Source: Alistipes sp. (lineage in GTDB: Bacteria > Bacteroidota > Bacteroidia > Bacteroidales > Rikenellaceae). From it: 64,000 bases of DNA. Of the stretch, positions 1 to 64,000 are shown piece by piece; the first letter of the stretch is position 1; every line of letters begins with the position of its first letter. The translations under genes and the position numbers were made by a program. The notes under the pieces are model-generated. The model was not told where the DNA came from and ran no database searches. It worked only from the letters and a program-made list of their open reading frames with translations. The stretch spans positions 21,453 through 85,452 of the forward strand of contig JAFOBG010000049.1 in NCBI GenBank assembly GCA_017381935.1. The letters are read 5' to 3'.

Positions 1-800
1 AAGCAAACAGCAATATCATTGCCACCGGACAAGAGAATCCGGACCTATACGGCATGGGTACTACTGTTACTGCTATTATTCTCAACCAAACTTGCGCCAC
101 AATAGCATTTATTGGAGATAGTCGTATTTATCAATTGCGTGGCAAGAAAAAGGTATTCAGAACATTCGACCACTCTATGGTGTTTGAAATGGTAGCCAAT
201 GGCCTACTCACCGAAGAGCAGGCGCGTCTCTCTGCACAGTCTAACATCATACTAAAGGCGCTTGGTGTTACAGCAGAGATAGCTCCTGAGATCTACCAAT
301 TACCTTATCTTAAAGGTGATAGATTTGTGCTCTGTTCTGATGGCTTTTGGGGTGCAATGCCTGAAAAGGAGTTGTTATCCATCATTGGCAAGAGAAGAGA
401 GAAGTTAGCAGCGATTATAGAGCACACATCAAATCTTGTCGAGACCATCGGACATAATAAAGGTGGCTCCCACGACAACCTTACAGCTGCAATTATTGAC
501 GTGGAGTGCAACTCCCTAATGAAAGTAAAAATGAGCAAGACTGTTAAAATTATATTAGCCATTTTGGCTACGCTTCTAACTCTTAGCGTTGCGCTAAATA
601 TCTATTTTGCTGTAAAATCTTGCGACCTATGCCCTACTAAGGTTGTAGAAGAGGTTACTGCCGACGGCGTAGATTTAACAGATAAGGGTACTGAGGCTCA
701 GCCTACTTCTGAAGAGACTTCTGACAATCAGAAAGAGGAAAAGGCTGACAATAAAGAGCCAAATGGTGAGGGTGAAAAAAATCCTGAAATAATTAAATAA
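1..800 (+). CDS. PP2C-family Ser/Thr phosphatase, 5'-truncated by the window edge, with a C-terminal TM helix and an acidic tail
   Basis: The frame is open from nt 3 (…ANSNIIATGQENPDLYGMGTT). PP2C motifs are present: GMGTT, IGDSRIY, LCSDGFW, GGSHDNLTAAIIDV. These are followed by a hydrophobic helix (VKIILAILATLLTLSVALNIYFAV) and a tail rich in E, K and T. Confidence 0.9.
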   Translation, partial: ANSNIIATGQENPDLYGMGTTVTAIILNQTCATIAFIGDSRIYQLRGKKKVFRTFDHSMVFEMVANGLLTEEQARLSAQSNIILKALGVTAEIAPEIYQLPYLKGDRFVLCSDGFWGAMPEKELLSIIGKRREKLAAIIEHTSNLVETIGHNKGGSHDNLTAAIIDVECNSLMKVKMSKTVKIILAILATLLTLSVALNIYFAVKSCDLCPTKVVEEVTADGVDLTDKGTEAQPTSEETSDNQKEEKADNKEPNGEGEKNPEIIK

Positions 801-807
801 CAAAAAT

Positions 808-1395
808 ATGAAGAAATTTCTAACAATCGGACGTGATTCGCAATGCGATATTTGCATTGTTGACAACAGCGATGTAGTGAGCCGTCAGCATGCTATTCTT
901 GAAGTTGGTGGCGGTGGTAAGTACTACATTACCGACAAGAGTCGTAACGGAACTTATGTCAACGGAATTAAAATTGCGGCAAACGAGAGAGTTCCGGTAA
1001 CACGTAAAGATATTATCTCTCTTGCCCATGTACAAGAGCTTAATTGGGACCTTGTTCCAAAGGATAACTCTCTTACATACGCTATCGTGGCAGTTGGAGC
1101 ACTTGTTGTTTTAGCACTCGTTCTCTTCTTTACTCTCCGTCCATCTAATAGCATTAACAGCGACTTTGTTGGCGGTGCAGGTGGTGGCATACCAGAGGTA
1201 GATCAAACAGAGGAACTTGTTCCGGATGTTGTTGAAGAGCCTATAGCTCAACCAGAGGAGCAACCAGCAACTGAAGCTAAGCCTGAAGAGGTAAAACCTG
1301 AAGAGGCAAAGGCCGAGGCTAAAGCAGAGCAGGCAACAGCTAAGAAGGAGAGCAAGCCGGCTAAGAGTACCAAAGTTATCGATGCAATTTACTAA
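808..1395 (+). CDS. FHA domain protein, single-pass membrane, with an E/P/A/K-rich extracytoplasmic tail
   Basis: The N-terminal FHA signature is IGRDSQCDICI…VVSRQHAIL…DKSRNGTYVNG. The TM helix is YAIVAVGALVVLALVLFFTL. The tail is low-complexity (PEEQPATEAKPEEVKPEEAKAEAKAEQATAKKESKPAKS). Confidence 0.85.
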   Translation: MKKFLTIGRDSQCDICIVDNSDVVSRQHAILEVGGGGKYYITDKSRNGTYVNGIKIAANERVPVTRKDIISLAHVQELNWDLVPKDNSLTYAIVAVGALVVLALVLFFTLRPSNSINSDFVGGAGGGIPEVDQTEELVPDVVEEPIAQPEEQPATEAKPEEVKPEEAKAEAKAEQATAKKESKPAKSTKVIDAIY

Positions 1396-1417
1396 CCGAA
1401 ACTAAAAAATTACAAAT

Positions 1418-2863
1418 ATGAGACTTATTTCAATAGGCAGTTCAAGCCAAGCGCAGATCGTATTACACAGCCAGTATGTAAGTAGTTATCACGCTGAGAT
1501 TTTCCAGCTTGATAATGGTGATATGTTACTCGTTGATAAGGGTAGCCGCAACGGTACATTCGTAAATGGCGTTCAGATTACTCCTGAGAAGGAGGTTACT
1601 GTAACTCGTAACGACGCCATCCGTTTTGCAGACCAGAATCTTAATTGGTCAATGATCCCAGCTCTCTCTATTCCTGACAAGGAGAATATTAAGGTGCTTA
1701 AGAGCATCGGTTCTCACTATCTAAACAATATTCACCTTCAGGGCAATCAGATTAGTCGTTTCCACGCTACTGTAAAGCAGACTAAGGATGGTAAGTGGTA
1801 TATCTGCGACCATAGTTCAAACGGCACAACCGTCAATGGCGTACGCATCCCTAAGGATCAGTATGTACAGATTAAGTCTAAGGATGTTATCCAGTGTGCA
1901 GGTGTTACCATCCAGAACCCTGTAACAGGTGGTGGTAGCGGTTCACTTAAGTCAATTATTCTTGGTCTTTGCGCATGCGTAGCTGTAGCTCTTGTAGCTT
2001 GGGGCATCGCAGCTTTGGCAAGCGACTCTTGGCAGACTAAGATTTATAAGACCTACTCTCAATCTACAGTCGTTCTTGAGACTGGTTACTATCTTAAGAC
2101 CGATATTGAGTACGCAGGCACTAATCGTTGGGTTATCAATGATAAGGGTGAGTTAGAGCCATACAACGGTAAGAACCCTATGAAGAGCTGGGCTACCGGT
2201 TTCTTTATTAGCGATAATGGTATGCTTGTTACAAACCTCCATGTTGTAAAACCTTGGGAGTTTGGTGATCTTAAAGATCTGAATGAGGCTATTAAGAAGG
2301 ATGTTCTTGATGTTGCACGTAAACTCAGCATCGCTGTTGCTGCAAACGACATTAAGGCTGAGGGTGCTATTGCATACATCCTTGCAGTTCCTAACGGACA
2401 AATATTCGATAGCGCAAATGCTACAAAGATGCGTGTTGTAACATATAGCGAGAAGAAGGATGTTGACCTTGCTATCCTCCAGACAATGACTGCACAGCTC
2501 CCATTCGGTGCTACATTTATTCCTGTAAGCAATATCAGCAATGAGAATCTGCCTGTAGGTACCGACATCTTCACAATGGGCTTCCCTCACCTGTCAGCTC
2601 TTCAGGATGTACAGGCATTTGAGCGTTTCCAGGAGAAACCTCTCCAGGCAACCGGAGCTTCTGGTATTATTACAATGAATAACGACAAGTATAACTACAC
2701 TTTCGACGCTGCTTCTTACCACGGCGCAAGCGGTTCTCCTATCTTTGATAAGAAGGGTAACCTTATCGGTGTTGTTGCGCACGGCATTGCATCATCTCAG
2801 GGTTATAATGGTGGTGTAAAGGCGAAGTACATTACTCGTCTTATTCAATCAACTCAGGAATAA
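1418..2863 (+). CDS. Dual-FHA / TM / trypsin-like (S1, Trypsin_2-like) serine protease fusion
   Basis: FHA1 reads IGSSSQAQIVL…VSSYHAEI…GSRNGTFVNG. FHA2 reads IGSHYLNNIHL…ISRFHATV…HSSNGTTVNG. A GGGSGS linker and one TM helix (SIILGLCACVAVALVAWGIAALA, about nt 1949-2020) follow. The protease triad contexts are TNLHVV, DVDLAILQ and GASGSPIFDKKGNLIGVV. Confidence 0.85.
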   Translation: MRLISIGSSSQAQIVLHSQYVSSYHAEIFQLDNGDMLLVDKGSRNGTFVNGVQITPEKEVTVTRNDAIRFADQNLNWSMIPALSIPDKENIKVLKSIGSHYLNNIHLQGNQISRFHATVKQTKDGKWYICDHSSNGTTVNGVRIPKDQYVQIKSKDVIQCAGVTIQNPVTGGGSGSLKSIILGLCACVAVALVAWGIAALASDSWQTKIYKTYSQSTVVLETGYYLKTDIEYAGTNRWVINDKGELEPYNGKNPMKSWATGFFISDNGMLVTNLHVVKPWEFGDLKDLNEAIKKDVLDVARKLSIAVAANDIKAEGAIAYILAVPNGQIFDSANATKMRVVTYSEKKDVDLAILQTMTAQLPFGATFIPVSNISNENLPVGTDIFTMGFPHLSALQDVQAFERFQEKPLQATGASGIITMNNDKYNYTFDAASYHGASGSPIFDKKGNLIGVVAHGIASSQGYNGGVKAKYITRLIQSTQE

Positions 2864-2881
2864 TTATAACTACGAATTATT

Positions 2882-4381
2882 ATGGCTAAAAAGCATATAT
2901 TAATGTTTGCTGCGTCTCTGGCAATACTCTTTGCCGGAGAGGCAACAGCACAGAACATAGACCGTGTTGTTATGTCAAGCGGCTCTGAGTATGAGGGATA
3001 TATTGCAGAGCAGGTGCCAGGACAGTACATCACAATTAATAGTAATAAGGCTATTCTCTTTATAGACTCATCGTCTATTAAGAATATGGAGACTATCTCA
3101 TATCCTGTCAACCATTTGACAGAGCCTATGAAGAGTTGGGTAGCCAAGAATTTACCAGACAAGAGCGAAGTTGAGCTCGCCTCTATGCAGGCCGGCTCAA
3201 AAAGCTACAAAAACCTTCTTATTCTTGAAAAAGGTGTAAGAGTAAAGGTTCTACAACTTGCAAAAGATAGCTTTAAAGTAAATTGGAAAAATGTCGTAAA
3301 GACCAGCAAACTATCTACAGCAAACTCTAAACTTCATGAGGTTGTTACACTAAAGAATGGCAAGAGTTTGTCAGGTCATATCATTGAACAGATTATCGGT
3401 AAAGAGTTGCGTATCAAGCAGTTCAATGGCGATATCACCTCTATTGCATTTGCTGACATACTGAGCATCCGTACAGAACTCGCTCTTGAGGCCGAGAATC
3501 TTTGGGTACACGCTCCACTTTTGGATAAAGTAAAGCTTAATGACGGCACCGTTCTCGAAGGTTTTATCACTGCTCGTGTTATGGGTAGCCATCTCTACTT
3601 TATCACTCCGAAGAGCAACACTGAGCGTGAGATTAAGAGCGCAACCGTAGCAAAATATATGAAGGTTGTCAATCCTGACGCAATTATTGTTGAGGAGCCG
3701 GTTGTTGAGGAGCAGAAACCAGAGGTTGAGGAGGTTGATACTCGCAACTTCGAGTCAACTGAGCCTGAGATAGTTGAGGAGCAGACAATGACTCGTGCTG
3801 AGAAGAAGAAGGCTGCAAAGCAGGCAAAGGCTGAGGCTGAGGCAAGAGCAGAAGCTGAGGCTCAGATTAATGTTCAGCCTCAAGAGCAGGTTGAGCTTGA
3901 GCCTAAGGCGCAGTCGAAGAAGGAGTCTAAGAGCAATAAGGCTGAGGTTGAGGTAAAATCAGCGTTTGTGGTTCGTGTTAATGATATTCAAGTAACGCTT
4001 AGCGACTATCAGGAGATTGAGAAGGTTATCTCTAAATATTTCACATCTTCAAATAACACTATCGCTCTGACAACCCCAATTAAGGAGTGTGGCAAGGTTG
4101 GTCAGTCTATTCAGATTGAGATTCCTAACTCTTATGATATCTCAGATCTTAAGATTGTTCTTACCTCAGAGCGTAATCTGGGTATCCAGGTTACAGGTAG
4201 CGATAAGGATACTTGCCCAGCATTTACTCCAAAAGATGCCAATAAATCAGCTATCGGATATGGCACATCAACTTCAGGTAACAACAACATTATCACAGTT
4301 GTTCTTGAGACCCCTGGAGTATATGCGCTCTATCCTAAGACAAGCGATAATAAATATATCGCCTTTAAGATAACCGAATAA
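2882..4381 (+). CDS. Exported protein of unknown function with an internal E/A/K-rich coil
   Basis: The signal peptide is MAKKHILMFAASLAILFAGEATAQ. An N-terminal segment recurs three times (…YEGYIAEQVPGQYITI / LSGHIIEQIIGKELRIK / LEGFITARVMGSHLYFI). The charged low-complexity region covers about nt 3688-3957. I recognise no catalytic motif. Confidence 0.6.
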   Translation: MAKKHILMFAASLAILFAGEATAQNIDRVVMSSGSEYEGYIAEQVPGQYITINSNKAILFIDSSSIKNMETISYPVNHLTEPMKSWVAKNLPDKSEVELASMQAGSKSYKNLLILEKGVRVKVLQLAKDSFKVNWKNVVKTSKLSTANSKLHEVVTLKNGKSLSGHIIEQIIGKELRIKQFNGDITSIAFADILSIRTELALEAENLWVHAPLLDKVKLNDGTVLEGFITARVMGSHLYFITPKSNTEREIKSATVAKYMKVVNPDAIIVEEPVVEEQKPEVEEVDTRNFESTEPEIVEEQTMTRAEKKKAAKQAKAEAEARAEAEAQINVQPQEQVELEPKAQSKKESKSNKAEVEVKSAFVVRVNDIQVTLSDYQEIEKVISKYFTSSNNTIALTTPIKECGKVGQSIQIEIPNSYDISDLKIVLTSERNLGIQVTGSDKDTCPAFTPKDANKSAIGYGTSTSGNNNIITVVLETPGVYALYPKTSDNKYIAFKITE

Positions 4382-4397
4382 TACATTCAATCTACCT

Positions 4398-5504
4398 ATG
4401 AATATAATAAGAATTCAAGGCGATGCCGAAAAGCGAATGGGAGTTTACTACGAGTACGATCGTGATAGTGCTCCCATTGGCGAGGGCGGTATGGGTCGAA
4501 TCTTCCAGGGTTTCCGTGTTGACGAAATGTCTGGAGGATTCAGAATCCCTGTTGCAATCAAAGAGATTCATGAACATATCTCACGAGATCCTCAACTCAT
4601 TGAACGTGCAATGAGAGAGGCCTCTATTCAGATTGAACATGAGAATCTGCTCCGCATGTACGGCTTTGTGCCTAATGTAGAATACGATCCTCTCCATAAT
4701 ACCAATATCATGAGATATTATATGATTATGGAGCGTTTGGTAGGTGTCAACCTCGACCAGATTTTCAAGGGTATGATTTACGACCGTTCAAACATGCTCA
4801 TTCCACTTGCACAGGAGCTTTATCAGCTATATGCTTCTGATAGAGTGGAGTTTATCATACGAATAATGAAGGGCGTACTTGCCGGTATCATGGCTCTGCA
4901 CGAGCGCGGATATATCCACCGAGATATTGATCCAAGCAACATCATGATAACTATCGATAATAAAGTAAAGCTTATCGATTTTGGTGTTTGTAAACATATT
5001 GAGGCAATATCTGTTCAGGAGAAGTCGCTCACTCAGGCAGGTTCATTTATTGGTAAAGTAAATTATGCAGCACCTGAATTGGCTCTGGGCGATGTTTCAC
5101 ACCAAAATCGCACAACAGATATTTACGCACTCGGTATTCTGATGTATCAGCTCATGGTCGGTCGTCTGCCATTTGTTGGAACTAATCAGGAGGTTCTCAG
5201 TGCTCATGTATCAAAGAAGATGCCTCTTGGTGATATTGCAAACAAAGATTTACGCCGTATTATTGAGAAGGCTACACAAAAGAGACAAGAGAAGAGATAT
5301 GCATCTGCCGCTGAGCTGATTGTAGATCTTGAGCATATCAAGCGAACAAACTCTTCTGGAGGAAATATCTCTCACTCATCAAGCTCATTTACCGGAATAC
5401 AAGCAGAAAGTGAGAGTAGTACTGTTGTCTCTGTACTCATTTGGTTAGGTGTCATTATAGGAGGCCTGGCAACAGGTGTTCTATTAAAATTCCTATTAGG
5501 TTAA
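4398..5504 (+). CDS. Hanks-type Ser/Thr protein kinase, C-terminally tail-anchored, with no extracytoplasmic sensor domain
   Basis: Kinase motifs are the G-loop IGEGGMGRIF, VAIKEI (beta3 Lys), the catalytic loop HRDIDPSNIM, DFG (LIDFGVCK) and APE (YAAPELALG). A C-terminal TM helix (VVSVLIWLGVIIGGLATGVLLKFLLG) ends the protein. Confidence 0.9.
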   Translation: MNIIRIQGDAEKRMGVYYEYDRDSAPIGEGGMGRIFQGFRVDEMSGGFRIPVAIKEIHEHISRDPQLIERAMREASIQIEHENLLRMYGFVPNVEYDPLHNTNIMRYYMIMERLVGVNLDQIFKGMIYDRSNMLIPLAQELYQLYASDRVEFIIRIMKGVLAGIMALHERGYIHRDIDPSNIMITIDNKVKLIDFGVCKHIEAISVQEKSLTQAGSFIGKVNYAAPELALGDVSHQNRTTDIYALGILMYQLMVGRLPFVGTNQEVLSAHVSKKMPLGDIANKDLRRIIEKATQKRQEKRYASAAELIVDLEHIKRTNSSGGNISHSSSSFTGIQAESESSTVVSVLIWLGVIIGGLATGVLLKFLLG

Positions 5505-5507
5505 TAG

Positions 5508-7073
5508 ATGAAATATATTAGCAAAATCTTAGTTGTGTTGTGCCTGCTTACACCTCAAATATTGTCGGCACAAACACTATCCAATAAGGATAAGAGACAT
5601 ATCAATATGCGTCTGCTTAACCTTATTGAGCAATATGAAGGAAATGCGACAATGCATGACGATGGTGCTCGTTATGCATTCAAGCAACTATTCAAAAATC
5701 CGGCTGAGACACTTGTCTATAGCGACCTGCTTGACTACTCTGCCGGAGAGCTGATAACTGCCGATAAGTATATAGAGCAGATGGGCAGTAAAGAGAATAT
5801 ATCTATAAAGATAATGGATGTGAGCAAGTCTGACTACACATTCCAAGATGGATTGTGGCATGTAACTCTCTCATTTAACAAGTCTATTATCTATACAGAT
5901 AAAAATGGAGTTCTCTTTTCATCGCCTGAGTATTACAAGGCAAACCACTCTATCTATCTACATTGCTGCTACGACAGAAATGTTGACCGTTGTTACATAA
6001 CAAAGATTGATGGAGGCATTGAGTCTTCAACACCGCATCTTCCTAAGCATTTTACAGTCATCACCAGCACTACTGAGAACTTGGATAAGATTACAGATAA
6101 AGAGAATCCATTCCAATTCAACAGTTTCGATCAGACCTTTATTGATGATAAGTTGGTTACCTCATCGCATGAGGATACAATTATCGACAAAAAGATTATC
6201 GCTGCTAGTGATTGTTATGATTGGGTAAATATTGCCTATCACACAACTCATTGGCGTGCAAAGGTTCATGCAGGTATGTCAATCGGTTCTGCTCTCAAAG
6301 TAAAGACTGAAACTCCGCTGAATATCAACAACTCATCAGCATTTGAGTTTGGCGCCGAGATTGGCTATGCTATTCCAATGGGTCGCAAATCTACTCTCGG
6401 TATATACACCGGTGTAGGTATGTCATCTACAAAGTTAGAGTTGGGTCTGAAAGATATATCATACTCTTTCAGTACAATGGATAGCAAGGGCGTTAAGTAC
6501 ACTCGCTGCTATGAATTCTCTAAGATTACAGAGGGTGTATCATACACAGATCTTGTAGTACCATTCTATGTTGGATATGAGACAAATCTAATAAAAGGTC
6601 TATATGTTGGCCTATATGGTGGAGGTAAGCTCTATGTCAATGGACAGACTAAATATGCTCCATATCACATGACAGGTCGTGTATATGGACAATATGGCAC
6701 TCAAGAGGTTACAACAGGTAACGAGGCCTTTGAAGAGATTGACAAAGATGTAAATCAATTCTTAGCTGTCAATACCTCAATGCGTAATACTACTGATATC
6801 AGTATTACAGCAGGTGCAAGTTTGGCTTATGGATTTAAGTTGAAGGGGCAGAAGAACCGAATCATAGCATTTGCAAAATGCAGTTACGAGCTGGGACTTG
6901 CTAATATCTATGAGAATACCGGTCTGCCGCTATTCCATGAGACAACAAACAGACTTCCGATGGTCTATTCAGCCTCTCTAAATCAGAACATTGCAACTCG
7001 TTCACTATTGAGTGGACTTGCTTTCAAACGACAGATTTTATGGGTTGATTTAGGTGTAACCTTTAAATTTTAA
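5508..7073 (+). CDS. Putative outer-membrane beta-barrel protein with an N-terminal soluble domain
   Basis: The signal peptide is MKYISKILVVLCLLTPQILSAQ. The C-terminal half has alternating amphipathic strands rich in G, Y and S, and the protein ends in an aromatic residue (…VDLGVTFKF), as is typical of OM barrels. The family is not recognised. Confidence 0.5.
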   Translation: MKYISKILVVLCLLTPQILSAQTLSNKDKRHINMRLLNLIEQYEGNATMHDDGARYAFKQLFKNPAETLVYSDLLDYSAGELITADKYIEQMGSKENISIKIMDVSKSDYTFQDGLWHVTLSFNKSIIYTDKNGVLFSSPEYYKANHSIYLHCCYDRNVDRCYITKIDGGIESSTPHLPKHFTVITSTTENLDKITDKENPFQFNSFDQTFIDDKLVTSSHEDTIIDKKIIAASDCYDWVNIAYHTTHWRAKVHAGMSIGSALKVKTETPLNINNSSAFEFGAEIGYAIPMGRKSTLGIYTGVGMSSTKLELGLKDISYSFSTMDSKGVKYTRCYEFSKITEGVSYTDLVVPFYVGYETNLIKGLYVGLYGGGKLYVNGQTKYAPYHMTGRVYGQYGTQEVTTGNEAFEEIDKDVNQFLAVNTSMRNTTDISITAGASLAYGFKLKGQKNRIIAFAKCSYELGLANIYENTGLPLFHETTNRLPMVYSASLNQNIATRSLLSGLAFKRQILWVDLGVTFKF

Positions 7074-7078
7074 ACACG

Positions 7079-7954
7079 ATGCAGAATAATACACTGAAGA
7101 TCATTTTGATGATCGTTACATTTATAGCATGTGCGCTGATAGGTTATGTTATCAGCCCATTCCTCTTTAACACCTCTTCTACTATTGAGGTAAATGATGA
7201 TTTCCCTGTCGGCTCTGCTGTCAGTATGGGTGGCGGTGGCATATCATCTGATATTGAGCTTGGAGGCACAAGAAATAACAACCAACAAGTCTCCAAGCCT
7301 ACTCCTGAAGAGGTAGTAGCAGAGGCTGTTGCCGTAGTGGAGGCTGCTGCTGAGGTTGCTGCTGAGGCTGCTGCTGAGGTTGCTGCTGAGCAGCCTGCAG
7401 TTGAAGTTCCAGCACCTGCGCCAACCGAGGGTATGCCTGTAATTACAAGTACTGTAGTTCATGAGCGAGACTCAAGATATATTAAACTTGGACTTGCATT
7501 TACTGCAAAGGCTACAGCTCCAGAGGGCAATACACTTAGCTATCAGCTCTTTGAAATTGGTAGTACTGAGGCTAAATACACATCTGCCAATGGCCGTTTT
7601 AAGGAGGTACTCCCTGTTGATGGCGGTAAGTATCTGCTCAAGGTTGTCAATCAGACAACAGGCGCTACTGCTGAGAAGGAGGTTTCCGGTTTCCGTAAGA
7701 TTGACCGCTACTCAGCTGCAAAATTGCAGGAGCAACTCAATGCTGATACTCAAGAGCGTCTCTTCTACTTCCACTTCGACAAAGATAAGGTGAAGTTTGA
7801 TTGTGAGGGCCTTGAAGAGTGGGAACTCCCTAAGACTTTAGGTGCAATCTTGTCAGGTCGTGCTGCAGGTGGTTGGACAATTACCGTTGTAGGTACTCCA
7901 AAGTATGACAAATACAACCGAATTACTTATTTCAAAATTAATGTAACATACTAA
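7079..7954 (+). CDS. N-terminally anchored membrane protein with an A/E/V repeat linker and a C-terminal beta-rich domain
   Basis: The TM helix is LKIILMIVTFIACALIGYVI. The linker is EEVVAEAVAVVEAAAEVAAEAAAEVAAEQPAVEVPAPAP. The stop lies 1 nt before the next start codon. Confidence 0.6.
   Translation: MQNNTLKIILMIVTFIACALIGYVISPFLFNTSSTIEVNDDFPVGSAVSMGGGGISSDIELGGTRNNNQQVSKPTPEEVVAEAVAVVEAAAEVAAEAAAEVAAEQPAVEVPAPAPTEGMPVITSTVVHERDSRYIKLGLAFTAKATAPEGNTLSYQLFEIGSTEAKYTSANGRFKEVLPVDGGKYLLKVVNQTTGATAEKEVSGFRKIDRYSAAKLQEQLNADTQERLFYFHFDKDKVKFDCEGLEEWELPKTLGAILSGRAAGGWTITVVGTPKYDKYNRITYFKINVTY
7343..7390 (+). repeat. In-frame GCTGCTGAGG(T/C)T tandem repeat encoding the (AAEV/AAEA)n linker
   Basis: The read is gctgctgaggttgctgctgaggctgctgctgaggttgctgctgag. 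Confidence 0.8.
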
Positions 7955-7955
7955 G

Positions 7956-8585
7956 ATGAAGCGACTCTTTATAATATTGTTCGGCTTGATGATTGCCCTG
8001 CCTTCGTCTATGTATGCACAGACAAGCAATCAGGAGCTATCATTCATCTATATCGCACATGATGAGAATACCGCAGTGCAGACTCTTATCAATCGTCTTA
8101 AGGAGGTATATTATGATGCGCTGAACTATCCTGAGGATAAGGCTGCAATTTTCTATCTCCCTAATGGAGAGTTTCCGGTTGTTGTACAGGTAAATACTAT
8201 CAATGACAACAAGCAGGATTTTGGTAAGCTGGTAGATCATCTGCAGACAAAGCGTTCTCACGATGTAGATCGCCATACAGATTTGGTTACAATACAACAG
8301 ATCTTCAACGAGGTGCCTATTATAACCGAAGATGGCGAGCCTTGTTTCAGATTTGTTGATTGGAACTACTATATCAACTCCACATTCTGGAATCTTGGAA
8401 ATAATGAGTATATCATCGCCTCTCTATTCTGGATTTTCGACATGCAACCTCTTATTGAGTCTATGAAGTTAAAGGTCAACCTATATTATAGTAGCGAATA
8501 CGACGTTATTCCATTTAACTCAGAGTCTCCATTTGGAGATAAGGCATTGTGTCGCTCTATGAAGTTTATACCAATGCCATACTAA
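7956..8585 (+). CDS. Exported protein of unknown function
   Basis: The signal peptide is MKRLFIILFGLMIALPSSMYAQ. The alternating beta-alpha pattern (LSFIYIAHDENT…) is loosely reminiscent of a degenerate vWA/Rossmann-like fold, but this is speculative. Confidence 0.55.
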   Translation: MKRLFIILFGLMIALPSSMYAQTSNQELSFIYIAHDENTAVQTLINRLKEVYYDALNYPEDKAAIFYLPNGEFPVVVQVNTINDNKQDFGKLVDHLQTKRSHDVDRHTDLVTIQQIFNEVPIITEDGEPCFRFVDWNYYINSTFWNLGNNEYIIASLFWIFDMQPLIESMKLKVNLYYSSEYDVIPFNSESPFGDKALCRSMKFIPMPY

Positions 8586-8609
8586 TTACTGAAATAAATA
8601 AAACAGAAT

Positions 8610-11066
8610 ATGAAAAAGATATTTTTTACTACTCTTCTCTCTCTTGCAGCTATTATAGCCGCAACTGCTCAACCAAATCTTCCGGCGAAATGTATTGCCA
8701 AACTACCTAAGGTGCTTAATAACATCATCATCTCTGAGGTAGAGGCTAATGCAGTCCTTAAATCGGGAGATTATGGTCAGTCAAACACAATTGAGGCCTA
8801 TTGGACCGCATATAGCGATCGTGAGCATAATACAACCTATATGTCGCCATCTCCAACGGCTGAGAAGTGCTCTGAGCTTGAGTGGAATGAGACTGTACGT
8901 ATTGCAAAGATTCAAGGTAACTTTGCCCTTGTATATACAGAGCCAAACAAGCACGAGCAGTTCCCACTTATCTCTGCAGATGCTGTTTGCCGAGGTTGGG
9001 TAGATATGAGAAAACTACTTCTTTGGAGATCTTGCCTTGCAAATGATGAGGGTATCTACTTTAAAGCTCTGCTCTGCGTCAACTTGGAGGCTGGTTCAAG
9101 CGCTACCCAAGACTTTGGTAGAGGTTATAAGGCTCCTAATTCAGGTGCATCAAAGGAGAGCCTTACTACCGATATGAACTTCTACTATGTAATGAAGTAT
9201 GAGAATGATATGGCACTGCTTGCAACACAGAGCCGTATGGATGGTAAACTATCTGATAAGGTACTCTTCTGCTGGGTGCCAAAGCAGTCTTATGTACCTT
9301 GGAACCAGCGTTCATGTCTTGAGCCTACATGGAAGCATGATGACGTTGAGTACTTCGCATCAAAAAAGATTTCTGCCATCGTATATGAGGATCTAAAGCA
9401 GCAGAAACGCGCTTCAACTATTGAGTACCACAAGAAAGAGTCTCCTACATACGAGCAGTATTTGTACCGTATGAAGGGTTCTGATTTGCGTTACCCTATT
9501 CTTGATAATGGAACTGCGACAGTCTATAACATGTCAACATTTAGTGTACATGGTGGTGTAGCGGTAGGTACTGAGAATGAGGCTCCCGAGACTAAGAATG
9601 CTGATGATATTCAGAAGGAGAAGTTGGAGAAGATGCTCAACATCAATCTTGTCATTGTAATCGACGGTACTGACTCAATGGCCCCTTATTACCCTGCGGT
9701 AAAGGAGGCTATCAAGTCTGGTCTGGAGTACTTCTCGCAAGGCTACAAGATTAAAGTTGGTATTGTTATCTACCGAGACTACGCTGATGGTGAGGAGGGT
9801 CTTGTTGAGATGATGCCGCTTACTAATGTAAGTAACGGTACTCTGCTTGCTCGTGTAAACAACTTCCTTGACACAGGAGGTACGTACGGTATCAAGAGTG
9901 CTAAATCCGATATGACACAGACTGAGGCTCTCTACTACGGTATGGGTTATGCCCTGGATAACATGCGTTTTGCAGAGGGTGAGAGTAACATTATGCTTGT
10001 TGTCGGAGATTGTGGAAATACCGCAGATGACACAAATTGTCCTACTCCAGAACAACTTGTAGCAAAGATTGTTGAGAAGGATATTCACATGATGGGTTTC
10101 CAGGTACAGAACAAGAACATCGTTGCCTTCAACTCATTTAACAACCAGCTCTTACCAATCATGCGTAACAGTTTGGCTAACAACTATAAGAAGCTAGATG
10201 CTAGTCTCCAAGCAAGTATCCGAGTTAGCGCACGCCCTGCAAAGAGTGAGGCTGGTATTGACGAGGGTTATAACTTTACTGCAAACGTTGACCGTCAGCT
10301 CTATATCAGCAGCCACCGCTTTGCCGATGCTAATGTAAATGAGGGTAAGATGGATCCACTGTTGCTTACAGAGCACATGACAGGATCTATCAAATCATTT
10401 GCATCTGCCGTTCAGGGACAGATTGACCTTATCACTGAGGGTGCTAAGAAGACTGCTAAGCGTATTGCTACCGGTAGTAAGTTTAAGGGAACTGTTGCGG
10501 CAAATGGTATGATGAATATTGACGATGCATTTATTGCATCTCGATTGGGTGCAGACTGGGCTGAGCAGCTTAAGAATAGTGGTAACGTGATTAACTTTAG
10601 CGGTTATGTAATGAGACAAGACGCAAGTGGTCGTGATTTCTTCAAGCCCGTAATCTTTATCTCAATGGAGGAGTATGATGAGCTTCTTAAGCGTCTTGCA
10701 CCTGTTGCTGAGGCTGCAATGAACTCTCAGACGAAGGATAGAACTCCATACATCGAGGCGATGAAGGCTCTTGTTCGCAGTTTGAGCCCTGGTATTACAG
10801 AGAATGACATGGCGAAGTTGACAAATGAGGAGATTACCAAGATGATTGGTGGTCTTCATGAGGCAGCTAAGTCTCTGAACTCTTATACTATTGAGAGTCT
10901 ATCAGACCCTATCGCAGTTCCACCTCAGAAGTACTTGAGTATTATTACCGACTTTAGCCGTAAGTACAAGAATCTGAGCCGTATCCGCCAGAGCAGAACT
11001 TACAAGTATGTAAAAGAGTTTAACAGCGCTAAGTACTATTGGATTCCTATTGAGGATCTACCTTAA
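8610..11066 (+). CDS. Exported von Willebrand factor A (vWA) domain protein
   Basis: The signal peptide is MKKIFFTTLLSLAAIIAATAQ. The MIDAS-like strand is LVIVIDGTDSM (DxTxS). A downstream Thr (TQTEALYYGMGYAL) and Asp (IMLVVGDCGN) sit at the spacing expected for vWA. Large N- and C-terminal regions are unassigned. Confidence 0.8.
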   Translation: MKKIFFTTLLSLAAIIAATAQPNLPAKCIAKLPKVLNNIIISEVEANAVLKSGDYGQSNTIEAYWTAYSDREHNTTYMSPSPTAEKCSELEWNETVRIAKIQGNFALVYTEPNKHEQFPLISADAVCRGWVDMRKLLLWRSCLANDEGIYFKALLCVNLEAGSSATQDFGRGYKAPNSGASKESLTTDMNFYYVMKYENDMALLATQSRMDGKLSDKVLFCWVPKQSYVPWNQRSCLEPTWKHDDVEYFASKKISAIVYEDLKQQKRASTIEYHKKESPTYEQYLYRMKGSDLRYPILDNGTATVYNMSTFSVHGGVAVGTENEAPETKNADDIQKEKLEKMLNINLVIVIDGTDSMAPYYPAVKEAIKSGLEYFSQGYKIKVGIVIYRDYADGEEGLVEMMPLTNVSNGTLLARVNNFLDTGGTYGIKSAKSDMTQTEALYYGMGYALDNMRFAEGESNIMLVVGDCGNTADDTNCPTPEQLVAKIVEKDIHMMGFQVQNKNIVAFNSFNNQLLPIMRNSLANNYKKLDASLQASIRVSARPAKSEAGIDEGYNFTANVDRQLYISSHRFADANVNEGKMDPLLLTEHMTGSIKSFASAVQGQIDLITEGAKKTAKRIATGSKFKGTVAANGMMNIDDAFIASRLGADWAEQLKNSGNVINFSGYVMRQDASGRDFFKPVIFISMEEYDELLKRLAPVAEAAMNSQTKDRTPYIEAMKALVRSLSPGITENDMAKLTNEEITKMIGGLHEAAKSLNSYTIESLSDPIAVPPQKYLSIITDFSRKYKNLSRIRQSRTYKYVKEFNSAKYYWIPIEDLP

Positions 11067-11077
11067 TATAATAGATA

Positions 11078-11944
11078 ATGAAGAGACTTTTTGATATATC
11101 CAATCTTCGATGCTCCTACGACAAACACTATAAGGAGGGGGTATCAAAGGTTATTCTGGAGATAGATAAGTTAGTTATACCAAAAGGTAAGAAGGTGTTT
11201 ATCGTGGGTGAGTCGGGAATTGGTAAGAGTACCATTCTCGAAACCCTCGGTATGATGAACAACACCATTGTTACCAATGACAATACACGTTTCCACTTCT
11301 ACGAAGATGATAACACAATTGTAGATTTGGCAGCACTTTGGAAGTGTAGTGATAAGGAGCTATCGGAGTTTCGCCTAAAGCACTTCAGTTTTATCTTCCA
11401 GAGCACAAACCTTATGCGTAACTTTACAGCCTATGAGAATATAGCTTTGACACGTATGCTTCAACGCTACAGTCAGAGTTCATCATTTGAGAAGGCTAAT
11501 CAGGTTATGAAGGACCTCGGACTTGAGCATATAGACCAAACTCGTATGACTCAAGAGCTCTCAGGAGGTCAGCAACAGCGTTTGGCTTTTGCCCGTGCTA
11601 TTTTGCCTGACTTTACAGTTCTTTTTGGTGATGAGCCAACCGGAAACCTTGATAGCGACAATGCTGTTAAGGCAATGGAACTCCTCTCAAACAAGCTCTC
11701 ACAACTTGAGGGTAGTTCGGCAATCATCGTTTCGCACGATATGCATCTTGCAGTAACATTTGCCGACGTGATTATCAAGATTCGCAAAGAGGTGCGTAAA
11801 TCTAACTCTGTAAAGGATGAAGTAATCTATTACGGAGCGATTGATGATAGTTGCATCTTTACGCCTAATCAAAATGGAGAGTGGAGCAACGGCAGTGAGA
11901 GCTACTTGCCAGCAGATTTTGAGTTGTACTTAAAGAGATGGTAG
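11078..11944 (+). CDS. ABC transporter ATP-binding protein, MacB/LolD/FtsE-like
   Basis: Motifs present are Walker A GESGIGKST, Q-loop FIFQS, signature LSGGQQQR, Walker B VLFGDEPTGNLD and H-loop IIVSHD. The stop overlaps the next start (ATGGTAG). Confidence 0.9.
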   Translation: MKRLFDISNLRCSYDKHYKEGVSKVILEIDKLVIPKGKKVFIVGESGIGKSTILETLGMMNNTIVTNDNTRFHFYEDDNTIVDLAALWKCSDKELSEFRLKHFSFIFQSTNLMRNFTAYENIALTRMLQRYSQSSSFEKANQVMKDLGLEHIDQTRMTQELSGGQQQRLAFARAILPDFTVLFGDEPTGNLDSDNAVKAMELLSNKLSQLEGSSAIIVSHDMHLAVTFADVIIKIRKEVRKSNSVKDEVIYYGAIDDSCIFTPNQNGEWSNGSESYLPADFELYLKRW

Positions 11945-13524
11945 CAATGAGACTTAAAGATATTATATCAACCGACTATTTTAAACTCTTTGTCAAGCGC
12001 GAAGGAAAAGTAGTGCTTGGAAAGAACTACTCAAGCCTTTGGTTGCTATGTAGCGTCCTTACAACAACATTCTTGGCCATAGCATTCAGTAATGCAAGTC
12101 TTAACTACCTATCATACAAGATGAACGACCCGTTTATCAATTGGGTAGATATTAAGAATAACTTCGGAGAGAATGACTTTATAGGTTTTGAGCAGGCCCT
12201 ACGCGAAGAGCAGAACAAAGAGCGTTTCCACTTTAACGGTTACCAAACCGATAAATATTGGTACTCACTTTTTGGTACTGCGAATAACAATAGCCGTAAC
12301 CTTAAGTGTCGCTATTTCGCTGATATTCAGACACCTTTAGTACAGGCCATTATGGATAAAGACAATGTCGTATCAAAGGCTTGTATTGCAGCTGAGAATA
12401 TCAACAACCAATCATACGGTGTCATCATTACTCAAGATGCTCTTTGTAGTAAGTTGGGTTATGATATTGACAATATCCCGTCATATATCAACTACTTCAC
12501 ATATTGCAATCCTGATGCAAGTGAGTATGGTGTAGATATCTTAGGAGACGGCTTTGCCCTTGCCCCAATCCCTGTATTGGCTGTTGTAAAGCGTCTGCCA
12601 ACCAACATGGATATTATTAGTACCAAGTTCCTCTATCTTCAGAATCTGGGGTGGGCTCTTAATATGGACCGCATAGAGTACCACACATCTTTTATCTACT
12701 TCCTGCCTAACAAGGTAGATGTAGAGAAGTTTAAGACTGAGCTAGAAGGATTGACTGCAGAGAAGTGCACAACTTCATTCTTTACACTCTATGGACAGGA
12801 CCTACCAATGACTCGTATGATCCCATTCCGAGAGGGTACATTTATTCTCCTTCAGTTTGACTATCCTGATGAGGTCGATTTTGTAGCTACAAAAGAGATT
12901 AATCAGACTATCCTTGACAAATACAAGGAGGATGGTGTATATCGTATCTATGACTATGTTGAGAGCTTTACTACTGACGACCAGGACGACTATATCTCAG
13001 TACATTTTGGCAATCTGGATATGATTAGTAGTTTCCAAGAGTTTGCAAAAGAGAACTTCAAGATTGATATTGAGATGTCTCAAATCAATGCAAAGGAGAA
13101 CTTTAATGAGGTAAGCATTATGGCAAACATACTCTCATGGACTATGATTGTCTTTGCCATTGTATGTATTATTCTATTTATTATCAACTTGTTGCAGTCC
13201 TACTTCCAGAAGGTAAAGCGCAATTTGGGTACATTCAAGGCATTCGGAATCAGCAATATGGAGTTGATAAGTGTCTATGTACTGATTATGGTGGCAACTA
13301 TTTTGGTAGCTATCACTATCTCTCTTGGCGCATCCTATCTTATTGAGATTATACTGCCTCTTTTAGGCATTGTAAAGGATGCTTCATTTGGATACCTCTC
13401 TCTATGGAATGGAAAGACCTTAGTCTCTGTTCTTATCATCATAGCAGCCTCTGTTGCTACTGTATATATGGTAATGAGCAAACTTCTAAAGGCAACCCCT
13501 GGAGACCTAATTTATGACAGATAG
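11938..13524 (+). CDS. FtsX/MacB-type ABC permease with a large periplasmic domain
   Basis: One N-terminal TM helix (LWLLCSVLTTTFLAIAF) is followed by an extracytoplasmic region of about 330 aa. The C-terminal three-TM FtsX-like module contains …LGTFKAFGISNMELISVYVLIMVATILVAITISLG…. The 7-nt overlap with the ATPase gene indicates translational coupling. Confidence 0.8.
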   Translation: MVAMRLKDIISTDYFKLFVKREGKVVLGKNYSSLWLLCSVLTTTFLAIAFSNASLNYLSYKMNDPFINWVDIKNNFGENDFIGFEQALREEQNKERFHFNGYQTDKYWYSLFGTANNNSRNLKCRYFADIQTPLVQAIMDKDNVVSKACIAAENINNQSYGVIITQDALCSKLGYDIDNIPSYINYFTYCNPDASEYGVDILGDGFALAPIPVLAVVKRLPTNMDIISTKFLYLQNLGWALNMDRIEYHTSFIYFLPNKVDVEKFKTELEGLTAEKCTTSFFTLYGQDLPMTRMIPFREGTFILLQFDYPDEVDFVATKEINQTILDKYKEDGVYRIYDYVESFTTDDQDDYISVHFGNLDMISSFQEFAKENFKIDIEMSQINAKENFNEVSIMANILSWTMIVFAIVCIILFIINLLQSYFQKVKRNLGTFKAFGISNMELISVYVLIMVATILVAITISLGASYLIEIILPLLGIVKDASFGYLSLWNGKTLVSVLIIIAASVATVYMVMSKLLKATPGDLIYDR

Positions 13525-13542
13525 AAAAAAGGAGAATATAAT

Positions 13543-16500
13543 ATGAAAAAATTTCTATTAGCATTTTGCACCATTGCCCTTCTTGCCTCTTGCGACCAGG
13601 TGGCCCCAGAACAGAGTGTTCACCCAGGAACAGAGGGTATGGCTGTATCTATCAGAGAGGCAACAATCCCTCCAATGGGAAACCTAGGAGATAAGAGTGA
13701 GTATATACAATTCACTGTATCTTCAGAGGTTGCATGGAAGATAGAGAGAAATGGTGCTGATTGGCTTTTGTTTGATTTTAACGGCAAACCAAGTTCTACT
13801 CTCAAGGGCGCTGCCGGAACTACAAATGTAGCAATGTATGCCCCTGTAAATACAGAGTCTGAATCATACCGTACAGCAAAGGTTGATTTTATTTTTAGTG
13901 ATGCAAGTAAGAGCGTAGCCACTATAGATGTATATCAGGAGCGTCCTTATTTGAGAATTAAGGCTGCTGATCAGACCCTTGAAGAGCCTGAAAGCATACA
14001 CAACTTCCTCTTCCATTGGGACGAGAGCGAGGATCAAGTTACAGATGCTGAGCAGAGTATTACCATCTATTCTAATACTCCATGGAAGATTTCTCTTGGA
14101 GAGAATGCTCGTACATACCTCTGTCAAGAGGGTCTTGAGCCATTTGATGGCAAAGCAACTGTTAATGCAATTGGTCAGAACGGTATTCTTATCGGTCCAA
14201 CTGATAATCAATGGCTTGTTTGTTCTCAGATAGAGGGTGATACAACAGGTGATTTAAGAGCCGGCGATAATGGCGTGAATGTAAAGTTCAACCCACTACG
14301 ATACAATACAACTCGCAATGATCGTACACTTAACATTGTTGTTTCCGGTCAGAACAAATTGTGGCAAACAATGTACCTAAATTTCGTTCAGGAGAATTTG
14401 ATATTTGTTGCCACTTTGGATGGAGCAGATGTTGCAGACAAAGATGCACAGGATAATATTCCTACTGTTATCAAATATCCTGCATGTAACACCACAACCA
14501 TTGCTCAGCATCAATTTACAGTTGAGTCTGAGCTTGATTGGGTTCTTAATGACAATAGTTCGACATGGGTTGTAACAACTCCTAAGGAGGGATACGGCTC
14601 AGGTGTTGATGGTCAAGGCCTTGTAACTCCTGGTACTATCAACCTTATTGAAAATGATGCTAATCCGGGTTCAGAGGTGCGTGAGGAGATTCTCACCTTT
14701 ATAAGTCAGGCCGATGTTAACCCTAAACCAAGCCTATATATCAAGGTGGAGCAAGAGGGTTATATCTTTGAACTTAATCCATCGACTCTAAATATTAGCA
14801 ATAACGATTTGACTGAAAGAGAGATACAATTTATGTCATCAGGTCATTGGGAGGTAGATAAGGCCTCTGTTCCTGAGTGGATTACTGTATCAGGCGGAGA
14901 GGGTATTGGTCTTGAATATGGTGCACAGGGTGTAGAGCGTTTTAATATTAACGCAAACTGCCAGAACCTACTACTTACCGATCGCTCTCAGAATATCGTC
15001 GTGAAAAGTACTCAGCCAGGTAACAACATGGCTAAGAGTATCTCCGTAACTCAAGATAAGTATATTTTCGATGCTACATCGTTAGACTCCGACCTTCAGT
15101 TCGGAACTGACGAGAGTGTTAATGCACCTGCCACCCTCGATATTCACAGTTCAGGTGATTGGGAGATTAGTATCAAGTATCCAGATAGCTACAACCAAAA
15201 CTTGGATTGGTTGGAATGCGAGAAATATTCCGGAAACGGTAATGCTAAAATTACATATTGGGCAAAGAGCGTAAACGGAGATATCGACAATGACCGTATG
15301 GCGACTATCGTCGTTACAAGTAGCACCCACAAAAACGCAGGCGTTCCTATTGACGATATAGAAATCAATATCAAACAACGTAAGTTCACATTCAACATTA
15401 CAGCAAACTCCCCAATCTCATATTATGCAGTAGATAGCAGTTCAAACAATGTCGCAATTGACTGTTCTGTTGCATGGCAGGTTGATGCTTCAGAGAGTTG
15501 GGTAAAACTAAATAGAGTTTCTGGAACAAGTAACACCAAGTCTCTATCTGTAACTGTTGAGAACAACCTCTCACTCTCTCCTCGTCAGGCTACCGTTACT
15601 ATTAGCAATATAGATCCGGCCTATGGTGAGCATACAAAGAGCTTTACCATTGAGCAGAAGGGATTTGTATTCAATGTTAGCGGCACTACTGAATACAACA
15701 ACCTAAGCCCTATAAACGCTACAGGCAACTACGAGGTGCAAGTTACCTGCTCAGGAGCATGGAGTGTCAAGCCTGCTGAGGCATGGGTTACAGCCTCTCC
15801 AAGTAGCGGTAATGGAGGCAATCCGGAGGCTGCAAAGAGTGTACACTTTACTGTAGCAGACAACCCAAATCTCTCTACTCGTTCAACAAGCGTTACAATT
15901 AGCAGTAATCTCGACTCTCAATATTCTAAGAGTGTAACATTCTCTCAGAATGCATTTGAGTTTAACAACACTCCAAAGAGTTTCTCTTTTGATGCTATCA
16001 ACTCAAAGAGCGAAAAGATTGATATCGTATGTAGCGGTAATTGGGTACTTGATGGTTATGAGAGTTGGATGGGAGCTGACAAGACAAGCGGCTCTGGTAA
16101 CACTACAATCACTATCACTCCTACAACCAATACCAATAAGGGTACAGGTCGTATGAATAGAGTGCTTAAGGTTGTAAGTTCTCTCCACAAAAACATCGGT
16201 TGGTCTGATATGGCCTCTGTAACAAAGGTTATCAATATTAGCCAAAACGGTTTGCAGTTTGATGATACTCCTGTAACTGTTCCTCCATTCAAGGCCATCT
16301 CTCCAAGCAGCTATACTGCATCAATTGGTCTATGTGATGGTGGTTGGGAGATAAAGTCTGTACCTAGTTGGGTTACAGTAACTCCTACTTCAGGCACAAG
16401 CTACCAGAGTATCATGATTACTCCAAGCGAGAATACTAGTATGCAGATGCGTGAAGCAACTATTGAGGTAGTAAGTAAATTAAACTCTTCTCTTAAGAAG

Positions 16501-16863
16501 GTTATCTCTCTGTCTCAGGCTGCATTTGTATTCGACACAAAGGATGCATCTGTAGAGTTTGAAGCAACAGACACCGCTGCAAATGCAAAGAAGGTAACTG
16601 TAGATGCCTCTTCTGCAGGTTGGACTTTAGTTTGTACCCAGACATGGCTTACAGTATCACCTACTGTATCATTTGACGGTGCAAAGACTGAAATTACCAT
16701 TACCCCTACAGAAAATAAGGATACTAAGTCCCGTACTGCAACAATAACCATTACAAGTGATAAGAACTCATCACTTACAAAGACTATTACAGTAACTCAG
16801 AAGGCTGCAACACCTCCACCAACTGAGGATGATGACAAGAAACCTTCTACATCCTCTTTGTAA
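13543..16863 (+). CDS. Surface lipoprotein with about 10 tandem BACON-like repeats
   Basis: The lipobox is LLASC. A motif of about 90-100 aa repeats as W-x(5-9)-W(I/V/L)x(V/L)-x(2-4)-SG(S/N/T)G-…-V-x-(N/D)-…-R-x-A-x-(I/V)-x-(I/V)-x-S. Examples are AWSVKPAEAWVTASPSSGNGG…RSTSVTISS and GWEIKSVPSWVTVTPTSGTS…REATIEVVS. Confidence 0.75.
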   Translation: MKKFLLAFCTIALLASCDQVAPEQSVHPGTEGMAVSIREATIPPMGNLGDKSEYIQFTVSSEVAWKIERNGADWLLFDFNGKPSSTLKGAAGTTNVAMYAPVNTESESYRTAKVDFIFSDASKSVATIDVYQERPYLRIKAADQTLEEPESIHNFLFHWDESEDQVTDAEQSITIYSNTPWKISLGENARTYLCQEGLEPFDGKATVNAIGQNGILIGPTDNQWLVCSQIEGDTTGDLRAGDNGVNVKFNPLRYNTTRNDRTLNIVVSGQNKLWQTMYLNFVQENLIFVATLDGADVADKDAQDNIPTVIKYPACNTTTIAQHQFTVESELDWVLNDNSSTWVVTTPKEGYGSGVDGQGLVTPGTINLIENDANPGSEVREEILTFISQADVNPKPSLYIKVEQEGYIFELNPSTLNISNNDLTEREIQFMSSGHWEVDKASVPEWITVSGGEGIGLEYGAQGVERFNINANCQNLLLTDRSQNIVVKSTQPGNNMAKSISVTQDKYIFDATSLDSDLQFGTDESVNAPATLDIHSSGDWEISIKYPDSYNQNLDWLECEKYSGNGNAKITYWAKSVNGDIDNDRMATIVVTSSTHKNAGVPIDDIEINIKQRKFTFNITANSPISYYAVDSSSNNVAIDCSVAWQVDASESWVKLNRVSGTSNTKSLSVTVENNLSLSPRQATVTISNIDPAYGEHTKSFTIEQKGFVFNVSGTTEYNNLSPINATGNYEVQVTCSGAWSVKPAEAWVTASPSSGNGGNPEAAKSVHFTVADNPNLSTRSTSVTISSNLDSQYSKSVTFSQNAFEFNNTPKSFSFDAINSKSEKIDIVCSGNWVLDGYESWMGADKTSGSGNTTITITPTTNTNKGTGRMNRVLKVVSSLHKNIGWSDMASVTKVINISQNGLQFDDTPVTVPPFKAISPSSYTASIGLCDGGWEIKSVPSWVTVTPTSGTSYQSIMITPSENTSMQMREATIEVVSKLNSSLKKVISLSQAAFVFDTKDASVEFEATDTAANAKKVTVDASSAGWTLVCTQTWLTVSPTVSFDGAKTEITITPTENKDTKSRTATITITSDKNSSLTKTITVTQKAATPPPTEDDDKKPSTSSL

Positions 16864-16898
16864 AAGCATTAACAATAAACCTCAAACAATAAAAAGTT

Positions 16899-17930
16899 AT
16901 GAAGACCTTTTATATTGGCAGAAATCCTCAGAATGACATAGTTATTGCTGAGATGTCGGTCTCCGACCGTCATGGAGAGATTACCATTGAGGACAATGGT
17001 CAGATTGTATATACTGACCATAGTTCTAATGGAACATACATCAATGGCATCTTCTTACAACACTCTTCGCAGATTGTCTCTGTAGGAGACCATATTGTAT
17101 TCCCTGGTGGTATTGAGTTTAATTGGGCTATTCTTTCGCCGTACATTATTCCTCAAGGCTGTTTTGAAACCACACAGCCTACAACCTCTGTTCCTTACAA
17201 TGGAAACTCTGGTTTTGTTCCACCTCTGGTGAATAATCAGCCACAAGACTATAGCTCATATCCGGCCAACGATTCTACTGAGAGGGTTACTCTTAACTTT
17301 TCACTCACCTTTAAAGAGGGTCTAAGTAGCGGACTAAAGAACGCATTGAGTCTGCTTGCAATCCTACTGTTAGCCATATTAACATGTTGGATTCCATATA
17401 TCAACCTTGGAGTACTTATCGCAATTTCAACCCTGCCTGATCAATGGAGCCGAGGTGAGGTTGTCAGTCCTCTCTCTATTTTCAAGAGTTGCTATCGTCG
17501 CAATATGGGTACATATCTGTTACTACTTGCCTTCCTTGGCTTTGGAGTACTTCTCGCCACTTTATCAGGCGTCATTCCAGGTATAGTACTCTCTTTTGCA
17601 TGGTCGCTTGCAACACTATTTGTCGTAGTTGAAGGGAAAAATCCTATAGAGGCTCTTAATGTCTCTAATAATTGTACCTACGGTAGCAAGTGGACTATCT
17701 TTGCTGTTCTACTTGTCTTTGGTCTATGCGCAGGCATTGTTTCGGGAATTGTAGGAGGTTTGTCAGCACTTATCATCACAAGTTTAGCAGATAGTGGTGA
17801 GGCTGCTGTAGTTATTGTCTCTATACTATTTGGCCTGATTATGTTGGCACTTAGCGCTGTTATTTACTCTATCAGCATAGGTATCTCAGGCTCTATATGG
17901 AAACAACTTAAACAAAACGCAAACAACTAA
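16899..17930 (+). CDS. FHA domain fused to a polytopic (about 5-6 TM) membrane domain
   Basis: The FHA signature is IGRNPQNDIVI…VSDRHGEI…HSSNGTYING. A Pro-rich linker and several long hydrophobic helices follow (LLAILLLAILTCWIPYINLGVLIAI; YLLLLAFLGFGVLLATLSGVIPGIVLSFAW; and others). Confidence 0.8.
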   Translation: MKTFYIGRNPQNDIVIAEMSVSDRHGEITIEDNGQIVYTDHSSNGTYINGIFLQHSSQIVSVGDHIVFPGGIEFNWAILSPYIIPQGCFETTQPTTSVPYNGNSGFVPPLVNNQPQDYSSYPANDSTERVTLNFSLTFKEGLSSGLKNALSLLAILLLAILTCWIPYINLGVLIAISTLPDQWSRGEVVSPLSIFKSCYRRNMGTYLLLLAFLGFGVLLATLSGVIPGIVLSFAWSLATLFVVVEGKNPIEALNVSNNCTYGSKWTIFAVLLVFGLCAGIVSGIVGGLSALIITSLADSGEAAVVIVSILFGLIMLALSAVIYSISIGISGSIWKQLKQNANN

Positions 17931-17957
17931 TATTAACACATTAAAAAACTTATAGCT

Positions 17958-18428
17958 ATGAAAAAACTGATTATTTTGGCACTTGTTGCAGTTCTCATGT
18001 CATCTTGTACTATGCACAAATCTACAGTGAGAAACACAACTGTTAAGCACCCAACTATCGAGTCAACAACAATGGCGACACTTAATATCAGCAAGAAACG
18101 TATCAACTACACATACGTTCCTGAGCGTACAGACTCTCGTCGTCTTCCTGAGGCTCGTCTTATCCAGAATGCAATCTTCAAGGCTCTTGCAGCAAATGGT
18201 AATGCAGATGTTTTGGTACAGGTTAACACATATACTACAGTCCACAAGGGCTTGTGTGGTCGTCGTATCAAGAGTATCTCTGTAAGTGGTTATCCTGCAT
18301 ACTACACTAACTTCCGTGAGCCTTCAAAGAGCGATTTGGAGAATGTATATATCTTCAACCAATCTGGCCATGCTACAGATTGCTGTGAGGGTGATGGTTC
18401 TGTTATTAATCGCATCTTCAAGCGCTAA
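17958..18428 (+). CDS. Small lipoprotein of unknown function, last gene of the operon
   Basis: The lipobox is LMSSC. The gene is followed by a strong hairpin terminator. Confidence 0.6.
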   Translation: MKKLIILALVAVLMSSCTMHKSTVRNTTVKHPTIESTTMATLNISKKRINYTYVPERTDSRRLPEARLIQNAIFKALAANGNADVLVQVNTYTTVHKGLCGRRIKSISVSGYPAYYTNFREPSKSDLENVYIFNQSGHATDCCEGDGSVINRIFKR

Positions 18429-18446
18429 TTAATAACAAGACAAAAC

Positions 18447-18485
18447 AATAGAGAGTTCACTTTTCGGTGAACTCTCTATTTTTGT
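18447..18485. terminator. Rho-independent, bidirectional hairpin terminator between convergent genes
   Basis: A perfect 14-bp stem (aatagagagttcac / gtgaactctctatt) encloses a 6-nt loop and is followed by ttttt. Confidence 0.75.
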
Positions 18486-18498
18486 TCTTTATGTTGTA

Positions 18499-19626
18499 CT
18501 ACTTTGTATAGAAGCGATAGATACAAGTATGCTTATACTCCTCACCCGGGTTTAAAACAACTGATGGGAAGTTCTCATGATTTACAGCATCTGGATATTT
18601 TTGAGTCTCCAATACCACAGACTCGCGGAATGAGAGTGGCTTACCATACTTACCATCGTAGCTACTATCAAAGAAGTTTCCGCTATAGAATTGTAATGCT
18701 ACCTGGTCTGTCAACACATCCATTGCTCGACCATTATGCGGTTCATAGATAGTCATTACCTTAACTACCTTACCATTATCTTTACGGTCAAGCACCCAAT
18801 TCATATCGTATCCACGACCATTTTTAATCTGCTCATGGTCATAGTCTATCATATCTCCAATAGCATGAGCTTTACGGAAATCAAATGGAGTACCCTCTAC
18901 CGCTAACAACTCTCCTGTAGGTATAAGATTACTATCAACAGGGGTGATATAGTTTGCATCAATCTGCAAGATGTGGTCTGTAATTGTACCACCTGCCTCT
19001 CCCTTGAGATTAAAGAATGAGTGGTGCGAGAGATTTACAACAGTTGTTGCATCGGTTGTTGCGCTATATGTAACGACAAACTTATCATCATTAGTAAGTG
19101 TATAGCACATAGTTATATCCAAATTACCAGGGAAACCGTCCTGTCCATCGGCTGCTATATAGTGGAATACAATAGAATTTTCAGTATGCGAGGTAACATC
19201 CCACACTACCATATCAAGGCCCTTTTCGCCGCCATGCAGCGTCTGTCCGTTATTATTAAGCGGAGTATGATACTCCTTACCCTCAAGAGTAAATGTACCA
19301 TTGCCTATACGATTTGCCACACGACCTACTACAGATCCCAAAAAACGCTCACCTGTATTGTTGATATATCGGTCCAAATTCTGATAACCCAGCACGATAT
19401 CTGCCATTGTCCCCTCTCTATCAGGAGCCCACAGAGTTACTACTCGTGCACCAAAATTTGTAACCTGCATAGTCAGGTTGCCGTTAGAAAGGGTATATAG
19501 GTCTGTCTTTGCCCCATCAACCTCTCTTTGGAAATTCTCTGCAGGAAGCAGAGTAATACCTTTGTTATTACCGCCACAACATGCTGTAAAGAGCAACATT
19601 GTCGCTAAAATGTGTTTGAGTTTCAT
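18499..19626 (-). CDS. galM: Aldose 1-epimerase (galactose mutarotase), lipoprotein-type signal
   Basis: The motif is …VVGRVANRIGNGTFTLEGKEYHTPLNNNGQTLHGGEKG…. The start is trimmed to the ATG at 19626 (MKLKHILATMLLFTACCG) rather than the track's 19656. Confidence 0.9.
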   Translation of the reverse strand: MKLKHILATMLLFTACCGGNNKGITLLPAENFQREVDGAKTDLYTLSNGNLTMQVTNFGARVVTLWAPDREGTMADIVLGYQNLDRYINNTGERFLGSVVGRVANRIGNGTFTLEGKEYHTPLNNNGQTLHGGEKGLDMVVWDVTSHTENSIVFHYIAADGQDGFPGNLDITMCYTLTNDDKFVVTYSATTDATTVVNLSHHSFFNLKGEAGGTITDHILQIDANYITPVDSNLIPTGELLAVEGTPFDFRKAHAIGDMIDYDHEQIKNGRGYDMNWVLDRKDNGKVVKVMTIYEPHNGRAMDVLTDQVALQFYSGNFFDSSYDGKYGKPLSFRESVVLETQKYPDAVNHENFPSVVLNPGEEYKHTCIYRFYTK

Positions 19627-19649
19627 AGTATTTTTAGCTATTAAAGTAT

Positions 19650-20114
19650 TTACCACAACTGACTCGGTGCCTCGGTTTGTTTATTATCTGAGCGTTCAAA
19701 TACATGTACCCACTCTCCAATAATATGATTCAATCGCTCATAATCTGTAGAGAAGTTCATATAGCATACACTTGGTTCACCAATCGGCACCTTCTTGCCA
19801 AAGTAGATGGTATAAAATGTCTCTGTACTCTTATATGAGTATATACCATTTGTCCCAGATTGATAATGGTACTCATTATATCCCTCACCTCTTGAAATCA
19901 TATCCGATGACTTTATTCCATTTTGGTCAGAGAAATAACAAAAGCTCTTATTGTTCGTAAACGTTACATACTTCTTATAGTTAACCCCAAAAGTCTTGGA
20001 CTTCTCTTCTGTCTGCTTAGCAACGGTATAAAGGTATCTATAAGTGTATGTTTGCGCATATATATTAGCACAACCAAAGATGCAAATAGAGAGTAAGAGA
20101 GCGACCTTTTTCAT
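19650..20114 (-). CDS. Exported protein of unknown function, paralogous to the N-terminal domain of the upstream gene
   Basis: The start is trimmed to the ATG at 20114 (MKKVALLLSICIFGCANIYAQ), because the longer track ORF overlaps the upstream gene. It shares the pattern TYxY…(I/V)TFT…CYxSDxxGI…LN… with 20134-20826. Confidence 0.6.
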   Translation of the reverse strand: MKKVALLLSICIFGCANIYAQTYTYRYLYTVAKQTEEKSKTFGVNYKKYVTFTNNKSFCYFSDQNGIKSSDMISRGEGYNEYHYQSGTNGIYSYKSTETFYTIYFGKKVPIGEPSVCYMNFSTDYERLNHIIGEWVHVFERSDNKQTEAPSQLW

Positions 20115-20133
20115 AGTATTTAATTTTTTATCC

Positions 20134-20826
20134 TTATTTAATGATTCCGTACTTCTTTCCGGTCCCATTACAGGAAGGACACTGACCTCTATCATTGCAC
20201 TGAGTACATACGATAGTATTACCCGTATATGGATTATTATATGAGTGGCGACCTTGACATATTGGACATTTGCCTGTACCATAGCATGTCATACATGTAT
20301 AATATCCATACCTTGTCTGCGAAGAAGAACTGCTTGAAGAGGAAGAAACTGAAGATGGACTTGAAGATGGATAGAGAGCAGGTGTCTGTGGAGCTACAAC
20401 AATTGTAGTCGAAGAGCCGCTTGTCCCATTAGAGAGGTTTGATAGATTTCGTTGTGATTTTTTGACTCCCTGCGGCGCTGTTTTGCGTACATATACATAC
20501 GTTTTGCCATCAGAGCACTTAATATTTAGTCTGCTAAGGTCTGTTGCAAAATAGTAGTATGCACTACCGAAGTAACTATCGCCATAGTAACTTACAATAT
20601 TATTAGCCGTTGCCTGATACTCCCTAAAGCCAGTTCTCTCAGATATTCCGTCTCTATCTGAATCATAGCATCCCTTTGAGGTAAATGTGATAAAATGTCC
20701 ATCTCCCGAAGAGATTGACTTAACACCATTCTTGACAACAGCTATACGCTCATAATAGTATGTCTTAGCAAAGCTATCACACCATGCTATACTTAGCAAT
20801 ACTAATAAAAAGACAAATTGTTTCAT
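20134..20826 (-). CDS. Exported protein with a poly-Ser linker and a C-terminal DnaJ-type CxxCxGxG zinc-finger module
   Basis: The signal peptide is MKQFVFLLVLLSIAWCDSFA. The linker is SSSPSSVSSSSSSSSSQ. The C-terminus is CMTCYGTGKCPICQGRH…CTQCNDRGQCPSCNGTGKK, which gives four CxxC units. Confidence 0.65.
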   Translation of the reverse strand: MKQFVFLLVLLSIAWCDSFAKTYYYERIAVVKNGVKSISSGDGHFITFTSKGCYDSDRDGISERTGFREYQATANNIVSYYGDSYFGSAYYYFATDLSRLNIKCSDGKTYVYVRKTAPQGVKKSQRNLSNLSNGTSGSSTTIVVAPQTPALYPSSSPSSVSSSSSSSSSQTRYGYYTCMTCYGTGKCPICQGRHSYNNPYTGNTIVCTQCNDRGQCPSCNGTGKKYGIIK

Positions 20827-20871
20827 TGAATAGAGTTTAAAGTGTTATCAAAGGCTCAGTTGTTACGCTTG

Positions 20872-20915
20872 AAAAAAATTGTCTGCAATGGGTTGTACCT
20901 CTTACCTCCCATTGC
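20872..20915 (-). terminator. Hairpin terminator downstream of the nuclease genes
   Basis: The stem gcaatggg / cccattgc encloses a 15-nt loop. On the - strand a T7 tract follows after a 6-nt gap (the + strand shows gaaaaaaatt). Confidence 0.5.
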
Positions 20916-20964
20916 AAGCAACTTTTAATAGCAGACACAAATACTCCGCTACCACAACAATGTT

Positions 20965-21741
20965 CTATTTGCCAAAATACAAATTAAGCAAATAAGCCAA
21001 ACGGTATCCTGCACGAGCCATCTGCTCATTTACAAGGTCGCGAGAGAGTTCAACAGTATCGTCGCGAAGAACAGGTGTATTATGAGGATTCCACTGATAG
21101 ATAACCTTGTTACGAGCACCTATCTCTGAAGCCCATGCATTGAAATCTCCCTTTGTAACCTTCTTAATTGCGGACTTCTTCCAAGTATCGAGTTCGGCTG
21201 CAATCTCATTATCGCTCTTGCCTTTATGTACCAGAGCCGGCATCTTATCATATACTCCATGGAAAGATTTCTGTGCTTTGCCATTCAGTTCGCAAGGCCA
21301 GAAGCAACGAGGACCAGGAACGTAAGAGTGTGTAGGGCAATGGAGGTCTCCTACAAAGTGAAGTAGCATACGCAAGTTAAATACTACCGCACTATCTGTA
21401 AGCTCCTTATATTGACGAAGATTATAATCGGCAACCTTTAATGCATGAACGCAATCACCCTTATAAAGACGTGGATTTGGGTCATATACATCACGCTCAT
21501 TAACATTATATACATGCCAAGAGGTTGTGTAAGCAATAGGCTCATCATGGCGATGAATATCCATCCAAACAGCCTCCTTCTTAAGGTCATAATTCATATA
21601 CTTGGAGATATTCTCCTTAGCTTTCTCGGTCAGATTACGCTGAGCAATTTCAACTATTACACGATGGCCGACACCTCCCCAACCAAACGCTGTCTGAGCG
21701 CAAAGAAGGGCAATGGTTACAATTGAAAAAATCTTCTTCAT
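20965..21741 (-). CDS. S1/P1-family nuclease (secreted)
   Basis: The mature N-terminus is the signal peptide followed by WGGVGHRVIVEIAQRNLTEKAK, with His/Asp-rich metal ligand contexts (HFVGDLHCPTH). It is a close paralog of the adjacent gene. Confidence 0.85.
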   Translation of the reverse strand: MKKIFSIVTIALLCAQTAFGWGGVGHRVIVEIAQRNLTEKAKENISKYMNYDLKKEAVWMDIHRHDEPIAYTTSWHVYNVNERDVYDPNPRLYKGDCVHALKVADYNLRQYKELTDSAVVFNLRMLLHFVGDLHCPTHSYVPGPRCFWPCELNGKAQKSFHGVYDKMPALVHKGKSDNEIAAELDTWKKSAIKKVTKGDFNAWASEIGARNKVIYQWNPHNTPVLRDDTVELSRDLVNEQMARAGYRLAYLLNLYFGK

Positions 21742-21757
21742 AGCTTAGTTTATTGTT

Positions 21758-22543
21758 TTAGTGGTTAAAATATTCATTAAGTTTAGCTGCCAGACGATAA
21801 CCGGCATTACGCAACTGAGTCTCTACAATATCTCTTGACTTCTCAACAGTATCATCATCCAGATTATACTGGCCATACGGATTGATATCATAGACCTTTG
21901 CGCTAACCTGAGCAGCGCTATTTGCCCAATCATAGATACTACCTGATGTTATCTTCTTAATACTTCCCTTTTTCATAGAGTCTATTGTCTGTGCAATAGC
22001 ATCCGGATTTGCCTTCTTGCCATAAAGCATCATCGGAATTTTGTCATAGATAGGGTGAAACTTAGGCCACTCCTTATCTTTTAACTTACACTTCCAGGTC
22101 GTAGGCACTCCGTCTATATGAGTATGAACAGGGCAGTGCAAATCTCCCATAAAGTGAATAACCATTCTGATATTGAACACCACAGCACTATCAGTAAGAT
22201 TCTTATAGTTCTGCTCTGAGAGATTGTATTCTGATAGGTTAAGTGCATACACTACATCACTACCCTTCGCAAGACGATAGTTCGGATCATATCTCAAATT
22301 TTTATCACATGCAAAGACATGATAATGTGTTGTGTAGGCAATCTGTTCATCTCGACGATGCTCATCCATCCATACTGCATCTTTTTTAAGGTCATAATTG
22401 ATATATTTGGCAATATTAGCCTTTGCCTTCTCTGTCAAATGACGTTGCGCCACAGCAACAACAATCTCATGTCCAAGTCTGCCCCATGCACAAGCACTCT
22501 GCATTACCAAAAGGGCTGTTGTTAGTAGTAATATTCGTTTCAT
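21758..22543 (-). CDS. S1/P1-family nuclease (secreted), tandem paralog
   Basis: The start is trimmed to the ATG at 22543 (MKRILLLTTALLVMQSACAWGRLGHEIVVAVAQRHLTEKAK). The motif HFMGDLHCPVH is present. Confidence 0.85.
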   Translation of the reverse strand: MKRILLLTTALLVMQSACAWGRLGHEIVVAVAQRHLTEKAKANIAKYINYDLKKDAVWMDEHRRDEQIAYTTHYHVFACDKNLRYDPNYRLAKGSDVVYALNLSEYNLSEQNYKNLTDSAVVFNIRMVIHFMGDLHCPVHTHIDGVPTTWKCKLKDKEWPKFHPIYDKIPMMLYGKKANPDAIAQTIDSMKKGSIKKITSGSIYDWANSAAQVSAKVYDINPYGQYNLDDDTVEKSRDIVETQLRNAGYRLAAKLNEYFNH

Positions 22544-22631
22544 ATATTTTATTTCAAGGCTTTTACTGAGGAAGGGACATACTACTGTATTTCCCTTTCT
22601 CAGCAAAAGGCAGTAACGCCGAAAACGCCCT

Positions 22632-23336
22632 TTAGATTATCTCAAAAGCTATCTCCATCATATCAGTAAATGTCTTCTCACGCTGTTCTGGAGTAGTATC
22701 CTCATGAGTTACCAAAGAGTCGGAGATAGTACAGATACACAGAGCCTCATTTCCGCTACGAGCTGCATTCATATAGAGTGCCGATGCCTCCATCTCGACA
22801 GCTAAAACACCCATCTTCTGCCACTGCTTCCACGCCTGAGGGTCATCATTATAGAATATCTCGCTTGCCAGAATATTTCCCACACGGAAGTTAATATTCA
22901 TACTCTCAGCCTTCTCTACTGCAGCACGAAGAAGATTAAAGTCTGCAATAGGCGCAAATGTTCCAGGCAAACGGAACTGAGCTGCGAAGTTTGAGTTGTC
23001 GCACGCTCCTTGAGCAATTACGACATCTCCCACATGCAAATCAGGGTGGTACGCTCCGGCAGAACCTGTACGTATAATACGCTTTACGCCATAGAAGTTA
23101 AAGAGCTCAAAGGTATAGATGCCAATAGAAGATATTCCCATACCATGGCCCATAACAGAGACTCTTTTACCCTTATATGTACCTGTATAGCAATACATTC
23201 CACGAACCTGATTTACAAGTTCATGATTTTCGAGATAACGCTCAGCCATAAATTTTGCACGTAGCGGATCGCCTGCCATAATGACTTTCTCAGCAATCTG
23301 TCCATATTGTGCACCAATGTGCGGAGTAGGTGTCAT
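22632..23336 (-). CDS. deoD: Purine nucleoside phosphorylase, DeoD type
   Basis: The protein reads MTPTPHIGAQ…VIMAGDPLRAKF…GMYCYTGTYKGKRVSVMGHGMGISS…VEMEASALY. Confidence 0.9.
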   Translation of the reverse strand: MTPTPHIGAQYGQIAEKVIMAGDPLRAKFMAERYLENHELVNQVRGMYCYTGTYKGKRVSVMGHGMGISSIGIYTFELFNFYGVKRIIRTGSAGAYHPDLHVGDVVIAQGACDNSNFAAQFRLPGTFAPIADFNLLRAAVEKAESMNINFRVGNILASEIFYNDDPQAWKQWQKMGVLAVEMEASALYMNAARSGNEALCICTISDSLVTHEDTTPEQREKTFTDMMEIAFEII

Positions 23337-23364
23337 AATACTATAGTTTTAATCAATTAATAAT

Positions 23365-24027
23365 TTACCAAATAATTTCGCTTTTCCCCAGGCTCTTAAG
23401 ATAGGCATTTGCCTTTGAGAAGTGGCCAGAACCGAAGAAACCTCTATATGAAGAGAGTGGTGAAGGGTGTACACTTTTAAGTATAAGATTTGTTTGCGGA
23501 TTTGCAATAGCGCCCTTGCGCTGCGCATAACTACCCCAAAGCATATATACTACACCTCTCTTTCTCTCGCTTACAGCTCTGACAACGGCATCTGTAAAAA
23601 TCTCCCAACCACAACCTGCATGAGAAGCCGCCTGATGAGCGCGTACGGTAAGTACTGAATTTAGGAGTAACACACCCTGCTCAGCCCATCTGTCAAGCTC
23701 TCCACTTGTTGGGATTGGTGCACCAGTATCACTATTAACCTCCTTGAATATATTTTGTAGTGATGGTGGGAATGGAACACCCTGAGCAACTGAAAAGCAG
23801 AGTCCATTTGCCTGACCTGGTCCATGATAAGGGTCTTGGCCAATAATGACGACCTTCAGTTTGTCAAAGGGGCACTTATCAAAGGCTCTGAAGATATTTT
23901 TACCACTTGGATATACCGTTCCTGCGGAGTACTCTTTTTTGACGAACTCTACAAGTTGTGCAAAATACGGTTTCTCAAATTCATCCTTAAGGACGGCCTT
24001 CCAATCCTCAGCTATACGGACATCCAT
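23365..24027 (-). CDS. ung: Uracil-DNA glycosylase
   Basis: The motifs VVIIGQDPYHGPGQANGLCFSV and HPSPLS are present. Confidence 0.95.
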   Translation of the reverse strand: MDVRIAEDWKAVLKDEFEKPYFAQLVEFVKKEYSAGTVYPSGKNIFRAFDKCPFDKLKVVIIGQDPYHGPGQANGLCFSVAQGVPFPPSLQNIFKEVNSDTGAPIPTSGELDRWAEQGVLLLNSVLTVRAHQAASHAGCGWEIFTDAVVRAVSERKRGVVYMLWGSYAQRKGAIANPQTNLILKSVHPSPLSSYRGFFGSGHFSKANAYLKSLGKSEIIW

Positions 24028-24035
24028 AACAAATG

Positions 24036-26135
24036 CTATAAATTTTCAATAGTATAATCTATCATCTTCTGGCGTACAAGTGATGTTGCAGATGGCATCA
24101 TAGAGTGATTCTGGTCGGGATAGACCATCATATCATACTGCTTGCCTGCACTATTGAGGCGACGACACATCTCCATAGAGTTCTGGAAGTGTACATTATC
24201 ATCAGCCGTACCATGAATAATGAGCAGTCGTGTTCGAGGCGACAGTTTTTCGGCATGCGAGAGTGGTGAATTGTCATCATAGCCCTGCGGGTTATCTTGA
24301 GGCAGGCCATTATAGATTTCTGTGTAGATTGTATCGTAATATCTCCACGAAGTTACAGGAGCTACAGCTATAGCCATCTTAAAGAGTCCCTCTCCATGAA
24401 GAGCACAGTTAAGTGCCATAAAACCGCCATAGGACCAACCATAGATACCAATACGTTCCTTATCTACATAAGGCTTTGTTACCAGATAGCGAGCAAACGA
24501 GATTTGGTCCTCATACTCTCTACGACCGAGGTCTGCGTATGTACATTTCTTAAACTTTTCGCCACGGAAGCCCGTACCTCGGCCATCACAACAAGCTACA
24601 ATATAGCCCTTCTTTGTCAACACATCCTCCCAATCGGCACCCCAACGTTGACGTACAGACTGTGAGCCAGGACCTGAGTACTGAGTAAGCAGCACAGGAT
24701 ATATCTTAGATGGGTCATAATCGACAGGTAACTGTATATAGTAGTTCAAAGTATCACCTCGCTCGGTAATAAACTTATTAAACTGTCGCTTTGCCAACGC
24801 TCCCGCCTTTGCCACAGCTGCACGACGATCTGCAAGAGTATCTATCGTTGTACCATCAGCTCGATTAACGGTAATAATGTTAGGCACATCGGAGGAGGTG
24901 TATGTACGTACATAGTACTTCATACCCACTGAAGGAGAGATAGTATTAAATCCACCCTCAGCAGTAAGCAACTTGCGATCTTTGCCATTAAGTTTTACCG
25001 AATAGAGGTCTCGCTGCAGCTCTGAACGCTCTGTAGAGAGATAGTACGCTCTTTTTGCATCAACACCTACAAGCGATGTTACCTCCCAATTACCCGACGT
25101 AAGGGCTCTTTGATAACCATTCTCTATACTATACAAATAGAGGTGCATCCAGCCTGTACGACACTCTTGACGAACAATAAAGCGGTTGCTATCAATAAAG
25201 GTTATAGTAGAGCTGTTTGGACGCTCTACATAGTAAGGTGAGGACTCAGTGTAGATTGTTTTCATCTCGCCACTCTTACGCAAAAGCACAACCTCAAATA
25301 GATTTTGAAGGCGATTAACACGATAGAAGTACAACTCGCCTCCAGGAGTCCATGCTAAATTGAAAATATATTGGTCGCTATTCTCTCCGACATCCACCTT
25401 GTGCTTAGTTGCCGTTTCTATATCATAGATATAGAGCTCAACAACAGAGTTGCAGTCGCCAGCCTTTGGATATTTGAATGAGTATGCCTTGTTATAGAGT
25501 TTATCATCAAACCGCATCATCTCAAATGTAGGCACACGGCTCTCATCAAAACGCAGATATGCAATCTGACGGCTATCTGTAGAGAAGGCATAAGCACAAG
25601 TAAAACCATATTCCTCCTCATACACCCAATCAGAAGTTCCGTTAATAACACTATTCCACTCTCCATCAGTCGTTACAGCTACTGTCGCATCTGAGGCTAT
25701 ATTATGGAGATAGAGGTTATTATCCTTTGAAAAGGCCAGCATTGTAACATCAGGTGAAAATGTAATATCTCTCACTGCCGCAAATTTTCGCTCTACCCCA
25801 TTGCCATACAGAAGATAGTTTGCTGTAAATGAATGGCGATAGATAGGCTGAACACTTGCTCGCTCTGCAAAGAGAATCATCTTCTCATTTGCCGACAGTG
25901 TATAGTCAGCTACTGCAAATGGAGCAGTAAAAAGTGTATCTCGCTCTTTTCTGTCAAGATATGAGGTTCTCACTACACTTGACCCCTCAAGAGTTGTATA
26001 GTGCTCACCATCGCTCATACTTCTTAGAGCTGCAATACCTCTATTTGCTCGGCGGATTTTAAGGATATCGTTATATGAGGCCCATGAGGTAGATAACGAC
26101 AACAATGCTATGGCAAAAAGGAGTACTCTTTTCAT
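24036..26135 (-). CDS. Dipeptidyl-peptidase IV (S9B prolyl peptidase family)
   Basis: An N-terminal beta-propeller region is followed by a C-terminal hydrolase with GWSYGG, …HGTADDNVH…. The start is trimmed to the ATG at 26135 (MKRVLLFAIALLSL). Confidence 0.9.
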   Translation of the reverse strand: MKRVLLFAIALLSLSTSWASYNDILKIRRANRGIAALRSMSDGEHYTTLEGSSVVRTSYLDRKERDTLFTAPFAVADYTLSANEKMILFAERASVQPIYRHSFTANYLLYGNGVERKFAAVRDITFSPDVTMLAFSKDNNLYLHNIASDATVAVTTDGEWNSVINGTSDWVYEEEYGFTCAYAFSTDSRQIAYLRFDESRVPTFEMMRFDDKLYNKAYSFKYPKAGDCNSVVELYIYDIETATKHKVDVGENSDQYIFNLAWTPGGELYFYRVNRLQNLFEVVLLRKSGEMKTIYTESSPYYVERPNSSTITFIDSNRFIVRQECRTGWMHLYLYSIENGYQRALTSGNWEVTSLVGVDAKRAYYLSTERSELQRDLYSVKLNGKDRKLLTAEGGFNTISPSVGMKYYVRTYTSSDVPNIITVNRADGTTIDTLADRRAAVAKAGALAKRQFNKFITERGDTLNYYIQLPVDYDPSKIYPVLLTQYSGPGSQSVRQRWGADWEDVLTKKGYIVACCDGRGTGFRGEKFKKCTYADLGRREYEDQISFARYLVTKPYVDKERIGIYGWSYGGFMALNCALHGEGLFKMAIAVAPVTSWRYYDTIYTEIYNGLPQDNPQGYDDNSPLSHAEKLSPRTRLLIIHGTADDNVHFQNSMEMCRRLNSAGKQYDMMVYPDQNHSMMPSATSLVRQKMIDYTIENL

Positions 26136-26157
26136 ATAGTAACCGTCTTGATGAGGT

Positions 26158-26844
26158 TTAAATATCATCTACATTAAACTCATAATGCAGTCGCTTACCT
26201 GTTACAAAGGTAGAGCTATCGAACTTCGTATTAAACTGATCGACCGTAACCCTCTTGCACTGCTCATAAGGAGGAGTAAGCAAATCAAAGTTGATTGCAT
26301 AGTGTATTGCACTCTCAAAGATTGTAATCAGGGCCTCTCGTGAAATCTCGGCCTTACCGAAGTTCATGGCTCTCATTGAGGTTTGGCGCTTTCCCTCAAC
26401 AAAGAACATTCTCTCGCGATTGATAAATATACGGCCTATCAGATAGCCCTCATCTGCCATACGCTTATCTTTAAACGAATCTGACAAAAAGTCGTATATC
26501 TCTATAATACCACAATAGCTATTTGTTTTATCAGCTTGAACATACGGATTTTGCCAGATAATATGGTTTGAATCAAACTGGAAAATATCTGTATGCATCT
26601 TAAAGATAAGGGTATCAGAGGCGATCTGCAGCTGAGCCTCATGCTTTCCTCGGTCTCTATACTCAAGTCTTACTCTGCGGTCCACCTTCCCCTCAAGGGC
26701 ATCCTCCATCTCCGACGCCATCTCAAAAAGTGTATCTTTAAGTAGATTAAAGACTGCAAAGGTATTGTCAAAAACTCGCTGTTTGAGCATTGATTTCTCA
26801 ATGATAGTACCCAAAATTTTCTCTCTAAGTGGTTGTGTTGCCAT
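26158..26844 (-). CDS. Conserved-looking cytoplasmic protein of unknown function
   Basis: This is a long ORF. The track start at 26865 is a TTG, so I prefer the ATG at 26844 (MATQPLREK…), which sits just downstream of a TAccTTTG box. No motif is recognised. Confidence 0.6.
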   Translation of the reverse strand: MATQPLREKILGTIIEKSMLKQRVFDNTFAVFNLLKDTLFEMASEMEDALEGKVDRRVRLEYRDRGKHEAQLQIASDTLIFKMHTDIFQFDSNHIIWQNPYVQADKTNSYCGIIEIYDFLSDSFKDKRMADEGYLIGRIFINRERMFFVEGKRQTSMRAMNFGKAEISREALITIFESAIHYAINFDLLTPPYEQCKRVTVDQFNTKFDSSTFVTGKRLHYEFNVDDI

Positions 26845-26862
26845 ATCTTCTAATTTTAGAAA

Positions 26863-26870
26863 CAAAGGTA
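26863..26870 (-). promoter_or_regulatory. Bacteroides-type -7 promoter box (TAccTTTG on the - strand)
   Basis: The + strand reads caaaggta, 19 nt upstream of the ATG at 26844. I found no clean -33 TTTG. Confidence 0.35.
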
Positions 26871-26897
26871 ATCAATATTGTAAAAAATTGCAACCCG

Positions 26898-27884
26898 CTA
26901 TCGCAATTTTATGGTCTGTCCGTGTTCAAATTCTTTGCCTCGCTTAAGCCTATTAAGGCGTGCCAAAGAGCGCTTACGAATTCCATAGGATTGACTAAGC
27001 GAGTAGAGTGTCTCTCCTTTACGCACTACATGGAGCATAACATTACCCTGCCAACAATCTTTTTTGCGCTCGATATAGACTATATCATCTTTTTTTAACT
27101 CTGTTGTTTTATCAACATCGTTAAACTCTCTTAAAGTTCGCTCGGAGATATAAAAAGCCTTTCCTAAAGAGGCATAGCTATCTCCCTCTTTTGCAAGCAC
27201 ATAACATGTTTGATTAGTTCGATAGACATTATACCCCTTATGGGAGTTAATAGTAACTCTAAAGATATCATAGTCAACCATCTCCTCCCTTTGTGCTGTA
27301 CTATGGTCGGCAAACCACTCTGCATTTTGCTTAGCGGTTTTACCTGATGAGTAGATAGCATCCCCGCCCTCTTGGTCAAGAAGATAGAGACGATAGTTCT
27401 CAATTATCTTTATCAGTCGCTGAGCATAGTCTGGAGCCGTTGCATAACCTGCAGCCTTAAGACCTCTTGCCCAACTACGATAGTCATTTGACGGATAGGC
27501 AAACAGTGAGTCATATCGTGGCGAAGAGTCTAAGAACTCTGCATGGTCAAGATATGAGGCCTCAACAGTCGGATAGGCTCTAAAGCACTCCCCCTTTGCA
27601 TCGTCATCATGATAAACCCTATCTCCTTTCCAATTCTTCTTACACTTAATACCAAAGTGGTTATTTGAAGAGTTTGAAAGCACACTATTTCCGGCATCTG
27701 ACTCCAGAATACCTTGTGCCATTGTAATACTCGCCGGAATACCATAGCGCTCCATATGCGCTACGGCAATAGACTTATATTTCTCAATATATTCCTCACG
27801 AGTTTGACGACTCTGTGCCACTATACTCTCGGCTGAGAGGAGTAGCAGACAACCTGCTATAAGTCGCATTACTATCTTTTTCAT
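26898..27884 (-). CDS. Peptidoglycan hydrolase: glucosaminidase (FlgJ-like) domain plus LysM repeats
   Basis: The motifs are GIPASITMAQGILESDAGNSVLS…NNHFGIKC and C-terminal LysM-like segments (HVVRKGETLYSLSQSYGIRKRSLARLNRL). The start is trimmed to the ATG at 27884 (MKKIVMRLIAGCLLLL). Confidence 0.8.
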   Translation of the reverse strand: MKKIVMRLIAGCLLLLSAESIVAQSRQTREEYIEKYKSIAVAHMERYGIPASITMAQGILESDAGNSVLSNSSNNHFGIKCKKNWKGDRVYHDDDAKGECFRAYPTVEASYLDHAEFLDSSPRYDSLFAYPSNDYRSWARGLKAAGYATAPDYAQRLIKIIENYRLYLLDQEGGDAIYSSGKTAKQNAEWFADHSTAQREEMVDYDIFRVTINSHKGYNVYRTNQTCYVLAKEGDSYASLGKAFYISERTLREFNDVDKTTELKKDDIVYIERKKDCWQGNVMLHVVRKGETLYSLSQSYGIRKRSLARLNRLKRGKEFEHGQTIKLR

Positions 27885-27894
27885 AATTTTCGTT

Positions 27895-28512
27895 CTAAAA
27901 AGAGTGAAAATAGAATTTAACCTTATCCCACCTCTTAGCTGCGATATCTGACGGTGTAGCCATAAAGCAGAGCATGCCGCAATCATATAGTCTCAACTTC
28001 CATCTATCACTCTCATCTATCTGCAGTAGTGCAATAGAGTCCGGATAGCACTCTGCAATCTCATCATAAAATGGTCTGCATAACATTCTGTATCCGTCAT
28101 TATCAGCTTGAGCATCAAAAAACTCTATCTTTTCAGCAGGAAGATAGGCGGGAGTATTATCATCCTCCCATAATATTTCGTAAGGTGAAAGATTTTGACT
28201 GTCTGGACTATACAACACTCTAAAGGCATCCTCCGGCCACTCGCCTATCCCATTATGTTCACTCTCTATTTCAAAGCCATCAAGATACTCTCCAATAGCA
28301 GCAAAAAAGTATAACATCCCCGTTTTAGGCAATAGAGAATTTCTATCATAAGAGAAGATATCTTCACATCGAATTTGGCAGACAAAGGTAAGCGGAGCTC
28401 CATCTTGACACGGATAACTACAACCCTCAGGCAGATCAGGTGCTCCCCACCATTTACTCTTAGCGGTAAGATTCTCTGTTGTCTCTATAAATCTCAGTCC
28501 AATAGGTGGCAT
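27895..28512 (-). CDS. DUF1963 / YwqG-like family protein
   Basis: The pattern is SKWWGAPDLPEG…PLTFVCQIRCEDI…LPKTGMLYFF. The start is trimmed to the ATG at 28512. Confidence 0.65.
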   Translation of the reverse strand: MPPIGLRFIETTENLTAKSKWWGAPDLPEGCSYPCQDGAPLTFVCQIRCEDIFSYDRNSLLPKTGMLYFFAAIGEYLDGFEIESEHNGIGEWPEDAFRVLYSPDSQNLSPYEILWEDDNTPAYLPAEKIEFFDAQADNDGYRMLCRPFYDEIAECYPDSIALLQIDESDRWKLRLYDCGMLCFMATPSDIAAKRWDKVKFYFHSF

Positions 28513-28572
28513 ATTATAAATTTTGTAATATTTTGTACAAATATACAAATTTTATCCAGAACTTCGAAGCAC

Positions 28573-30288
28573 CTATCTGTAAAACTCTCCTCTCCACACC
28601 TTTATATTGCCCATTGCATCCTTTAATTTAAGGCGAACAGTATGATGCGTTCCTTTACCTGCCGCCAAAGGAGTATCGAAGGGGTGATATAGAGTTGCTT
28701 GGAGTGGCGAGTAATTAAGAGTCTTCCACTCCCCGTCAATATAGAGTTCATAGTTCGAAATGCCCGAAAAGTTGTCGCTTACCTTAAAGACAAGACGTTT
28801 CGTTTTGCTAAGATTATCTCCGCAATTCCATTTTGGCACAACTGCCGGAGCTACAGTATCGGCCACAACAACCATTTGTCCACCGCTTCGACTCCTTACA
28901 TACACCTTACCACCTGCGTAATAACCTCCTAAACAGTTATAATACCCTTTACGATTTCTAAGCGCAACACAGCACTTTGTCTGAAGTTCAAGTGGCACTT
29001 GAGCATCTATTACAACAGTCATTGCGCCCTTCATCGGCAGACTATTATCCAACACATCTGCTCTATTTGACAACACAACGACACCTGGGATATCGGGGCG
29101 AGTTTCTGTGGCCTCAACCCTGCAAAACGTTGGAGCATAGAGAGCATCTTTACCAATAAATGACCTTGCCCAACGATCCTCTACAACCACTCTCTTTCCT
29201 GCGCCTGCTACCACTGCAACACAATCTCTAACCGGCGTAAATAGCTGGTTATCAGGTTTACCCACAACCGATAACATTAATTTTGAGATATTCCCACAGT
29301 CATCCTCTACCTCAACTACAACATTCTTACGTTCCGCCTCTACAGCCATTATAGCGCCACGTGCAACAACCTTATTATAGAGCGACAAAGGAGCCCCAGC
29401 CACCTGAGCGAGGCGAATGACCTCACACTTTGCACCTCTCTGCATATCATAGTGGCTCACAAGATTACAAAGCCTTGTATCGTCAAAGGCAAAGCCATCC
29501 ATCTGATACCTAAAGTTAGTCTGACCATCTATTTTCTGCTCTACCCTATAGACACCAAAACGACTTGATTTATTACCACTTTGATTATCTCGACATTCCA
29601 GCAGAAAATACCCTGAACGACCAACACGAACCGGCTCTGTAACGATATATTTATCTCCCTTTTTAGTCAGAGTATAACTCTTCGGATGTGCCTCTACCGC
29701 CACACCATCAAGAGTATCAACCTCGATATAGTGCAGACGAAGCAAGCGTGGCGAAATATCATCTTTAGGAGAAAAATATCCACGACGGACAACATTATAG
29801 GTATGTGTTGCCTCTCTATTTCTAAGTTCAAAATGGAGATGTGGGCCAAATGAATTTCCTGTATTTCCCGAATAACCTATCACCTCCCCCCTTTTTACGG
29901 GATACTTATCTGCCTGAAATGTAATGTCAACAGAGTTGACTTTATGGCTATATCGGTAGCTATGAACGAACTTTTCAAGTTCATTTGTAAATCGAGACAA
30001 ATGACCATATACAGTAACACTACCCCTCTTAGGATGTGTAACATAGAGCGCCAATCCATAACCATAAGGAGAGTGTATAACTCTTGAGATATATCCATCC
30101 TCAACTGCGACAACCTCTTTCCCTTGGCGCCCGTCAGTCTTAATATCTATACCCGAATGGAAGTGATTTGGTCGCATCTCGGCAAAAGATGCAGAGTGCA
30201 AACCCTTAACCCCGTTAATCGGATATTGGTAGGCAAAAGCGACAGCCGATAGAGCTGCAAAGAGTATTAGAAGTCGAATATTTCGCAT
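28573..30288 (-). CDS. M23-family metallopeptidase (LytM-like) with a large C-terminal extension
   Basis: A signal peptide is present. The motifs are HFHSGIDIK and GNTGNSFGPHLHFELR. Confidence 0.85.
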   Translation of the reverse strand: MRNIRLLILFAALSAVAFAYQYPINGVKGLHSASFAEMRPNHFHSGIDIKTDGRQGKEVVAVEDGYISRVIHSPYGYGLALYVTHPKRGSVTVYGHLSRFTNELEKFVHSYRYSHKVNSVDITFQADKYPVKRGEVIGYSGNTGNSFGPHLHFELRNREATHTYNVVRRGYFSPKDDISPRLLRLHYIEVDTLDGVAVEAHPKSYTLTKKGDKYIVTEPVRVGRSGYFLLECRDNQSGNKSSRFGVYRVEQKIDGQTNFRYQMDGFAFDDTRLCNLVSHYDMQRGAKCEVIRLAQVAGAPLSLYNKVVARGAIMAVEAERKNVVVEVEDDCGNISKLMLSVVGKPDNQLFTPVRDCVAVVAGAGKRVVVEDRWARSFIGKDALYAPTFCRVEATETRPDIPGVVVLSNRADVLDNSLPMKGAMTVVIDAQVPLELQTKCCVALRNRKGYYNCLGGYYAGGKVYVRSRSGGQMVVVADTVAPAVVPKWNCGDNLSKTKRLVFKVSDNFSGISNYELYIDGEWKTLNYSPLQATLYHPFDTPLAAGKGTHHTVRLKLKDAMGNIKVWRGEFYR

Positions 30289-30779
30289 TGTTCATCACTT
30301 TTTATAAGCCTCTCTACTACATTGCGTGCCGTCGTAAAATCATATCCTTGACCGGCTGCATATCGAAGTAGTTTTGCTCGCATATCAGCACTATTTTTTG
30401 CCTTTGTTGTTCTTATTTTACGCTGCAATAGCTCTGTTAGTCGCTCAGACATATCAACCCCTCCACACTCAGCTAAAGCTGTTGAGATTGTCGTGCTATC
30501 AATCCCTTTTCGACGCAGTGCGGCTGTAATCTTATACACGCCCCACCCACTCAAATTTATCTTTTCTCTAACAAAGGCTGCAGCATAGCGACTATCATCT
30601 ATAAAACACTCACTAACAAGTCGTTGCAGCACCATTTGGGCATCTACATCTGCAACACCCCAACCTTTCATAAGCCTTAGAGCATCTGCTGAGCACTTCT
30701 CACTACGAGCACACAGATTCATAAGAGAACGAAGGGCTTGTTCCCAGGTTTTCGTACCTCTTTCTACCTTTTGCACCAT
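30267..30779 (-). CDS. recX: RecX-like regulatory protein
   Basis: The size is about 170 aa and helical repeats are present (…RYAAAFVREKINLSGWGVYKITAALRRKGI…). The gene overlaps its neighbours at both ends, which suggests an operon. Confidence 0.75.
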   Translation of the reverse strand: MVQKVERGTKTWEQALRSLMNLCARSEKCSADALRLMKGWGVADVDAQMVLQRLVSECFIDDSRYAAAFVREKINLSGWGVYKITAALRRKGIDSTTISTALAECGGVDMSERLTELLQRKIRTTKAKNSADMRAKLLRYAAGQGYDFTTARNVVERLIKSDEQCEIFDF

Positions 30780-31594
30780 ACCATACGCTCCTTTCCGAAC
30801 ATATCTTTTACCACCTCTATATCTCTAAATCCCATCTGAGAGAGCATCTGTGCTATATCATGGCCAAAGAGTTCATATATTTCAAAATATAGAGTTCCTC
30901 CTTTTTTCAGCATCTGTAGCGCATTTTGTGCAATCGAGCGATAGAAACACAATGCGTCATCATCAGCCACAAAGAGTGCTGTATGTGGTTCATAGCCAAC
31001 CACATTAACATGCATACTCTCTCTGTCCGAGTTAGGAATATACGGAGGATTGGAGACAATTATATCAAACAGTCCAAGGGAGCTCATATCTCCTAAAGCA
31101 TCAACCTTAACAAACTCTACTTCAACCCCATTTCGGGTAGCATTACGAGCCGCAACCTCAAGTGCTATATCCGATATATCAACAGCCACAACTCGGCTAT
31201 CTTTCAGCGTTTTTGCTAACGAAACAGCTATAGCACCACTACCCGTTCCCACATCAAGGATTCGCTTATTACCAAGACTGTTTTCGGCTACAATCTTTAC
31301 TAATTCTGCCGTCTCAGGACGAGGTATAAGCACCCCTTGACAGACCTCAAAGTCAAGATCACAGAACTCGGCAACTCCCGTAACATACTGTACAGGGCAT
31401 CCTGCCATAAGTTTCTCTACAATCTGCTGCAAATCAGCAATTTCATACTGAGAGTCATAATTTACAACAAGCTGCGAGAAGTTATAACCGCTTATTCGTT
31501 GCACAACCTCTCTGGCAATAGACGTAGCCTCCACAGGCTCATAGATAGCCTGTAAAGCCTGTTCAATACTCTTTATTGTCTCACGAATTGTCAT
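30764..31594 (-). CDS. prmC: Release-factor glutamine N5-methyltransferase
   Basis: The SAM-binding motif is ILDVGTGSGAIAV and the catalytic motif is IVSNPPYIP. Confidence 0.85.
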   Translation of the reverse strand: MTIRETIKSIEQALQAIYEPVEATSIAREVVQRISGYNFSQLVVNYDSQYEIADLQQIVEKLMAGCPVQYVTGVAEFCDLDFEVCQGVLIPRPETAELVKIVAENSLGNKRILDVGTGSGAIAVSLAKTLKDSRVVAVDISDIALEVAARNATRNGVEVEFVKVDALGDMSSLGLFDIIVSNPPYIPNSDRESMHVNVVGYEPHTALFVADDDALCFYRSIAQNALQMLKKGGTLYFEIYELFGHDIAQMLSQMGFRDIEVVKDMFGKERMVWCKR

Positions 31595-32571
31595 AACGAT
31601 AGTTTAAGTTCTGCTAAGGCTATTGCCATTACAGCCTCCACAACGACAGAGGCTCTAAGAACTATGCAAGCATCATGTCGGCCACCTATAGAGAGACCCT
31701 CTACACTTTGAGAGATAAAGTTATATGTATCTTGCCTTTGACCGATGCTCGGCGTTGGTTTTATAGCCACACGAACAACTATCGGATTACCATTTGATAT
31801 ACCGCCATTGATACCTCCCTCATTATTAGTCAGTGTGGTACCATTGCTATCAATTATACAATCATTACGCTCGCTACCACGTAGGCGCACCCCCTCAAAA
31901 CCACTACCAAACTCTACTCCCTTAACTGCAGGTACTGAGAAGAGTAGATGAGCTGCAACGCTCTCGACAGAGTCAAAGAATGGTTCTCCTAAATCTCGTC
32001 CCGCACCTATTACTCTGCACTCTACAACACCTCCTACAGAGTCGCCATCTCTCTGAGCGGCTGCAACAACAGACTCAAACTGTGAATTATCTCTACAACC
32101 GCCTATCTCGACAATAGTACTCTCAAAACGAGCCTCAAAGAGCACCTTTTTTGCCACCACACCTGCCGCTACAAGCAGGAGTGTCATGCGACCTGAAAAG
32201 ATACCGCCACCTCTAAGGTCAAACTCTTCACCATATTTATGACGAGCCGTAAGGTCAGCATGCGAAGGGCGAGGATGATTTCGAAGACGATCATAGTCCC
32301 TAGAATGAGTATTTTCGTTATAAAAAACAATCTCTAACTTTTCGCCCGTAGTAACACCCTTATCAACTCCGGATACAATATGTGGCACATCTCCTTCACG
32401 GCGTGGAGTTGTCCCTTTTGCACCTGCACGACGACGAGCAATGTCTGCCTCAAAGTCGCTCTCGGTAAGAGCTATACCTGCTGGCACACCATAAAGAATA
32501 ACACCTAACAACTCGGTATGCGAGCCGCCATATATCTCAATTTTGAATCTATTTCCAAAACTATTGTGCAT
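31591..32571 (-). CDS. aroC: Chorismate synthase
   Basis: The motifs are FGNRFKIEIYGGSHT…, RRRAG…TPRRE, RPSHADLT…KYG…RGGG and GGISNG. There is an ATGA overlap with prmC. Confidence 0.85.
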   Translation of the reverse strand: MHNSFGNRFKIEIYGGSHTELLGVILYGVPAGIALTESDFEADIARRRAGAKGTTPRREGDVPHIVSGVDKGVTTGEKLEIVFYNENTHSRDYDRLRNHPRPSHADLTARHKYGEEFDLRGGGIFSGRMTLLLVAAGVVAKKVLFEARFESTIVEIGGCRDNSQFESVVAAAQRDGDSVGGVVECRVIGAGRDLGEPFFDSVESVAAHLLFSVPAVKGVEFGSGFEGVRLRGSERNDCIIDSNGTTLTNNEGGINGGISNGNPIVVRVAIKPTPSIGQRQDTYNFISQSVEGLSIGGRHDACIVLRASVVVEAVMAIALAELKLSL

Positions 32572-33835
32572 CTATCAACATCTCAAGGGTTTCAAAAAAA
32601 TTAGGATAGCTCTTTGCTACGCACTCAGCACCTCGAATAGTTACCTCAGACTCTGTAAGCAATGAGGCAACAGCAAGAGTCATTGCCATACGATGGTCGC
32701 CATAACTCTCTACCTCAACATTACCCACAATCTCGCCTCCACGAATCTTCATCACATTATCTGTAGTCAAATCGACCTTAATACCGAGCTTACCAAACTC
32801 ATTTTGGATAGCTTCAGCTCGGTTACTCTCCTTATGCTCAAGACGACGAGTGCCAACGATTACACTCTCGCCCTCTGCAGCTGCAGCAAGAGTGGCAAGA
32901 GCAGGAAAGAGATCTGGACAATTTGTGGCATCAAACTCAAAGGCTTTAAGTGGTCTATGAACCGCTGTAACGCTATTGCTATCAGATGTAAGCTCAGCTC
33001 CGGCACGCACCAATGCGTCGCAAATTGCCACATCAGCCTGCTTTGAGAGGGTTGATAGATTCTTTACCGTAACCTCTCCCGCTACTGCACCTGCAACGAG
33101 CAACATTGCTGCCGCACTCCAATCGCCCTCAACAGCGTAGGTGGTCGGTTGATAACTCTGTCCGCCTGCTATATAAAACTGCTCATAGTCATTGTGCTCT
33201 ATCGCCACCCCAAAATGCTCAGCCGTATCAATAGTCATATCAAGGTAAGGCTTAGATACAGCTCCAGCCACATTTATTACAGTATCTTCCAATGCTAACG
33301 GTAAAGATAGTAATAGACCCGTTACAAATTGTGATGAGACAGAGCCGTCCACATTAATCTCGCCACCCTTCATAGGGCCACAGACCTCTATTGGTAACCT
33401 TCCACCGCCATCTCTCACATCAACACCTAATGCTCGCAGAGGATTAATCATCATATCCATAGGGCGATAGAGAAGAGTTCCCTCTCCCTCTATAGTGATT
33501 GGTGTAGAACATAGTGCCGCTATAGGCGTAAAGAGGCGAGCTGAGAGACCTGACTCCCCAACAAACAATCTATCAGAGATTGGTTTAAGACCGCCTTTGA
33601 CTACAATAGTATGCTCATCTTCTCGAGATACCGTTGCTCCTAAAGACTCTATACAACGAATAGCAGAGAGAGTATCGTTACAAAAATCCATATTCTGCAA
33701 CACACTCTCTCCCTCTGACAATAGAGCGACAGCTAACGCTCTTTGCGCATAACTTTTAGAACACGGCGGCGTTACAACGCCATTAAGCCGCCCTTTGGGA
33801 ACAGATTTATCCATTATAATTTGGCTATTTGCCAT
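32561..33835 (-). CDS. aroA: 3-phosphoshikimate 1-carboxyvinyltransferase (EPSP synthase)
   Basis: The motifs are PPCSKSYAQRAL and LEHKESNR…DHRMAMT. Confidence 0.9.
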   Translation of the reverse strand: MANSQIIMDKSVPKGRLNGVVTPPCSKSYAQRALAVALLSEGESVLQNMDFCNDTLSAIRCIESLGATVSREDEHTIVVKGGLKPISDRLFVGESGLSARLFTPIAALCSTPITIEGEGTLLYRPMDMMINPLRALGVDVRDGGGRLPIEVCGPMKGGEINVDGSVSSQFVTGLLLSLPLALEDTVINVAGAVSKPYLDMTIDTAEHFGVAIEHNDYEQFYIAGGQSYQPTTYAVEGDWSAAAMLLVAGAVAGEVTVKNLSTLSKQADVAICDALVRAGAELTSDSNSVTAVHRPLKAFEFDATNCPDLFPALATLAAAAEGESVIVGTRRLEHKESNRAEAIQNEFGKLGIKVDLTTDNVMKIRGGEIVGNVEVESYGDHRMAMTLAVASLLTESEVTIRGAECVAKSYPNFFETLEMLIDAQ

Positions 33836-33908
33836 TGGCCTTTAGCCGTTAGCTTTTTCTACTTATTCCACAATTTCAGACTACTGTCAAAAGCACTTAT
33901 GTCGAAGA

Positions 33909-34673
33909 TTACTCCTCGGCAACAAACTTATGGTTACGCTTAAGCTCGAAGTTTTTACCCAAATATACACGACGAACCATTTCATCGGCTGCAAGTTCTT
34001 CTGCAGTTCCGGTCTTGAGAATTTTACCCTCATAGAGCAGATAGGTACGATCGGTAATAGCAAGAGTCTCATCAACATTGTGGTCTGTGATAATAACACC
34101 TATATTTTTCTGCTTAAGAGTTGCCACAATACTCTGAATATCCTCTACCGCAATAGGGTCAACGCCGGCAAATGGCTCATCAAGGAGGATAAATGATGGA
34201 TTGATAGCAATAGCTCGTGCAATCTCTGTACGACGGCGCTCACCTCCTGAGAGCTGATTACCGTAACTTTTGCGTACTTTTTGCAATCTGAACTCATCGA
34301 TAAGAGATTCCAAACGGTCCCTCTGATACTCTTTGGTATAGTTTGTCATCTCAAGCACCGCACGGATATTATCCTCCACGCTCAGACGACGGAAAACAGA
34401 GGCCTCCTGAGCCAAATAGCTCACACCAAGCTGTGCTCGCTGATAGACCGGCAACTTAGTAAGTTCATTAACCGTTCCATCATCATGCTCAAGGAATATT
34501 CTACCACCATTAGGTTTGATAAGGCCTACAATCATATAGAAAGAGGTTGTCTTTCCGGCTCCATTAGGGCCTAGCAAACCTACAATCTCGCCTTGTCGTA
34601 CATCTATAGATACGTGGTCAACAACTGTTCGCGACTTATATTTCTTTATCAAATCGGTTGTGTACAATCTCAT
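33909..34673 (-). CDS. lptB: LPS export ABC transporter ATP-binding protein
   Basis: The motifs are [20 protein letters not shown] and [12 protein letters not shown]. The track start (34775) is a GTG. I trimmed to the in-frame [12 protein letters not shown], whose coordinate comes from the track frame; my own base count placed it 1 nt higher. Confidence 0.9.
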
Positions 34674-34731
34674 AGCCGAAAAAATTGATGAATTTTTCAC
34701 AAAGTTATAGTTTTTTTCCAAAATTTTCACT

Positions 34732-34739
34732 ATCTTTGA
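34732..34739 (+). promoter_or_regulatory. Bacteroides-type -7 box TAtcTTTG upstream of recQ
   Basis: The read is cacTATCTTTGag, about 54 nt upstream of the recQ ATG. There is no clean -33. The coordinate may be off by 1. Confidence 0.3.
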
Positions 34740-34792
34740 GTAAGAATTTCGATTTTTGAAACGATTTGAAACCACTTAATATTGCATAAACC

Positions 34793-36982
34793 ATGGCGCA
34801 AGAACTGACTGATAGAGAGTTAATACACCAAAAGCTCAAAGAGTACTTTGGATTTACCTCTTTCAAAGGCAACCAAGAGGCGGTTATCCTTAACCTGCTG
34901 GCGGGACATGACACTTTTGTTCTCATGCCTACCGGTGGAGGAAAGTCTCTATGCTATCAACTGCCGGCTCTGATAATGGACGGTGTTGCCATTATTATCT
35001 CGCCGTTGATTGCTCTGATGAAGAATCAGGTAGATGCCATGCGTACATTCTCGGACAATCCTGGTATTGCACACTTTCTCAACTCTTCACTGACTAAAAA
35101 TGCAGTACAGCAGGTCCGTGAGGATGTTCTTGCAGGAAAGACCAAGCTACTATACTTTGCTCCTGAGTCTTTGACTAAGGAGGATAATGTCGCATTCTTA
35201 AGGAAGATAAAAATTTCATTCTATGCCATAGACGAGGCGCACTGTATCTCAGAGTGGGGACATGACTTCCGCCCTGAGTATCGCCGTATTCGTCCTATTA
35301 TTAACGATATTGGGCAGGCTCCGCTAATCACTCTTACAGCCACTGCAACCCCTAAAGTGCAGATGGATATTCAGAAGAACCTCGGCATGACAAATGCCGC
35401 AGTCTTTAAGAGTTCATTTAACCGTCCAAATCTCTACTACGAGCTAAGACCAAAAAATGATCCAGACAGAGATATTATCCGTTTCATCAAGCAGAATGAT
35501 GGCAAAAGTGGTATTATCTACTGTCTGAGTCGTAAAAAGGTCGAGGAGTTAGCCGAACTCCTTGTAGCCAACGGCATAAAGGCTCTTCCTTATCATGCTG
35601 GCATGGATGCACAAACCCGTGCAGACAACCAGGATGCTTTCCTCAAAGAGGGCGCTGATGTAATTGTGGCAACTATTGCATTTGGTATGGGTATTGACAA
35701 GCCGGATGTGCGTTTTGTAATCCACTATGACATTCCTAAGTCGCTTGAGGGTTACTATCAGGAGACCGGACGTGCAGGTCGTGATGGCGGCGAAGGCTTC
35801 TGTCTCACCTTTTATAATTATAAGGATATTCAGAAGCTGGAGAAGTTTATGCAAGGCAAGCCTGTTGCCGAGCAAGAGATTGGTAAGCTATTGCTACTTG
35901 AGACACAATCTTATGCAGAAAGTTCAATGTGTCGTCGTCGAACCCTTCTCCACTATTTTGGCGAAGAGTACACAGAGGATAATTGCGGCAACTGCGACAA
36001 CTGCTGCAACCCACGCCCACGCATAAATGCTACTGAGGAGTTAGTAACTGCTCTTGAAGCGCTGAAGAGTATTGGCGACAAGTTCAAGATTGATCACCTT
36101 GTCTCTCTATTACTTGGTAAGACCACAGCTATTATTAAGAGTTATGGCCATAACCGTAGCGAATATTTCGGTATTGGAGCTGAAAAGAGCAATAATTTCT
36201 GGAGCGCAGTCGTACGTCAGGGCCTTATAATGGGCTTGATAGATAAAAATATCGAGAACTACGGTCTGATTTCAATCACGCCTGCCGGAGAGAAGTTTAT
36301 CGACTCTCCAACAACGGTACGCATTGCCGAGGACCGCGACTTTGACGAGGAGGAGACAAAGAATATAGCTCCTGCACATGGTAGCGCTGCCGATGAGGAG
36401 CTCTATGCTATGCTCAAAGATTTGCGTAAAAAGGTGGCTAAAAAGCACGACCTCCCTCCTTATGTCATCTTCCAAGACCCTTCACTTGCAGATATGGCTA
36501 TCCACTATCCTATAACGATAGAGGAGATGCAGAATATATCAGGTGTTGGAGCCGGCAAAGCAAAGAAGTTCGGAGAGGAGTTTATAGCCCTTATCAAGGC
36601 ATACGTTGAGGAGAAAGAGATTATCCGTCCGCAGGATATGGTAGTAAAATCTGTTGCCAACAAATCTAGCAACAAGATTTTCATCATTCAGTCAATAGAC
36701 CGACAGATGGACTTTGAGGATATTGCTAGAGCCAAAAGCCTGAGCTTCGACGAGCTACTGACAGAGATAGAGACAATTGTTAACTCCGGAACTCGTCTAA
36801 ATATCAACTACTTCCTTAACAACTACATGGACGAGGATAAAATTGATGATATATACCTATACTTCAAAGAGGATGCCGAGTCCGACTCATTAGATGAGGC
36901 ATACGAGGAGCTTGGTAGTGAATACACAGAAGAGGAGATACGACTCGTGAGAATTAAATTCCTCTGCGAGGCCGGCAACTAA
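34793..36982 (+). CDS. recQ: ATP-dependent DNA helicase RecQ
   Basis: The motifs are MPTGGGKSLCYQLPA and AIDEAHCISEWGHDFRPEY. A Zn-binding Cys cluster (CRRR…CGNCDNC) and a C-terminal HRDC-like region are present. Confidence 0.95.
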   Translation: MAQELTDRELIHQKLKEYFGFTSFKGNQEAVILNLLAGHDTFVLMPTGGGKSLCYQLPALIMDGVAIIISPLIALMKNQVDAMRTFSDNPGIAHFLNSSLTKNAVQQVREDVLAGKTKLLYFAPESLTKEDNVAFLRKIKISFYAIDEAHCISEWGHDFRPEYRRIRPIINDIGQAPLITLTATATPKVQMDIQKNLGMTNAAVFKSSFNRPNLYYELRPKNDPDRDIIRFIKQNDGKSGIIYCLSRKKVEELAELLVANGIKALPYHAGMDAQTRADNQDAFLKEGADVIVATIAFGMGIDKPDVRFVIHYDIPKSLEGYYQETGRAGRDGGEGFCLTFYNYKDIQKLEKFMQGKPVAEQEIGKLLLLETQSYAESSMCRRRTLLHYFGEEYTEDNCGNCDNCCNPRPRINATEELVTALEALKSIGDKFKIDHLVSLLLGKTTAIIKSYGHNRSEYFGIGAEKSNNFWSAVVRQGLIMGLIDKNIENYGLISITPAGEKFIDSPTTVRIAEDRDFDEEETKNIAPAHGSAADEELYAMLKDLRKKVAKKHDLPPYVIFQDPSLADMAIHYPITIEEMQNISGVGAGKAKKFGEEFIALIKAYVEEKEIIRPQDMVVKSVANKSSNKIFIIQSIDRQMDFEDIARAKSLSFDELLTEIETIVNSGTRLNINYFLNNYMDEDKIDDIYLYFKEDAESDSLDEAYEELGSEYTEEEIRLVRIKFLCEAGN

Positions 36983-37023
36983 CAATCGTCATCAGATTGT
37001 GAGCTACCACCACTAAAAAAATC

Positions 37024-37074
37024 AATAGCCATCTAAGGTTTAGGTTACTAAAAACCAAGGATAGCTATTTTTTA
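37024..37074 (+). terminator. Compound hairpin plus T-tract downstream of recQ
   Basis: The outer stem aatagccatc / ggatagctatt has one mismatch. An inner stem ggttt/aaacc is present, followed by tttttt. Confidence 0.45.
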
Positions 37075-37170
37075 ATAGTTTTTCACTTCCTAATTAATTG
37101 TGTATATTACGCTATACAGCCAAATACTCCAATATATAGATTTACCTTATAGCGTTATAAAAAATATCAA

Positions 37171-37202
37171 TTTGACAAATAGTAAAAGTTGTATTATCTT
37201 TG
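37171..37202 (+). promoter_or_regulatory. Bacteroides sigma(ABfr)-type promoter for the trx-ftn-dfx operon
   Basis: The -33 TTTG is at 37171-37174, a 20-nt spacer follows, and the -7 TAtcTTTG is at 37195-37202. The trx ATG is at 37242. Confidence 0.5.
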
Positions 37203-37241
37203 CATTAGAAAAGAGAAAATAACCACAAAAACAGAAAAGAT

Positions 37242-37598
37242 ATGGCAACTATACATTTGACAAAAGGTGGGTTTGAGCGAAGAGTAGCCGACCTGAACAG
37301 CATCAACAACAACTGGAACTTTTTGGGCGACCGTCCTGCGCTGATAGACTTCTACGCCGCTTGGTGTGGTCCTTGCAAGGCACTCTCCCCTATATTGGAG
37401 GAGCTTTCTGAGGAGTATGCCGGCAAGGTGGATATCTACAAGGTAAATGTAGATGAGGAGCAGCAGCTGGCCGAGGCGTTCGGTATCCGTTCAATCCCGA
37501 CCCTCTACTTTATCCCGATGAAGGGTCAGCCACAGAGGGCGATGGGTGCAATGCCAAAGGAGCAGCTGAAGAAGATGTTGGATAGTATTATCAAGTAA
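37242..37598 (+). CDS. trx: Thioredoxin
   Basis: The active site is WCGPC within …IDFYAAWCGPCKALSPILEEL…. Confidence 0.9.
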   Translation: MATIHLTKGGFERRVADLNSINNNWNFLGDRPALIDFYAAWCGPCKALSPILEELSEEYAGKVDIYKVNVDEEQQLAEAFGIRSIPTLYFIPMKGQPQRAMGAMPKEQLKKMLDSIIK

Positions 37599-37630
37599 CA
37601 CTATAAATAACACTATAAAACCTTAAAACT

Positions 37631-38155
37631 ATGTTAAGCACTAAATTACACACAGCAATCAACGATCAGATTAACGCCGAGCTATGGTCGGCATACCTCT
37701 ACCTTTCAATGTCTATGGACGCTGAGGCAAAAGGATATAAGGGTGTAGCCAACTGGTTTTATGTTCAATGGTTAGAGGAGCAGGATCACGCTCATATTCT
37801 AATGAACTATCTTAACTCACGTGATGCTAAGGTTACACTAAAACCTATTGAAAAGGTTGATACAGAGTGGCACTCTGTTTTGGAGATGTTCCAGCAGACT
37901 CTCAAACACGAGAAGGTCGTAACCGGCCTTATCAACAACCTGGCAGCTATTGCGGCAGAAGATAGAGATTTTGCATCATCAAATATGTTGGTTTGGTTTG
38001 TAAACGAGCAAGTTGAGGAGGAGGAGTCTGCACGCGATATGATATTTGCAGCAGAGTCTGTAGAGGGCGACAAGTATGGCATGTATCAACTCGACAAAGA
38101 ACTTGCTACAAGAGTATATACACAAGCATCACCTCTCGCTTCAGAGGCTGAGTAA
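37631..38155 (+). CDS. ftn: Non-heme ferritin
   Basis: The motifs are INDQINAELWSAYLYLSMS… and EEQDHA, which give the ferroxidase-centre Glu/His pattern of a ferritin-like four-helix bundle. Confidence 0.85.
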   Translation: MLSTKLHTAINDQINAELWSAYLYLSMSMDAEAKGYKGVANWFYVQWLEEQDHAHILMNYLNSRDAKVTLKPIEKVDTEWHSVLEMFQQTLKHEKVVTGLINNLAAIAAEDRDFASSNMLVWFVNEQVEEEESARDMIFAAESVEGDKYGMYQLDKELATRVYTQASPLASEAE

Positions 38156-38203
38156 TTAAAATTAAACAATAAACAGAGTATAAAATCTAAAAACGAAGAT
38201 ATT

Positions 38204-38578
38204 ATGGCAACAAAATTTTATAAATGCGGACATTGTGGTAATGTAATAGAGAAGGTCGTAGATTCAAAAGTTCCGGTTGTATGCTGTGGCGAGAAGATGG
38301 AAGAGCTTATCCCAAACACCGTCGAGGCGAGTGGCGAGAAGCATATCCCTGTAGTAACTCGTATTGATGAGTGCACAATAAAGGTAGAGGTTGGTAGTGT
38401 AGCACACCCAATGCTTCCTGAGCATCATATAGCATTTATCTATGTTGAGACAGAGAATGGCGGAATTCGTGTAAACCTAACCGATAAGCCAGAGGCTGTA
38501 ATATGCACCTGCTCTGCAAAGCCAATAGCTGTATATGAGTATTGCAATCTGCATGGATTGTGGAAAACTGAGCTATAA
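38204..38578 (+). CDS. dfx: Desulfoferrodoxin (2Fe superoxide reductase)
   Basis: The N-terminal desulforedoxin motif is CGHCGN…VCCG. The centre II ligands are EKHIPV, HPM..EHHI and C..HGLW. Confidence 0.85.
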   Translation: MATKFYKCGHCGNVIEKVVDSKVPVVCCGEKMEELIPNTVEASGEKHIPVVTRIDECTIKVEVGSVAHPMLPEHHIAFIYVETENGGIRVNLTDKPEAVICTCSAKPIAVYEYCNLHGLWKTEL

Positions 38579-38594
38579 ACAATACAATTCAATA

Positions 38595-38633
38595 AACGCC
38601 CCCAAAAGTTCTTAGCTGACTTTTGGGGGCGTT
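38595..38633. terminator. Bidirectional rho-independent terminator between dfx and rnc
   Basis: A perfect 15-bp stem (aacgcccccaaaagt / acttttgggggcgtt) encloses a 9-nt loop. Confidence 0.75.
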
Positions 38634-38650
38634 ACTCTTTGTACAATTCG

Positions 38651-39433
38651 TTATCTTTGATTAGACTCTAATCTATCCAACTTATCAAGCAGACGAGCAC
38701 AAACCTCATCATTCATCTCTAAAGCTACAGAGTGGGCTGCGGCCTGCTCTGCCTCCTTTTTAGATTCGCCCATGCCATGACCTGCCTCAAAGTCATCAAT
38801 AAGCACTACGCTACGGAAAGCATGTGCTCCTGCTGTCGAACTTTTACCAACGCCCTTTGTACGGAAGACTATTGAGTGGTGATGTTTCTGTCCCCACTCT
38901 ATAAGGCGACTCTTAAAATCAGTCTCCTCCTCATCTACTTGCTCAAGAGAGAGATAATGAGCATAAATAGAGTTTATCAGCAGGCGATTGACAAAATTGT
39001 ACCCCTGATCAAGATATATCGCACCCATCATCGCCTCAAAGGCATCTCCAAAGATATGTTTTTGACTTGTTGAAACAGAGTGGTTACAGATAACACAATC
39101 TGCAAGGCCCATTCTTTTAGCTATACTATTCAGAGATTGACGAGAGACAATCTTTGATCGCAACTGAGTAAGGCGACCTTCATCATATTCAGGATATTCA
39201 ATAAATAGATAGTCTGACGTTACACTCTCAATAACCGCATCACCCAAGAACTCAAGACGCTCGTTATTGATATTCTGCCCATCTACCACAATAGATGCAG
39301 ACTTATGAATTAACGCCAATTTATATAGTTCGATATTATTCGGAATAAATCCAAACATATCATCAACCATTCTATAGTAATCTTTATCAGGCCCGAAGTT
39401 ACGCTTTATCGGGCGAAGTATAAAATCAAGCAC
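38651..39433 (-). CDS. rnc: Ribonuclease III
   Basis: The signature ERLEFLGDAV and a C-terminal dsRBD (…GESKKEAEQAAA…) are present. The track start is a GTG, so the exact start is uncertain. Confidence 0.9.
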   Translation of the reverse strand: MLDFILRPIKRNFGPDKDYYRMVDDMFGFIPNNIELYKLALIHKSASIVVDGQNINNERLEFLGDAVIESVTSDYLFIEYPEYDEGRLTQLRSKIVSRQSLNSIAKRMGLADCVICNHSVSTSQKHIFGDAFEAMMGAIYLDQGYNFVNRLLINSIYAHYLSLEQVDEEETDFKSRLIEWGQKHHHSIVFRTKGVGKSSTAGAHAFRSVVLIDDFEAGHGMGESKKEAEQAAAHSVALEMNDEVCARLLDKLDRLESNQR

Positions 39434-39468
39434 AGTATTATCAAGTTTAAATAGGTCGGAAAAAGACC

Positions 39469-40716
39469 TTAAAGTTTACGGAAAACCAAGGTGGAGTTAT
39501 GCCCACCAAAGCCGAAGGTATTACTCATAGCGACCTTCACCTCACGCTTTTGCGCAGTTCCTAAAGTAAGATTGAGTTTAGAATCAATCTGAGGGTCAAC
39601 CTCTTCCACATTGATTGTCGGAGGTATAATACCCTTCTCAATAGCAAATACACACGCCAAAGCCTCAACTGCAGCCGTTGCTCCAAGCAGGTGGCCGGTC
39701 ATAGACTTTGTTGACGATATATTCATTTTGTACACATTCTCTCCAAAGAGACGCTGTACTGCCGTAATCTCGGCCAAATCACCCAATGGCGTACTTGTGC
39801 CATGAGCATTGAGGTAATCAACCTCAGAGACAGCTACACCGGCCTCCTCTAAGGCCTGACGCATAGATGTAATTGCACCCTTACCCTCAGGATGCGGAGC
39901 TGTCATGTGATAGGCATCTGCACTCATACCGGTTCCAGCTACCTCACAATAGATTTTTGCGCCACGCGCTACTGCATGCTCATACTCCTCAAACACCAAA
40001 GCACCGGCACCCTCTGCAATTACAAATCCGTCTCTATCTTTATCAAACGGACGTGATGCATGTTGTGGGTCATCATTGCGAGTAGATAACGCTCTCATAG
40101 AGGAGAAACCACCAACTGCCGGAATAATAATAGGAGCCTCTGAACCGCCTGTTACAATCATATCCGCCTTCCCCATACGAATAAGATTAAAGGCATCAAT
40201 CATTGCATGATTCGAAGATGCACAAGCCGAGGTTACGCTATAGTTGGGACCCATAAATCCATACTTAAGCGATATATGACCTGCTGCGATATCCGAAATC
40301 ATTCTAGGCACAAAGAATGGGCTGAAGCGAGGTGTACCATTACCCTCGGCCCAGCCCATAACTTCATCGTAGAAAGTATTTACACCACCTATACCTGATG
40401 CCCAAATAACACCTACACGCTCACGATTGAGCGACTCAAGGTCTAATGCAGCATCATCAACAGCCTCTGTAGCAGCGACCATTGCAAACTGAGAATAACG
40501 ATCATACTTACGCAACTCTTTACGCTCAAAGCACTGCGAAGGATCGAAATCCTTAACCTGACAAGCTACTTGTGATGGAAACTTGGTGGCATCAAACGCT
40601 GTAATAGGTCCGGCTCCGCTAACTCCCTTCTCCAGATTCTGAAAAAACTCGGCAATGTTATTGCCAATAGGATTAATTGTACCAATACCTGTAATTACAA
40701 CTCGTCTTTGCCCCAT
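39469..40716 (-). CDS. fabF: 3-oxoacyl-ACP synthase II
   Basis: The motifs are RRVVITGIG, the active-site context TSACASS, and HGTSTP…GH. Confidence 0.95.
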   Translation of the reverse strand: MGQRRVVITGIGTINPIGNNIAEFFQNLEKGVSGAGPITAFDATKFPSQVACQVKDFDPSQCFERKELRKYDRYSQFAMVAATEAVDDAALDLESLNRERVGVIWASGIGGVNTFYDEVMGWAEGNGTPRFSPFFVPRMISDIAAGHISLKYGFMGPNYSVTSACASSNHAMIDAFNLIRMGKADMIVTGGSEAPIIIPAVGGFSSMRALSTRNDDPQHASRPFDKDRDGFVIAEGAGALVFEEYEHAVARGAKIYCEVAGTGMSADAYHMTAPHPEGKGAITSMRQALEEAGVAVSEVDYLNAHGTSTPLGDLAEITAVQRLFGENVYKMNISSTKSMTGHLLGATAAVEALACVFAIEKGIIPPTINVEEVDPQIDSKLNLTLGTAQKREVKVAMSNTFGFGGHNSTLVFRKL

Positions 40717-40768
40717 TCCACTAATACTCTCTACTAACTAATTTCTTAATGCAAAAAACAAGCCGAAA

Positions 40769-41014
40769 TTACTTAATCTCGTCCTTGTGCTCCTCAAGAT
40801 AGTTGAGAACATCGCCTACAGTCTGCATAGTCTCAGCAACCTCCTGTGGAATCTCAACACCAAACTCCTTCTCGAAATCCATCATCAACTCTACGCTGTC
40901 GAGTGAATCTGCACCAAGGTGGCCTGTGAATGATGCCTCAGGTACTACCTCAGACTCCTTTACGCACAACTTGTTAACGATAGTCTTAACGACTCTTTCC
41001 TGAATGTTTGACAT
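40769..41014 (-). CDS. acpP: Acyl carrier protein
   Basis: The phosphopantetheine attachment site is [13 protein letters not shown]. Confidence 0.95.
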
Positions 41015-41133
41015 AACTTTCCTTTTTTAGTTAAACAATTTTTAATCTTTGCTCTTTAACCTTTGGTATTTCTACCACCATTCTCAGAGAAAAAATCGTA
41101 GCAATACATTTCGGTTTATTAAGCAAATCGATG

Positions 41134-41141
41134 CAAAGATA
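41134..41141 (-). promoter_or_regulatory. -7 box TAtcTTTG on the - strand (acpP-fabF-rnc side)
   Basis: The + strand reads caaagata. It forms a divergent pair with the box at 41154-41161. Confidence 0.35.
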
Positions 41142-41153
41142 GCACTTTTTTAT

Positions 41154-41161
41154 TATCTTTG
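41154..41161 (+). promoter_or_regulatory. -7 box TAtcTTTG on the + strand (pepE side)
   Basis: The read is ttatTATCTTTGgc, about 75 nt upstream of the pepE ATG. Confidence 0.35.
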
Positions 41162-41235
41162 GCATAAAATAGGAAAAATTTTAACACCGAGTTGGCGGTT
41201 AACCTCCTAAAACTCACTAAAACTCAGTTATTTAC

Positions 41236-41946
41236 ATGGAAAATATGAAACTTCTTCTCATCTCTAACTCCACTAATGCGGGTGAAGAGTATTTAAAGTA
41301 CCCAATTGCCAATATCGGAGAGCATCTAAAAGGTGTTTCTGAGGTAATTTTTATCCCTTATGCAGCTGTTACATTCTCATACAACGAATATGAGCGTAAG
41401 GTGCAGAACCGTTTTGATGAGATTGGCGTCAAAGTTCGCTCTATTCACAAAGAGAAAAACCCTCTAAAGGCAATTCGTGAGGCTCAAGCAATCTGTGTAG
41501 GTGGAGGAAATACATTTGCCCTCACTAAAAAGATGCAGCAACAGGGTCTTATGTCTGCCATCTTGCGTAAAATCAAAGCCGGCACCCCTTATGTTGGTTG
41601 GAGCGCAGGTAGCAATGTTTGCTGTCCTACAATCTGCACTACAAACGATATGCCTATCGTAGAGCCAGAGTCATTCAAGGCTATCGGCGCTGTTCGTTTC
41701 CAGATTAACCCTCACTATCTCGATGCTAACCCTGAAGGTCATGCAGGAGAGACTCGTGAGCAGAGAATAGAGGAGTATATCGAGGCTAATCCTCGCCGTT
41801 ATGTTGTTGGCCTTAGAGAGGGCTGTATGTTACGCCTTATGGATGGCAAATTAGAGCTCATCGGTTCTCGCCCAATGCGCATCTTTAAGCGTGGTCAAAT
41901 TGCTTACGAAGTTAATAGCGGTGATGATTTGAGTTTCTTGCTCTAA
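41236..41946 (+). CDS. pepE: Dipeptidase E (S51 family)
   Basis: The motifs are LLLISNSTNAG…, GGGNTF and GWSAGSN. Confidence 0.85.
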   Translation: MENMKLLLISNSTNAGEEYLKYPIANIGEHLKGVSEVIFIPYAAVTFSYNEYERKVQNRFDEIGVKVRSIHKEKNPLKAIREAQAICVGGGNTFALTKKMQQQGLMSAILRKIKAGTPYVGWSAGSNVCCPTICTTNDMPIVEPESFKAIGAVRFQINPHYLDANPEGHAGETREQRIEEYIEANPRRYVVGLREGCMLRLMDGKLELIGSRPMRIFKRGQIAYEVNSGDDLSFLL

Positions 41947-41955
41947 ATAATTTGC

Positions 41956-42312
41956 ATGATTGATAGACAGCAACGAGGGAAAGAGGGAGAGGCCTTTACC
42001 GTCAATTGGCTCAGAGACAATGGTTTTCTCATTGTAGAGCGTAATTGGCGATATGGTCCTTATGAGATAGATATTATCGCTACACGACGTGGTGTTTTGC
42101 ACTTTGTCGAAGTAAAGACCAGAGCCCTTGGCTCTATAGAGTCTGCTGTCGAAGCTATAAATACAACTAAGCGCACCGCCCTGCTCCACGCCATGAACGG
42201 CTATATGCGTCGTACTCGTTGGGCAAGCGATGTGCAGGTTGACCTTGCTGCAGTAGAGGCGGCCATGGATGGTAGCTTTACAATGCACTACCACCAAAAT
42301 ATCATGGGATAA
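41956..42312 (+). CDS. yraN: YraN-family (UPF0102) predicted endonuclease
   Basis: The pattern is GKEGEAFTVNWLRDNGF.IVERNWR…YEIDIIA…HFVEVKTR. Confidence 0.8.
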   Translation: MIDRQQRGKEGEAFTVNWLRDNGFLIVERNWRYGPYEIDIIATRRGVLHFVEVKTRALGSIESAVEAINTTKRTALLHAMNGYMRRTRWASDVQVDLAAVEAAMDGSFTMHYHQNIMG

Positions 42313-42314
42313 CA

Positions 42315-43541
42315 ATGCATTGGCTCTATAACATAGCAATTCATGGCTACAACGCCACAATTTGTGCTCTCTCTCCATTCTACCGTAAGGCCAGACTATG
42401 GAGAGATGGGCGCAAAGACCTTTTTGCCCAAATGCGCCAAACGATAGACCACTCACGGCCTATTATCTGGATACATGCAGCCTCTTTGGGGGAATTTGAG
42501 CAGGGACGACCTATAATTGAGAAGATTAGAGCCGAGAGAGCTGAGTATCAAATTCTACTCACCTTCTTCTCACCTTCTGGCTATCAGGTACGCAAAGACT
42601 ATCAAGGAGCACACTACATATTCTACCTCCCAATAGACACAGAGAGCTATGCTCGTGAATTTATATATATTGTAAAACCTCAGATTGCAATATTTATAAA
42701 GTATGAGTTTTGGCTCAACACACTTGCCTATCTCCGCCAATGCAATATCCGAACTTTCATCGTCTCAGCTATTTTTCGTCCATCCTCTATCTTCTTCCGA
42801 CGTTATGGAGGGTTATGGAGAGAGGCTCTTAAGACATTTGAGACAATCTTTGTGCAAGATAAACGCTCTAAAGAGCTACTCTCAACAATCGGATACAACA
42901 ATGTTATCGTTGCAGGCGACACTCGTTTTGATAGAGTTATTCAGAGAGCTGCAACGGTCAAAAAGCTTGACTTTATCGAGCAATTTATCACTTCAGCACC
43001 AATCTTTGTTGCAGGTTCTACATGGCGAGATGACGAAGAACTACTTATCAGATTAATAAATGATAATAGTGCTATAAAGTTTATCATTGCTCCACATGAG
43101 ATTGATAACAACCGCATAGACAAGCTGATAGATAGCATAAAAGGCGGTGCTGTCAGATATACCAAGGCTACAGGAGAGACAAAAGAGTATCAAGTGATGA
43201 TTCTTGATACGATTGGCATACTGTCCTCAGTCTATCAATACGCCGACTTTGCATATATAGGCGGCGGCTTTGGTGTAGGTATTCATAACATCCTTGAGGC
43301 AGCAACATTCGGTGTTCCTATCGCCTTTGGGCCAAATTACCACAAATTTAAAGAGGCTCACGAGCTAATCGAGCTAAAAGGTGCTCAAAGCATCTCAAAC
43401 TACAGTGAACTGAGTAGTTGGTTCTCTAATCTTAGAGATAATGAAACTCTTCGCTTAGAGGCATGCAAAGTATCTAAAGAGTACACCCTTAAGCATAAAG
43501 GGGCAACGGAGCTATTCTTTACAACCTTATTTTCAAAATAG
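42315..43541 (+). CDS. waaA: 3-deoxy-D-manno-octulosonic acid (Kdo) transferase
   Basis: The motif is IWIHAASLGEFEQGRPIIEKIR… within a GT30-like layout. Confidence 0.9.
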   Translation: MHWLYNIAIHGYNATICALSPFYRKARLWRDGRKDLFAQMRQTIDHSRPIIWIHAASLGEFEQGRPIIEKIRAERAEYQILLTFFSPSGYQVRKDYQGAHYIFYLPIDTESYAREFIYIVKPQIAIFIKYEFWLNTLAYLRQCNIRTFIVSAIFRPSSIFFRRYGGLWREALKTFETIFVQDKRSKELLSTIGYNNVIVAGDTRFDRVIQRAATVKKLDFIEQFITSAPIFVAGSTWRDDEELLIRLINDNSAIKFIIAPHEIDNNRIDKLIDSIKGGAVRYTKATGETKEYQVMILDTIGILSSVYQYADFAYIGGGFGVGIHNILEAATFGVPIAFGPNYHKFKEAHELIELKGAQSISNYSELSSWFSNLRDNETLRLEACKVSKEYTLKHKGATELFFTTLFSK

Positions 43542-43563
43542 ATATTCCTAACACATAATCTAT

Positions 43564-43595
43564 AAAAAAGAGTCTGCCGAAAATTCGACAGACTC
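43564..43595 (-). terminator. Hairpin terminator for the 43620-54066 cluster, also placed to stop waaA
   Basis: The stem is gagtctg(c)cga / tcga cagactc. The + strand A6 tract 5' of the stem gives a T6 tract on the - strand. Confidence 0.55.
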
Positions 43596-43619
43596 AAATA
43601 TTATACAAGCTACAGACTA

Positions 43620-46613
43620 CTAACGAACAGTCTTCTTAACCTGATAGAGGTTACCTGCAGCATCAGTCCAAGCTACAGCTACTGTAGCCTGCTCAGGAAC
43701 GTTCTCAATAGTACCGCTAACAGCAGTTGAACTCTTAACAGCCTCTGAGTGGAGTGGAAGTGCGTAAGTAAGATCGTCATCATCGTAGTAGAGCAAGTTA
43801 GGCACTGCGAGAACATAAATCTCAGTAGCACCTGCACCTGGAGTTACAGAGTATGTAAATACGCCACCCTCAAGAGTTGCCTCTACAGTTGGCTCTGAAG
43901 CGGTCCAAGCAGCCTCTGTAGATGCGATGTATGGAGCAGTGAAGATTGGCTTCTGAACAGCCTCATAGTAGTTACCTGCTGCATCACACCAAGCCACATA
44001 AACAACAGCCTTTACGTCGTATGTACGACCAGCCTTGTATGATGGAGCGAATGTAGCAGCCTCTGTGCCAGAAACACTACCATAGTACTGACCCTCCTTA
44101 AGCATAAGGTTGTCGATGATATCCTTTGCAGGTGAATCTGGAGCAACTGCGCTCTCTGAATCCCAAACAGCTACCCAGTACTTTGTAGTACCAGCAGCAG
44201 GGGTAACAGTAACTGTTACATCAAATGCACCGTAGTCAGAGTTCCAAGCAACTACAGACTCAACAGTAGGAACCATTGCAGCATAAGCCTCGTTTGTAGA
44301 GCGGATGATTGGGTACTCTGGAAGTGATGGAGTGAAGTAGTGGAATGTAGCGTGTGAAGGGTTACCCTCAGCGTCAATAGCTACGATACCAAATGCATAC
44401 TCGTTGTTAGTTGTAAGGTCCTCAAGGTTAATCATACCGTCAACAACATCAGCAGCAGCGATAGTCTTAACATTCCAGTTAGAGTCAAGAGCAAGCTGTG
44501 TCTCAGTTGTTGCCTCGTCCTTCCAAGAGTAACCAGTTGTATCAACAGCGATGTAGCGGTAAGATACCGGAGTACCACCCTCGGTTGAAACCTTAATAGA
44601 TGCAGTGGTTACATCTACCTTTGAAGCAGTTGCATCAATATTAACCTTCATTGAGTTGTAAGCAAGAACGTTGGTCTTGAACTCCTCCTTGTAGAGCTTG
44701 CTGTACTTACCCTCTGTATCAACTGCAAATGCAAGAACAGTTGCAGCATCGCCTGGGTTAAGAGATGAAATGTAAGCAGTAGACTCATTGCCGATAGCCA
44801 TCATATTGTAAGCAGAGTTGTATTCAATAACATACTGGAGCAGCTCCTCGTCAGTCTTGTATGCTGCAAGGTCGTCAGCAGTTGCAAATACAGAGTAGAT
44901 CATTGTTGTGTTCTCTGAACCCTTGATAGCAACCTCGATGTTAGAGTATGTAGTCTCAACAGCCTCGAAAGTAAGGGTTGCAGTACCACCAGCCTCAATG
45001 TTTGGAGTGGTGTATGTGAAGTACTTCAGATCAGTTGCCAGATAGTCAGCATCAGCCTTACCCTCAACAAGTGGAAGGATATATACTACATAAGTGGTGT
45101 TAGGATAAACTGCAGGGTAGTATGCCTCGCCGAAGCCAAGGATATCGCCCTTGTAGTTGAGCTCCTTAAGCTCTGCGCCGAACATACCCCAACCCATCTG
45201 CCAGTTGCCAAATGAGTTCTCAATCTGCATCTTTGCCTCATCTGCAGTCGCAGCAGCAACTACACCTACGATGTAGCCAGCATAACCACCACCAACAGCA
45301 GTAATCTCTACAGAGTTGAATGTAACAGCTGTAGACTCAACATTGAGGAATGCAGGGGTGTAAACAGTGTAAACAACCTCGTCAGCAGAGTAAACGTGAT
45401 CCCAAGCATCGCTACCTGCAAGTGCCCAAACTACATAAGAAGTACCTGTTGGAATCTCAACATAAGAAGCAGGGTCGTAAACCTGAGCAATAAGCTGGTT
45501 GTAGAGCTCTTTGAGAGATACAGTTACCTGTGTCTCAGTGAACTCTGGAGCCATGAGTGCGTAGTCGTTCTTTGCAGCTGCAATAGCCTCTGCGCTGAAA
45601 TCCTCGTAAGTAGCAATACCGTAAGCAACACCACTCCAACGGAGACCTGTGTTGTTGTAGATAGTAGCATCCTCGCCTACAACCTCGATAAGAACAGATG
45701 CTGTAGATGCAGAAACAAGGAGCTTACCTACCATACACTTACCATCGCCACCAGCTGCGTGAATCTTTACAAAACCCTCGAGCTCAGCCTCACCGGCGTC
45801 AATCTTCTCCTGTGCAGGAGCAGTTACAGTCAAAGTCTTACCAGAGATTGTAGCCTTCCAACCCTCAGGTTTAGCGATAACTGTAAGGTCATCAATGTTC
45901 TCAGCCTTGAGAGCAACCTCAGCACTCTCACCTGGAGTAACGAAGGTCTTACCAGCCTGAACACCGAAATCGATAGCCGCTGCCTTAGGAACAGAGATTA
46001 CCTCACCTGATGCAAGGTAGAAATCAACAGAAGTCTCGCCATCAACTACATTGATAAAGATGCAAGTTGACTCCTCTGTCTCCTCCTCTGCCTTAACAAC
46101 AAGAACCCAGCTCTTACCTCCATCAACAGAGCACTCAACATCGCCTGTTGTTGGGTTAACGCGGAACTCTGGAGTAGCATTGTGAGCAACAGGAATCTTA
46201 TTACCAGCACCGTCAACGATAGCTACAGCCTGACCGTCAACAATCTGTGCCCAATAATAAACATCACCCTCCTTAACAATAGTTACACAGCCATTGTTAA
46301 GTTCTGGAGCCTGTGGCTCTGGCTGATACTCAGGATAGACAACAATCTTCTCACCTGAAGTGAGCAGAATATCCCAAGAACCATCTGTGTTTTTAGTTGC
46401 AGAAGCAACTACTGTCTTTGAGTCAATGAGAGTCTTGAGAGCCTCAACCTCGCTGTCGAGTTTCTGCTCAAGCTTTGAGATCTTCTCAAAAAGATCTGCA
46501 ATCTCCTGACGAATTGCAGTGTCATCATACTCTACTGTACATGATACAAAAAGCATCGATGCAACAACCAAAGTACTCAACACGCTTTTGAACATTGTGT
46601 AAACGTTCTTCAT
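43620..46613 (-). CDS. Very large surface lipoprotein (997 aa) with an N-terminal coiled coil and beta-rich repeats
   Basis: The lipobox is MLFVSC. A heptad-like segment (IRQEIADLFEKISKLEQKLDSEVEALKTLI) follows, then a long body rich in A, V, T, E, G and Y. No catalytic motif is recognised. Confidence 0.7.
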   Translation of the reverse strand: MKNVYTMFKSVLSTLVVASMLFVSCTVEYDDTAIRQEIADLFEKISKLEQKLDSEVEALKTLIDSKTVVASATKNTDGSWDILLTSGEKIVVYPEYQPEPQAPELNNGCVTIVKEGDVYYWAQIVDGQAVAIVDGAGNKIPVAHNATPEFRVNPTTGDVECSVDGGKSWVLVVKAEEETEESTCIFINVVDGETSVDFYLASGEVISVPKAAAIDFGVQAGKTFVTPGESAEVALKAENIDDLTVIAKPEGWKATISGKTLTVTAPAQEKIDAGEAELEGFVKIHAAGGDGKCMVGKLLVSASTASVLIEVVGEDATIYNNTGLRWSGVAYGIATYEDFSAEAIAAAKNDYALMAPEFTETQVTVSLKELYNQLIAQVYDPASYVEIPTGTSYVVWALAGSDAWDHVYSADEVVYTVYTPAFLNVESTAVTFNSVEITAVGGGYAGYIVGVVAAATADEAKMQIENSFGNWQMGWGMFGAELKELNYKGDILGFGEAYYPAVYPNTTYVVYILPLVEGKADADYLATDLKYFTYTTPNIEAGGTATLTFEAVETTYSNIEVAIKGSENTTMIYSVFATADDLAAYKTDEELLQYVIEYNSAYNMMAIGNESTAYISSLNPGDAATVLAFAVDTEGKYSKLYKEEFKTNVLAYNSMKVNIDATASKVDVTTASIKVSTEGGTPVSYRYIAVDTTGYSWKDEATTETQLALDSNWNVKTIAAADVVDGMINLEDLTTNNEYAFGIVAIDAEGNPSHATFHYFTPSLPEYPIIRSTNEAYAAMVPTVESVVAWNSDYGAFDVTVTVTPAAGTTKYWVAVWDSESAVAPDSPAKDIIDNLMLKEGQYYGSVSGTEAATFAPSYKAGRTYDVKAVVYVAWCDAAGNYYEAVQKPIFTAPYIASTEAAWTASEPTVEATLEGGVFTYSVTPGAGATEIYVLAVPNLLYYDDDDLTYALPLHSEAVKSSTAVSGTIENVPEQATVAVAWTDAAGNLYQVKKTVR

Positions 46614-46723
46614 AGAGTTTAAACTTTTATTGGTGTGTGTAAATCAGGTACACACGCCTAAAAAATATATGCCGACTCCTGATTTGTCGGACTGTTAAAT
46701 ATAAATAGGTATAAGCCTTCTTT

Positions 46724-49072
46724 TTACTTACACTCCCAAGCTCTAAGAACTTTACGAGGCTGTGGCACGCAAAGGGTTGAGAGAGCAGGCGCTGATGAAG
46801 TAGCTGCTGACGCAGGATTATAGTTAGGATAGTAATCTTTAAGAGTCTTAAAGGCTGTTCCATCCCAAATTGAGTAAGCAACCTCTCCACGAACATCATT
46901 CTGGCTATAAGGAAGACAAAGTGCTACAATAACTCTATCTGCAGGCTGCTCAAGTGTTGTTACTGTATTATCAGTCTGCAAGCCCTGGGCATTACAGTAT
47001 GTTCTCCACTTCTTAAGCATCTCTTCTGCTGTATAGTAGTTCTCGTTACCCAGATACTTAATACCAAGTGCATCGTTATCCAACTCCTTATCACCTGCAA
47101 GATATAGCATACGTGCAGTTTGATCATTTGCAGTAAAGGTAAAAGTTACAGTTCCTGTATTAGAATTATGGGTACCTGTAATGCTTGCATGAACATCATC
47201 GCCTGCAGCAACACCTGGCAGAGTTATCTCAGCAAACTTAAGTTCGCCAACAACACCATTCCAATCCTCGCACATATAAGCATACTTAACCTTTGTACCA
47301 GGAGTAAAGCCAGGAAGAGTAAAGGTATCAAAACCAGACTTATCTGCAGCCCAATTATTTGAAACAAGACCCTCTGCATCTCCAGGCAGACCAAAGCCTA
47401 AGAACGAGAGGAATGTCTCACGACTTGACTCTGCTGAAGGCTGTGTACTACCATCAAGAATAGGCTCGATATACTGGAAACGGATACCTGCATGTCTCTT
47501 TATATCATACTTAACATTGATAGTAACAGCAGTTCTACCACTTGCAGCAAGGGTAAGCTGGCAATCAGATTGGCAAGCTGATGGATTATCTACAACAAGG
47601 CTCTTAGTCTTAAATGGTGCTGTAAACTTAACATCAGACAGCTCCTGAACTCGGTTACGGCAGACATAAGCAACAACATACTCGGTATCTGGATTAAGAT
47701 AATGCACCTCCTGTGCAGTATAACCTGAACCAAATGTATTGCTATTCTCGTCATAATGATACTTCTCATTCTTAAAGCCATAACCCTCATTATTAAGAGT
47801 GATAGCTAATGATTTACGCTCAGCCTCAGTACCATTCTTATACGCCTCAGCCTGCTCTGAGGTCATAAACTTATAGAACATATATGGGGTATTGCCCTCA
47901 GCTGTAATCTCAATCCAACCATAAGATGCACCCATCATACTCTCAACAATCTTTATAGTTCCCTCGGCAGGTGCAAAAGTAGGCTTTTCAAGCAATGTAA
48001 AGACTTTGTAGTCCATAGTTGCTGCCGGAGTATAGTTCTCATCTAATGCAATAGCAGTTGCCATAATAGGCACATCTGACGATGCATTCTGACCGAAATC
48101 AATATAGAAGTGGCAGCTGTCAGGGTCTGATGCAGAGATAGGCTCACCAATTACAGAGTGGCGCATAAAGTCGATATAGAGTTTCTCGCCATAAACATCG
48201 ATATATGGTTTAAGATCGGACTCATTTGAGCACCACTGGTAGAGATACTTACAGTCGCTGTTTGGCTCATAGGTAATCTCCATTGCTGTATAGTTAACCT
48301 TCACATTTACATTCACTCTTGGGCTACCTACAAGTGGTGTTGAAGGGGTCTTAACATAACATAGAGACATATCGCCATCATCTGTACCATCCTTATCATA
48401 GCAAGCAACGATAATAATGATATACTCAGAGTCTGGCACAACACGGACCTGAGAGTACTCAGTATTCATCCAATCGAACTCCTTAGCTGCATAATCCTCA
48501 TGTGTTGTAGGGTCAAATGTATAGGCGCCTGAACCTGTTGAGTTAAAGATAAGGTCGCGAATATATGTATCAACCATGCGAGCATCCAAAGAGCTTCTGC
48601 CCTCTGACTTCATTCGCTCATAGAGCGAGTTATAGAGGTGTGCAAGCGGATATACGTCAAGACGATATGACTGTACATACTCTCCCGGACGAGCTGTAAA
48701 GATAAAGTTTCTATTCTCAATCTTTGTAACATCAATGCTAACACCATCCTTAGATGCTATAACCTTATCTTGATATGCTACAATCGGGGTTGGCACATTC
48801 GGATAGATATTTACAGGTGTCTGAGTCTCACCACCCTGGCCTGGATTATCCTCACCGCCTTGACCTGGATTATCCTCACCGCCTTGGCCTGGGTTATCCT
48901 CACCGCCCTGACCTGGGTCATCAGGATTTCCCGGTTTCTCTGGATTGTCATTACCTCCACCAGGCTGCTCCTGCTCATTCCCATTATTAACCGGAGCATC
49001 ATCTCCACATGATACTGTTACGCTAACTGTAAGTAGCGCACAAAGCATCATTACAAAAAATTTCTTAATCAT
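46724..49072 (-). CDS. Large surface lipoprotein (782 aa) with an N-terminal PGQGGEDN repeat linker
   Basis: The lipobox is VTVSC. The linker is NDNPEKPGNPDDPGQGGEDNPGQGGEDNPGQGGEDNPGQGGETQ. The rest is unassigned. Confidence 0.7.
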   Translation of the reverse strand: MIKKFFVMMLCALLTVSVTVSCGDDAPVNNGNEQEQPGGGNDNPEKPGNPDDPGQGGEDNPGQGGEDNPGQGGEDNPGQGGETQTPVNIYPNVPTPIVAYQDKVIASKDGVSIDVTKIENRNFIFTARPGEYVQSYRLDVYPLAHLYNSLYERMKSEGRSSLDARMVDTYIRDLIFNSTGSGAYTFDPTTHEDYAAKEFDWMNTEYSQVRVVPDSEYIIIIVACYDKDGTDDGDMSLCYVKTPSTPLVGSPRVNVNVKVNYTAMEITYEPNSDCKYLYQWCSNESDLKPYIDVYGEKLYIDFMRHSVIGEPISASDPDSCHFYIDFGQNASSDVPIMATAIALDENYTPAATMDYKVFTLLEKPTFAPAEGTIKIVESMMGASYGWIEITAEGNTPYMFYKFMTSEQAEAYKNGTEAERKSLAITLNNEGYGFKNEKYHYDENSNTFGSGYTAQEVHYLNPDTEYVVAYVCRNRVQELSDVKFTAPFKTKSLVVDNPSACQSDCQLTLAASGRTAVTINVKYDIKRHAGIRFQYIEPILDGSTQPSAESSRETFLSFLGFGLPGDAEGLVSNNWAADKSGFDTFTLPGFTPGTKVKYAYMCEDWNGVVGELKFAEITLPGVAAGDDVHASITGTHNSNTGTVTFTFTANDQTARMLYLAGDKELDNDALGIKYLGNENYYTAEEMLKKWRTYCNAQGLQTDNTVTTLEQPADRVIVALCLPYSQNDVRGEVAYSIWDGTAFKTLKDYYPNYNPASAATSSAPALSTLCVPQPRKVLRAWECK
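48827..48916 (-). repeat. 24-nt in-frame tandem repeat, about 3.75 copies
   Basis: The + strand reads cctggattatcctcaccgccttga / cctggattatcctcaccgccttgg / cctgggttatcctcaccgccctga / cctgggtcatc…. The copies are near-identical. Confidence 0.85.
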
Positions 49073-49077
49073 AGTAT

Positions 49078-51924
49078 CTATTTTTTATAATCGTAATCTA
49101 CACTTCCATTTATCGGGCACACAGCGGCATTGATAACAGAGCCCTTACTGTCAAACACTAAAGCACATAGGCTACACTTATCAGCCTTCCAGCTACCATC
49201 AAGAGTAAAGTTATAGCTCTTTTGGCTCTTCTCTCCCGCCTTAATTTCACCAATGCGGTCGCCCTCATACATAGAGCTGACCATTGCTCTTACAACGTGG
49301 TTATGAGTATAGTTTTCTTTATATATTCCGCTATCATTCTGTCTTGCTACAATACCATCCTCAAGGATATAGAGCGCAAGGCGATAGTTATCACTCTTAG
49401 CCGCATAAAGCTCAACATCTACACTACTATCTGTACTTGTCATCTTTACTCCGCAAGTTGCAGGGTAGTCGTTAAACGAACGCTCTATCATAGCCTGAAT
49501 CTCAGTCTTTTCACTTGTTCCCTCTCGCATATCGACAACAAATCCAGGAAAACCTGCAAGGGCAAATTTGTTAAAAATCTCGTTTGTCAACGGTATGCCC
49601 ATAGGGTCATTTGATGTAGAGTCATGGAAGGCAAGGATATGAACTGTATCATGGCTCCAATAGTCCTCAATAAGGTACTTGAGGAAGGTATATCCACCAG
49701 GACACATTGCACACCAGGTACCTGTAAACTCAAAGACAGACACGTGGCGGTTAAATGCCACATCAGCAGTCTCGCCACCACTATCTCCACTATTATCCTC
49801 CAAAGCATAGCCTACACTTTGGCCTAACTTACACTCGTTGGTATTATTACAGTTGTAAGTTACGCCACCATCAGTAGTTGATAGAGCAGAGACCACAACA
49901 CGCATATTCTCAGCATTCCAACTACTCTTTAGCGTAGTTACAATAGGTGTTGCAAGAGCTGTATCATTGCCTGCTACAAGCGTTGCTCCACCATTAAATC
50001 TATCGCCATAGATATTTCCAGACAACACCTCTCGAACTACATTATTATGAGTATAGTCTCCGGAAACGCCATACTGCTCTGCCACAATACCATCCTCAAC
50101 AAGCATTACAAGATAGCGATAGCTTGACTCTGTATTGGACATAATTCTCGGAACTATTGTAACTTCTCGTGTTGCCGCCTGGTAAGTAGTCGTAATTGCC
50201 ACACCGCACGTTGGAGGGTAGTTTGCCACACGTTTTGCCATCTCGCTCTCAATAACTGAGCGATTAGATGTCATCTGCTCGCCCTCACGAAGGTCGAGGT
50301 AGAACATCGGAAGTCCATTACCCTTTAATTTTTTATAATAGGTATCACCTATAGCGACCTTCATCGGGTCTGCTACATTATAGTCAAGATGGAACGACAC
50401 TGGCACAAGGCGATTAGGGTGTGCAATTTGTATAGACTTAATAACATTGCTCAATGTAGGGCAATTCTGGCAACCAATAGATGTAAATTGCATACCAAGC
50501 AGTTTATGGCGGAAATCCTGCTTCTCTCCGACCTCTGCTGAGGTTGCAGTTACCGTAATCTCATTCTCAGAATATATCTCGCCACCTTTATAATAACGAG
50601 CCTTAAAGGTATAGGACCCAGGAACGGTAGTTGTAAAGCTGTTTGCTCCAGCAGTAAACTCTACATTTTCGCCATTAAAGGTACGAATGAGTGTCAAAGT
50701 AGGGTCTTTGCTCACATCCTCTGCACCATATTTGGTAGTAAAGGTAACGCAATCTACGCCATCAGCCTTGATAAATGTCTTATCAGCCGAGAGTATCAAT
50801 TTCTGTTCTGGAATACCATCGTAATACTCAACGGCCATGTAGTCAGCACTACCACCAATCTTACACTGGTTAGCATTATCAACAAAGACCTTTCCGTTGC
50901 GCTTTGTAAGTGCAAAAACCACCACACGCATATTTGCAGCATCGGTGTACTTCAAATTCTCAACCGTAAAACTCTTTGTGCGCTCTACATTAGGGGCTGT
51001 TGTAATCTTGGCATCTGTCATACCAAGAAAGTTATCCGAAAAAGCAACCACAATATCGTTATACAGGTCATCAACGGCATATCCTCCAGTATAATACTGA
51101 TTATCAAGCAATACTGCATAGCCAAACTCATACTCTCCACCTGTAGCCGATGTCAGTGCAGCCTCAATTGTAAGGGTTGTGCCCACTAACTTCGTGCTCT
51201 CGATTTTCACGCCACAAGTTGCAGGGTACTCCTTAATATGCTTCTCAAGCAAATCGCCAATCTCCTTTGGTGTGCGGGCTTTGCCGTTGAGGTACTGAAG
51301 GTCATATACGCAACTCGGATAACCCTGACCACCAAATCGACTAAGCATGGTTGTAGCCAAGTCGTTACCTTCGTGCAAGAGATCCCACGGGTCGTTGTTA
51401 TGCACTGCAAGCACAATCATATTTCTCTTCCACAGCTCATCTACATTCTCTAAACCGGCAGTCATTGTTGGGCAGTTTGAGCACCATGCTCCCGTAAGGT
51501 CATAAATCATAACCTTTTGACCATAAGCCTCATACTTTTCACGATTTACTGCCTTTACCTGCACAGAGTTTGCCGACTGCTGACCCTTATATGTGGCTAC
51601 AAAGGAGTAGTCGCCATTCTTAACTGCTGTAAATGTTGTAGAATAACGTTCAAGACGGTTCCCACTCTTTTCATGGACTATATAGACCTTTGAGAGCGTT
51701 GCCTCGTCATTCATCAACTCCTGTCCATCAAAAGTTAGCGAAAAGGTAACAAAATCCTCTCCATCTGCCTCTATTGTCGTCTTATCGACACTCAGCACAA
51801 GCTTATTATCTACCTGCGGAGTATCCGGAGTCTGATTGTCCACAACAAGGTCATTAACATCTCCATGGCAACCCACAGTAAGCATTGCCACGATAAGTGT
51901 TATATATTGTACTAACCCCTTCAT
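49078..51924 (-). CDS. Lipoprotein (948 aa) with three thioredoxin-like CxxC modules (Omp28-related-like) interleaved with Ig-like domains
   Basis: The lipobox is MLTVGC. Three paralogous modules carry GAWCSNCP, SIGCQNCP and GTWCAMCP. Each is followed by YP(A/P)TCGV and YTHN(N/H)VVR-type motifs. Two modules are preceded by L(V/I)LS(V/A)DKT.I.ADG.D.VTF Ig-like segments. Confidence 0.7.
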   Translation of the reverse strand: MKGLVQYITLIVAMLTVGCHGDVNDLVVDNQTPDTPQVDNKLVLSVDKTTIEADGEDFVTFSLTFDGQELMNDEATLSKVYIVHEKSGNRLERYSTTFTAVKNGDYSFVATYKGQQSANSVQVKAVNREKYEAYGQKVMIYDLTGAWCSNCPTMTAGLENVDELWKRNMIVLAVHNNDPWDLLHEGNDLATTMLSRFGGQGYPSCVYDLQYLNGKARTPKEIGDLLEKHIKEYPATCGVKIESTKLVGTTLTIEAALTSATGGEYEFGYAVLLDNQYYTGGYAVDDLYNDIVVAFSDNFLGMTDAKITTAPNVERTKSFTVENLKYTDAANMRVVVFALTKRNGKVFVDNANQCKIGGSADYMAVEYYDGIPEQKLILSADKTFIKADGVDCVTFTTKYGAEDVSKDPTLTLIRTFNGENVEFTAGANSFTTTVPGSYTFKARYYKGGEIYSENEITVTATSAEVGEKQDFRHKLLGMQFTSIGCQNCPTLSNVIKSIQIAHPNRLVPVSFHLDYNVADPMKVAIGDTYYKKLKGNGLPMFYLDLREGEQMTSNRSVIESEMAKRVANYPPTCGVAITTTYQAATREVTIVPRIMSNTESSYRYLVMLVEDGIVAEQYGVSGDYTHNNVVREVLSGNIYGDRFNGGATLVAGNDTALATPIVTTLKSSWNAENMRVVVSALSTTDGGVTYNCNNTNECKLGQSVGYALEDNSGDSGGETADVAFNRHVSVFEFTGTWCAMCPGGYTFLKYLIEDYWSHDTVHILAFHDSTSNDPMGIPLTNEIFNKFALAGFPGFVVDMREGTSEKTEIQAMIERSFNDYPATCGVKMTSTDSSVDVELYAAKSDNYRLALYILEDGIVARQNDSGIYKENYTHNHVVRAMVSSMYEGDRIGEIKAGEKSQKSYNFTLDGSWKADKCSLCALVFDSKGSVINAAVCPINGSVDYDYKK

Positions 51925-51927
51925 TAT

Positions 51928-53553
51928 TTAGAAACTTGTAGTTATCATCAAATTTGCACCCGTATAAGCCGGTATATTTCGACACACACCACCTGAGCAG
52001 ACCACACCGGCACGATTTCGGCCATAGCTAAGTTGAATACGTGTACGAGACTTAGTATAGCTTACTCCTGCGTTGTAATAATGTATCTTAGTCTGACCAT
52101 GATTGTACATATCGCTTGCAAAGATGCTCCAATTTGGTGCGAAGTTAACCTCTGCAAGTGCAGCCATCCAATCCTTTTTATCATGCTTTGAGTAGAGATA
52201 CTGCAACTCAAGACGTGTAGAGATGGTCGGAGTCCATTTATAGAGCATATCGGCAACAAAGATGTTACTCTTCCATGTATAGTTATTCACACCATGAGAG
52301 TCGTTATACTCTTGGAACGAGTAGAGGAAGTTTAATTTAAACTTTCTTGTAAACTGCTTCTCCAATGTAAAGTTTACACTCTGCCAAAGCAGATTATTTG
52401 CCTTTGCCGAGCGATCCTTAACAAGCGAATAGTAGGTCGAATAGTTTAAGCCCAACTTCATACCACGCTTGCCACCCAACTTGGTACGACGAGCCACATT
52501 GTAATAGATATCTACCTGACCACCTATCTCTCCAGGACCGCAATAGCTACCCAACATTGTACTTGGTTGCACAATATACGGATTGAGGTTTGTCAACAAA
52601 TATGAGTATTGGGCTGTTAGAGCCGGGATATAGTTAAGAGCATTTGCTGTCGAGGTGTTACGATATACAATAGGCATATCCATATACTCCAATCGGCGTG
52701 CTGTAACATTTACACCTAAGCCATGGCCACTATAGCCAACCTCAATCAGCTGTGCGTTACCATTCTTGATAAGGTCGATACGAGGGTCGTTAACTCCATC
52801 ATAACCGCCATTAGGATAGTGTCTTTCTCCTGCATCAATATACTCAGCCTTGACAATAAAGCCCTTATGCTCAAAGTTTACTCGGCCGGAGAAGCCTGTT
52901 GATGTAGGCTTGCCACCCTCCTCCTTCAAATCGGCAGATATCACCTCATAGCGATTAAGCACAGAGCCCTCAATGGCAAAAAGAGTCTTTGTCCAACCTG
53001 CAAGATTAGAGATAGCAAATGAAATATCACCTCCTCGAACCTGTGTATCTGAAAACTCCATACCCAGACGTGGCATACCCCAGATAGCCTTTACGCCTAA
53101 GATATCTTTGTAGTTGTATGTAAATCGAGCACCCATAAGTGCGCTATTCATACCTAAAGTACGGTCCTCATAAGAACGAAACAATAGTCCGCTACCGAAC
53201 TGTTCATAATATGTTCCCGCAGTAATCGAGAAGCTATCATCAACCCATGACGCATAATAATTTGTTAATCCAACCTTAGACAAATTAGTTGGATATCCCT
53301 GAAGGACAGGAAGATAGCCCTCCATCTGTACTCCTGCAGAGAACTTTCCGCGATAATAGTCAAGTTTCAAATAGTTGTTAGAGCCAAAGTTATCCTCAGG
53401 AACTATAGCCGCAGTTTTGTTATCCTCAACATAATATATTGAGTTGGTTTCAAAACTACCGGTCAAACGGCCCGTTTTATCCTCACCTCTCTCTCTTGCC
53501 GAAACAACACCTACAAGCGATAGACAAGTGAATAAAATTGCAAGTCTCTTCAT
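51928..53553 (-). CDS. Putative outer-membrane beta-barrel (porin-like) protein
   Basis: The signal peptide is MKRLAILFTCLSLVGVVSA. Alternating beta-strand patterns rich in Y and G run throughout, and the C-terminal residue is Phe (…NLMITTSF). Confidence 0.6.
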   Translation of the reverse strand: MKRLAILFTCLSLVGVVSARERGEDKTGRLTGSFETNSIYYVEDNKTAAIVPEDNFGSNNYLKLDYYRGKFSAGVQMEGYLPVLQGYPTNLSKVGLTNYYASWVDDSFSITAGTYYEQFGSGLLFRSYEDRTLGMNSALMGARFTYNYKDILGVKAIWGMPRLGMEFSDTQVRGGDISFAISNLAGWTKTLFAIEGSVLNRYEVISADLKEEGGKPTSTGFSGRVNFEHKGFIVKAEYIDAGERHYPNGGYDGVNDPRIDLIKNGNAQLIEVGYSGHGLGVNVTARRLEYMDMPIVYRNTSTANALNYIPALTAQYSYLLTNLNPYIVQPSTMLGSYCGPGEIGGQVDIYYNVARRTKLGGKRGMKLGLNYSTYYSLVKDRSAKANNLLWQSVNFTLEKQFTRKFKLNFLYSFQEYNDSHGVNNYTWKSNIFVADMLYKWTPTISTRLELQYLYSKHDKKDWMAALAEVNFAPNWSIFASDMYNHGQTKIHYYNAGVSYTKSRTRIQLSYGRNRAGVVCSGGVCRNIPAYTGANLMITTSF

Positions 53554-53574
53554 CTTTACAAAAAAATAGAATAA

Positions 53575-54066
53575 CTATTTGAGCGATTTGATTTTATCTA
53601 TCAACTCCTGCTCTGCACCTGGAGTATAACCGGTATGAGAATAGACAATCTTTCCGTCCTTATCTACAACAAAAACCTGTGGAGTGTAAGAGACATTCAT
53701 TGCACGCATAAACTCCTGATTTTTATCAAAAAGTACTGTAAAGTCGTTCCAACCATGGCCCTCTACCCACGCTCTTGCCTGAGCAGAGAAGCGACTATCA
53801 TCTGTTGAAACAGCTACAACACGGAAGGAGGCCTCGTCTAACCAATCAGGCATAGCATCGTTAATTGCATCCAACTCTCGAATACATGGCTTGCATGTTA
53901 CAGCCCAAAAAGAGATAATGATAGGTGTCTTACCATCAACCAATGAGGATGTATTGACAAGTTCGCCTTTTCTGTTCTCAAGCTTTACAGACGGTAACTG
54001 TGCCTGTGCTGAAAATGCAACAACAACAGCAACAACCATCAAAAAGATAGTCTTAATTTTTTGCAT
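53575..54066 (-). CDS. TlpA/ResA-like periplasmic thiol:disulfide oxidoreductase
   Basis: The start is trimmed to the ATG at 54066 (MQKIKTIFLMVVAVVVAFSAQA). The active site is FWAVTCKPC. The pattern TPQVFVVDKDGKIVYSH is typical of the family. Confidence 0.85.
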   Translation of the reverse strand: MQKIKTIFLMVVAVVVAFSAQAQLPSVKLENRKGELVNTSSLVDGKTPIIISFWAVTCKPCIRELDAINDAMPDWLDEASFRVVAVSTDDSRFSAQARAWVEGHGWNDFTVLFDKNQEFMRAMNVSYTPQVFVVDKDGKIVYSHTGYTPGAEQELIDKIKSLK

Positions 54067-54160
54067 AACTATTCCCAAATTATAAATATTGTTCCATAAC
54101 CACACCACCCCAACAACAAGAAGTGCATAAATCACAGATAAATTGTGATTTCTCAAGTTG

Positions 54161-54168
54161 CAAAGGTA
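54161..54168 (-). promoter_or_regulatory. -7 box TAccTTTG on the - strand, upstream of the TlpA-led cluster
   Basis: The + strand reads caaaggta, about 95 nt upstream of the ATG at 54066. Confidence 0.3.
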
Positions 54169-54258
54169 TATATAATTTTTCTGTTTTTTACACCCTTTTC
54201 GCAAGAAATATTTAATTTTTTTTAATTTCGCATATCCATTATTTATGCAGAATCTCTC

Positions 54259-55827
54259 TTATTTATCCGTAGGATATGTTATATTGAGTTTAAAAAGAGG
54301 ATTCTCAATATCCTCATGCGACTCCTCTATAGCTCGCCACATTGCAGCTATAATCTCCGGATTCTGTGCTGCCAAATTATGTTCCTCTCGAGGGTCATTT
54401 TTAATATTAAATAGTTGCATCTGGGTATTTCCATCTGCGACATCCACAACAAGCCCTTTCCACTCACCCATTCTTACGCTCAGCCAGCCTCTATCATTGC
54501 GGAAAGGAGGGAACTCCCAATATAGGTACTTGTGCTCCTTCTGCCTCTTACCAACCAATGTTGGGAGGAGTGAAATGCCATCTGTTTTAGGGCTCTTAAC
54601 ACCGGCCAAGTCGCACAGAGTAGGCATTATATCAGGGAAATAACCTATATGTTCACTTACTGTCGGGGTAAGTCTATCTCCCCATGCCACAATAAACGGC
54701 ATACGAATTCCGCCCTCATGCAAAGAGCGTTTTGTCCACCCCTTATCACTTCGGAATGGATGTGCGCAATCAAACCAATTGGTATTTGTATAGGCATTAT
54801 GAGTAGGGCCGTTATCGCTGGTTATCATTATTATAGTATTGTCATACAACCCCTTAGCCTTCAGATAATCGACCAATTTACCTATCTGAAAATCGAGATA
54901 CGATATCATTGCGGCATAAGTTGCCTTAGGGTATCGAGTTGGGAAGTAGCCTTTACCCGTATATACGGGCGGTTCATCACCAAACTTCTTGACATACTTT
55001 TCCACCCATTTATCAGGTGCCGTCAGCGCACTATGTGGGATTGTCGTAGTCCACATCAGAAAGAATTCATCCTCTCTATTTTTATCTATAAAACTCTCTA
55101 TACGCTCATAGATTGCATCCGGACTATATGTTGAACCTTTAAATTTATCATAGCTCTCCATCTTATATGGGTCTGCGCCTTTATCAAGACGATCTCCCAA
55201 ATCCATTACCGGATTATTGGTATATTCCCTCTCCAAGCCATTATACAAGAATGGAGGATAGTAACACTGCGCCATACGTTGACACATATAGCCATAGAAG
55301 TAATCAAAACCCATATTTAGCGGAGTGCTATTTGATGTAGGGCCACCCAAACCCCATTTCCCAATCATGGCAGTACGGTAACCCGCATCTTTCATCACTG
55401 TTGCCAAAGTAGTTGTACCCTCTGCAAGCGGTGCCTGCCCCTCAAGCTCAGGATTTTCTCGCATTGCAACAATACTCCACACATCACCACGCCCTAACAT
55501 CTCATCATTCGAGCGTATCTGAGCATGTCCTGAATGCATACCCGTCATCAGGCAACAACGTGATGGCGCAGAGACAGGGGCTCCTGCATACATATCTGTA
55601 AACCGCACGCCACGAGCAGCAAGTGCATCTATATTAGGAGTCTCTATTTTTGTCTGCCCATAACAACCGAAATCACCATATCCGGCATCATCCAAAAGGA
55701 TAAAGATTACATTGGGACGATTACCATCCTTTTTTTTCACACTTTTCTGAGCAGCAATTGCCTCGGCAGATATACTTGAAGCTATTGCGCATAGCATTGT
55801 AGTTGCTACTATATTACTGTTTCTCAT
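54259..55827 (-). CDS. Sulfatase (arylsulfatase family), Ser-type
   Basis: A signal peptide is present. The motifs are NVIFILLDDAGYGDFG and the formylglycine motif SAPSRCCLMTG, which has Ser in place of Cys. Confidence 0.9.
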   Translation of the reverse strand: MRNSNIVATTMLCAIASSISAEAIAAQKSVKKKDGNRPNVIFILLDDAGYGDFGCYGQTKIETPNIDALAARGVRFTDMYAGAPVSAPSRCCLMTGMHSGHAQIRSNDEMLGRGDVWSIVAMRENPELEGQAPLAEGTTTLATVMKDAGYRTAMIGKWGLGGPTSNSTPLNMGFDYFYGYMCQRMAQCYYPPFLYNGLEREYTNNPVMDLGDRLDKGADPYKMESYDKFKGSTYSPDAIYERIESFIDKNREDEFFLMWTTTIPHSALTAPDKWVEKYVKKFGDEPPVYTGKGYFPTRYPKATYAAMISYLDFQIGKLVDYLKAKGLYDNTIIMITSDNGPTHNAYTNTNWFDCAHPFRSDKGWTKRSLHEGGIRMPFIVAWGDRLTPTVSEHIGYFPDIMPTLCDLAGVKSPKTDGISLLPTLVGKRQKEHKYLYWEFPPFRNDRGWLSVRMGEWKGLVVDVADGNTQMQLFNIKNDPREEHNLAAQNPEIIAAMWRAIEESHEDIENPLFKLNITYPTDK

Positions 55828-55875
55828 ATATTTATACGGCTATCCGGCACAAAATTACTCTTTTTTACAAAAAGA

Positions 55876-55908
55876 TTTGCACCGTTTGCACATTTTTTTA
55901 TATCTTTG
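55876..55908 (+). promoter_or_regulatory. Bacteroides-type promoter for the tRNA gene
   Basis: The -33 TTTG is at 55876-55879, a 21-nt spacer follows, and the -7 TAtcTTTG is at 55901-55908. The tRNA starts at 55933. Confidence 0.5.
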
Positions 55909-55932
55909 CACTCGCAAATGTGAAAACATTTC

Positions 55933-56006
55933 GGACCCATAGCTCAGTCGGTTAGAGCAGCGGACTCATAATCCGAAGGTCGTGGGATCATGCCCCTCTG
56001 GGTCCA
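55933..56006 (+). tRNA. tRNA with anticodon CAT (elongator Met or lysidine-modified Ile2), no encoded CCA
   Basis: The manual cloverleaf has acceptor GGACCCA/TGGGTCC, D-arm GCTC-AGTCGGTTA-GAGC and an anticodon arm with loop CTCATAA. The T-arm is GTGGG-ATCATGC-CCCTC. G1:C72 argues against an initiator. Confidence 0.8.
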
Positions 56007-56010
56007 CAAA

Positions 56011-56042
56011 AGACTTCGCCATTTTAGCGAGGTCTTTTTTTA
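56011..56042 (+). terminator. Hairpin plus T-tract terminator after the tRNA
   Basis: The stem agacttcgc / gcgaggtct has one G·T pair. It is followed by ttttttt. Confidence 0.6.
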
Positions 56043-56075
56043 TTGGTCTATATAGGCAAGTAACAAATAATTTTG

Positions 56076-56083
56076 TAACTTTG
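56076..56083 (+). promoter_or_regulatory. -7 box TAacTTTG only 5 nt upstream of the ATG, which implies a leaderless or near-leaderless mRNA
   Basis: The read is gTAACTTTGcgacaATG. Confidence 0.4.
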
Positions 56084-56088
56084 CGACA

Positions 56089-57276
56089 ATGAAGTACGAT
56101 TTTGACCAGATTATTGACCGTCGCGGTTCGGGAGCTATCAAGTGCGACGGTCTTGAGCAGTGGTATGGCAATAGCGAGCTGCTGCCTATGTGGGTTGCTG
56201 ATATGGACTTTGCAACGCCCGACTTTATTGTCGATGCTATCAAGGCAAGACTTGAGCACCCTATTTTTGGATATACATTAGAGCCTGAGCGTTATCGCAA
56301 GGCTATTATCAATTGGGTACGCTCTCGCCACAATTGGGAGATTAAACCAGAGTGGATTTGTTACATTCCAGGCATTGTCAAGGGTATTGCCATGGCTATA
56401 AATGCACTTCTGAAACCTGGGGATAAGATCATAATCCAGCCGCCTGTATATCATCCATTCCGCAATGTAGCCATGCACAACGGTTTTGAGGTGGTCGAAA
56501 ACCCTCTACACCGCACAGAAAGTGGTAGCTACGAGATTGACTTCGAGAATCTTGAGGCAGTTGCTGACAGCCATTGCAAGATGTTAATTCTTGCCAACCC
56601 TCACAACCCTGTAGGTATTCTATGGAGCCGTAAGACGCTTATCCGTCTTGCTGAGTTCTGCCACAGTAGAGGTATAATCGTAATCTCAGACGAGATACAC
56701 TCAGACATGGCTCTATGGGGCAAAGCCCACACTCCGTTTGCATCTGTATCAGAGATTGCGGCTCAATGCAGTATCACATTCGGAGCTCCATCAAAGACAT
56801 TCAACATTGCAGGCATAGTTGCCTCATATGCTATTGTCTCAAATTGTGAACTACGAGATAAATTCTTCGGTTGGATGAGTGGAAATGAACTCAACCAACC
56901 AGATATATTCGCACCTATAGCCACTATTGCAGCATTTGAGAATGGAGAGAGATGGAGAGAAGAGATGTTGCGTTATGTAGAGGGTAACATACTCTTTACA
57001 ATCGACTTCTGTAAGCAGTATATCCCACAAATAGTAGCTATTCGTCCTGAGGCCTCCTTCCTTGTTTGGCTTGATTGCAGAGGTCTTAATATATCGCACG
57101 ATAAAATTGTAGAGTTATTTACAGACAAAGCTGCTCTTGCTCTAAATGATGGAGCTATATTCGGCAAAGAGGGAGAGGGATTTATGCGTCTCAATGTAGG
57201 CACAACCCGTGCTATACTTTGTCAAGCTCTTGAGCAACTCAAGGCCGCTGTAGATGAGTTAGGGCGAGAATTATAA
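56089..57276 (+). CDS. patB: PLP-dependent C-S lyase / aminotransferase, MalY/PatB type
   Basis: The motifs are MKYDFDQIIDRRGSGAIKCD, WVADMDF and the PLP-Lys context GAPSKTFNIAG. Confidence 0.85.
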   Translation: MKYDFDQIIDRRGSGAIKCDGLEQWYGNSELLPMWVADMDFATPDFIVDAIKARLEHPIFGYTLEPERYRKAIINWVRSRHNWEIKPEWICYIPGIVKGIAMAINALLKPGDKIIIQPPVYHPFRNVAMHNGFEVVENPLHRTESGSYEIDFENLEAVADSHCKMLILANPHNPVGILWSRKTLIRLAEFCHSRGIIVISDEIHSDMALWGKAHTPFASVSEIAAQCSITFGAPSKTFNIAGIVASYAIVSNCELRDKFFGWMSGNELNQPDIFAPIATIAAFENGERWREEMLRYVEGNILFTIDFCKQYIPQIVAIRPEASFLVWLDCRGLNISHDKIVELFTDKAALALNDGAIFGKEGEGFMRLNVGTTRAILCQALEQLKAAVDELGREL

Positions 57277-57309
57277 AAATCTCGCCCTAATAAAATACTA
57301 ACTTTTGTA

Positions 57310-57744
57310 CTATCCACGGCCTGTACTTCCAAAGCCGCCCGCACCACGCTCGGTTGCTCCTAACTGCTCAACCTCATTCCACTCTATATGTGCATGCTGA
57401 GCAACTACAGCTTGAGCAATACGCTCTCCGGGCACTATCTCAAATGGAGTATTGGATAGATTGACAAGAATCACCTTTATCTCGCCACGATAATCTGCAT
57501 CTATAGTTCCAGGTGAATTAAGCACCGTAACACCATGCTTTGCAGCAAGGCCACTACGTGGACGTATCTGCATCTCATAGCCTTCAGGCAGCTCCACAAA
57601 GAGGCCTGTAGGGACAAGTGCTCTTTCAAGTGGATTAAGAACAATACTCTCAGTCATAGCAGCTCTCAAATCCATACCTGCTGAAAGAGGTGTTGCATAA
57701 GCGGGCAGATCAAATCCCGAATTGTTGATAATATTTACCTTCAT
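57310..57744 (-). CDS. dut: dUTP diphosphatase
   Basis: The motifs are [29 protein letters not shown] and the C-terminal GGFGSTG. The start is trimmed to the ATG at 57744 (MKVNIINN), because a -7 box overlaps the longer start. Confidence 0.9.
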
Positions 57745-57761
57745 AGTACTCAATATTTTCA

Positions 57762-57769
57762 CAAATATA
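57762..57769 (-). promoter_or_regulatory. -7 box TAtaTTTG on the - strand, upstream of dut
   Basis: The + strand reads caaatata, 18 nt upstream of the ATG at 57744. Confidence 0.35.
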
Positions 57770-57801
57770 ACAATTATTTCACAAATTCTCTATAAAGAGG
57801 C

Positions 57802-60800
57802 TTAATCTTCAAGCCACTCCCCAAGCTCTTTATATATCTTCTCGCCTATAAATGCCATAGCCTGCTGATTTGGATGGCACTGCCCTGTATTTGTCTCACT
57901 ATAGTATAGTTTCGGCATATAAGTCTGGTCATTAAAACCATTTACGGCTCGCAAATCTACACATCTGCAATTTGTAAAGTGGTCTGCAATCTTATGTATA
58001 GCCAACTGCACACCAACACCTACATAGTCTCCGATAATACAGACAACCTTCACATCAGGATTACGGTCAATAATAAGTTTAATCAGCTTAATATAAGCCT
58101 GACAGAAGGTCTGATCATCTAGAGCTTCAATCTCTGCTCGTGTTGTTGCGGCATCAGCTGCGGCAAAGATAGGAGCCATCTGCGTATCAGTCGGGGCTGT
58201 TGTTGAACGGATACTCACATCATCAACAAGACTTACAGCTTTCTTATTCCAGTCATTTGTGCCGCCATGAATGAGTACTATATCGGCATCTCCTACTCCA
58301 TTTTGGTCCATAAATCGTCTTGCAAAGTATGTTTTTTCACTTGCAGAGGCATTTGTAACCCATGAACCTGAGTATGCTATATTACGTTCAAGACGGGCAT
58401 TTGCCATGTGCTTGTATATCAAATGATACCAATACATATCTGCCACAGAGAGGAATGTACCATCTGTTCGTGGATAGTATGTTGAGTATGAGTATGGAAT
58501 ATAACCTCTAAAGGTAGATATAGAGTCTCCGATAACACTCACCTTTTTAGGCTCTGCATTTATAGGTGTTGTATCTATAGGCAGATTAGCCGGAACAGGA
58601 TAACCATCTGTTCCCGTTGTCCAACTCACAGCTGCCGGCGTATTCTGCATAGGTACATAAGCAGCTGCAGCCTCATTTAGCTTTGCAAGCAGAGTTCCGT
58701 CTGTCATCTGAGTTAGAGTAACGACTGCAGAACGACTAACATCTATAGTTTTACCCGTTGTCCAACTACCATGCATAGGTAGCAAGTTAAGAGAGTAACA
58801 ATTGCTAAACGAACATGAGTTATAAGCATACCCAAAGAGCGTTCCATGACGAATTATTGTACCTGCAGTCTCCTTAACCTGCTCAAAACCAACGAGCAGA
58901 TTGTCTCGAGTTATATCTGTATAGCAGGCCTCAACATGAATATCGTCAATATTAGGGCACGCTACAAGGCCTGCTATAATCTCCTTAGTTGCAACACTCT
59001 TACTCACAGGTGCTCCATGAATCTCCTTTGGACGAGCTACGCAGTTTGCAATTACCACCGTATTATTATCTCCATGTAGCCAACCCGCAATACCTCCTAC
59101 AAGGTTATAGCCATAGCTATTTGCACCACGAGAGATAAGAGTACTACCCAAAACAGCGCAGTTTGTAATACCTGCATAAGCACCTTTTTGGGAATGACGC
59201 ACATATCCAACAATACCACCAACATTATACGCTCCCTCAACCTGACCATAGGCAGAGCAGTTATCAATTATGGCAACATCTGTCGCCGTAGCGGTATATA
59301 TTTGGCCTGCAATACCACCAGAATAGCCCTCATAGCTTGTAGCAATAGAGTTTTTAGTTGATAGACAATTATAAACCTTACCAGCCGTCATAGAGCCTAC
59401 AATAGCTCCTGCAATAGGATAACTTGTATTCACACGGCCCTCAAAACGACAACTCTCAATAAGGCTGTTATTGTCCACCATAATAGCGACGATACCTCCA
59501 CAATAGTTAGACACATTAGAGATTTCTGCTGTATTAAGGACACTACAACCCCGGATAGTTGCATTCTCAACTCGTGCAACAATACCTGCTGCATAACGGC
59601 CCATTGTTGCCACATCGCCACTCAAAGTACAGTTCTCAATAAGCGCTCCATCTATTGCATGTCCAACAAAACCTGCTGTATAGGCGACATTCGTCTCCTC
59701 TGCTGTATTATTGCCCTTAACATCATTCTCAACAAGACCATTCACTCTACAACTACTAAGGCAACCTGATGACATATAACCTACCAAACCTCCACTATAG
59801 AGGTTATAAAACTTTATCTTCCCTTCAAGTTGGCAGTCTGTAATCGTTGTATTTGTAGCATGCCCCACAAGTGCAGCCTGATACTTATCTGTACTACCAA
59901 TTACAAAATTTTTAACTGTAACACCCTTAAGTTCTGCCTCCGAAGTATAGCCAAACAGAGCACAAGGTCCAGAGCCATCTGCAGGCACTAACTCTACTCC
60001 CTCAATAGTATAGCCATTGCCATCATAGCTACCCTTAAATGCCAATTCACTCTTTTTAGATATTGGAGCCATTGAGACTCCGGTCATATCAATATCGCAG
60101 ATCTGGCGATAATGCTTATTAAGATAACGTTTTCCGGCTCCCGTCTCATTTATCAACTCGGAGAGTAGAGCCAAATCCTTACCCGTAGAGATAAGAAATG
60201 GAGACTCCTTACTTCCATCTCCTCCACCCCACGTACTAGACAGAGTCTGATAAGATGTTGCGTTAGAGAGGTCGATATTGACATCGTAGTATCTGTTACG
60301 CTCAACTGTTCGAGTATAGTTATATCTATAAATCGCCTTATTTGTCGTAATCGTCAACTCTCCCTCATAGCTACCTGGGGCAAGTACAAGATAGATGCTA
60401 TTTCCTTTTGGAGACTCTGTTACCAAATAAGGCGTAGCAACGCTCACTGCCACCATATTACTACTGCACTTACCCATTACAATCTCTCCACTCGCAGCGA
60501 CTGTTCTCATATCAAGGCTAAAATTACCGGCCATAGGTGTATCTTCATCACAATACTCGACCGACAGCACACTCTCCTTTGTCCTACTCTGAGAACTATA
60601 TACATTTATACGAAGAAATCCAGCCAAAGGACGCATATAGACTGTAGGGGTACTCTGAGAGATGTCTAAAGTTACAGCAGAACTCGCCATAGGCATATTC
60701 TCAACCGTAAAACAGCCTGCCTCACTCTGTTTCTGATGTACAGGCAGAGTAAGTGATAGTTCAGACAGACTATTCATATCATTATGCTCATCCCACGGAT

Positions 60801-61110
60801 AATAGACATACATTCTATCTCCCGCAGCATAGTATTTGGTTGTTGTCCAACACTTAGCCACCCCGTCTGTCAAGGTAAGGTTTGCATGGCTGTTCACAGT
60901 AGGCGTTGCTGAGTCGAGATAGACTCCCAAAGTCTCATCTCCCTCCCAAGCATATATATTCTCATCTGTAAACTCTATTCGGGTCTTACTATCAAAGTCG
61001 GCATAAAAGTCTATACGACTTCCACCGTCCACACTATCAACAGTATAGCTATCTGTACATGCACTTAGTATAGCAACAAGACTCAATAAAAGTAATAATT
61101 TCCTCTTCAT
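57802..61110 (-). CDS. Large lipoprotein (1102 aa): fimbrillin-like N-terminal domains, GLUG-motif repeats, C-terminal SGNH/GDSL hydrolase
   Basis: The lipobox is ILSAC. The N-terminus is fimbrillin-like (…TRIEFTDENIYAWEGDETLGVYL). The centre holds at least 7 repeats of (Y/V)xGG(I/L)(V/A)G (YSGGLVGY, YTAGFVGH, YAAGIVAR, YCGGIVAI, YSGGIAGQ, NVGGIVGY, LVGGIAGW). The C-terminus carries VSVIGDSIST (block I), LIHGGTNDW (block III) and CHPN (block V). Confidence 0.75.
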   Translation of the reverse strand: MKRKLLLLLSLVAILSACTDSYTVDSVDGGSRIDFYADFDSKTRIEFTDENIYAWEGDETLGVYLDSATPTVNSHANLTLTDGVAKCWTTTKYYAAGDRMYVYYPWDEHNDMNSLSELSLTLPVHQKQSEAGCFTVENMPMASSAVTLDISQSTPTVYMRPLAGFLRINVYSSQSRTKESVLSVEYCDEDTPMAGNFSLDMRTVAASGEIVMGKCSSNMVAVSVATPYLVTESPKGNSIYLVLAPGSYEGELTITTNKAIYRYNYTRTVERNRYYDVNIDLSNATSYQTLSSTWGGGDGSKESPFLISTGKDLALLSELINETGAGKRYLNKHYRQICDIDMTGVSMAPISKKSELAFKGSYDGNGYTIEGVELVPADGSGPCALFGYTSEAELKGVTVKNFVIGSTDKYQAALVGHATNTTITDCQLEGKIKFYNLYSGGLVGYMSSGCLSSCRVNGLVENDVKGNNTAEETNVAYTAGFVGHAIDGALIENCTLSGDVATMGRYAAGIVARVENATIRGCSVLNTAEISNVSNYCGGIVAIMVDNNSLIESCRFEGRVNTSYPIAGAIVGSMTAGKVYNCLSTKNSIATSYEGYSGGIAGQIYTATATDVAIIDNCSAYGQVEGAYNVGGIVGYVRHSQKGAYAGITNCAVLGSTLISRGANSYGYNLVGGIAGWLHGDNNTVVIANCVARPKEIHGAPVSKSVATKEIIAGLVACPNIDDIHVEACYTDITRDNLLVGFEQVKETAGTIIRHGTLFGYAYNSCSFSNCYSLNLLPMHGSWTTGKTIDVSRSAVVTLTQMTDGTLLAKLNEAAAAYVPMQNTPAAVSWTTGTDGYPVPANLPIDTTPINAEPKKVSVIGDSISTFRGYIPYSYSTYYPRTDGTFLSVADMYWYHLIYKHMANARLERNIAYSGSWVTNASASEKTYFARRFMDQNGVGDADIVLIHGGTNDWNKKAVSLVDDVSIRSTTAPTDTQMAPIFAAADAATTRAEIEALDDQTFCQAYIKLIKLIIDRNPDVKVVCIIGDYVGVGVQLAIHKIADHFTNCRCVDLRAVNGFNDQTYMPKLYYSETNTGQCHPNQQAMAFIGEKIYKELGEWLED

Positions 61111-61119
61111 AGAAATATA

Positions 61120-61251
61120 CTATAGTTCATCCGCCCCTCCATATTCCGGCTGCTCAAATCCTCCATTATCAGATATAGCAAATCCACGCTCTATCGGCAT
61201 ATCAAACGAATCAATCTCCGGCGCAATATAAGGTCTAATTTTTATACTCAT
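61120..61251 (-). CDS. Possible small ORF (43 aa), not in the supplied ORF track
   Basis: I translated it by hand as MSIKIRPYIAPEIDSFDMPIERGFAISDNGGFEQPEYGGADEL*. It fills an otherwise 169-nt gap, ending 9 nt from the downstream gene's start and beginning 28 nt from the upstream stop. There is no homology evidence. Confidence 0.3.
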   Translation of the reverse strand: MSIKIRPYIAPEIDSFDMPIERGFAISDNGGFEQPEYGGADEL

Positions 61252-61279
61252 ATCTATCTAATTTAACATTTGGTTATCT

Positions 61280-62335
61280 CTATTTGTATATAAGGTTATA
61301 AACTCTCTGCATAAATCTATCTGCAGTAATAAGGAGTTGACGAATAGTTCTTGAATACCGAGAACCACCCTTTCGCCACTTTTTAAGCAAATCTATCTTC
61401 AGCATACCATTTACCGGCACTGTAAGCTGACGAGGGGCAAGGCGAGTAAAAGTTTCTAACATCTCTACAAAGTTAGACTCTATAAACTGTCTATCGTCCA
61501 TCTCAAGCAGGCACTTTCTCAGTACACTCTCAATACGACGCATCACAACGCCACTCAAAAAGTTGTAGCGAGCCACAGAGAGTAGTTCCAAGTTATTGTC
61601 AAGATATTTAGCCATCTCAACAACCACCTTTTTGAGTTGCCCCACACTTCGCAACTGTACTGATAAATCCATCGTCTGACCCTCACGTGTAAGGTTATAG
61701 CGATAGAGTGCTATATCTGAGAAGGCTATCTTCTCAACCCTAAAGATAGGATAAAAACACCACTCTTGGTCGGTATAAGAGATACCTTCACTCTGTCTAT
61801 AGCCCATATTTTGCAACAAACTAGTACGATATGCCACAGAGTGCATCATAAAGAAACGTATTGCCCTATCCTTAAACACCTGCTCAGCCTCATAAGGCAC
61901 GCCCAAGCCATAGGCTTTGCCTGAGTAGAGGTTGTAGCTCACCTTATGCTCCCCACGGCGGTCTATCTCTATAAATGGAGCAACAACCATATCTGCTCCC
62001 GATATTTGAGAGAGATACTCCACAAATGGGGACAATGCGCTACTGTCAAATGTGTCATCAGCATCCAAAATCTTCACATATTCACCCTGAAGAGTTGGCA
62101 GAGCAGCGTTTATCGTTGAGCCATAGTTACCATTCTCTTTATCTATCACTCGCACACAATGCGGATATTGCTCTGCATAACGTTGAGCTACGGCAAGCGA
62201 CAAATCCTTACTCCCGTCATTAACCACGACCACATCCAACTCAGATGCTGCAGGCGAACTAACAAGTGAGTCAAGACATGAAGGGAGCAATTCCTCCATA
62301 TTGTAGGTCGGGATTATAATAGATAGGCGTTTCAT
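61280..62335 (-). CDS. Family 2 glycosyltransferase
   Basis: The motifs are LSIIIPTYNME, VVVVNDGSKD and ILDADD. Confidence 0.85.
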   Translation of the reverse strand: MKRLSIIIPTYNMEELLPSCLDSLVSSPAASELDVVVVNDGSKDLSLAVAQRYAEQYPHCVRVIDKENGNYGSTINAALPTLQGEYVKILDADDTFDSSALSPFVEYLSQISGADMVVAPFIEIDRRGEHKVSYNLYSGKAYGLGVPYEAEQVFKDRAIRFFMMHSVAYRTSLLQNMGYRQSEGISYTDQEWCFYPIFRVEKIAFSDIALYRYNLTREGQTMDLSVQLRSVGQLKKVVVEMAKYLDNNLELLSVARYNFLSGVVMRRIESVLRKCLLEMDDRQFIESNFVEMLETFTRLAPRQLTVPVNGMLKIDLLKKWRKGGSRYSRTIRQLLITADRFMQRVYNLIYK

Positions 62336-63171
62336 CGTGTTGTATCAAAGTCCAACTTATAAGGTGCATGATTTACCTGTTCCTCAACAGGTAGTACAGG
62401 TCTGAGGTTTGGATAGTGATGACGCAAATACTCCTCTACATTATCAGGAACAGGTATCTGCATTCCTCCAAACTCCATAAGTACCGGATTTTCAACATAG
62501 CAGCGACGTATCTGGTCCTTAGGCATACGCACTATATTGACAAACTGAGTATTCGCCTTATTATAACGACCCAGCACACGGCACATCTTATTATATATCG
62601 CCTTGCGAGACATAAGAGAGCACACTACCTTTATCGCCGCACAACCTATCCATGACTTCGGCAGTGCAGAGGATATTTCGCACTTTCCACAATGTTTCCA
62701 GAGCCAAATCTGCTTACCCATAAAGCAGTTAATCCAGAACTTAGCCGAGAAACGATGCAGTGTCTCAAGTGTTCTATTATCCGGAATACGGTCATACGGG
62801 AATATATCGACAAAGATGCCGTGATGTATATCCATATCCTTCCAAATCTGCTCTACAAACAGAGTATTATTCTTCTTTACCTTAGCAAAATAGAATGGTG
62901 TATTACTCTCTGTGCCAAACCACTCCAAAAAGTAACGAGAGTCCAACTCAGAGGGCGCAACCTCAAGGAAACGGTTATAGTTCTCTCGTGTCATGCCCAC
63001 ATCCACATCATCATCCCACGGCACTACACCCTTGTTATAAAAGGCGCCAATTGCGCTACCTCCTTGAATGAAGTATGGGATATTGTATTTTTTACACACT
63101 CGGTCTATCTCTGAAAGTATCTCATAGAGAACGGTGTGCAATTTTGCTAAATCCTCTGCGTTATATCTCAT
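62332..63171 (-). CDS. licD: LicD-family phosphotransferase (phosphocholine or related head-group transfer)
   Basis: The pattern is YFIQGGSAIGAFYNKGVVPWDDDVDVGM…GIFVDIFPYD. There are 4-nt overlaps with both neighbours. Confidence 0.75.
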   Translation of the reverse strand: MRYNAEDLAKLHTVLYEILSEIDRVCKKYNIPYFIQGGSAIGAFYNKGVVPWDDDVDVGMTRENYNRFLEVAPSELDSRYFLEWFGTESNTPFYFAKVKKNNTLFVEQIWKDMDIHHGIFVDIFPYDRIPDNRTLETLHRFSAKFWINCFMGKQIWLWKHCGKCEISSALPKSWIGCAAIKVVCSLMSRKAIYNKMCRVLGRYNKANTQFVNIVRMPKDQIRRCYVENPVLMEFGGMQIPVPDNVEEYLRHHYPNLRPVLPVEEQVNHAPYKLDFDTTR

Positions 63172-64000
63172 TGTACAAGCAAATTACATCCTCGAATATC
63201 TGCATCCGTTACACGTCCCTCAATTCTAAAGGTTCCATCATTATTTACAACGCCTAAGTCTTGAGTCGCTATAAAAGAGCAAGAGTACAGATTTCCCAAA
63301 TCTATTATATTTATTGCACCTCGGCGTGCAGTTCCAACTATCCTAAAGGGGTCATTTATATCTCTTACAAGGACTTTCATCCACGGTGGTGCTGCAAAAA
63401 GACCTTGACCAACAGAGTAACCCTGAGACAGAAGTTCTGCCATGCCATACTCTGAGTGTATTCTATCCACGCCAAAGGCCTGGCATAAAACACGGTGCAA
63501 TTCAGATTTTGGCATTTCTTTGCGATAACCCTTCATACCGCCCGTCTCCATAACAATAGTATTCTCCAACTTTGGACAATATTTCTCGGCCAAGTCTAAT
63601 AGTGCATAGGTTACACCAAGCAATATCTTCGGCTTACTATCGACAGCAATATCAGCAAGTAGTTGCTCGTAGTTATCCAGATAAAAACCACCACTACCGC
63701 ATCTTTTTATCAGTCTATCAACCATATAGACGAGAGATGAACCTTGACGTTGCAGATAATTTGGCAACAGACCATATACGCTCCACTGCTCTATATCACC
63801 ATAAAATAGGCGGAAAGAGTCTATAAAATCACGCTCATAGATAGCAAGGTCAGCCACTAGATGGCGAGATGGCGTCATGCCAGTCGTTGCACTTGAGGTA
63901 AAGACAATCTGAGGTTCTGTTGTTGCCGAATATACTTCATGGCTCTTAAAGAGCTCTATAGGCAAAAAGGGTATCTGCTCTATACTCTGCACCTTTTTAA
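63168..64000 (-). CDS. LuxE/PaaK-like adenylate-forming (acyl-protein synthetase-like) enzyme, 5'-truncated by the window edge
   Basis: The pattern is IPFLPIELFKSHEV…FTSSATTGMTPSRH…ETGGMKG. The frame stays open upstream of the track's GTG start to nt 64000. Confidence 0.55.
   Translation of the reverse strand, partial: KKVQSIEQIPFLPIELFKSHEVYSATTEPQIVFTSSATTGMTPSRHLVADLAIYERDFIDSFRLFYGDIEQWSVYGLLPNYLQRQGSSLVYMVDRLIKRCGSGGFYLDNYEQLLADIAVDSKPKILLGVTYALLDLAEKYCPKLENTIVMETGGMKGYRKEMPKSELHRVLCQAFGVDRIHSEYGMAELLSQGYSVGQGLFAAPPWMKVLVRDINDPFRIVGTARRGAINIIDLGNLYSCSFIATQDLGVVNNDGTFRIEGRVTDADIRGCNLLVQ

Follow-up and report, generated by a model that had tools for sequence, protein, structure and literature searches.

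A conserved, uncharacterized 16-gene operon of gut and rumen Bacteroidales joins a kinase/phosphatase/FHA core to a TssR-like envelope block

We describe an operon of 16 genes, ∼20.4 kb in full, that is widely conserved in gut and rumen Bacteroidales and is uncharacterized. We see about an even chance that it encodes a self-contained, envelope-spanning threonine-phosphorylation system, one that shares ancestry with accessory and membrane components of the T6SS of Bacteroidota but works without a T6SS. On our preferred reading, it is related to the T6SS threonine-phosphorylation pathway yet independent of a T6SS, and would couple envelope sensing to FHA-gated periplasmic proteolysis. We found no published description of such an operon in the literature, in line with an initial annotation of this DNA, which knew of no characterized system with this composition in Bacteroidota.

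Extent and layout of the operon

The window, by which we mean the whole 64-kb stretch of Alistipes sp. DNA analyzed, holds fourteen tightly packed plus-strand ORFs of the operon. The gaps from g1 to g14 are 7, 22, 18, 16, 3, 5, 1, 24, 11, -7, 18, 35, and 27 nt, just as the initial annotation had described (14 same-strand genes, gaps of 1 to 35 nt, one 7-nt overlap). That annotation had also suspected that the operon runs off the 5' edge, and the start was indeed recovered beyond that edge from same-species contigs (L001 to L006), which supply an FHA gene, a kinase gene, and the head of the PP2C gene.

5' of the window (contigs L001 to L006): FHA protein, 241 aa
5' of the window (contigs L001 to L006): tail-anchored Hanks kinase, 326 aa
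1-800, +: g1, PP2C phosphatase (Pfam PP2C/SpoIIE/PP2C_2), 5' end cut by the window edge; ORF (3)54-800
808-1395, +: g2, FHA, TM helix (92-110), PEAK-rich periplasmic tail; FHA E 1.1e-18
1418-2863, +: g3, FHA-FHA-TM-trypsin-like serine protease; FHA x2 E 2e-34, Trypsin_2 E 1.9e-16, TM 180-198
2882-4381, +: g4, exported protein with SPI signal; family c9, 46 loci
4398-5504, +: g5, Hanks-type kinase paralog, tail-anchored; Pkinase E 7.8e-34, TM 343-361
5508-7073, +: g6, exported protein with C-terminal outer-membrane beta-barrel; weak OMP_b-brl match, E 7.3e-5
7079-7954, +: g7, N-terminally anchored (TM 8-26), Gly- and A/E-rich linker, C-terminal periplasmic domain
7956-8585, +: g8, exported 209-aa periplasmic protein with signal peptide
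8610-11066, +: g9, exported TssR-like protein; N-terminal barrel, vWA with MIDAS-like motif, C-terminal domain
11078-11944, +: g10, ABC ATPase of the MacB/LolD/BceA/FtsE (type VII ABC) group; ABC_tran E 8.2e-23
11938-13524, +: g11, FtsX-type permease; FtsX E 2.3e-6, TM 32-50, 398-416, 443-461, 489-517
13543-16863, +: g12, lipoprotein with 10 BACON repeats; BACON E 1.8e-43, lipobox LLASC
16899-17930, +: g13, FHA plus 5-TM membrane protein; FHA E 1.3e-14, TMs 150-322
17958-18428, +: g14, small lipoprotein; lipobox LMSSC
18447-18480, +: bidirectional intrinsic terminator hairpin at the operon end; 14- to 15-bp stem, then a T run

The stem arms of the terminator are AATAGAGAGTTCAC and GTGAACTCTCTATT, with TTTGTTCTTT directly after the 15-pair stem. 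It is the sole strong terminator-like hairpin in positions 1 to 19000 and agrees with the 14-bp hairpin at which the initial annotation had ended the operon. At the other end, a 485-nt AT-rich gap precedes the upstream FHA gene in the same-species contigs and contains both a terminator-like hairpin belonging to the preceding gene and a Bacteroides -7 motif, TACATTTG. The operon has a promoter region and a terminator of its own. Housekeeping genes flank the operon on both sides, the locus has no mobile-element or defense-island neighbors, and domain searches revealed no DNA-binding protein among the encoded products. The same searches left the earlier domain calls standing with one refinement: the "vWA protein," g9, is specifically TssR-like.

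Two separable modules

We assembled ∼110 related loci, comprising 39 genome loci anchored on g3 and 75 metagenome loci anchored on g9. At least 20 independent loci, from species or metagenomes, share the same colinear gene order with protein identities of 30 to 80%, implying that the juxtaposition is more than chance and upholding the earlier view of a PP2C/Hanks-kinase/multi-FHA core joined to, and conserved with, envelope proteins. The locus of another Alistipes sp. was fully colinear and had different flanking genes. Although the genes are conserved together, as had been expected, they do not form one unit: the related loci split into two separable, co-conserved modules. The first comprises the FHA protein, canonical tail-anchored kinase, PP2C, FHA-TM protein, FHA-FHA-TM-protease, g4, and the kinase with the atypical loop; the second comprises the outer-membrane barrel, g7, g8, the TssR-like g9, the ABC and FtsX proteins, the 10x BACON lipoprotein, and the FHA-polytopic protein.

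Where the flank was long enough, essentially all g9 loci contained the g6-(g7)-g8-g9-g10-g11 block, even at g9 identities as low as 23 to 27%. Using a crude ORF caller on the 50 loci with at least 5 kb upstream, we detected a kinase near g9 in 43 and PP2C in 35. Neither was detected in four, two of which (L081 and L109) end just inside a kinase fragment while the others, L103 and L104, are located where their contigs end. By this caller, PP2C alone was found in L046, L074, and L094, and the L046 kinase was seen separately. Conversely, in class "B-other" loci the 10 kb around the core contain no T6SS and no TssR-like block, and what defines the function may thus not be the partner module.

The signaling and protease core

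The complete PP2C gene encodes 358 aa (L002, positions 8307 to 9383). The protein has RxENQD, DGMGG, GDSR, SDG, and DN motifs and a single TM helix (residues 183 to 201 of the part visible in the window) followed by an acidic, low-complexity extracytoplasmic tail. The upstream 326-aa kinase is canonical. The catalytic loop of g5, HRDIDPSN, is atypical in having Asp for Lys, a change that is kept at orthologous positions; given this loop, g5 may be catalytically impaired. Topology prediction gives neither kinase an extracytoplasmic domain. In each of the three membrane FHA proteins, the FHA region is cytoplasmic and the other domain lies outside or in the membrane.

The FHA motifs of g2 are canonical (GR...SRQH...NGT). 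In g3, the marker gene of the conserved core with 978 homologs found, both FHA domains are cytoplasmic and the protease domain is periplasmic. The protease triad (H275/D350/S438) is invariant across 21 aligned homologs and kept in 47 of 48 locus copies. Both FHA domains of the window's g3 are missing the canonical Arg after the conserved Gly; among the locus copies this residue occurs in FHA1 of 26/48 and in FHA2 of 0/48. The neighboring g4, which has no relatives in Pfam, NCBIfam, or PDB, combines three DGxxYEGxI-type repeats, a PEAK-rich linker, and a beta-rich C terminus. It is the operon's fastest-evolving member, yet it occurs in both locus classes.

Rapid evolution of g4 and g12, together with a patchy distribution across Bacteroidales and generic PADLOC model matches for the kinase and protease domains, would fit a phospho-gated conflict or defense system that uses the protease as its effector against phages or competitors. 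However, the PADLOC matches are at the domain level, with none for g9, g4, or the FHA proteins, and the protease is periplasmic rather than cytoplasmic. The housekeeping surroundings, free of mobile-element or defense-island neighbors, also argue against this explanation, as does the g3 tree, whose deep clades track locus architecture and thus suggest long-term retention. We consider it highly improbable.

Relation to the T6SS

TssR belongs to the membrane complex and is found specifically in T6SSiii. Because g9 carries all three Pfam TssR domains (TssR_VWA, 42.4 bits; TssR_C, 29.3 bits; TssR N-domain, 22.8 bits; compared to 22.2 bits for VWA), a T6SS-family gene is present in the window, and the initial annotation was wrong to state that there was none. 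A 55%-identical homolog is labeled "TssR domain-containing protein" by NCBI, and the superfamily numbers 2149 clusters at 50% identity (E<=1e-3). Across 40 sequences, the MIDAS-like residues (D352-G-T354-S-S356 and D467) do not vary. An AF2 model of g9 (pLDDT 83) matched PDB entries in the vWA only.

The protein keeps the N-barrel, vWA, and C-terminal domain order of TssR in the T6SSiii complex TssNQOPR (Bongiovanni et al. 2024, PMC10781749), and it stands last in a contiguous series of small periplasmic proteins, anchored or exported, g7-(g7)-g8-g9, as tssR does in tssQOPR. Both likenesses are consistent with the operon specifying a stand-alone relative or evolutionary precursor of the T6SSiii membrane complex. 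The ABC transporter would then power a tail-less conduit across the envelope, with g13 corresponding to TssN, g7/g8 to TssO/P/Q, and g9 to TssR. The topologies fit the published description (5-TM plus cytoplasmic domain; single-pass periplasmic proteins; TssR), although such a match is a weak criterion, and the authors of the membrane-complex study sought an ancestor of this kind and found none (Bongiovanni et al. 2024, PMC10781749), which also counts in its favor. On the other hand, g9 bears an SPI signal with no lipobox, whereas TssR is a lipoprotein; homology to TssN/O/P/Q in the operon is undetectable by sequence; and g7, g8, and g13 lack similarity to Pfam T6SS families (58 family members scanned). 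The operon's ABC/FtsX pair and barrel are missing from the T6SSiii complex, and baseplate, sheath, and tube are missing from the operon. We regard such a relative or precursor as quite improbable.

The initial annotation had raised the question of whether orthologous loci always sit next to a known machine; those of six sister-clade species do, but no window-type locus does. In these six (L015, L016, L018, L019, L022, and L029, from Tannerellaceae, Muribaculaceae, Bacteroidaceae, and Cryptobacteroides), the core lies directly 5' of the T6SSiii genes ClpV-TssB-TssC-Hcp on the same strand with 11- to 20-nt gaps. The orthologous core reads FHA/STK/STK/PP2C/FHA-TM/FHA2-protease/g4, with the g4 family c9 directly upstream of ClpV; there are two Hcp genes, and TssC belongs to PF17541 (E 1e-129). 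In the g3 tree, the T6SS-linked and window-type clades are sisters. TssB, TssC, ClpV, and Hcp are absent from the 64-kb window and from all ∼60 window-type loci (within 10 kb). The TssR-like/ABC block is not found within the flanks of the T6SS-linked loci, where WG-repeat, small OMP, and S41 protease genes take its place.

Might the operon then act at a distance, as a Bacteroidales counterpart of TagQRST-PpkA-PppA-Fha1 that controls assembly of a T6SSiii encoded elsewhere, its TssR-like protein docking onto or substituting in the membrane complex? The co-operonic core of the six species, the TssR-like g9, the parallel between the ABC/FtsX pair and TagT/TagS, and the 31% of T6SSiii loci in which no TssR can be identified all speak for such a remote regulator. 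Against it stand the window-type loci without T6SS genes, the T6SS-linked loci without a TssR-like/ABC block, and the absence of a T6SS from all nine cultured Alistipes genomes (0/9; Coyne 2016). We judge it rather unlikely, although the scans covered the loci with their flanks and a T6SSiii may lie elsewhere in genomes of window-type species.

The likeness to the Pseudomonas aeruginosa H1-T6SS pathway, TagQRST-PpkA-PppA-Fha1, which had been proposed at the outset, holds in both logic and protein families. Each has a Hanks kinase, PP2C, an FHA reader, a LolD/MacB-type ATPase, an FtsX/LolE-type permease, outer-membrane and periplasmic accessory proteins, and a periplasmic vWA (on PpkA in P. aeruginosa, on g9 here), and in each the kinase/PP2C/FHA core shares an operon with T6SS genes (here, in the sister clade). 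Unlike the P. aeruginosa pathway, the operon has tail-anchored kinases without a periplasmic domain, five FHA domains with three membrane FHA proteins, and no TagR (FGE-type) homolog seen; its FHA-FHA-TM-serine protease and g4 family have no counterpart there. The window and window-type loci lack the T6SS itself, and both phylum and T6SS type differ. A 2026 review lists threonine-phosphorylation genes for Proteobacteria only and, for Bacteroidota, nothing beyond TagA/B/C.

A second suggested precedent, the TerY-P triad (vWA TerY, PP2C, and Ser/Thr kinase), did not survive. A vWA, PP2C, and kinase do co-occur, but the operon's vWA is in g9, which is exported and TssR-like rather than a cytoplasmic TerY and which matched no PADLOC model (a library that may lack TerY). 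We therefore rejected g9 as a TerY-type vWA. The triad also leaves 13 of the 16 genes unaccounted for.

Proposed mechanism

Under our preferred reading, a T6SS-independent relative of the threonine-phosphorylation pathway, a surface and periplasmic arm (the BACON protein, barrel, g8, TssR-like vWA, and g7) would be mechanically coupled to the FtsX/ABC transducer, as in Pseudomonas TagQRST. Since g4, g7, and g8 have no detectable relatives, this physical coupling is a proposal. It would tune the activity of the membrane-anchored kinase or kinases against PP2C, and the five cytoplasmic FHA domains would read the resulting phospho-threonine marks. FHA binding could then switch the periplasmic protease of g3, with the reader inside and the enzyme outside, in an inside-out step like that of LapD/LapG. 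The protease would cut an envelope target, for which g4 and the BACON protein are candidates. We infer both the direction of signaling and the protease substrate from topology alone.

The envelope block and the giant lipoprotein

As in the type VII ABC mechanotransducers (MacB, LolCDE, FtsEX, and BceAB), g11 has an FtsX domain and a topology of TM1, a large periplasmic domain, and TM2-4, and the best PDB matches of g10 are MacB (4.4e-30), LolD, BceA, and FtsE (E 4e-30 to 1e-20). The Walker A, signature, Walker B, and H-loop of g10 are intact. The g11 start overlaps g10 by 7 nt, and the two genes occur in this order, one after the other, in all loci with sufficient flank. Unlike in those systems, the ∼350-aa periplasmic domain of g11 has no MacB_PCD Pfam match, and the pair is accompanied by no adaptor (MacA), amidase activator (EnvC), or histidine kinase (BceS); its constant partner is the TssR-like protein.

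The putative surface protein g12, whose count of 10 repeats comes from an iterated self-profile, suggests another explanation, in which the type VII ABC, TssR-like protein, and barrel would bring the giant lipoprotein to the surface or keep it there and the FHA-gated protease would free it. Pseudomonas fluorescens LapD/LapG/LapA provides inside-out control of a surface adhesin. There too, a cytoplasmic signal receptor governs a periplasmic protease, and a giant repeat surface protein, outer-membrane pore, and ABC transporter share one locus. The operon differs in that reader and protease are a single polypeptide, the signal would be phospho-threonine in place of c-di-GMP, and the transporter is type VII (MacB-like) rather than T1SS; the components are not known to be homologous. 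A BACON-repeat or related giant protein adjoins the envelope block in most loci, upstream or downstream, and the MacB/LolD-type ATPases include the lipoprotein extractor LolCDE; along with the union of reader and protease in g3, these points favor the BACON explanation. However, g12 equivalents elsewhere carry a T9SS C-terminal sorting domain instead (25.9 to 26.4 bits in the rumen-type giant proteins, slightly below the Pfam cutoff), implying another route to the surface, and some loci with the protease/g4 core have no BACON protein. We find this machine credible but unlikely.

Among the remaining envelope proteins, g6 has an SPI signal and ends in a beta-signal (...LGVTFKF). The small outer-membrane barrel of class B loci (OMP_b-brl_2) is related to the g6 barrel by profile comparison (hhalign probability 89.6, E 1.9e-6). 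The g7 family, which has no Pfam match, occurs in 64 loci and is often duplicated, and g8, with no relative in Pfam or PDB, lies immediately upstream of g9 in every case (63 loci). Zn_ribbon_8 was matched by 6 of the 58 scanned members of the g4, g7, and g8 families, pooled. Equivalents of g13 are found in L046, L048 (FHA-DUF805), L051, L069, and family c19, and g14 is variably present, with homologs in 7 loci.

Genes and boundaries of the operon

The initial annotation described a tightly packed, same-strand operon of 14 genes that closes on a hairpin and runs off the 5' edge of the window, and each of these points was borne out. Fourteen ORFs lie on the + strand between positions 1 and 18428, with intergenic distances from g1 to g14 of 7, 22, 18, 16, 3, 5, 1, 24, 11, -7, 18, 35, and 27 nt. 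A hairpin at 18447-18480, with a stem of 14 to 15 bp followed by a T run, was the sole strong intrinsic-terminator candidate within 1-19000. Exact look-up of the g3 protein yielded six longer contigs from the same organism (L001-L006), which supplied the missing 5' portion. The upstream genes and the window genes that recur below are as follows:

Upstream of the window: FHA protein, 241 aa
Upstream of the window: second tail-anchored Hanks kinase, 326 aa
Upstream of the window: PP2C N terminus absent from the window; the full PP2C is 358 aa
1-800, + strand: g1, PP2C, cut at the window edge (Pfam)
808-1395, + strand: g2, FHA domain plus transmembrane (TM) segment (Pfam)
4398-5504, + strand: g5, the second of the two Hanks kinases, catalytic loop HRDIDPSN (Lys to Asp)

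The spacings of the three upstream items (FHA, kinase, PP2C) are +34, -14, and +7 nt. A 485-nt AT-rich gap precedes the FHA gene and holds both the terminator-like hairpin of the preceding lipoprotein gene and a Bacteroides-type -7 motif, TACATTTG. Farther upstream are metK, alpha-galactosidase, rimM, rpsP, and nadE, and past the terminator are genes for an aldose epimerase, S1/P1 nucleases, PNP, UDG, DPP-IV, aroA/aroC, and recQ. Given the upstream extension and this flanking gene content, the unit is a 16-gene operon of roughly 20.4 kb amid housekeeping DNA. The S1/P1 nucleases are two tandem paralogues (258 and 282 aa; 20965-22606, - strand) beside the purine nucleoside phosphorylase and uracil-DNA glycosylase genes.

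Pfam recovered every domain that had been named from the sequence, including FHA-FHA-TM-Trypsin_2 in g3, a Pkinase domain with a C-terminal TM helix in g5, a weak OMP_b-brl match in g6 (a protein ending in ...FKF), ABC_tran, FtsX, and BACON domains, and an FHA protein with five TM segments. The exported, anchored, and lipoprotein assignments were backed by hydrophobicity and N-terminal sequences, an iterated self-profile gave 10 BACON-like repeats in g12, and the nearest solved structures to the g10 ATPase were MacB, LolD, BceA, and FtsE. Taken with the ORF layout and the terminator, these results confirm the initial observation. A search of the operon proteins against NCBIfam returned nothing specific.

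Two conserved modules

A genome scan anchored on g3 found 39 loci, nearly all from Bacteroidales by title, in taxa that include Alistipes, Barnesiella, Odoribacter, Tannerellaceae, Muribaculaceae, Bacteroidaceae, Cryptobacteroides, Prevotella, and Paraprevotella. Among them is the isolate 'Bacteroides ilei' (Marseille-P3208), which has the core-only form. The titles of two further bins were discordant (Eggerthellaceae and Methanomethylophilaceae), presumably through mis-binning. A metagenome scan anchored on g9 found 75 loci, and the comparison was made with tblastn matrices and all-against-all clustering of 1476 ORFs from 99 loci.

Module 1, the signaling core, consists of the FHA protein, kinase(s), PP2C, FHA-TM protein, FHA-FHA-TM-protease, and g4 family; every g3-anchored locus of sufficient length had it. 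Module 2, the envelope block, consists of the barrel g6, g7 (often duplicated), g8, g9 (sometimes duplicated), and the ABC and FtsX proteins; essentially every g9-anchored locus with enough flank carried it, down to 23 to 27% g9 identity. Module 2 is accompanied, on its 5' or 3' side, by a BACON-repeat or related giant protein, and the FHA-polytopic protein is frequent. In the 50 loci that extend 5 kb or more upstream of the block, a crude ORF caller detected 43 with a kinase and 35 with a PP2C. Neither was found in four, two of which (L081 and L109) break off just within a kinase fragment while L103 and L104 sit at contig ends; only PP2C was called in L046, L074, and L094, although a kinase is on record for L046.

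The full window order was kept in at least 20 loci, and one Alistipes sp. locus retains it between quite different neighbors, which points to a self-contained unit. Colinearity holds across families at 25 to 80% identity, so we rejected chance juxtaposition; the genes are co-conserved. Alistipes, Barnesiella, Odoribacter, and rumen Bacteroidales commonly carry the system, which includes a fast-evolving surface protein with 10 BACON repeats, so it may bear on gut surface remodeling, adhesion, or interbacterial contact.

Association with a polysaccharide utilization locus or with T9SS was also rejected, as the annotated flanks held no SusC/D or T9SS core genes; the only pointer to T9SS was a C-terminal sorting signal that the giant partner carries in some loci. 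This rumen-type partner (BACON repeats or family c14; L106:5-2920 and L068:3580-6759) ends in Por_Secre_tail at 25.9 to 26.4 bits, just below the cut-off, whereas the giant protein of the window has a lipoprotein signal: the same partner, with a different surface-targeting route. In the most divergent loci (L103, L104, L106, and L108), a glucosaminidase-LysM peptidoglycan hydrolase follows the FtsX-type permease, reminiscent of FtsEX-controlled hydrolases, and in L106 (11666-12670), the sole locus with coordinates read, its gene overlaps the permease gene. A similar hydrolase in the window (26898-27986), on the other strand and 8 kb off, beside an M23 peptidase (28573-30288), is probably a coincidence.

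A TssR-like protein in the envelope block

The operon was initially said to contain no T6SS gene, a claim that g9 contradicts, as this 818-aa protein matches three Pfam families built on TssR. TssR_VWA (PF20782, 42.4 bits) and TssR_C (PF20781, 29.3 bits) both exceed the cut-off of 25.7, and the N-terminal barrel (PF17643, 22.8 bits) falls below it and is recorded for most homologues. The homologues carry the same precomputed TssR domains, and one at 55% identity is named by NCBI 'type VI secretion system protein TssR domain-containing protein [Alistipes sp.]'. We classify g9, by these matches, as a T6SS-family gene product.

TssR is an outer-membrane lipoprotein of the Bacteroidota-specific T6SSiii membrane complex, TssNQOPR (Bongiovanni et al. 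2024, PMC10781749). With this protein g9 shares the arrangement of N-terminal barrel, vWA, and C-terminal domain, but T6SSiii TssR is an SPII lipoprotein whereas g9 begins with an ordinary signal peptide, MKKIFFTTLLSLAAIIAATAQP, without a lipobox Cys, as does the family consensus. A MIDAS-like motif (D352-x-T354-x-S356...D467) is invariant in 40 sequences. An AlphaFold model of g9 (pLDDT 83) placed a vWA fold between two domains without solved relatives, and Foldseek against the PDB, where no TssR structure is available, matched only vWA domains (integrin beta, ITIH1, SpaC, and BatB). The family is large: a profile search of 1.84 billion representatives retrieved 2149 clusters (50% identity) at an E value of ≤1e-3 and 695 at ≤1e-30. 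We sought a bona fide TssR among the distant representatives, and among the matches listed, to an E value of 1e-87, all were unnamed family members. Tandem TssR-like duplicates occur in seven loci (L103, L104, L108, L060, L066, L067, and L080), some second copies lacking the vWA domain (family c31, ~490 aa).

PDB sequence or profile searches with g9, g11, g8, and g4 gave nothing significant, and no Pfam T6SS family matched g7, g8, g13, or 58 members of the g4/g7/g8 families; the topologies of g7, g8, and g13 are compatible with TssN, TssO, TssP, and TssQ. The only recurrent domain in these 58 was a zinc ribbon (Zn_ribbon_8 in 6, HypA in the same number). For g4, an AlphaFold model built without an alignment was unusable (pLDDT 36.6), and a word-indexed search found six relatives only. 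The g4 family is the sole exported protein common to all locus classes and the fastest evolving (18 to 40% identity), which makes it the first candidate for a protease substrate or co-sensor.

In ancestry, the nearest known system by these domain matches is the T6SSiii membrane complex, via TssR, with one of five components detectable and that one not a lipoprotein. On the origin of that complex, the authors who defined it sought its components outside T6SS loci, hoping for a co-opted ancestor, and recovered no complete set (PMC10781749). A TssR-paralogue family of ~700 clusters (50% identity, E ≤ 1e-30) in an ABC/FtsX/barrel block is a direct lead. That the system is simply a stand-alone paralogue or ancestor of the complex is nonetheless improbable in our estimation; g9 speaks for it, and the lack of Pfam matches to the other four components does not.

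The signaling core adjoins T6SSiii genes in a sister clade

About half of the g3-anchored loci (class B) have the signaling core without module 2 within 10 kb. After g3 come genes for an exported WG-repeat protein, a small OMP_b-brl_2 barrel, a lipoprotein, and an S41 peptidase, followed by the g4 family; this barrel and that of g6 are related (hhalign probability 89.6). In six class B loci, T6SS genes lie directly 3' of the g4-family gene on the same strand, at a gap of 11 to 20 nt in the two loci read (L019 and L029). The six loci are as follows:

L015 and L016: Tannerellaceae
L018: Muribaculaceae
L019: Bacteroidaceae
L022
L029: Cryptobacteroides

The T6SS run consists of a ClpB/ClpV-type AAA+ protein, a 148-aa protein at the TssB position, and TssC (PF17541, E = 1e-129). 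Hcp/TssD (PF17642, E = 1e-29 and 1e-32) was visible only where the flank was long enough, as two genes in L029 and one region in L018. ClpV, TssB, and TssC of these loci are 63 to 78% identical across four Bacteroidales families. In a g3 tree (neighbor joining, midpoint rooted, no bootstrap support), the T6SS-linked loci formed one clade, sister to a large window-type clade, with other class B loci more basal. In L029 (746-15835), for example, the order is FHA/STK/STK/PP2C/FHA-TM/FHA2-protease/WG-repeat/OMP/S41/g4, then ClpV-TssB-TssC-Hcp-Hcp, all on the same strand. In L016 (2141-4923), the FHA gene is immediately preceded by genes for a TPR-histidine kinase and a LytTR response regulator.

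This arrangement may be a T6SSiii genetic architecture that the papers searched do not describe. A 2026 review of T6SS accessory genes gives PpkA/PppA/Fha/TagQRST for Proteobacteria only and, for Bacteroidota, just TagA/B/C, of unknown function. The kinase/PP2C/FHA core, co-operonic with ClpV-TssBC-Hcp in several gut families, is a concrete, testable candidate for post-translational control of the Bacteroidota T6SS, about which almost nothing has been established.

In tblastn searches with the L029 proteins, TssB, TssC, ClpV, and Hcp were found neither in the 64-kb window nor in any window-type locus; none of them lies in the 8.6 kb upstream of the window. Neither a lone TssC sequence nor a TssC alignment matched anything in viral_contigs, which was scanned for complete T6SSiii loci. 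Constant association with a known machine, which the initial annotation would have taken as refutation, is seen only in part: window-type loci lack these T6SS genes in the sequence covered, and the core adjoins ClpV-TssBC-Hcp in the six sister-clade loci. The linkage in those six loci would suit a window operon that regulates a T6SS encoded elsewhere in the genome; set against this, T6SS was found in 0 of 9 Alistipes genomes (Coyne et al.), and we consider such remote regulation quite unlikely.

Catalytic motifs and topology

The PP2C signature motifs are all present and intact, as are Walker A, Walker B, the signature, and the H-loop of the g10 ATPase. All 21 aligned homologues share the g3 protease triad H275/D350/S438, which 47 of 48 locus copies retain. 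The upstream kinase has the motifs GQGALG, VAIK, HKDIKPSN, DLG, and APE. The Lys-to-Asp change of g5 is conserved at the orthologous position in both locus classes (orthologues in L007-L118), while the kinase adjoining PP2C keeps the Lys (H[RK]DIKPSN), which suggests a kinase/pseudokinase-like pair in which g5 may be a pseudokinase or scaffold partner. In the g3 FHA domains, the S-x-x-H and N-G motifs are invariant; the canonical Arg following the conserved Gly is absent from FHA2 in all copies and from FHA1 in the window protein.

The 16 proteins contain five FHA domains, and three of the four FHA proteins reside in the membrane, with the FHA domain in the cytoplasm and the remainder (a PEAK-rich tail, the serine protease, or a 5-TM bundle) in the periplasm or membrane. 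By predicted topology, both kinases and the PP2C are cytoplasmic enzymes on a single-helix tether without a sensor domain, and none of the 16 proteins is a DNA-binding protein. This layout fits a local envelope circuit linking a phospho-switch to periplasmic proteolysis, a reading to which we give an even chance. An FHA-FHA-TM-serine protease, with its phospho-threonine reader inside the cell and its protease outside, is an unusual design and would be a new route for conveying cytoplasmic phosphorylation state across the inner membrane.

A periplasmic protease and a giant partner beside module 2 would also suit a machine of the LapD/LapG type for assembly or release of the BACON protein. The protease is equally part of the core in class B loci, which have no module 2 within 10 kb, and we hold this alternative to be unlikely.

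Relation to known systems and proposed model

We found no description of this operon architecture in the literature searched, in keeping with the initial statement that no characterized system of the same composition is known in Bacteroidota, and this system does not figure in an eLife survey of vWA-centered conflict systems. In logic and families, the nearest known system is Pseudomonas TagQRST-PpkA-PppA-Fha1. The operon shares with it a PP2C with intact motifs and FHA readers, and g10/g11 correspond at family level only to the TagT/TagS-like ABC ATPase (COG1136) and FtsX/LolE-type permease (COG4591). It is not a member of that pathway: only the orthologous core of the six sister-clade loci is placed within a T6SS cluster; PpkA has a periplasmic vWA sensor, whereas both kinases here end in one C-terminal TM helix without an extracytoplasmic domain and the vWA sits on the separate exported g9; and no Pfam domain of TagR (FGE/sulfatase-modifying type) or TagQ (outer-membrane lipoprotein) occurs in the 16 proteins, g12 and g14 being unrelated by domain content. 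The baseplate, sheath, and tube genes that co-occur with the T6SSiii membrane complex were not found in the window or in window-type loci (tblastn with ClpV, TssB, TssC, and Hcp from L029). In type VII ABC terms (MacB/LolCDE/FtsEX), g10/g11 combine a MacB-type NBD with a four-TM FtsX-fold permease whose periplasmic domain lies between TM1 and TM2, with no Pfam match to MacB_PCD in g11.

The TerY-P precedent proposed initially did not hold. TerY-P places a cytoplasmic TerY-type vWA beside PP2C and kinase, whereas g9 has a signal peptide and TssR domains. PADLOC gave generic kinase, trypsin, and ABC domain matches and none for g9, so we rejected membership in TerY-P or another known defense system. 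A defense role of any kind, to which those generic matches would also be open, we regard as highly improbable.

We consider the operon to encode a putative phospho-threonine-gated, T6SS-related envelope system, a variant without published characterization, the unusual parts of which, judged by domain content, would be an FHA-gated periplasmic protease and a MacB-type transporter to which a TssR paralogue is coupled. We infer the following steps, which go further than domain content, topology, and synteny. The envelope arm (BACON surface protein, barrel, g8, TssR-like vWA, and g7), coupled to a type VII ABC mechanotransducer by analogy with TagQRST, would tune the kinase/phosphatase balance; phospho-threonine would recruit FHA proteins; and the FHA-FHA-TM-protease would turn phospho state into periplasmic proteolysis. 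The sister clade presumably uses this core to gate T6SSiii, and in window-type loci the T6SS would have been replaced by the TssR-like/ABC block or never joined to it. A bolder proposal, which we offer as speculative and on balance doubtful, has two parts. The g6-g13 block would be an independent relative of the T6SSiii membrane complex, and might even be the ancestor that has long been looked for: a trans-envelope machine without a tail, centered on a TssR paralogue, with a MacB-type ABC transporter for power and Thr phosphorylation as the gate. The FHA/kinase/PP2C/FHA-protease core, where fused to ClpV-TssBC-Hcp operons, would be a hitherto unrecognized post-translational control pathway for T6SSiii.

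Four of the proteins have Pro/Glu/Ala/Lys-rich low-complexity segments on the predicted periplasmic side (g4, 2882-4381; g2, 808-1395; g7, 7079-7954; and g1, 1-800), which may be spacers across the periplasm or peptidoglycan.

Follow-up and report, generated by a model that had tools for sequence, protein, structure and literature searches.

A conserved Bacteroidales family predicted to join tandem FHA domains to a periplasmic HtrA/DegS-like serine protease within a Ser/Thr phosphorylation operon

The stretch of DNA analyzed here (the window, 64,000 nucleotides of an Alistipes sp. contig) begins with a run of genes whose tight same-strand spacing, together with a terminator at positions 18447 to 18480, indicates a single operon. 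The features of this operon are the following.

1..800, + strand: PP2C phosphatase, truncated at its 5' side by the start of the window, with a C-terminal transmembrane (TM) helix and an acidic tail (Stp1/IreP model)
808..1395, + strand: canonical FHA domain (IGR...SRQH...NGT) followed by a TM helix and a Pro/Glu/Ala/Lys-rich periplasmic tail (Pfam, TM); carries IGRDSQ
1418..2863, + strand: FHA1-FHA2-linker-TM-S1 protease gene, 481 aa (the target)
1418..1657, + strand: FHA1, residues 1-80 (Pfam FHA, family conservation, MAFFT register)
1685..1921, + strand: FHA2, residues 90-168 (Pfam FHA, family conservation, MAFFT register)
1931..1948, + strand: flexible GGGSGS linker, residues 172-177 (low AF2 pLDDT)
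1949..2020, + strand: single TM helix, residues 178-201 (Kyte-Doolittle, AF2)
2021..2860, + strand: chymotrypsin-fold serine protease domain, HtrA/DegS-like, PDZ-less, predicted to be periplasmic, residues 202-481 (Trypsin_2, Foldseek, PDB profile)
2240..2242, + strand: codon of catalytic His275 (invariant in 120/120 homologs; aligned to the catalytic His of SplC)
2465..2467, + strand: codon of catalytic Asp350 (invariant in 120/120)
2729..2731, + strand: codon of catalytic Ser438, in GASGSP (invariant in 120/120; aligned to the Ser of SplC GNSGSP)
2882..4381, + strand: secreted 499-aa protein of unmatched fold, with a signal peptide, small beta-barrels in tandem, a disordered linker of Glu/Ala/Lys, and a C terminus rich in beta structure
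4398..5504, + strand: Hanks-type Ser/Thr kinase with a C-terminal TM tail anchor (Pkinase, 117.7 bits; TM at residues 343-361 of 368)
5508..8585, + strand: three envelope proteins, OMP-barrel-like (521 aa), TM-anchored (291 aa), and secreted (209 aa)
8610..11066, + strand: TssR-like vWA protein with a signal peptide (Pfam TssR domains; in 23/62 loci)
11078..13524, + strand: LolD/MacB/FtsE-type ABC ATPase and FtsX-type permease
13543..18428, + strand: operon tail, with a lipoprotein carrying four BACON domains (1106 aa), a canonical FHA protein with four TM helices (343 aa), and a lipoprotein (156 aa)
16899..17930, + strand: the single-FHA protein of the operon tail, carrying IGRNPQ
18447..18480, no strand: terminator-like hairpin with a 15-bp stem, end of the operon

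The original prediction had read the frame at 1418 to 2863 as two FHA domains, a GGGSGS linker, a TM helix, and a protease domain, in this order, and all the motifs on which that reading was based turned out to lie at the expected places: IGSSSQ at residues 6-11, VSSYHA at 21-26, IGSHYL at 97-102, GGGSGS at 172-177, TNLHVV at 272-277, DVDLAILQ at 348-355, and GASGSPIF at 436-443. The AlphaFold2 (AF2) model of the target had a pLDDT of 91.9, and residues 172-178 were its sole stretch with a pLDDT below 50.

We then determined the identity of the C-terminal domain. The Trypsin_2 model (PF13365) matched the target far beyond chance (E=1.9e-16, 61.6 bits versus a cutoff of 27.6), and the profile matches in the PDB were SplC, HtrA1, and DegP; the family profile also matched RsgI9 (7sjy), called an anti-sigma-I factor by its depositors. 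The domain was modeled with a pLDDT above 90, and its superposition on the DegS and HtrA cores, proposed earlier as a check, gave Deg1, DegS, and HtrA1 as the top Foldseek matches (probability 1.00, E of about 1e-11, TM(target) of 0.70-0.78). The curated NCBIfam models of the S1C family all scored below their cutoffs (degP_htrA_DO, 26.4 versus 416; DegS, 18.3 versus 423; HtrA, 18.4 versus 470). Pfam showed neither a PDZ domain nor a recognizable periplasmic sensor domain in the target, which ends at residue 481 directly after the protease domain.

The predicted His-Asp-Ser triad was located at H275, D350, and S438. The nucleophile is the first Ser of G-A-S-G-S-P, equivalent to GDSGGP; in the alignment with staphylococcal SplC it corresponds to the catalytic Ser of GNSGSP, and H275 to the His of TNKHV. 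All three residues and the G-x-S-G motif were invariant in the 120 full-length homologs, while in the wider clade the triad was intact in 249 of 261 proteins. Of the 12 exceptions, 11 are fragmentary sequences (108-289 aa) in which those positions are missing; the remaining one is the full-length protein P0248, with Arg/Asp/Thr in place of the triad. This degree of conservation argues for selection on catalysis, and the target domain, as judged from its motifs and modeled structure, is apparently a catalytically competent S1 protease with an HtrA/DegS-like fold.

The FHA regions were equally well recognized, with the Pfam FHA model (PF00498) matching two stretches of the target far beyond chance and above the HMM threshold (E=2e-34, 118.3 bits versus a cutoff of 20.7); the Yop-YscD_cpl model was also above threshold (53.5 bits versus 33.2). 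As had been predicted, the canonical Gly-Arg of the beta3-beta4 loop is absent from both domains. In FHA1 it is replaced by Gly7-Ser8, and S22-S23-Y24-H25 (within the predicted VSSYHA) stands in place of SRxH, while N45-G46-T47 is retained. FHA2 has Gly98-Ser99 at the loop, with S113-R114-F115-H116-A117 and N135-G136-T137 intact. In the MAFFT alignment the Gly-Ser of the target was in register with the Gly-Arg kept by the operon's two single-FHA proteins (IGRDSQ and IGRNPQ); most single-FHA relatives keep Gly-Arg as well.

Across the 120 homologs, position 8 of FHA1 was Ser in 70, Arg in 35, Thr in 7, Asn in 5, and Lys in 3 proteins, and 73 had no Arg at either phosphate-contacting position of this domain; S22, H25, and N45-G46-T47 were invariant or conserved in 119/120. 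Replacement of the loop Arg by Ser or Thr in FHA2 is a family-wide feature: position 99 was Ser in 68 homologs and Thr in 51, 119 of the 120 together, with Asn in the remaining one and Arg in none. Since the loop Arg is missing in both domains and the Arg of SRxH is missing in FHA1, classical phosphothreonine (pThr) binding by the target may be weakened or lost. At the same time, the invariance of S113-R114-F115-H116-A117 and N135-G136-T137 in all 120 full-length homologs points to a ligand site maintained in FHA2 and not to a fold in decay. Divergent FHA domains acting as plain protein-protein interaction modules have been reported for YscD/EscD and EssC, and we know of no degenerate scaffold FHA domain that keeps an invariant Ser-x-x-His/Asn-Gly-Thr set.

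The TM helix of the target (residues 178-201, nt 1949-2020; Kyte-Doolittle 2.62; AF2 helix 177-201) was the only hydrophobic segment in all 120 homologs, none of which has a signal peptide. The local positive-inside rule was uninformative and favored neither orientation: over the 120 homologs, the flanks of the helix contain on average 1.55 Lys plus Arg residues N-terminally and 2.16 C-terminally. The topology argument was therefore built on the architecture of relatives and on the absence of a signal peptide. In some relatives this protease domain comes immediately after a signal peptide or lipobox, and in others it is preceded by a TM helix and a single FHA, TIR, or GYF_2 module; the protease is therefore extracytoplasmic in this clade, with the N-terminal module as an exchangeable cytoplasmic input or adaptor. 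With 177 residues of folded FHA domains standing N-terminal of the helix, N-in/C-out is the only reasonable reading for the target, in agreement with the cytoplasmic FHA domains and periplasmic protease originally proposed.

The neighboring genes were then inspected. The truncated PP2C covers positions 90-231 of the Stp1/IreP model and has its TM helix at 166-184. Sequence analysis of the kinase revealed no extracytoplasmic domain or periplasmic sensor. The secreted protein at 2882 to 4381 (AF2 pLDDT of 65.6) has a homolog in 47/62 loci, belongs to no Pfam family, and had no Foldseek match with E <= 0.001, the weaker ones being vaguely Tudor- or Ig-like; with that pLDDT, no significant fold match, and 6 homologs retrieved by search, it was abandoned as a lead to what the target might cleave or bind. 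The three envelope genes at 5508 to 8585 are co-conserved in window-type loci. A scan for sigma-70 promoters, the one promoter type covered, returned 57 sites versus 46.9 expected and was uninformative.

The TssR-like protein exceeded the cutoff of 25.7 bits for both TssR_VWA (PF20782, 42.4 bits) and TssR_C (PF20781, 29.3 bits), and its N-barrel match (PF17643, 22.8 bits) fell just under the cutoff. A TssR-like protein is part of the membrane complex in T6SSiii (PMC10781749). Pfam matches to TssN, TssO, TssP, TssQ, or sheath and tube proteins were absent among the operon neighbors, three of which have no family and could be remote homologs. A T6SS link of the operon was rejected, as neither the scanned window proteins nor the type B locus L016 included core T6SS components.

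The target family is restricted to Bacteroidales, with orthologs in cultured Bacteroides and Phocaeicola species. In 61/62 loci the PP2C gene lies upstream of the target gene, and in 61/62 the gene for the TM-anchored canonical FHA protein lies directly upstream of it; the core of Ser/Thr kinase, PP2C, FHA(TM), and target was found in at least 60 of the 62 loci across Bacteroidales, including those without the TssR/ABC block. About 40% of the loci, the window among them, run on into the TssR-like vWA protein and the LolD/FtsX-type ABC pair. The operon adjoins ftsA-ftsZ in loci L001 and L002, and a ClpB-like ATPase is encoded downstream of it in L001.

The target is a member of a widespread, uncharacterized gut Bacteroidales family, whose FHA-FHA-protease architecture is already in databases and is not new. 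"FHA-FHA-Tryp" was catalogued in 2008 for NP_811686.1 of Bacteroides thetaiotaomicron (Tripathi & Sowdhamini, PMC2605481), which is presumably an ortholog, since it shares the domain architecture and the bacterial order; the entry gives no TM helix, topology, operon context, FHA pocket changes, or function. Beyond it, the literature search on FHA-protease fusions and family members returned nothing, in keeping with the earlier statement that no characterized FHA-TM-protease fusion was known. A search under B. thetaiotaomicron locus tags was likewise empty and carries little weight, the tag BT_277x having been guessed from NP_811686.1.

We propose, and give it an even chance, that the target is a bitopic inner-membrane protein linking a cytoplasmic FHA pair to a competent periplasmic protease and that it is phospho-docked at the core of a Bacteroidales phosphorylation module comprising the kinase(s), the TM-anchored PP2C, the TM-anchored canonical FHA protein, and the target itself. 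Its most likely function would be that of an envelope protease docked by phospho-signaling. Through its tandem FHA domains the protease would dock, on the cytoplasmic side of the membrane, to phosphorylated partners, for which the tail-anchored kinase after autophosphorylation or other products of the operon are the likely candidates; FHA2, which retains Ser-Arg-x-His and Asn-Gly-Thr with Ser/Thr for the loop Arg, would serve this docking. The balance of kinase and phosphatase would determine how the protease clusters or oligomerizes and, through this, its cleavage of envelope substrates; proteases of the HtrA fold act as trimers. In this window the module would be wired to the TssR-like vWA protein, the OMP-like protein, and the LolD/FtsX-type ABC pair. 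A fuller, inside-out scheme along the lines of the phospho-switch originally suggested, in which cytoplasmic Thr phosphorylation gates the periplasmic protease throughout gut Bacteroidales, with FHA docking to the phosphorylated kinase complex through a rebuilt Ser/Thr pocket leading to oligomerization and then to cleavage of the TssR-like, OMP, or ABC proteins, is tentative and somewhat doubtful.

Signaling in the outside-in direction is possible, if on the doubtful side. The protease domain would then sense or process a signal from the envelope, for example exposed peptides or outer-membrane proteins that have been damaged; oligomerization driven by the substrate would cluster the cytoplasmic FHA domains, and these would activate or scaffold the kinase, in a manner likened to DegS or to TagQRST upstream of PpkA. 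Because the tail-anchored kinase has no extracytoplasmic domain, sensing must come from partner proteins, so that the periplasmic parts may act as input and not as output. Among the operon products there are also numerous proteins of the periplasm and outer membrane as well as a TagT/TagS-type ABC pair, and both the presence of DegS among the nearest structural matches and the profile match to RsgI9 fit such a role. However, the periplasmic side carries no PDZ or other recognizable sensor domain, and the strictly invariant triad suggests that cleavage, beyond binding, is the selected function.

We also considered a phospho-independent role, in which the FHA domains would simply hold a housekeeping maturation or quality-control protease within a trans-envelope assembly of the TssR-like, OMP, and ABC proteins. 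The absence of the loop Arg from both domains, the 73 homologs with an FHA1 devoid of both phosphate-contacting Arg residues, the Yop-YscD_cpl match, and the membership of a TssR-like protein in the T6SSiii membrane complex are all consistent with this. We nevertheless regard it as unlikely, since Ser-x-x-His and Asn-Gly-Thr are invariant or 119/120 in both FHA domains, with Ser-Arg invariant in FHA2, and the kinase and PP2C stay linked to the target in at least 60/62 loci even where the TssR/ABC block is missing; moreover, the FHA1 Arg is kept in 35/120 homologs and Gly-Arg in most single-FHA relatives.

That the protease is the toxic or abortive output of a kinase-gated anti-phage or interbacterial conflict system is very improbable. 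A TIR_2-TM-protease relative (P0178) and weak PADLOC matches (protease domain, RT-Protease_XI; kinase, PD-T4-6) speak for it, but the PADLOC defense models gave only generic kinase and protease domain matches, the protease is predicted to face the periplasm, and the operon is syntenic across Bacteroidales families among housekeeping genes, next to ftsA-ftsZ in two loci, with no mobile elements or defense island nearby. The vWA-ternary conflict systems were set aside, as the paper on them (Kaur et al. 2020, PMC7159879) does not describe the target operon. A catalytically dead C-terminal binding module, for which the substituted triad of P0248 is the one precedent, is hardly conceivable for the target given the invariance of the triad and G-x-S-G in 120/120 homologs and the intact triad in 249/261 proteins overall.

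To our knowledge, Hanks-type kinase signaling has hardly been explored in Bacteroidales, the Gram-negative order that dominates in the gut, and the family offers a conserved, genetically tractable way into it. If phosphorylation does control the periplasmic protease, this would be a new coupling of cytoplasmic Ser/Thr signaling to envelope proteolysis, complementing the outside-in pathways of the DegS/RseP type. In FHA2, where the other pocket residues are invariant, the fixed change from Arg to Ser/Thr amounts to a natural experiment on how FHA domains recognize ligands, and the protease clade, which also occurs C-terminal of a TM helix and a single FHA, TIR, or GYF_2 module, points to a modular class of the type cytoplasmic adaptor-TM-periplasmic protease.

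Among known systems, YscD/CdsD and GltG share with the target the order of cytoplasmic FHA domain(s), one TM helix, and a periplasmic domain, and the Yop-YscD_cpl and GltG models match it partially; their periplasmic parts, unlike that of the target, are ring-building or TonB-like and nonenzymatic. The gene content of the operon parallels the PpkA-PppA-Fha1-TagQRST pathway of the Pseudomonas aeruginosa H1-T6SS (Hanks kinase, PP2C, FHA, vWA, LolD/FtsX-type ABC, and envelope proteins; TagH model, 55 bits versus a cutoff of 120). However, the scanned window proteins include no T6SS core components, the Pseudomonas pathway has no protease, and the vWA domain, which is on the kinase there, is on the separate secreted TssR-like protein here.

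In Actinobacteria, the tandem-FHA ABC transporter Rv1747 and the FhaA/FhaB(FipA)-PstP-PknA/PknB system dock at the membrane in a pThr-dependent way and, as here, combine tandem or TM-anchored FHA domains with Hanks kinases and a TM-anchored PP2C; FhaB_Rv0019c was the best NCBIfam FHA match to the target (62 bits versus a cutoff of 125). The output in those systems is an ABC transporter or a cell wall synthase, whereas that of the target would be a periplasmic protease, and the target FHA domains have no loop Arg.

On the protease side, MarP (Rv3671c) of Mycobacterium tuberculosis is an S1 protease anchored in the membrane whose catalytic domain lies outside the cytoplasm and acts on envelope targets, as proposed for the target (MarP model NF033740 on the target, E of 6.5e-9, 35.3 bits versus a cutoff of 250). 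With four TM helices and no FHA domain, MarP differs from the target, which has one TM helix. The chymotrypsin-fold core is common to the target, Escherichia coli DegS, human HtrA1, and plant Deg1, and DegS likewise places a periplasmic protease behind one N-terminal TM helix at the inner membrane. The identity of the target to the DegS/HtrA family is 12-16%, and the target is PDZ-less; its regulatory module, the two FHA domains, would be cytoplasmic, whereas theirs is periplasmic.

The ORF at 1418-2863 (+ strand; ATG start, 481 amino acids) lies 22 nt downstream of the stop of the preceding gene, and all the motifs quoted in the original prediction were found in it at the positions claimed:

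Residues 6-11 and 21-26 (+ strand): IGSSSQ and VSSYHA, motifs of FHA1
Residues 97-102 and 112-117 (+ strand): IGSHYL and ISRFHA, motifs of FHA2
Residues 172-177 (+ strand): GGGSGS
Residues 178-201 (nt 1949-2020, + strand): hydrophobic stretch
Residues 272-277, 348-355, and 436-443 (+ strand): TNLHVV, DVDLAILQ, and GASGSPIF, motifs of the protease

Both the FHA regions, matched by Pfam FHA in two stretches (118.3 bits, E=2e-34; cutoff, 20.7), and the trypsin-like protease domain, matched by Trypsin_2 at residues 259-452 (61.6 bits, E=1.9e-16; cutoff, 27.6), passed their thresholds. We conclude with high confidence that this inner-membrane protein is bitopic, with a tandem FHA module in the cytoplasm and a predicted catalytically competent, PDZ-less HtrA-fold S1 protease in the periplasm, and, with equally high confidence, that it belongs to the core of a Bacteroidales-specific Hanks-kinase/PP2C/FHA module.

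An AlphaFold2 model built from the alignment of 120 full-length homologs (mean pLDDT, 91.9) comprised two beta-sandwich domains, a single long helix at residues 177-201, and a C-terminal beta-rich domain; the only segment with a pLDDT of <50 was the disordered linker at residues 172-178. A Foldseek search of the PDB with this model returned the protease domains of plant Deg1, E. coli DegS, human HtrA1, DegP, AlgW, and DegQ (E of ~1e-11, probability of 1.00, and TM-scores of 0.70-0.78 as normalized to the protease-only PDB targets), the C-terminal domain thus matching both DegS and HtrA, the proteins proposed for comparison. When the family profile was compared with PDB sequences, staphylococcal Spl proteases and exfoliative toxins scored about equally to HtrA1 and DegP, and the FHA half matched Dun1, Rad53 FHA1, and GarA. 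In a pairwise alignment with SplC, TNLHV corresponded to TNKHV and GASGSP to GNSGSP, which identifies S438 as the nucleophile. The His, Asp, and Ser predicted to form the triad (H275, D350, and S438) showed no substitution in any of the 120 homologs and were kept in 249 of the 261 proteins of the wider protease clade; 11 of the 12 exceptions were fragments of 108-289 amino acids missing those positions. The sole full-length clade protein without the triad, P0248 (475 amino acids), has R/D/T at the H/D/S positions and may be a pseudo-protease or an alignment artefact. The protein has no PDZ domain, since it terminates directly behind the protease domain. Lacking this domain and scoring far under the curated model cutoffs, it falls outside the HtrA family; curated cutoffs also ruled out its being MarP, TagH, or FhaB.

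The predicted topology, with the protease in the periplasm and the FHA domains in the cytoplasm, agrees with two features shared by all 120 homologs, one hydrophobic segment and no N-terminal signal peptide, and more strongly with the architectures of relatives of the protease domain. The local positive-inside rule was non-discriminating: across the 120 homologs, K+R averages 1.55 N-terminal and 2.16 C-terminal to the segment. To retrieve the relatives, residues 203-481 were searched against 1.84 billion representatives, which gave 218 clusters at E<=1e-10, and the 141 newly retrieved representatives were classified by architecture:

2xFHA-TM-protease: 84 of 141
1xFHA-TM-protease: 18 of 141, most of them keeping the canonical Gly-Arg
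Other N-terminal region plus one TM, or an N-terminal signal anchor, then protease: 14 of 141
Protease without a preceding TM: 25 of 141, mostly fragments, several with a signal peptide or lipobox at the start

Pfam detected TIR_2-TM-Trypsin_2, GYF_2(x2)-TM-Trypsin_2, and FHA-TM-Trypsin_2 among them, as well as 2xFHA-TM-CarboxypepD_reg(x2)-Trypsin_2, in which the CarboxypepD_reg pair is on the periplasmic side. Fusions with TIR_2, two GYF_2, a single canonical FHA, and 2xFHA plus CarboxypepD_reg are represented by P0178, P0170, P0139, and P0227. The relatives' architectures therefore place the protease clade outside the cytoplasm and make the N-terminal module an exchangeable cytoplasmic adaptor; they suggest that "cytoplasmic adaptor-TM-periplasmic protease" is a modular class. 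We infer that N-in/C-out is the sole reasonable topology of the protein.

We then compared the FHA pockets. An alignment of four FHA domains put the Gly-Ser of both FHAs of the fusion protein in register with the Gly-Arg of the operon's single-FHA proteins (IGRDSQ and IGRNPQ), bearing out both the replacement and the retention that had been noted. In FHA domains (for example, Rad53 FHA1 with R70, S85, N86, T106, and N107), the loop Arg touches the phosphate, and its replacement here is therefore functionally meaningful. Among the 120 homologs, the canonical Arg position of FHA2 holds Ser 68 times, Thr 51 times, Asn once, and Arg never, and G98, S113-R114-F115-H116-A117, and N135-G136-T137 are constant. 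With Ser/Thr fixed while all the other pocket residues are frozen, the FHA2 ligand site looks remodelled rather than decayed. The corresponding FHA1 position is Ser in 70, Arg in 35, Thr in 7, Asn in 5, and Lys in 3; the position next to the conserved Ser varies, with Arg in 12, and 73 of the 120, including the protein studied here, have Arg at neither position. Ser-x-x-His and Asn-Gly-Thr are essentially constant in both domains.

At E<=1e-5, a word-index search identified 978 homologs, and the top 120 clusters all had 99-100% query coverage, 38-86% identity, and both PF00498 and PF13365. The annotation of one of them reads "FHA domain-containing protein [Alistipes sp.]." The search for the taxonomic spread of the architecture, run as a species-representative genome scan, gave 58 loci, all in Bacteroidales (Rikenellaceae including Alistipes, Bacteroides, Phocaeicola, Parabacteroides and other Tannerellaceae, Odoribacter, Barnesiella, Muribaculaceae, Prevotella, and Paraprevotella) bar a handful of evidently mis-binned MAGs. 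The Bacteroidales operon, with its synteny conserved and at 36-41% identity, also appears in four MAG loci (L014, L026, L037, and L043) whose labels are Treponemataceae, Lachnospiraceae, Eggerthellaceae, and the archaeal Methanomethylophilaceae; these are most likely contaminated bins. A single earlier listing of the "FHA-FHA-Tryp" architecture, for NP_811686.1 of B. thetaiotaomicron, comes from a survey of 2008 whose entry gives no topology, context, or function (PMC2605481), and our literature search found no published characterization of any FHA-FHA-TM-protease family member. The family is real, conserved, uncharacterized, and already in databases.

Comparison of the window's 14 operon proteins with all 62 fetched loci by tblastn located a PP2C phosphatase and an FHA-TM protein directly upstream of the homolog in 61 loci each, and a kinase nearby, again in 61. 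A TssR-like protein, usually accompanied by an OMP-like protein, two small envelope proteins, and an ABC/FtsX pair, was present in 23 of the 62; such loci, including the window, were termed type A. In type B loci, which have no TssR/ABC, the TssR-like protein and its companions give way to WG_beta_rep proteins plus a small OMP barrel and additional kinases, the gene order being FHA-STK-STK-PP2C-FHA-fusion protein and then these replacements:

L001/L002, 1464-4334 and 4820-19421: type B operon
L016, 5813-20515: type B operon

L001/L002 additionally encode an S41 peptidase and a 747-amino-acid ClpB-like ATPase, and ftsA-ftsZ immediately precede the operon there.

The window operon extends from upstream of position 1 (the PP2C gene being truncated at the window edge) to 18428, with intergenic gaps of <=35 nt, and encodes five membrane-tethered cytoplasmic signalling proteins (PP2C-TM, FHA-TM, the fusion protein, kinase-TM, and FHA-4TM) and seven others with a signal peptide, lipobox, or N-terminal membrane anchor. 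Its ABC ATPase belongs to the LolD/MacB/FtsE type, and the TssR-like vWA protein passed two of three TssR Pfam models, the third being just below cutoff. Further features were as follows:

640-800, 1150-1395, 3690-3960, and 7290-7420: low-complexity spacers in the PP2C tail, the FHA-TM tail, the 499-amino-acid protein, and the 291-amino-acid protein
18447-18480: terminator-like hairpin, perfect 15-bp stem, T-runs on both strands

The hairpin ends the operon, with a convergent aldose epimerase gene on its other side, and looks like a bidirectional terminator. The long spacers, rich in Glu/Ala/Lys/Pro and predicted to lie on the periplasmic side, are reminiscent of TonB/TolA-type periplasm-spanning linkers. 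The kinase (4398-5504) is tail-anchored (TM at 343-361 of 368 residues) with essentially no extracytoplasmic part; its Ser/Thr-rich residues ~313-342, just before the TM, are a candidate autophosphorylation and FHA-docking region. Also within the operon is a 1,106-amino-acid BACON x4 lipoprotein (13543-16863), for which no counterpart was found in the 10-kb flanks of the other loci. Just downstream of the aldose 1-epimerase gene, two S1/P1 nuclease paralogs of 258 and 282 amino acids lie in tandem (20965-22606, - strand).

The most fitting description of the protein is a regulated, membrane-anchored S1 protease of the periplasm joined with an FHA-TM adaptor. We favor phospho-dependent docking because the kinase/phosphatase linkage is near-universal and the FHA2 pocket is frozen: the FHA module would recruit the protease to a signalling complex at the membrane, and the kinase/phosphatase balance would set its clustering or oligomeric state and, through it, envelope proteolysis. 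About half as likely as this inside-out order is the reverse, in which the periplasmic domain would serve as input to a sensor-less kinase, as the operon kinase's lack of an extracytoplasmic domain would allow. Alternatively, the Arg-less FHAs may act as a phospho-independent scaffold. That the C-terminal domain is a pseudo-protease is poorly supported, given the invariant triad, and so is a role as a defence effector; beyond the operon, the genes of the window are ordinary chromosomal ones (DPP-IV, M23 peptidase, RecQ, FabF, and sulfatase), with no mobile or defence elements found. The family makes Ser/Thr signalling in gut Bacteroidales experimentally tractable and presents a possible trans-membrane phosphorylation-proteolysis link, the switch itself being only proposed.

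Among known systems, DegS and HtrA resemble the protein in its protease core. In Bacteroidota, the T6SSiii membrane complex includes the vWA lipoprotein TssR (PMC10781749). The window differs from T6SSiii in that no T6SS is linked to its TssR-like gene, no T6SS core genes having been found in the window; the TssR-like protein and LolD/FtsX-type ABC pair (8610-13524), encoded together with the kinase, PP2C, and FHA genes, may be a stand-alone envelope-sensing apparatus. In gene content, the operon resembles the actinobacterial FhaA/FhaB-PstP-PknA/B cluster, and its type A form resembles Pseudomonas PpkA-PppA-Fha1-TagQRST, with the difference that the type A vWA domain sits on the TssR-like protein.

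Follow-up and report, generated by a model that had tools for sequence, protein, structure and literature searches.

A conserved TlpA-DUF6029-Omp28 module of Bacteroidota, expanded in Alistipes sp., as a putative surface thiol-disulfide oxidoreductase complex

HBP35 (PG0616) of Porphyromonas gingivalis is reported to reduce insulin in a cysteine-dependent manner, to complement an Escherichia coli dsbA mutant, to bind haemin and to be displayed at the cell surface, the hbp35 mutant growing poorly under haemin limitation (PMC2907840). Omp28 of the same species is described in PMC7290125 (citing Slakeski 2002) as a surface adhesin or receptor recognised by patient sera. A general signal-based route of lipoprotein export is already present in the phylum (PMC5080379), and a study of OPX proteins (PMC9603273) reports that Wzi-barrel-only homologues resemble DUF6029 by HHpred. 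In the searchable literature, we found neither a description of a TlpA-DUF6029-Omp28 gene cluster nor any connection of HBP35 or Omp28 of P. gingivalis with TlpA or DUF6029 genes.

Here we analysed a cluster of five minus-strand ORFs lying within positions 43620-54066 of a 64,000-nt stretch of Alistipes sp. DNA, hereafter the window (Table 1). The ORF list and the public gene calls, which place the same five genes in assemblies of the same species, confirmed the co-directional arrangement of the original prediction, with gaps of 21, 3, 5 and 110 nt from gene 1 to gene 5. The locus extends a three-part Bacteroidota module, and we consider, with a probability of roughly 0.45, that it encodes a TlpA-powered thiol-disulfide oxidoreductase complex of the cell surface. 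Elsewhere in the window, LicD and GT2 genes are found 7 to 9 kb from the cluster; the window contains no SusC, SusD or DsbD homologue.

Table 1. Features of the cluster, in window coordinates.
Feature	Position (nt)	Strand	Remarks
Candidate -7 box, TACCTTTG	54161..54168	-	fits TAnnTTTG, the -7 consensus of Bacteroidota; intergenic, within the 192 nt that precede the first gene
Gene 1, TlpA/ResA-like periplasmic thiol-disulfide oxidoreductase	53575..54066	-	163 aa; Pfam Redoxin 5e-21, AhpC-TSA 1e-19
C58-K-P-C61	53884-53895	-	gene 1
Gene 2, DUF6029 outer-membrane beta-barrel	51928..53553	-	541 aa, signal peptide; PF19494 full length, 2e-175, 585 bits
C519-S-G-G-V-C524	51982-51999	-	gene 2
Gene 3, 948-aa lipoprotein, three fused Omp28/HBP35-family modules	49078..51924	-	lipobox Cys19; Pfam Omp28 x3
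Omp28 module 1	50830-51924	-	part of gene 3
Omp28 module 2	49789-50829	-	part of gene 3
Omp28 module 3	49081-49788	-	part of gene 3
CxxC, C148/151	51472-51483	-	gene 3; thioredoxin-type, (W/G)CxxCP
CxxC, C485/488	50461-50472	-	gene 3; thioredoxin-type, (W/G)CxxCP
CxxC, C738/741	49702-49713	-	gene 3; thioredoxin-type, (W/G)CxxCP
Fourth CxxC, C917/920	49165-49176	-	gene 3; lineage-specific
Gene 4, 782-aa lipoprotein (p782)	46724..49072	-	Cys22 then G-D-D; no Pfam, NCBIfam or PDB sequence match
PGQGGEDN repeat in p782 linker	48827-48916	-	24-nt repeat, 3.8 copies
Gene 4-gene 5 gap	46614..46723	-	110 nt; two small hairpins, one then a short T-run (read off the sequence)
Gene 5, 997-aa lipoprotein (p997)	43620..46613	-	Cys25 then T-V-E-Y-D-D; DUF4988 PF16378, 8e-14, residues 34-209
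Intrinsic terminator, GAGTCTGTCGAATTTTCGGCAGACTC then TTTTTT	43570..43595	-	11-bp stem, 6 GC pairs; best-scoring site of the region

The start of gene 1 was taken to be the ATG at 54066, which yields a normal signal peptide and agrees with the public gene calls; a TTG at 54204 is a possible alternative. About 95 nt upstream of this ATG, the predicted -7 box TACCTTTG is present, but TAnnTTTG occurs often in the window (observed 74 times versus 50 expected), so that this box constitutes only weak promoter evidence. The hairpin terminator predicted downstream proved to be real and strong, and lies 25 nt past the stop of gene 5. The hairpins between genes 4 and 5 were below the criteria of the terminator scan and may mark a point where transcripts partly terminate or are processed. 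A single 170-nt contig, from a run labelled 'RNA?', bridges this gap; it is weak evidence of read-through, and the very thin RNA support for co-transcription counts against our reading.

The product of gene 1 has a Sec signal peptide (…AFSAQAQ), and its sole two cysteines are those of the C58-K-P-C61 site, which together with the Pfam and NCBIfam matches bears out the predicted TlpA/ResA-like reductase. ResA was the top NCBIfam match with a score under its cut-off, as was also the case for the TlpA and DsbE models, indicating that gene 1 is not an orthologue of any of the three.

The second protein, originally described as porin-like, was instead modelled by AF2 (pLDDT 92.2, pTM 0.87) as a barrel of 24 strands beginning at residue 29, right after the signal peptide. 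Its 541 residues form barrel and loops throughout, without N-terminal jellyroll, plug or periplasmic domain. The best Foldseek matches of this model were FimD/PapC (TM-scores of at most 0.56 with normalisation to the target), MtrB (rank 7, E = 1.3e-8, modest TM-score of 0.37) and LptD; AlgE ranked 23rd and Wzi was absent from the top 50. Pfam LptD also matched residues 380-513 weakly, below its cut-off (E = 8e-4). Two long conserved loops (residues 116-138 and 290-340) may by themselves seal the pore, with no partner needed, which argues against our reading. A cysteine pair that had escaped the original prediction brackets the turn of the last hairpin: C519, G521, G522 and C524 were invariant among 61 diverse sequences, and the Cx4C pair was kept in 83 of 84 homologues. 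By standard barrel topology this pair would be on the extracellular side; it could also be a plain structural staple of the hairpin, again a point against our reading.

For the 948-aa lipoprotein, Pfam returned three Omp28 matches (231 bits, above its cut-off) and NCBIfam lipoprot_Omp28 scored 184 bits against a cut-off of 150, while the PDB sequence matches were HBP35 (5y1a) and Omp28 (2r2c), thus showing that a thioredoxin-like CxxC had been rightly expected of this family. The catalytic C48/C51 of HBP35 line up with C738/C741. The three predicted CxxC modules do contain three thioredoxin-type sites, but C917/920 brings the CxxC total to four. All three modules could be aligned to each other, with CxxCP, YPxTCGV and a C-terminal Cys invariant, and they correspond, in order, to three separate genes of other genomes; the protein is a fusion of three paralogues encoded separately elsewhere. 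The NCBIfam model 'Omp28-related selenoprotein' matched module 2 around its CxxC, and its name suggests that some relatives contain selenocysteine. The acidic motif that follows the lipidated cysteine (C-H-G-D-V-N-D) is weak beside the published export-signal consensus.

The repeat linker and the N-terminal coiled coil predicted for the two giant lipoproteins were both found. The AF2 model of p782 (pLDDT 84.6; above 90 over most of residues 81-754) consists of a disordered acidic linker and, after it, successive FN3/Ig-like beta-sandwich domains that bear helical inserts, for which Foldseek returned only multi-FN3/Ig chains at low TM-score, and no catalytic fold was detected. Its family comprises 177 clusters, every one unnamed, some homologues carrying BACON or Big_1 domains, and has a single invariant cysteine besides the lipidated one, which gives little support to the alternative originally proposed, a surface layer needing disulfide management. 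In p997, the DUF4988 coiled coil is followed by a long C-terminal part without family; the NCBIfam BT3328-family match covers the N-terminal part only (74 bits versus a cut-off of 1100), and the 107 clusters of the p997 family are likewise all unnamed. Of the five genes this one varies most, with 94% identity to another strain versus at least 99% for the other four, and homologues at 25-28% identity hold the equivalent cluster position. Neither p782 nor p997 matched an enzyme or glycan-binding family in the sequence searches or, for p782, in the Foldseek search.

Synteny was analysed in 79 DUF6029 loci from Bacteroidales, Flavobacteriales, Sphingobacteriales, Chitinophagales and Cytophagales. 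The TlpA gene is immediately upstream of DUF6029 on the same strand in 69 of these loci and an Omp28 homologue adjoins DUF6029 in 66, so that the gene order is kept far beyond Bacteroidales. CxPC was found in every TlpA homologue adjoining DUF6029, and CxxC, mostly as WCxxCP, in all 98 neighbouring Omp28 homologues. All five genes reappear in this order in several Bacteroidales, B. ovatus and B. xylanisolvens among them, even where the last two proteins are only 25-38% identical. In Flavobacteriia and other orders the module consists of TlpA, barrel and a single Omp28. The conserved unit, phylum-wide in Bacteroidota, is made of three genes, to which the giant lipoproteins are an addition limited to the Bacteroidales lineage. 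The module occurs in aerobes and anaerobes, in housekeeping contexts. A DsbD gene adjoins the cluster in 3 loci, and in B. ovatus one is located no more than 10 kb away.

Since the gene order is conserved, the CxxC sites are kept and the giants resemble no known enzyme or glycan-binding protein, reading the cluster as a thiol-redox system is well founded, although its unit is three genes rather than five. The probable role of the module is to maintain redox-active cysteines in a functional state on the cell surface. We infer a soluble periplasmic reductase of the TlpA/ResA type, presumably recharged by inner-membrane DsbD/CcdA, and a single outer-membrane complex in which the Omp28 lipoproteins would be anchored or housed by the barrel. 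TlpA would hold the CxxC sites of Omp28 reduced, and possibly the Cx4C of the barrel as well, so that periplasmic reducing power would be delivered to the surface and thiol-disulfide oxidoreductase activity displayed there. The fast-evolving, non-enzymatic and presumably co-expressed multi-beta-sandwich lipoproteins p782 and p997 would probably serve as a surface scaffold, as binding or shielding partners, or as clients of the redox modules.

This arrangement is supported by the adjacency of the genes, by the three retained cysteine pairs, by the selenoprotein model and the DsbD neighbours, by the redox chemistry of HBP35, the closest solved relative (PMC2907840), and by the Foldseek matches, which are barrels housing a partner protein (FimD/PapC, MtrB within MtrCAB, LptD with LptE). 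A recognisable lipobox was found in 89 of 104 Omp28 homologues and in all p782 and p997 homologues, mostly followed by 2 to 4 acidic residues just past the cysteine. These resemble the Bacteroidota lipoprotein export signal (PMC5080379) but deviate from its exact consensus, and with such an inexact match the Omp28 modules could face the periplasm. Conservation falls from TlpA (63-71%) and barrel (58-65%) to Omp28 (38-42%), p782 (30-40%) and p997 (27-34%), the gradient that would be expected of exposed lipoproteins. As HBP35 both reduces insulin and complements dsbA, the direction may be that of a reductase or that of an oxidase or isomerase. In addition, some DUF6029 paralogues (L025, L021) are located beside large lipoproteins with neither TlpA nor Omp28 nearby, suggesting that the primary role of the barrel may be lipoprotein handling and not redox.

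The latter contexts lead to a second, rather doubtful reading, in which DUF6029 is a translocon or dock for the co-encoded lipoproteins (Omp28, p782, p997 and other large families), like an usher, Slam or LptD-LptE. TlpA would then act in transit only, maintaining the lipoprotein cysteines in reduced form during their periplasmic passage, in the way that ResA/CcmG act on apocytochromes, and the exported CxxC sites would work without continuous electrons, for example as oxidase, isomerase or ligand-binding sites, in line with dsbA complementation by HBP35 (PMC2907840). The plugless barrel and its top folds, the protein-translocating ushers and LptD, fit this role. So do loci without Omp28 in which DUF6029 directly precedes a large lipoprotein (L025) or the first DUF6029 barrel precedes two DUF4988 lipoproteins (L022, L024), a further unnamed lipoprotein family of about 880-1100 aa that accompanies DUF6029/Omp28 in 9 loci, and one locus with Omp28 and large lipoproteins in alternating pairs (L088). 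However, a whole translocon would be costly for the one small lipoprotein of Flavobacteriia and other orders, the phylum already has its general export route (PMC5080379), a periplasmic chaperone-like or TPR domain of the Slam type is absent, and export alone explains neither the near-universal Cx4C nor the strict TlpA adjacency.

It is unlikely that the module serves nutrient capture, with Omp28/HBP35-like modules binding or reducing extracellular haem, metal, cystine or disulfide-bonded peptides, the barrel as uptake channel, TlpA completing the reduction and the giants as accessory binders as in Sus-like or BtuG/BtuH systems. The haemin phenotypes of HBP35 (PMC2907840), the BACON/Big_1 domains, SusC/SusD-like genes ahead of the cluster in some 10 of 80 loci, and Omp28-like lipoproteins after a large GH9-like protein (L045) or after a large lipoprotein of the 880-1100-aa family (L015, L016, L018) are consistent with such a function. 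Yet a barrel that lacks plug and TonB box has no means of driving active uptake, and as an open channel of 24 strands it would compromise the permeability barrier. Transporter genes are not found nearby in most loci, the window has no SusC, SusD or DsbD homologue, and the housekeeping contexts in aerobes and anaerobes argue against it.

Periplasmic maintenance appears improbable. Inward-facing Omp28 and TlpA would here form a disulfide reduction or isomerisation pathway whose client is the barrel Cx4C or other outer-membrane proteins, the giants being unrelated operon passengers. To our knowledge, the classical DsbA/DsbC system is missing from many Bacteroidota, and assembly of LptD, a structural match of the barrel, requires disulfide rearrangement; the weak acidic motif of the 948-aa protein points the same way. 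Against this, Omp28 and the giants evolve far faster than TlpA and the barrel, the giants remain part of the cluster even at 25-30% identity and so cannot be passengers, and HBP35 and P. gingivalis Omp28 are described as surface proteins in PMC2907840 and PMC7290125 (citing Slakeski 2002), respectively.

A glycan system, either PUL-like or with DUF6029 as a Wzi-like polysaccharide export or assembly porin, is very improbable and already largely refuted by synteny: the HHpred similarity to Wzi-barrel-only homologues (PMC9603273), the AlgE match, the LicD and GT2 genes, the minority of loci near SusC/SusD and the GH9-like gene upstream in L045 are outweighed by constant neighbours that are TlpA and Omp28, with no CAZyme, OPX/Wza, Wzx/Wzy or sensor-regulator gene consistently linked across DUF6029 loci, by giants without lyase or hydrolase domain, and by the absence of Wzi from the top folds.

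Compared with known systems, the TlpA-powered complex that we favour shares with the DsbD/CcdA to TlpA/ResA/CcmG pathway a secreted thioredoxin-fold Redoxin/AhpC-TSA protein with a CxPC site, encoded beside a specific client and in some loci beside DsbD. Known clients of that pathway are periplasmic or in the inner membrane (apocytochrome c, Sco, CoxB), whereas the partners here are an outer-membrane barrel and lipoproteins with thioredoxin-type CxxC sites of their own. HBP35 and Omp28 belong to the same family as all three modules, but HBP35 carries a C-terminal sorting domain and is exported by type IX secretion, and the protein of the window is a lipoprotein and a three-module fusion. Sus-like systems also combine an outer-membrane barrel with several lipoproteins bearing acidic residues past the lipidated cysteine, and DUF4988 is N-terminal in other surface lipoproteins, the BT3328 lyase family being one example; in contrast, DUF6029 is not a TonB-dependent transporter, SusD and CAZymes are absent, and the contexts in Flavobacteriia are those of housekeeping genes. 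LptD-LptE and the FimD/PapC ushers are likewise large barrels of 24-26 strands, with a lumen filled by a protein partner or plug, and LptD has conserved cysteines as DUF6029 does, but their additional domains are lacking here and the neighbours are redox genes rather than LPS-transport or pilus genes. MtrCAB of Shewanella relies on multihaem cytochromes instead of cysteine pairs, none of the listed CxxC motifs preceding His, so that a CxxCH haem-binding motif is absent here, and MtrB has 26 strands versus the 24 modelled for DUF6029. The likeness is one of analogy, not homology: in both systems a redox protein of the periplasm would be encoded together with a large barrel that lacks a plug and with a redox-active lipoprotein, here putatively surface-exposed.

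The cluster proved to be a Bacteroidales-specific extension of a three-gene module conserved in several orders of Bacteroidota. We aligned 61 diverse representatives of DUF6029, the family of the barrel encoded by gene 2, and then scanned one genome per species. This yielded 80 loci, which belong to Bacteroidales, Flavobacteriales, Sphingobacteriales, Chitinophagales and Cytophagales; we called their ORFs and used the five proteins of the cluster as queries. The barrel was called in 79 loci, and in 69 of these a homologue of the TlpA-like reductase was the immediate upstream gene on the same strand. An Omp28 homologue was adjacent in 66 of the 79, lying directly downstream (35 loci) or at most four genes upstream and usually divergent (37 loci). 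The original prediction had read the genes as a dedicated pathway whose layout relatives should share, and the proximity of TlpA, DUF6029 and Omp28 is indeed kept well outside Bacteroidales. Homologues of the two giant lipoproteins, p782 (gene 4) and p997 (gene 5), were confined to 12 and 9 loci, every one of them from Bacteroidales. Since TlpA and Omp28 recur at DUF6029 while the giant lipoproteins occur in few loci, we regard the three genes as the conserved unit. Wherever the giant lipoproteins are present, as in B. ovatus and B. xylanisolvens, whose orthologous loci include CP103191, L005 and L011, the gene order is unchanged, even in loci whose last protein shows only 25 to 28% identity.

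As had been claimed from the sequence, the five genes are co-directional minus-strand ORFs (43620-54066) separated by 21, 3, 5 and 110 nt, and the same five genes are called in public assemblies of this organism, an Alistipes-like Rikenellaceae MAG. The hairpin terminator proposed downstream was recovered as well, with a T-run after its 11-bp stem; it is the best terminator of the region, and the gene beyond it is convergent with the cluster. The proposed -7 box fared less well: TACCTTTG does lie within the 192-nt intergenic region upstream, but the motif is frequent, and because it occurs 74 times in the window versus 50 expected, we take it as a hint of a promoter and nothing firmer. A sigma-70 promoter scan, whose model is unsuited to Bacteroidota, returned 24 sites versus 23.5 expected. 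Two small hairpins are present in the 110-nt gap preceding gene 5, and a single short contig bridges this gap among the fragments found in two low-coverage runs labelled "RNA?"; on such sparse RNA data the cluster is no more than a putative operon. Elsewhere in the window, a separate long gene run unrelated to the cluster occupies 1418-16863 of the plus strand; several of its ORFs are without family, and the run may have to do with signalling or secretion.

Positions of the cluster genes, of associated elements and of the separate gene run in the window
Feature	Position	Strand	Basis
Gene 1, TlpA-like reductase	53575-54066	-	
Gene 2, DUF6029 barrel	51928-53553	-	
Gene 3, 948-aa Omp28 fusion	49078-51924	-	
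Gene 4, p782	46724-49072	-	
Gene 5, p997	43620-46613	-	
Terminator hairpin and T-run	43595-43570		
TACCTTTG motif	54161-54168		
Fourth CxxC of gene 3	49165-49176		
FHA + trypsin-like protein	1418-2863	+	family match
TssR-like VWA protein	8610-11066	+	family match
FtsX-like permease	11938-13524	+	family match
1106-aa protein, four BACON repeats	13543-16863	+	family match

Gene 1 encodes a secreted protein of 163 aa with a legible N-terminal signal peptide, which scored above the family cutoffs for Redoxin (75.5 bits, cutoff 26.6) and AhpC-TSA (70.8 bits, cutoff 26). Its sole cysteines form the motif C58-K-P-C61, and the CxPC is retained in all TlpA homologues adjoining DUF6029. The Redoxin/AhpC-TSA match, the CxxC and the signal peptide together agree with the TlpA/ResA-like family guessed for this CKPC protein. 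Its best NCBIfam matches were ResA, TlpA and DsbE, all below cutoff (60/170, 39/230 and 38/123 bits, respectively), and the protein is, as judged from its sequence, a relative of these three at the family level only, short of orthology to any named member.

The 948-aa product of gene 3 matched Pfam Omp28 (PF11551) with 231.4 bits (cutoff 34.9) in three stretches and NCBIfam NF033782 with 183.7 bits (cutoff 150), and its CxxC aligned to that of Porphyromonas gingivalis HBP35; the Omp28 family with a thioredoxin-like CxxC, which the original prediction had named, was thus correct. HBP35 (5y1a) and Omp28 (2r2c) of P. gingivalis are its only solved relatives by sequence, and the catalytic C48/C51 of HBP35 align with C738/C741 of the third of its three Omp28 modules. 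Every module contains (W/G)CxxCP and two further invariant cysteines, and the expected conservation of the CxxC was seen in 98 of 98 Omp28 homologues of the scanned loci (WCxxCP in 50, GCxxCP in 20). A lipobox, MLTVGC19 in the 948-aa protein, was recognized in 89 of 104 Omp28 homologues. Three separate lipoprotein genes take its place in genomes such as those of B. ovatus, B. xylanisolvens and Tidjanibacter, every product being about 365 aa long and carrying a lipobox, and some genomes show a 1+2 arrangement. Because the separate genes map in order to residues 18-363, 371-707 and 723-946, the 948-aa protein is a fusion of three paralogues, in which modules 2 and 3 have lost their own lipid anchors. 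A fourth CxxC (K-C-S-L-C-A, residues 917-920) is located in the C-terminal domain of module 3 and absent from modules 1 and 2; it recurs in some fused or partly fused relatives, as KCSICA and QCTFCA in two of the scanned DUF6029 loci (L008 and L009, respectively). The NCBIfam model "Omp28-related selenoprotein" matches module 2 in the vicinity of its CxxC and, by its name, some Omp28 relatives contain selenocysteine.

A study of HBP35 (PMC2907840) describes a haemin-binding protein displayed on the cell surface, whose recombinant form reduces insulin faster than E. coli thioredoxin, whose C48S/C51S mutant is inactive, and whose gene can complement a dsbA mutant of E. coli. Another report (PMC7290125) describes P. 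gingivalis Omp28 as a surface adhesin or receptor that is immunogenic in patients. By analogy with these two proteins, the Omp28 modules may be surface exposed and have oxidoreductase activity. The "Omp28-related" protein Paraprevotella 00502, modelled by its authors as WD40 and Ig-like domains with a type IX sorting domain (PMC9477747), was set aside as a functional guide since its architecture differs.

The 541-aa product of gene 2 matched DUF6029 (PF19494) with 584.8 bits, residues 1-541 covering profile positions 1-538. Its AF2 model (pLDDT 92.2, pTM 0.87) comprises 24 long strands, starting at residue 29 directly past the signal peptide, with short periplasmic turns, two long conserved loops (residues 116-138 and 290-340) and a C-terminal Phe, and it contains neither a plug nor a periplasmic domain; the DUF6029 protein is thus predicted to be an outer-membrane beta-barrel. 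All Foldseek matches of the model were outer-membrane barrels, led by the FimD/PapC ushers (target-normalized TM-score up to 0.56) and followed by MtrB of MtrCAB and then LptD, which are large barrels with a partner protein in the lumen. Since barrel-to-barrel matches are partly generic, we treat this likeness as a lead only. In the literature searched, DUF6029 has drawn a single comment, on its likeness to Wzi barrels by HHpred (PMC9603273), and a Wzi-like polysaccharide porin was favored neither by the gene neighbours nor by the fold ranking. Unexpectedly, the barrel carries a cysteine pair, C519-x-G-G-x-C524 (Cx4C), which is invariant in the 61-sequence DUF6029 alignment and present in 83 of 84 barrel homologues, the sole exception appearing truncated. 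In the model, the pair flanks the GG turn of the last hairpin, which by standard barrel topology would place it at the extracellular end. With the CxPC of TlpA, the Cx4C of the barrel and the CxxC of Omp28 all kept, each core component therefore bears a conserved cysteine pair.

No match to p782 was found in Pfam, NCBIfam or PDB sequences. The protein has a disordered acidic linker that includes the PGQGGEDN repeat (24-nt unit, 3.8 copies), and in its confident AF2 model (pLDDT 84.6) beta-sandwich domains, interrupted by helical inserts, follow one another in a chain whose structural matches were generic FN3/Ig chains only. In p997, a DUF4988 coiled-coil N terminus precedes a remainder without family. 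Against the profile of the BT3328-family hyaluronan endo-lyase (NF058554, 840 positions), p997 scored 74 bits versus a cutoff of 1100, and the match was limited to profile positions 4-277 and p997 residues 11-277, which is the DUF4988-type N-terminal region. Known glycan-binding or enzyme families in the large lipoproteins had been named at the outset as the sign of an ordinary PUL-like context; searches of Pfam, NCBIfam and PDB sequences returned DUF4988 only, and we rejected a glycan or enzyme function for both proteins. Paralogy of p782 and p997 was likewise unsupported (BLASTP E = 0.13; 25% probability in a profile-profile comparison), and the case for the giant lipoproteins as disulfide-rich clients is weak, C224 alone being invariant in the p782 family and C238 occurring in 48 of 64 members.

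A conserved tail, ...(L/I)D(Y/M)xK(L/F)(S/G)(S/A)HP(K/H)A(T/S)G(R/K), ends 35 of the 64 aligned p782 homologues; p782 itself and its closest relatives are without it, their last residues being ...RAWECK. In two distant lineages, the gene for an S41 C-terminal processing peptidase lies 3' of the cluster (B. ovatus, locus L005, and locus L089), which together with the tail suggests possible tail processing. Gene 5 is a strain-variable hot spot, with 94.2% identity to GCA_045606845.1 versus 99.2 to 100% for the other four genes. Many differences in this gene are concentrated at about 44100-45500 in two public runs, and GC is slightly higher at 44001-46000 (0.464 versus about 0.42 elsewhere).

An unnamed lipoprotein family of roughly 880 to 1100 aa adjoins DUF6029 or Omp28 in 9 of the 80 loci (L015, L016, L018, L019, L020, L026, L030, L031 and L034); it is unrelated in sequence to p782 and p997, and three scanned members gave no Pfam match. 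Two DUF6029 barrels per cluster, both with the Cx4C, were found in the Cryptobacteroides loci L022 (2067-16155) and L024, the first barrel being preceded by TlpA and followed by two DUF4988 lipoproteins, the second followed by Omp28 genes and a p782 homologue. In locus L088 (13249-23126), Omp28/large lipoprotein pairs (376 aa then 807 aa, with a weak BACON match; 370 aa then 783 aa) alternate after the canonical cluster and are followed by a SusC-like transporter, an arrangement in which each Omp28 may work with one large lipoprotein. Directly upstream of TlpA in the Rikenellaceae locus L029 (2606-5824) is a 1072-aa protein with leucine-rich repeats, Peptidase_M64 (IgA peptidase) and a weak Redoxin match.

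Nearly all homologues of Omp28, p782 and p997 have a lipobox, mostly followed by two to four acidic residues. This acidic composition after the lipid cysteine resembles the lipoprotein export signal of Bacteroidota, for which K-(D/E)2 and related motifs of negative charge have been described (PMC5080379); the match is loose for the 948-aa protein of the window. From gene 1 to gene 5, identity to other Bacteroidales declines, from 63-71% for TlpA and 58-65% for the barrel to 38-42% for Omp28, 30-40% for p782 and 27-34% for p997; with the lower within-species identity of p997, this pattern fits exposed, diversifying surface proteins.

The best-supported reading of the cluster, to which we assign a probability of roughly 0.45, makes it a thiol-redox module of the outer membrane. 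The CxxC lipoproteins would be serviced by TlpA, which presumably draws on DsbD, and would be held by, or pass through, the plugless 24-strand barrel; the two giant lipoproteins, themselves non-enzymatic, would act as partners particular to the lineage. DsbD is adjacent in three loci (L027, L030 and L042) and within 10 kb of the cluster in B. ovatus; homologues of SusC, SusD and DsbD were looked for in the window, and none was found.

The main rival, which we consider rather unlikely, holds that the barrel is primarily a dedicated export or anchoring platform for its own lipoproteins and that TlpA is active only in transit; it draws on barrel paralogues that lie beside large lipoproteins without Omp28 or TlpA (L022, L024 and L025). 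Less likely again is the thiol counterpart of MtrCAB or DsbD, a true relay by which reducing equivalents would traverse the outer membrane. Reducing equivalents would then pass from cytoplasmic thioredoxin through DsbD to periplasmic TlpA, thiol-disulfide exchange would cross the outer membrane within or along the barrel, where the Cx4C might serve as a relay, and the electrons would finally reach CxxC lipoproteins exposed on the surface, making these an extracellular disulfide reductase that can be recharged. Around the reductase of gut species, the fast-evolving giant lipoproteins would present or shield substrates. Nutrient capture (haem, metal or cystine) and a purely periplasmic role rank lower. 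So does an ordinary glycan system: SusC/SusD-like genes lie near about 10 of the 80 loci, Pfam gave no CAZyme family in the five cluster proteins, and the locus, in a window without a SusC/SusD homologue, does not qualify as a PUL (SusC/SusD pair, CAZymes and regulator).

We know of no mechanism that delivers thiol-reducing power beyond the Gram-negative periplasm, and the thiol-redox module touches an unexplained problem, namely, how surface thioredoxin-like proteins of Bacteroidota such as HBP35 are recharged. Across much of the phylum, the module links CxxC lipoproteins to a reductase and a plugless barrel, each with a near-universal cysteine pair, which opens the question to direct tests in strains of Bacteroides and Flavobacterium that are tractable. 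A relay, if true, would represent a new class of outer-membrane machine and would bear on disulfide-rich host proteins (mucins, IgA and proteases), haem and oxidative stress in gut and oral Bacteroidota. If the barrel is "only" a lipoprotein platform, it would inform the open problem of surface lipoprotein assembly in Bacteroidota and would also provide a function for DUF6029, for Omp28 and for two giant lipoprotein families that are as yet unnamed.

All domain families of the cluster are already catalogued, and our literature search found no description of the TlpA-DUF6029-Omp28 association, the barrel cysteine pair or the two giant lipoprotein families. MtrCAB consists of multihaem cytochromes (CxxCH) inside and outside a 26-strand barrel, whereas the window barrel is modelled with 24 strands, no listed CxxC of the cluster is followed by His, and the likeness of the model to MtrB is structural only. 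The locus would belong with the extracytoplasmic thiol-disulfide relays, and a demonstration of transfer across the outer membrane could make it a new category.
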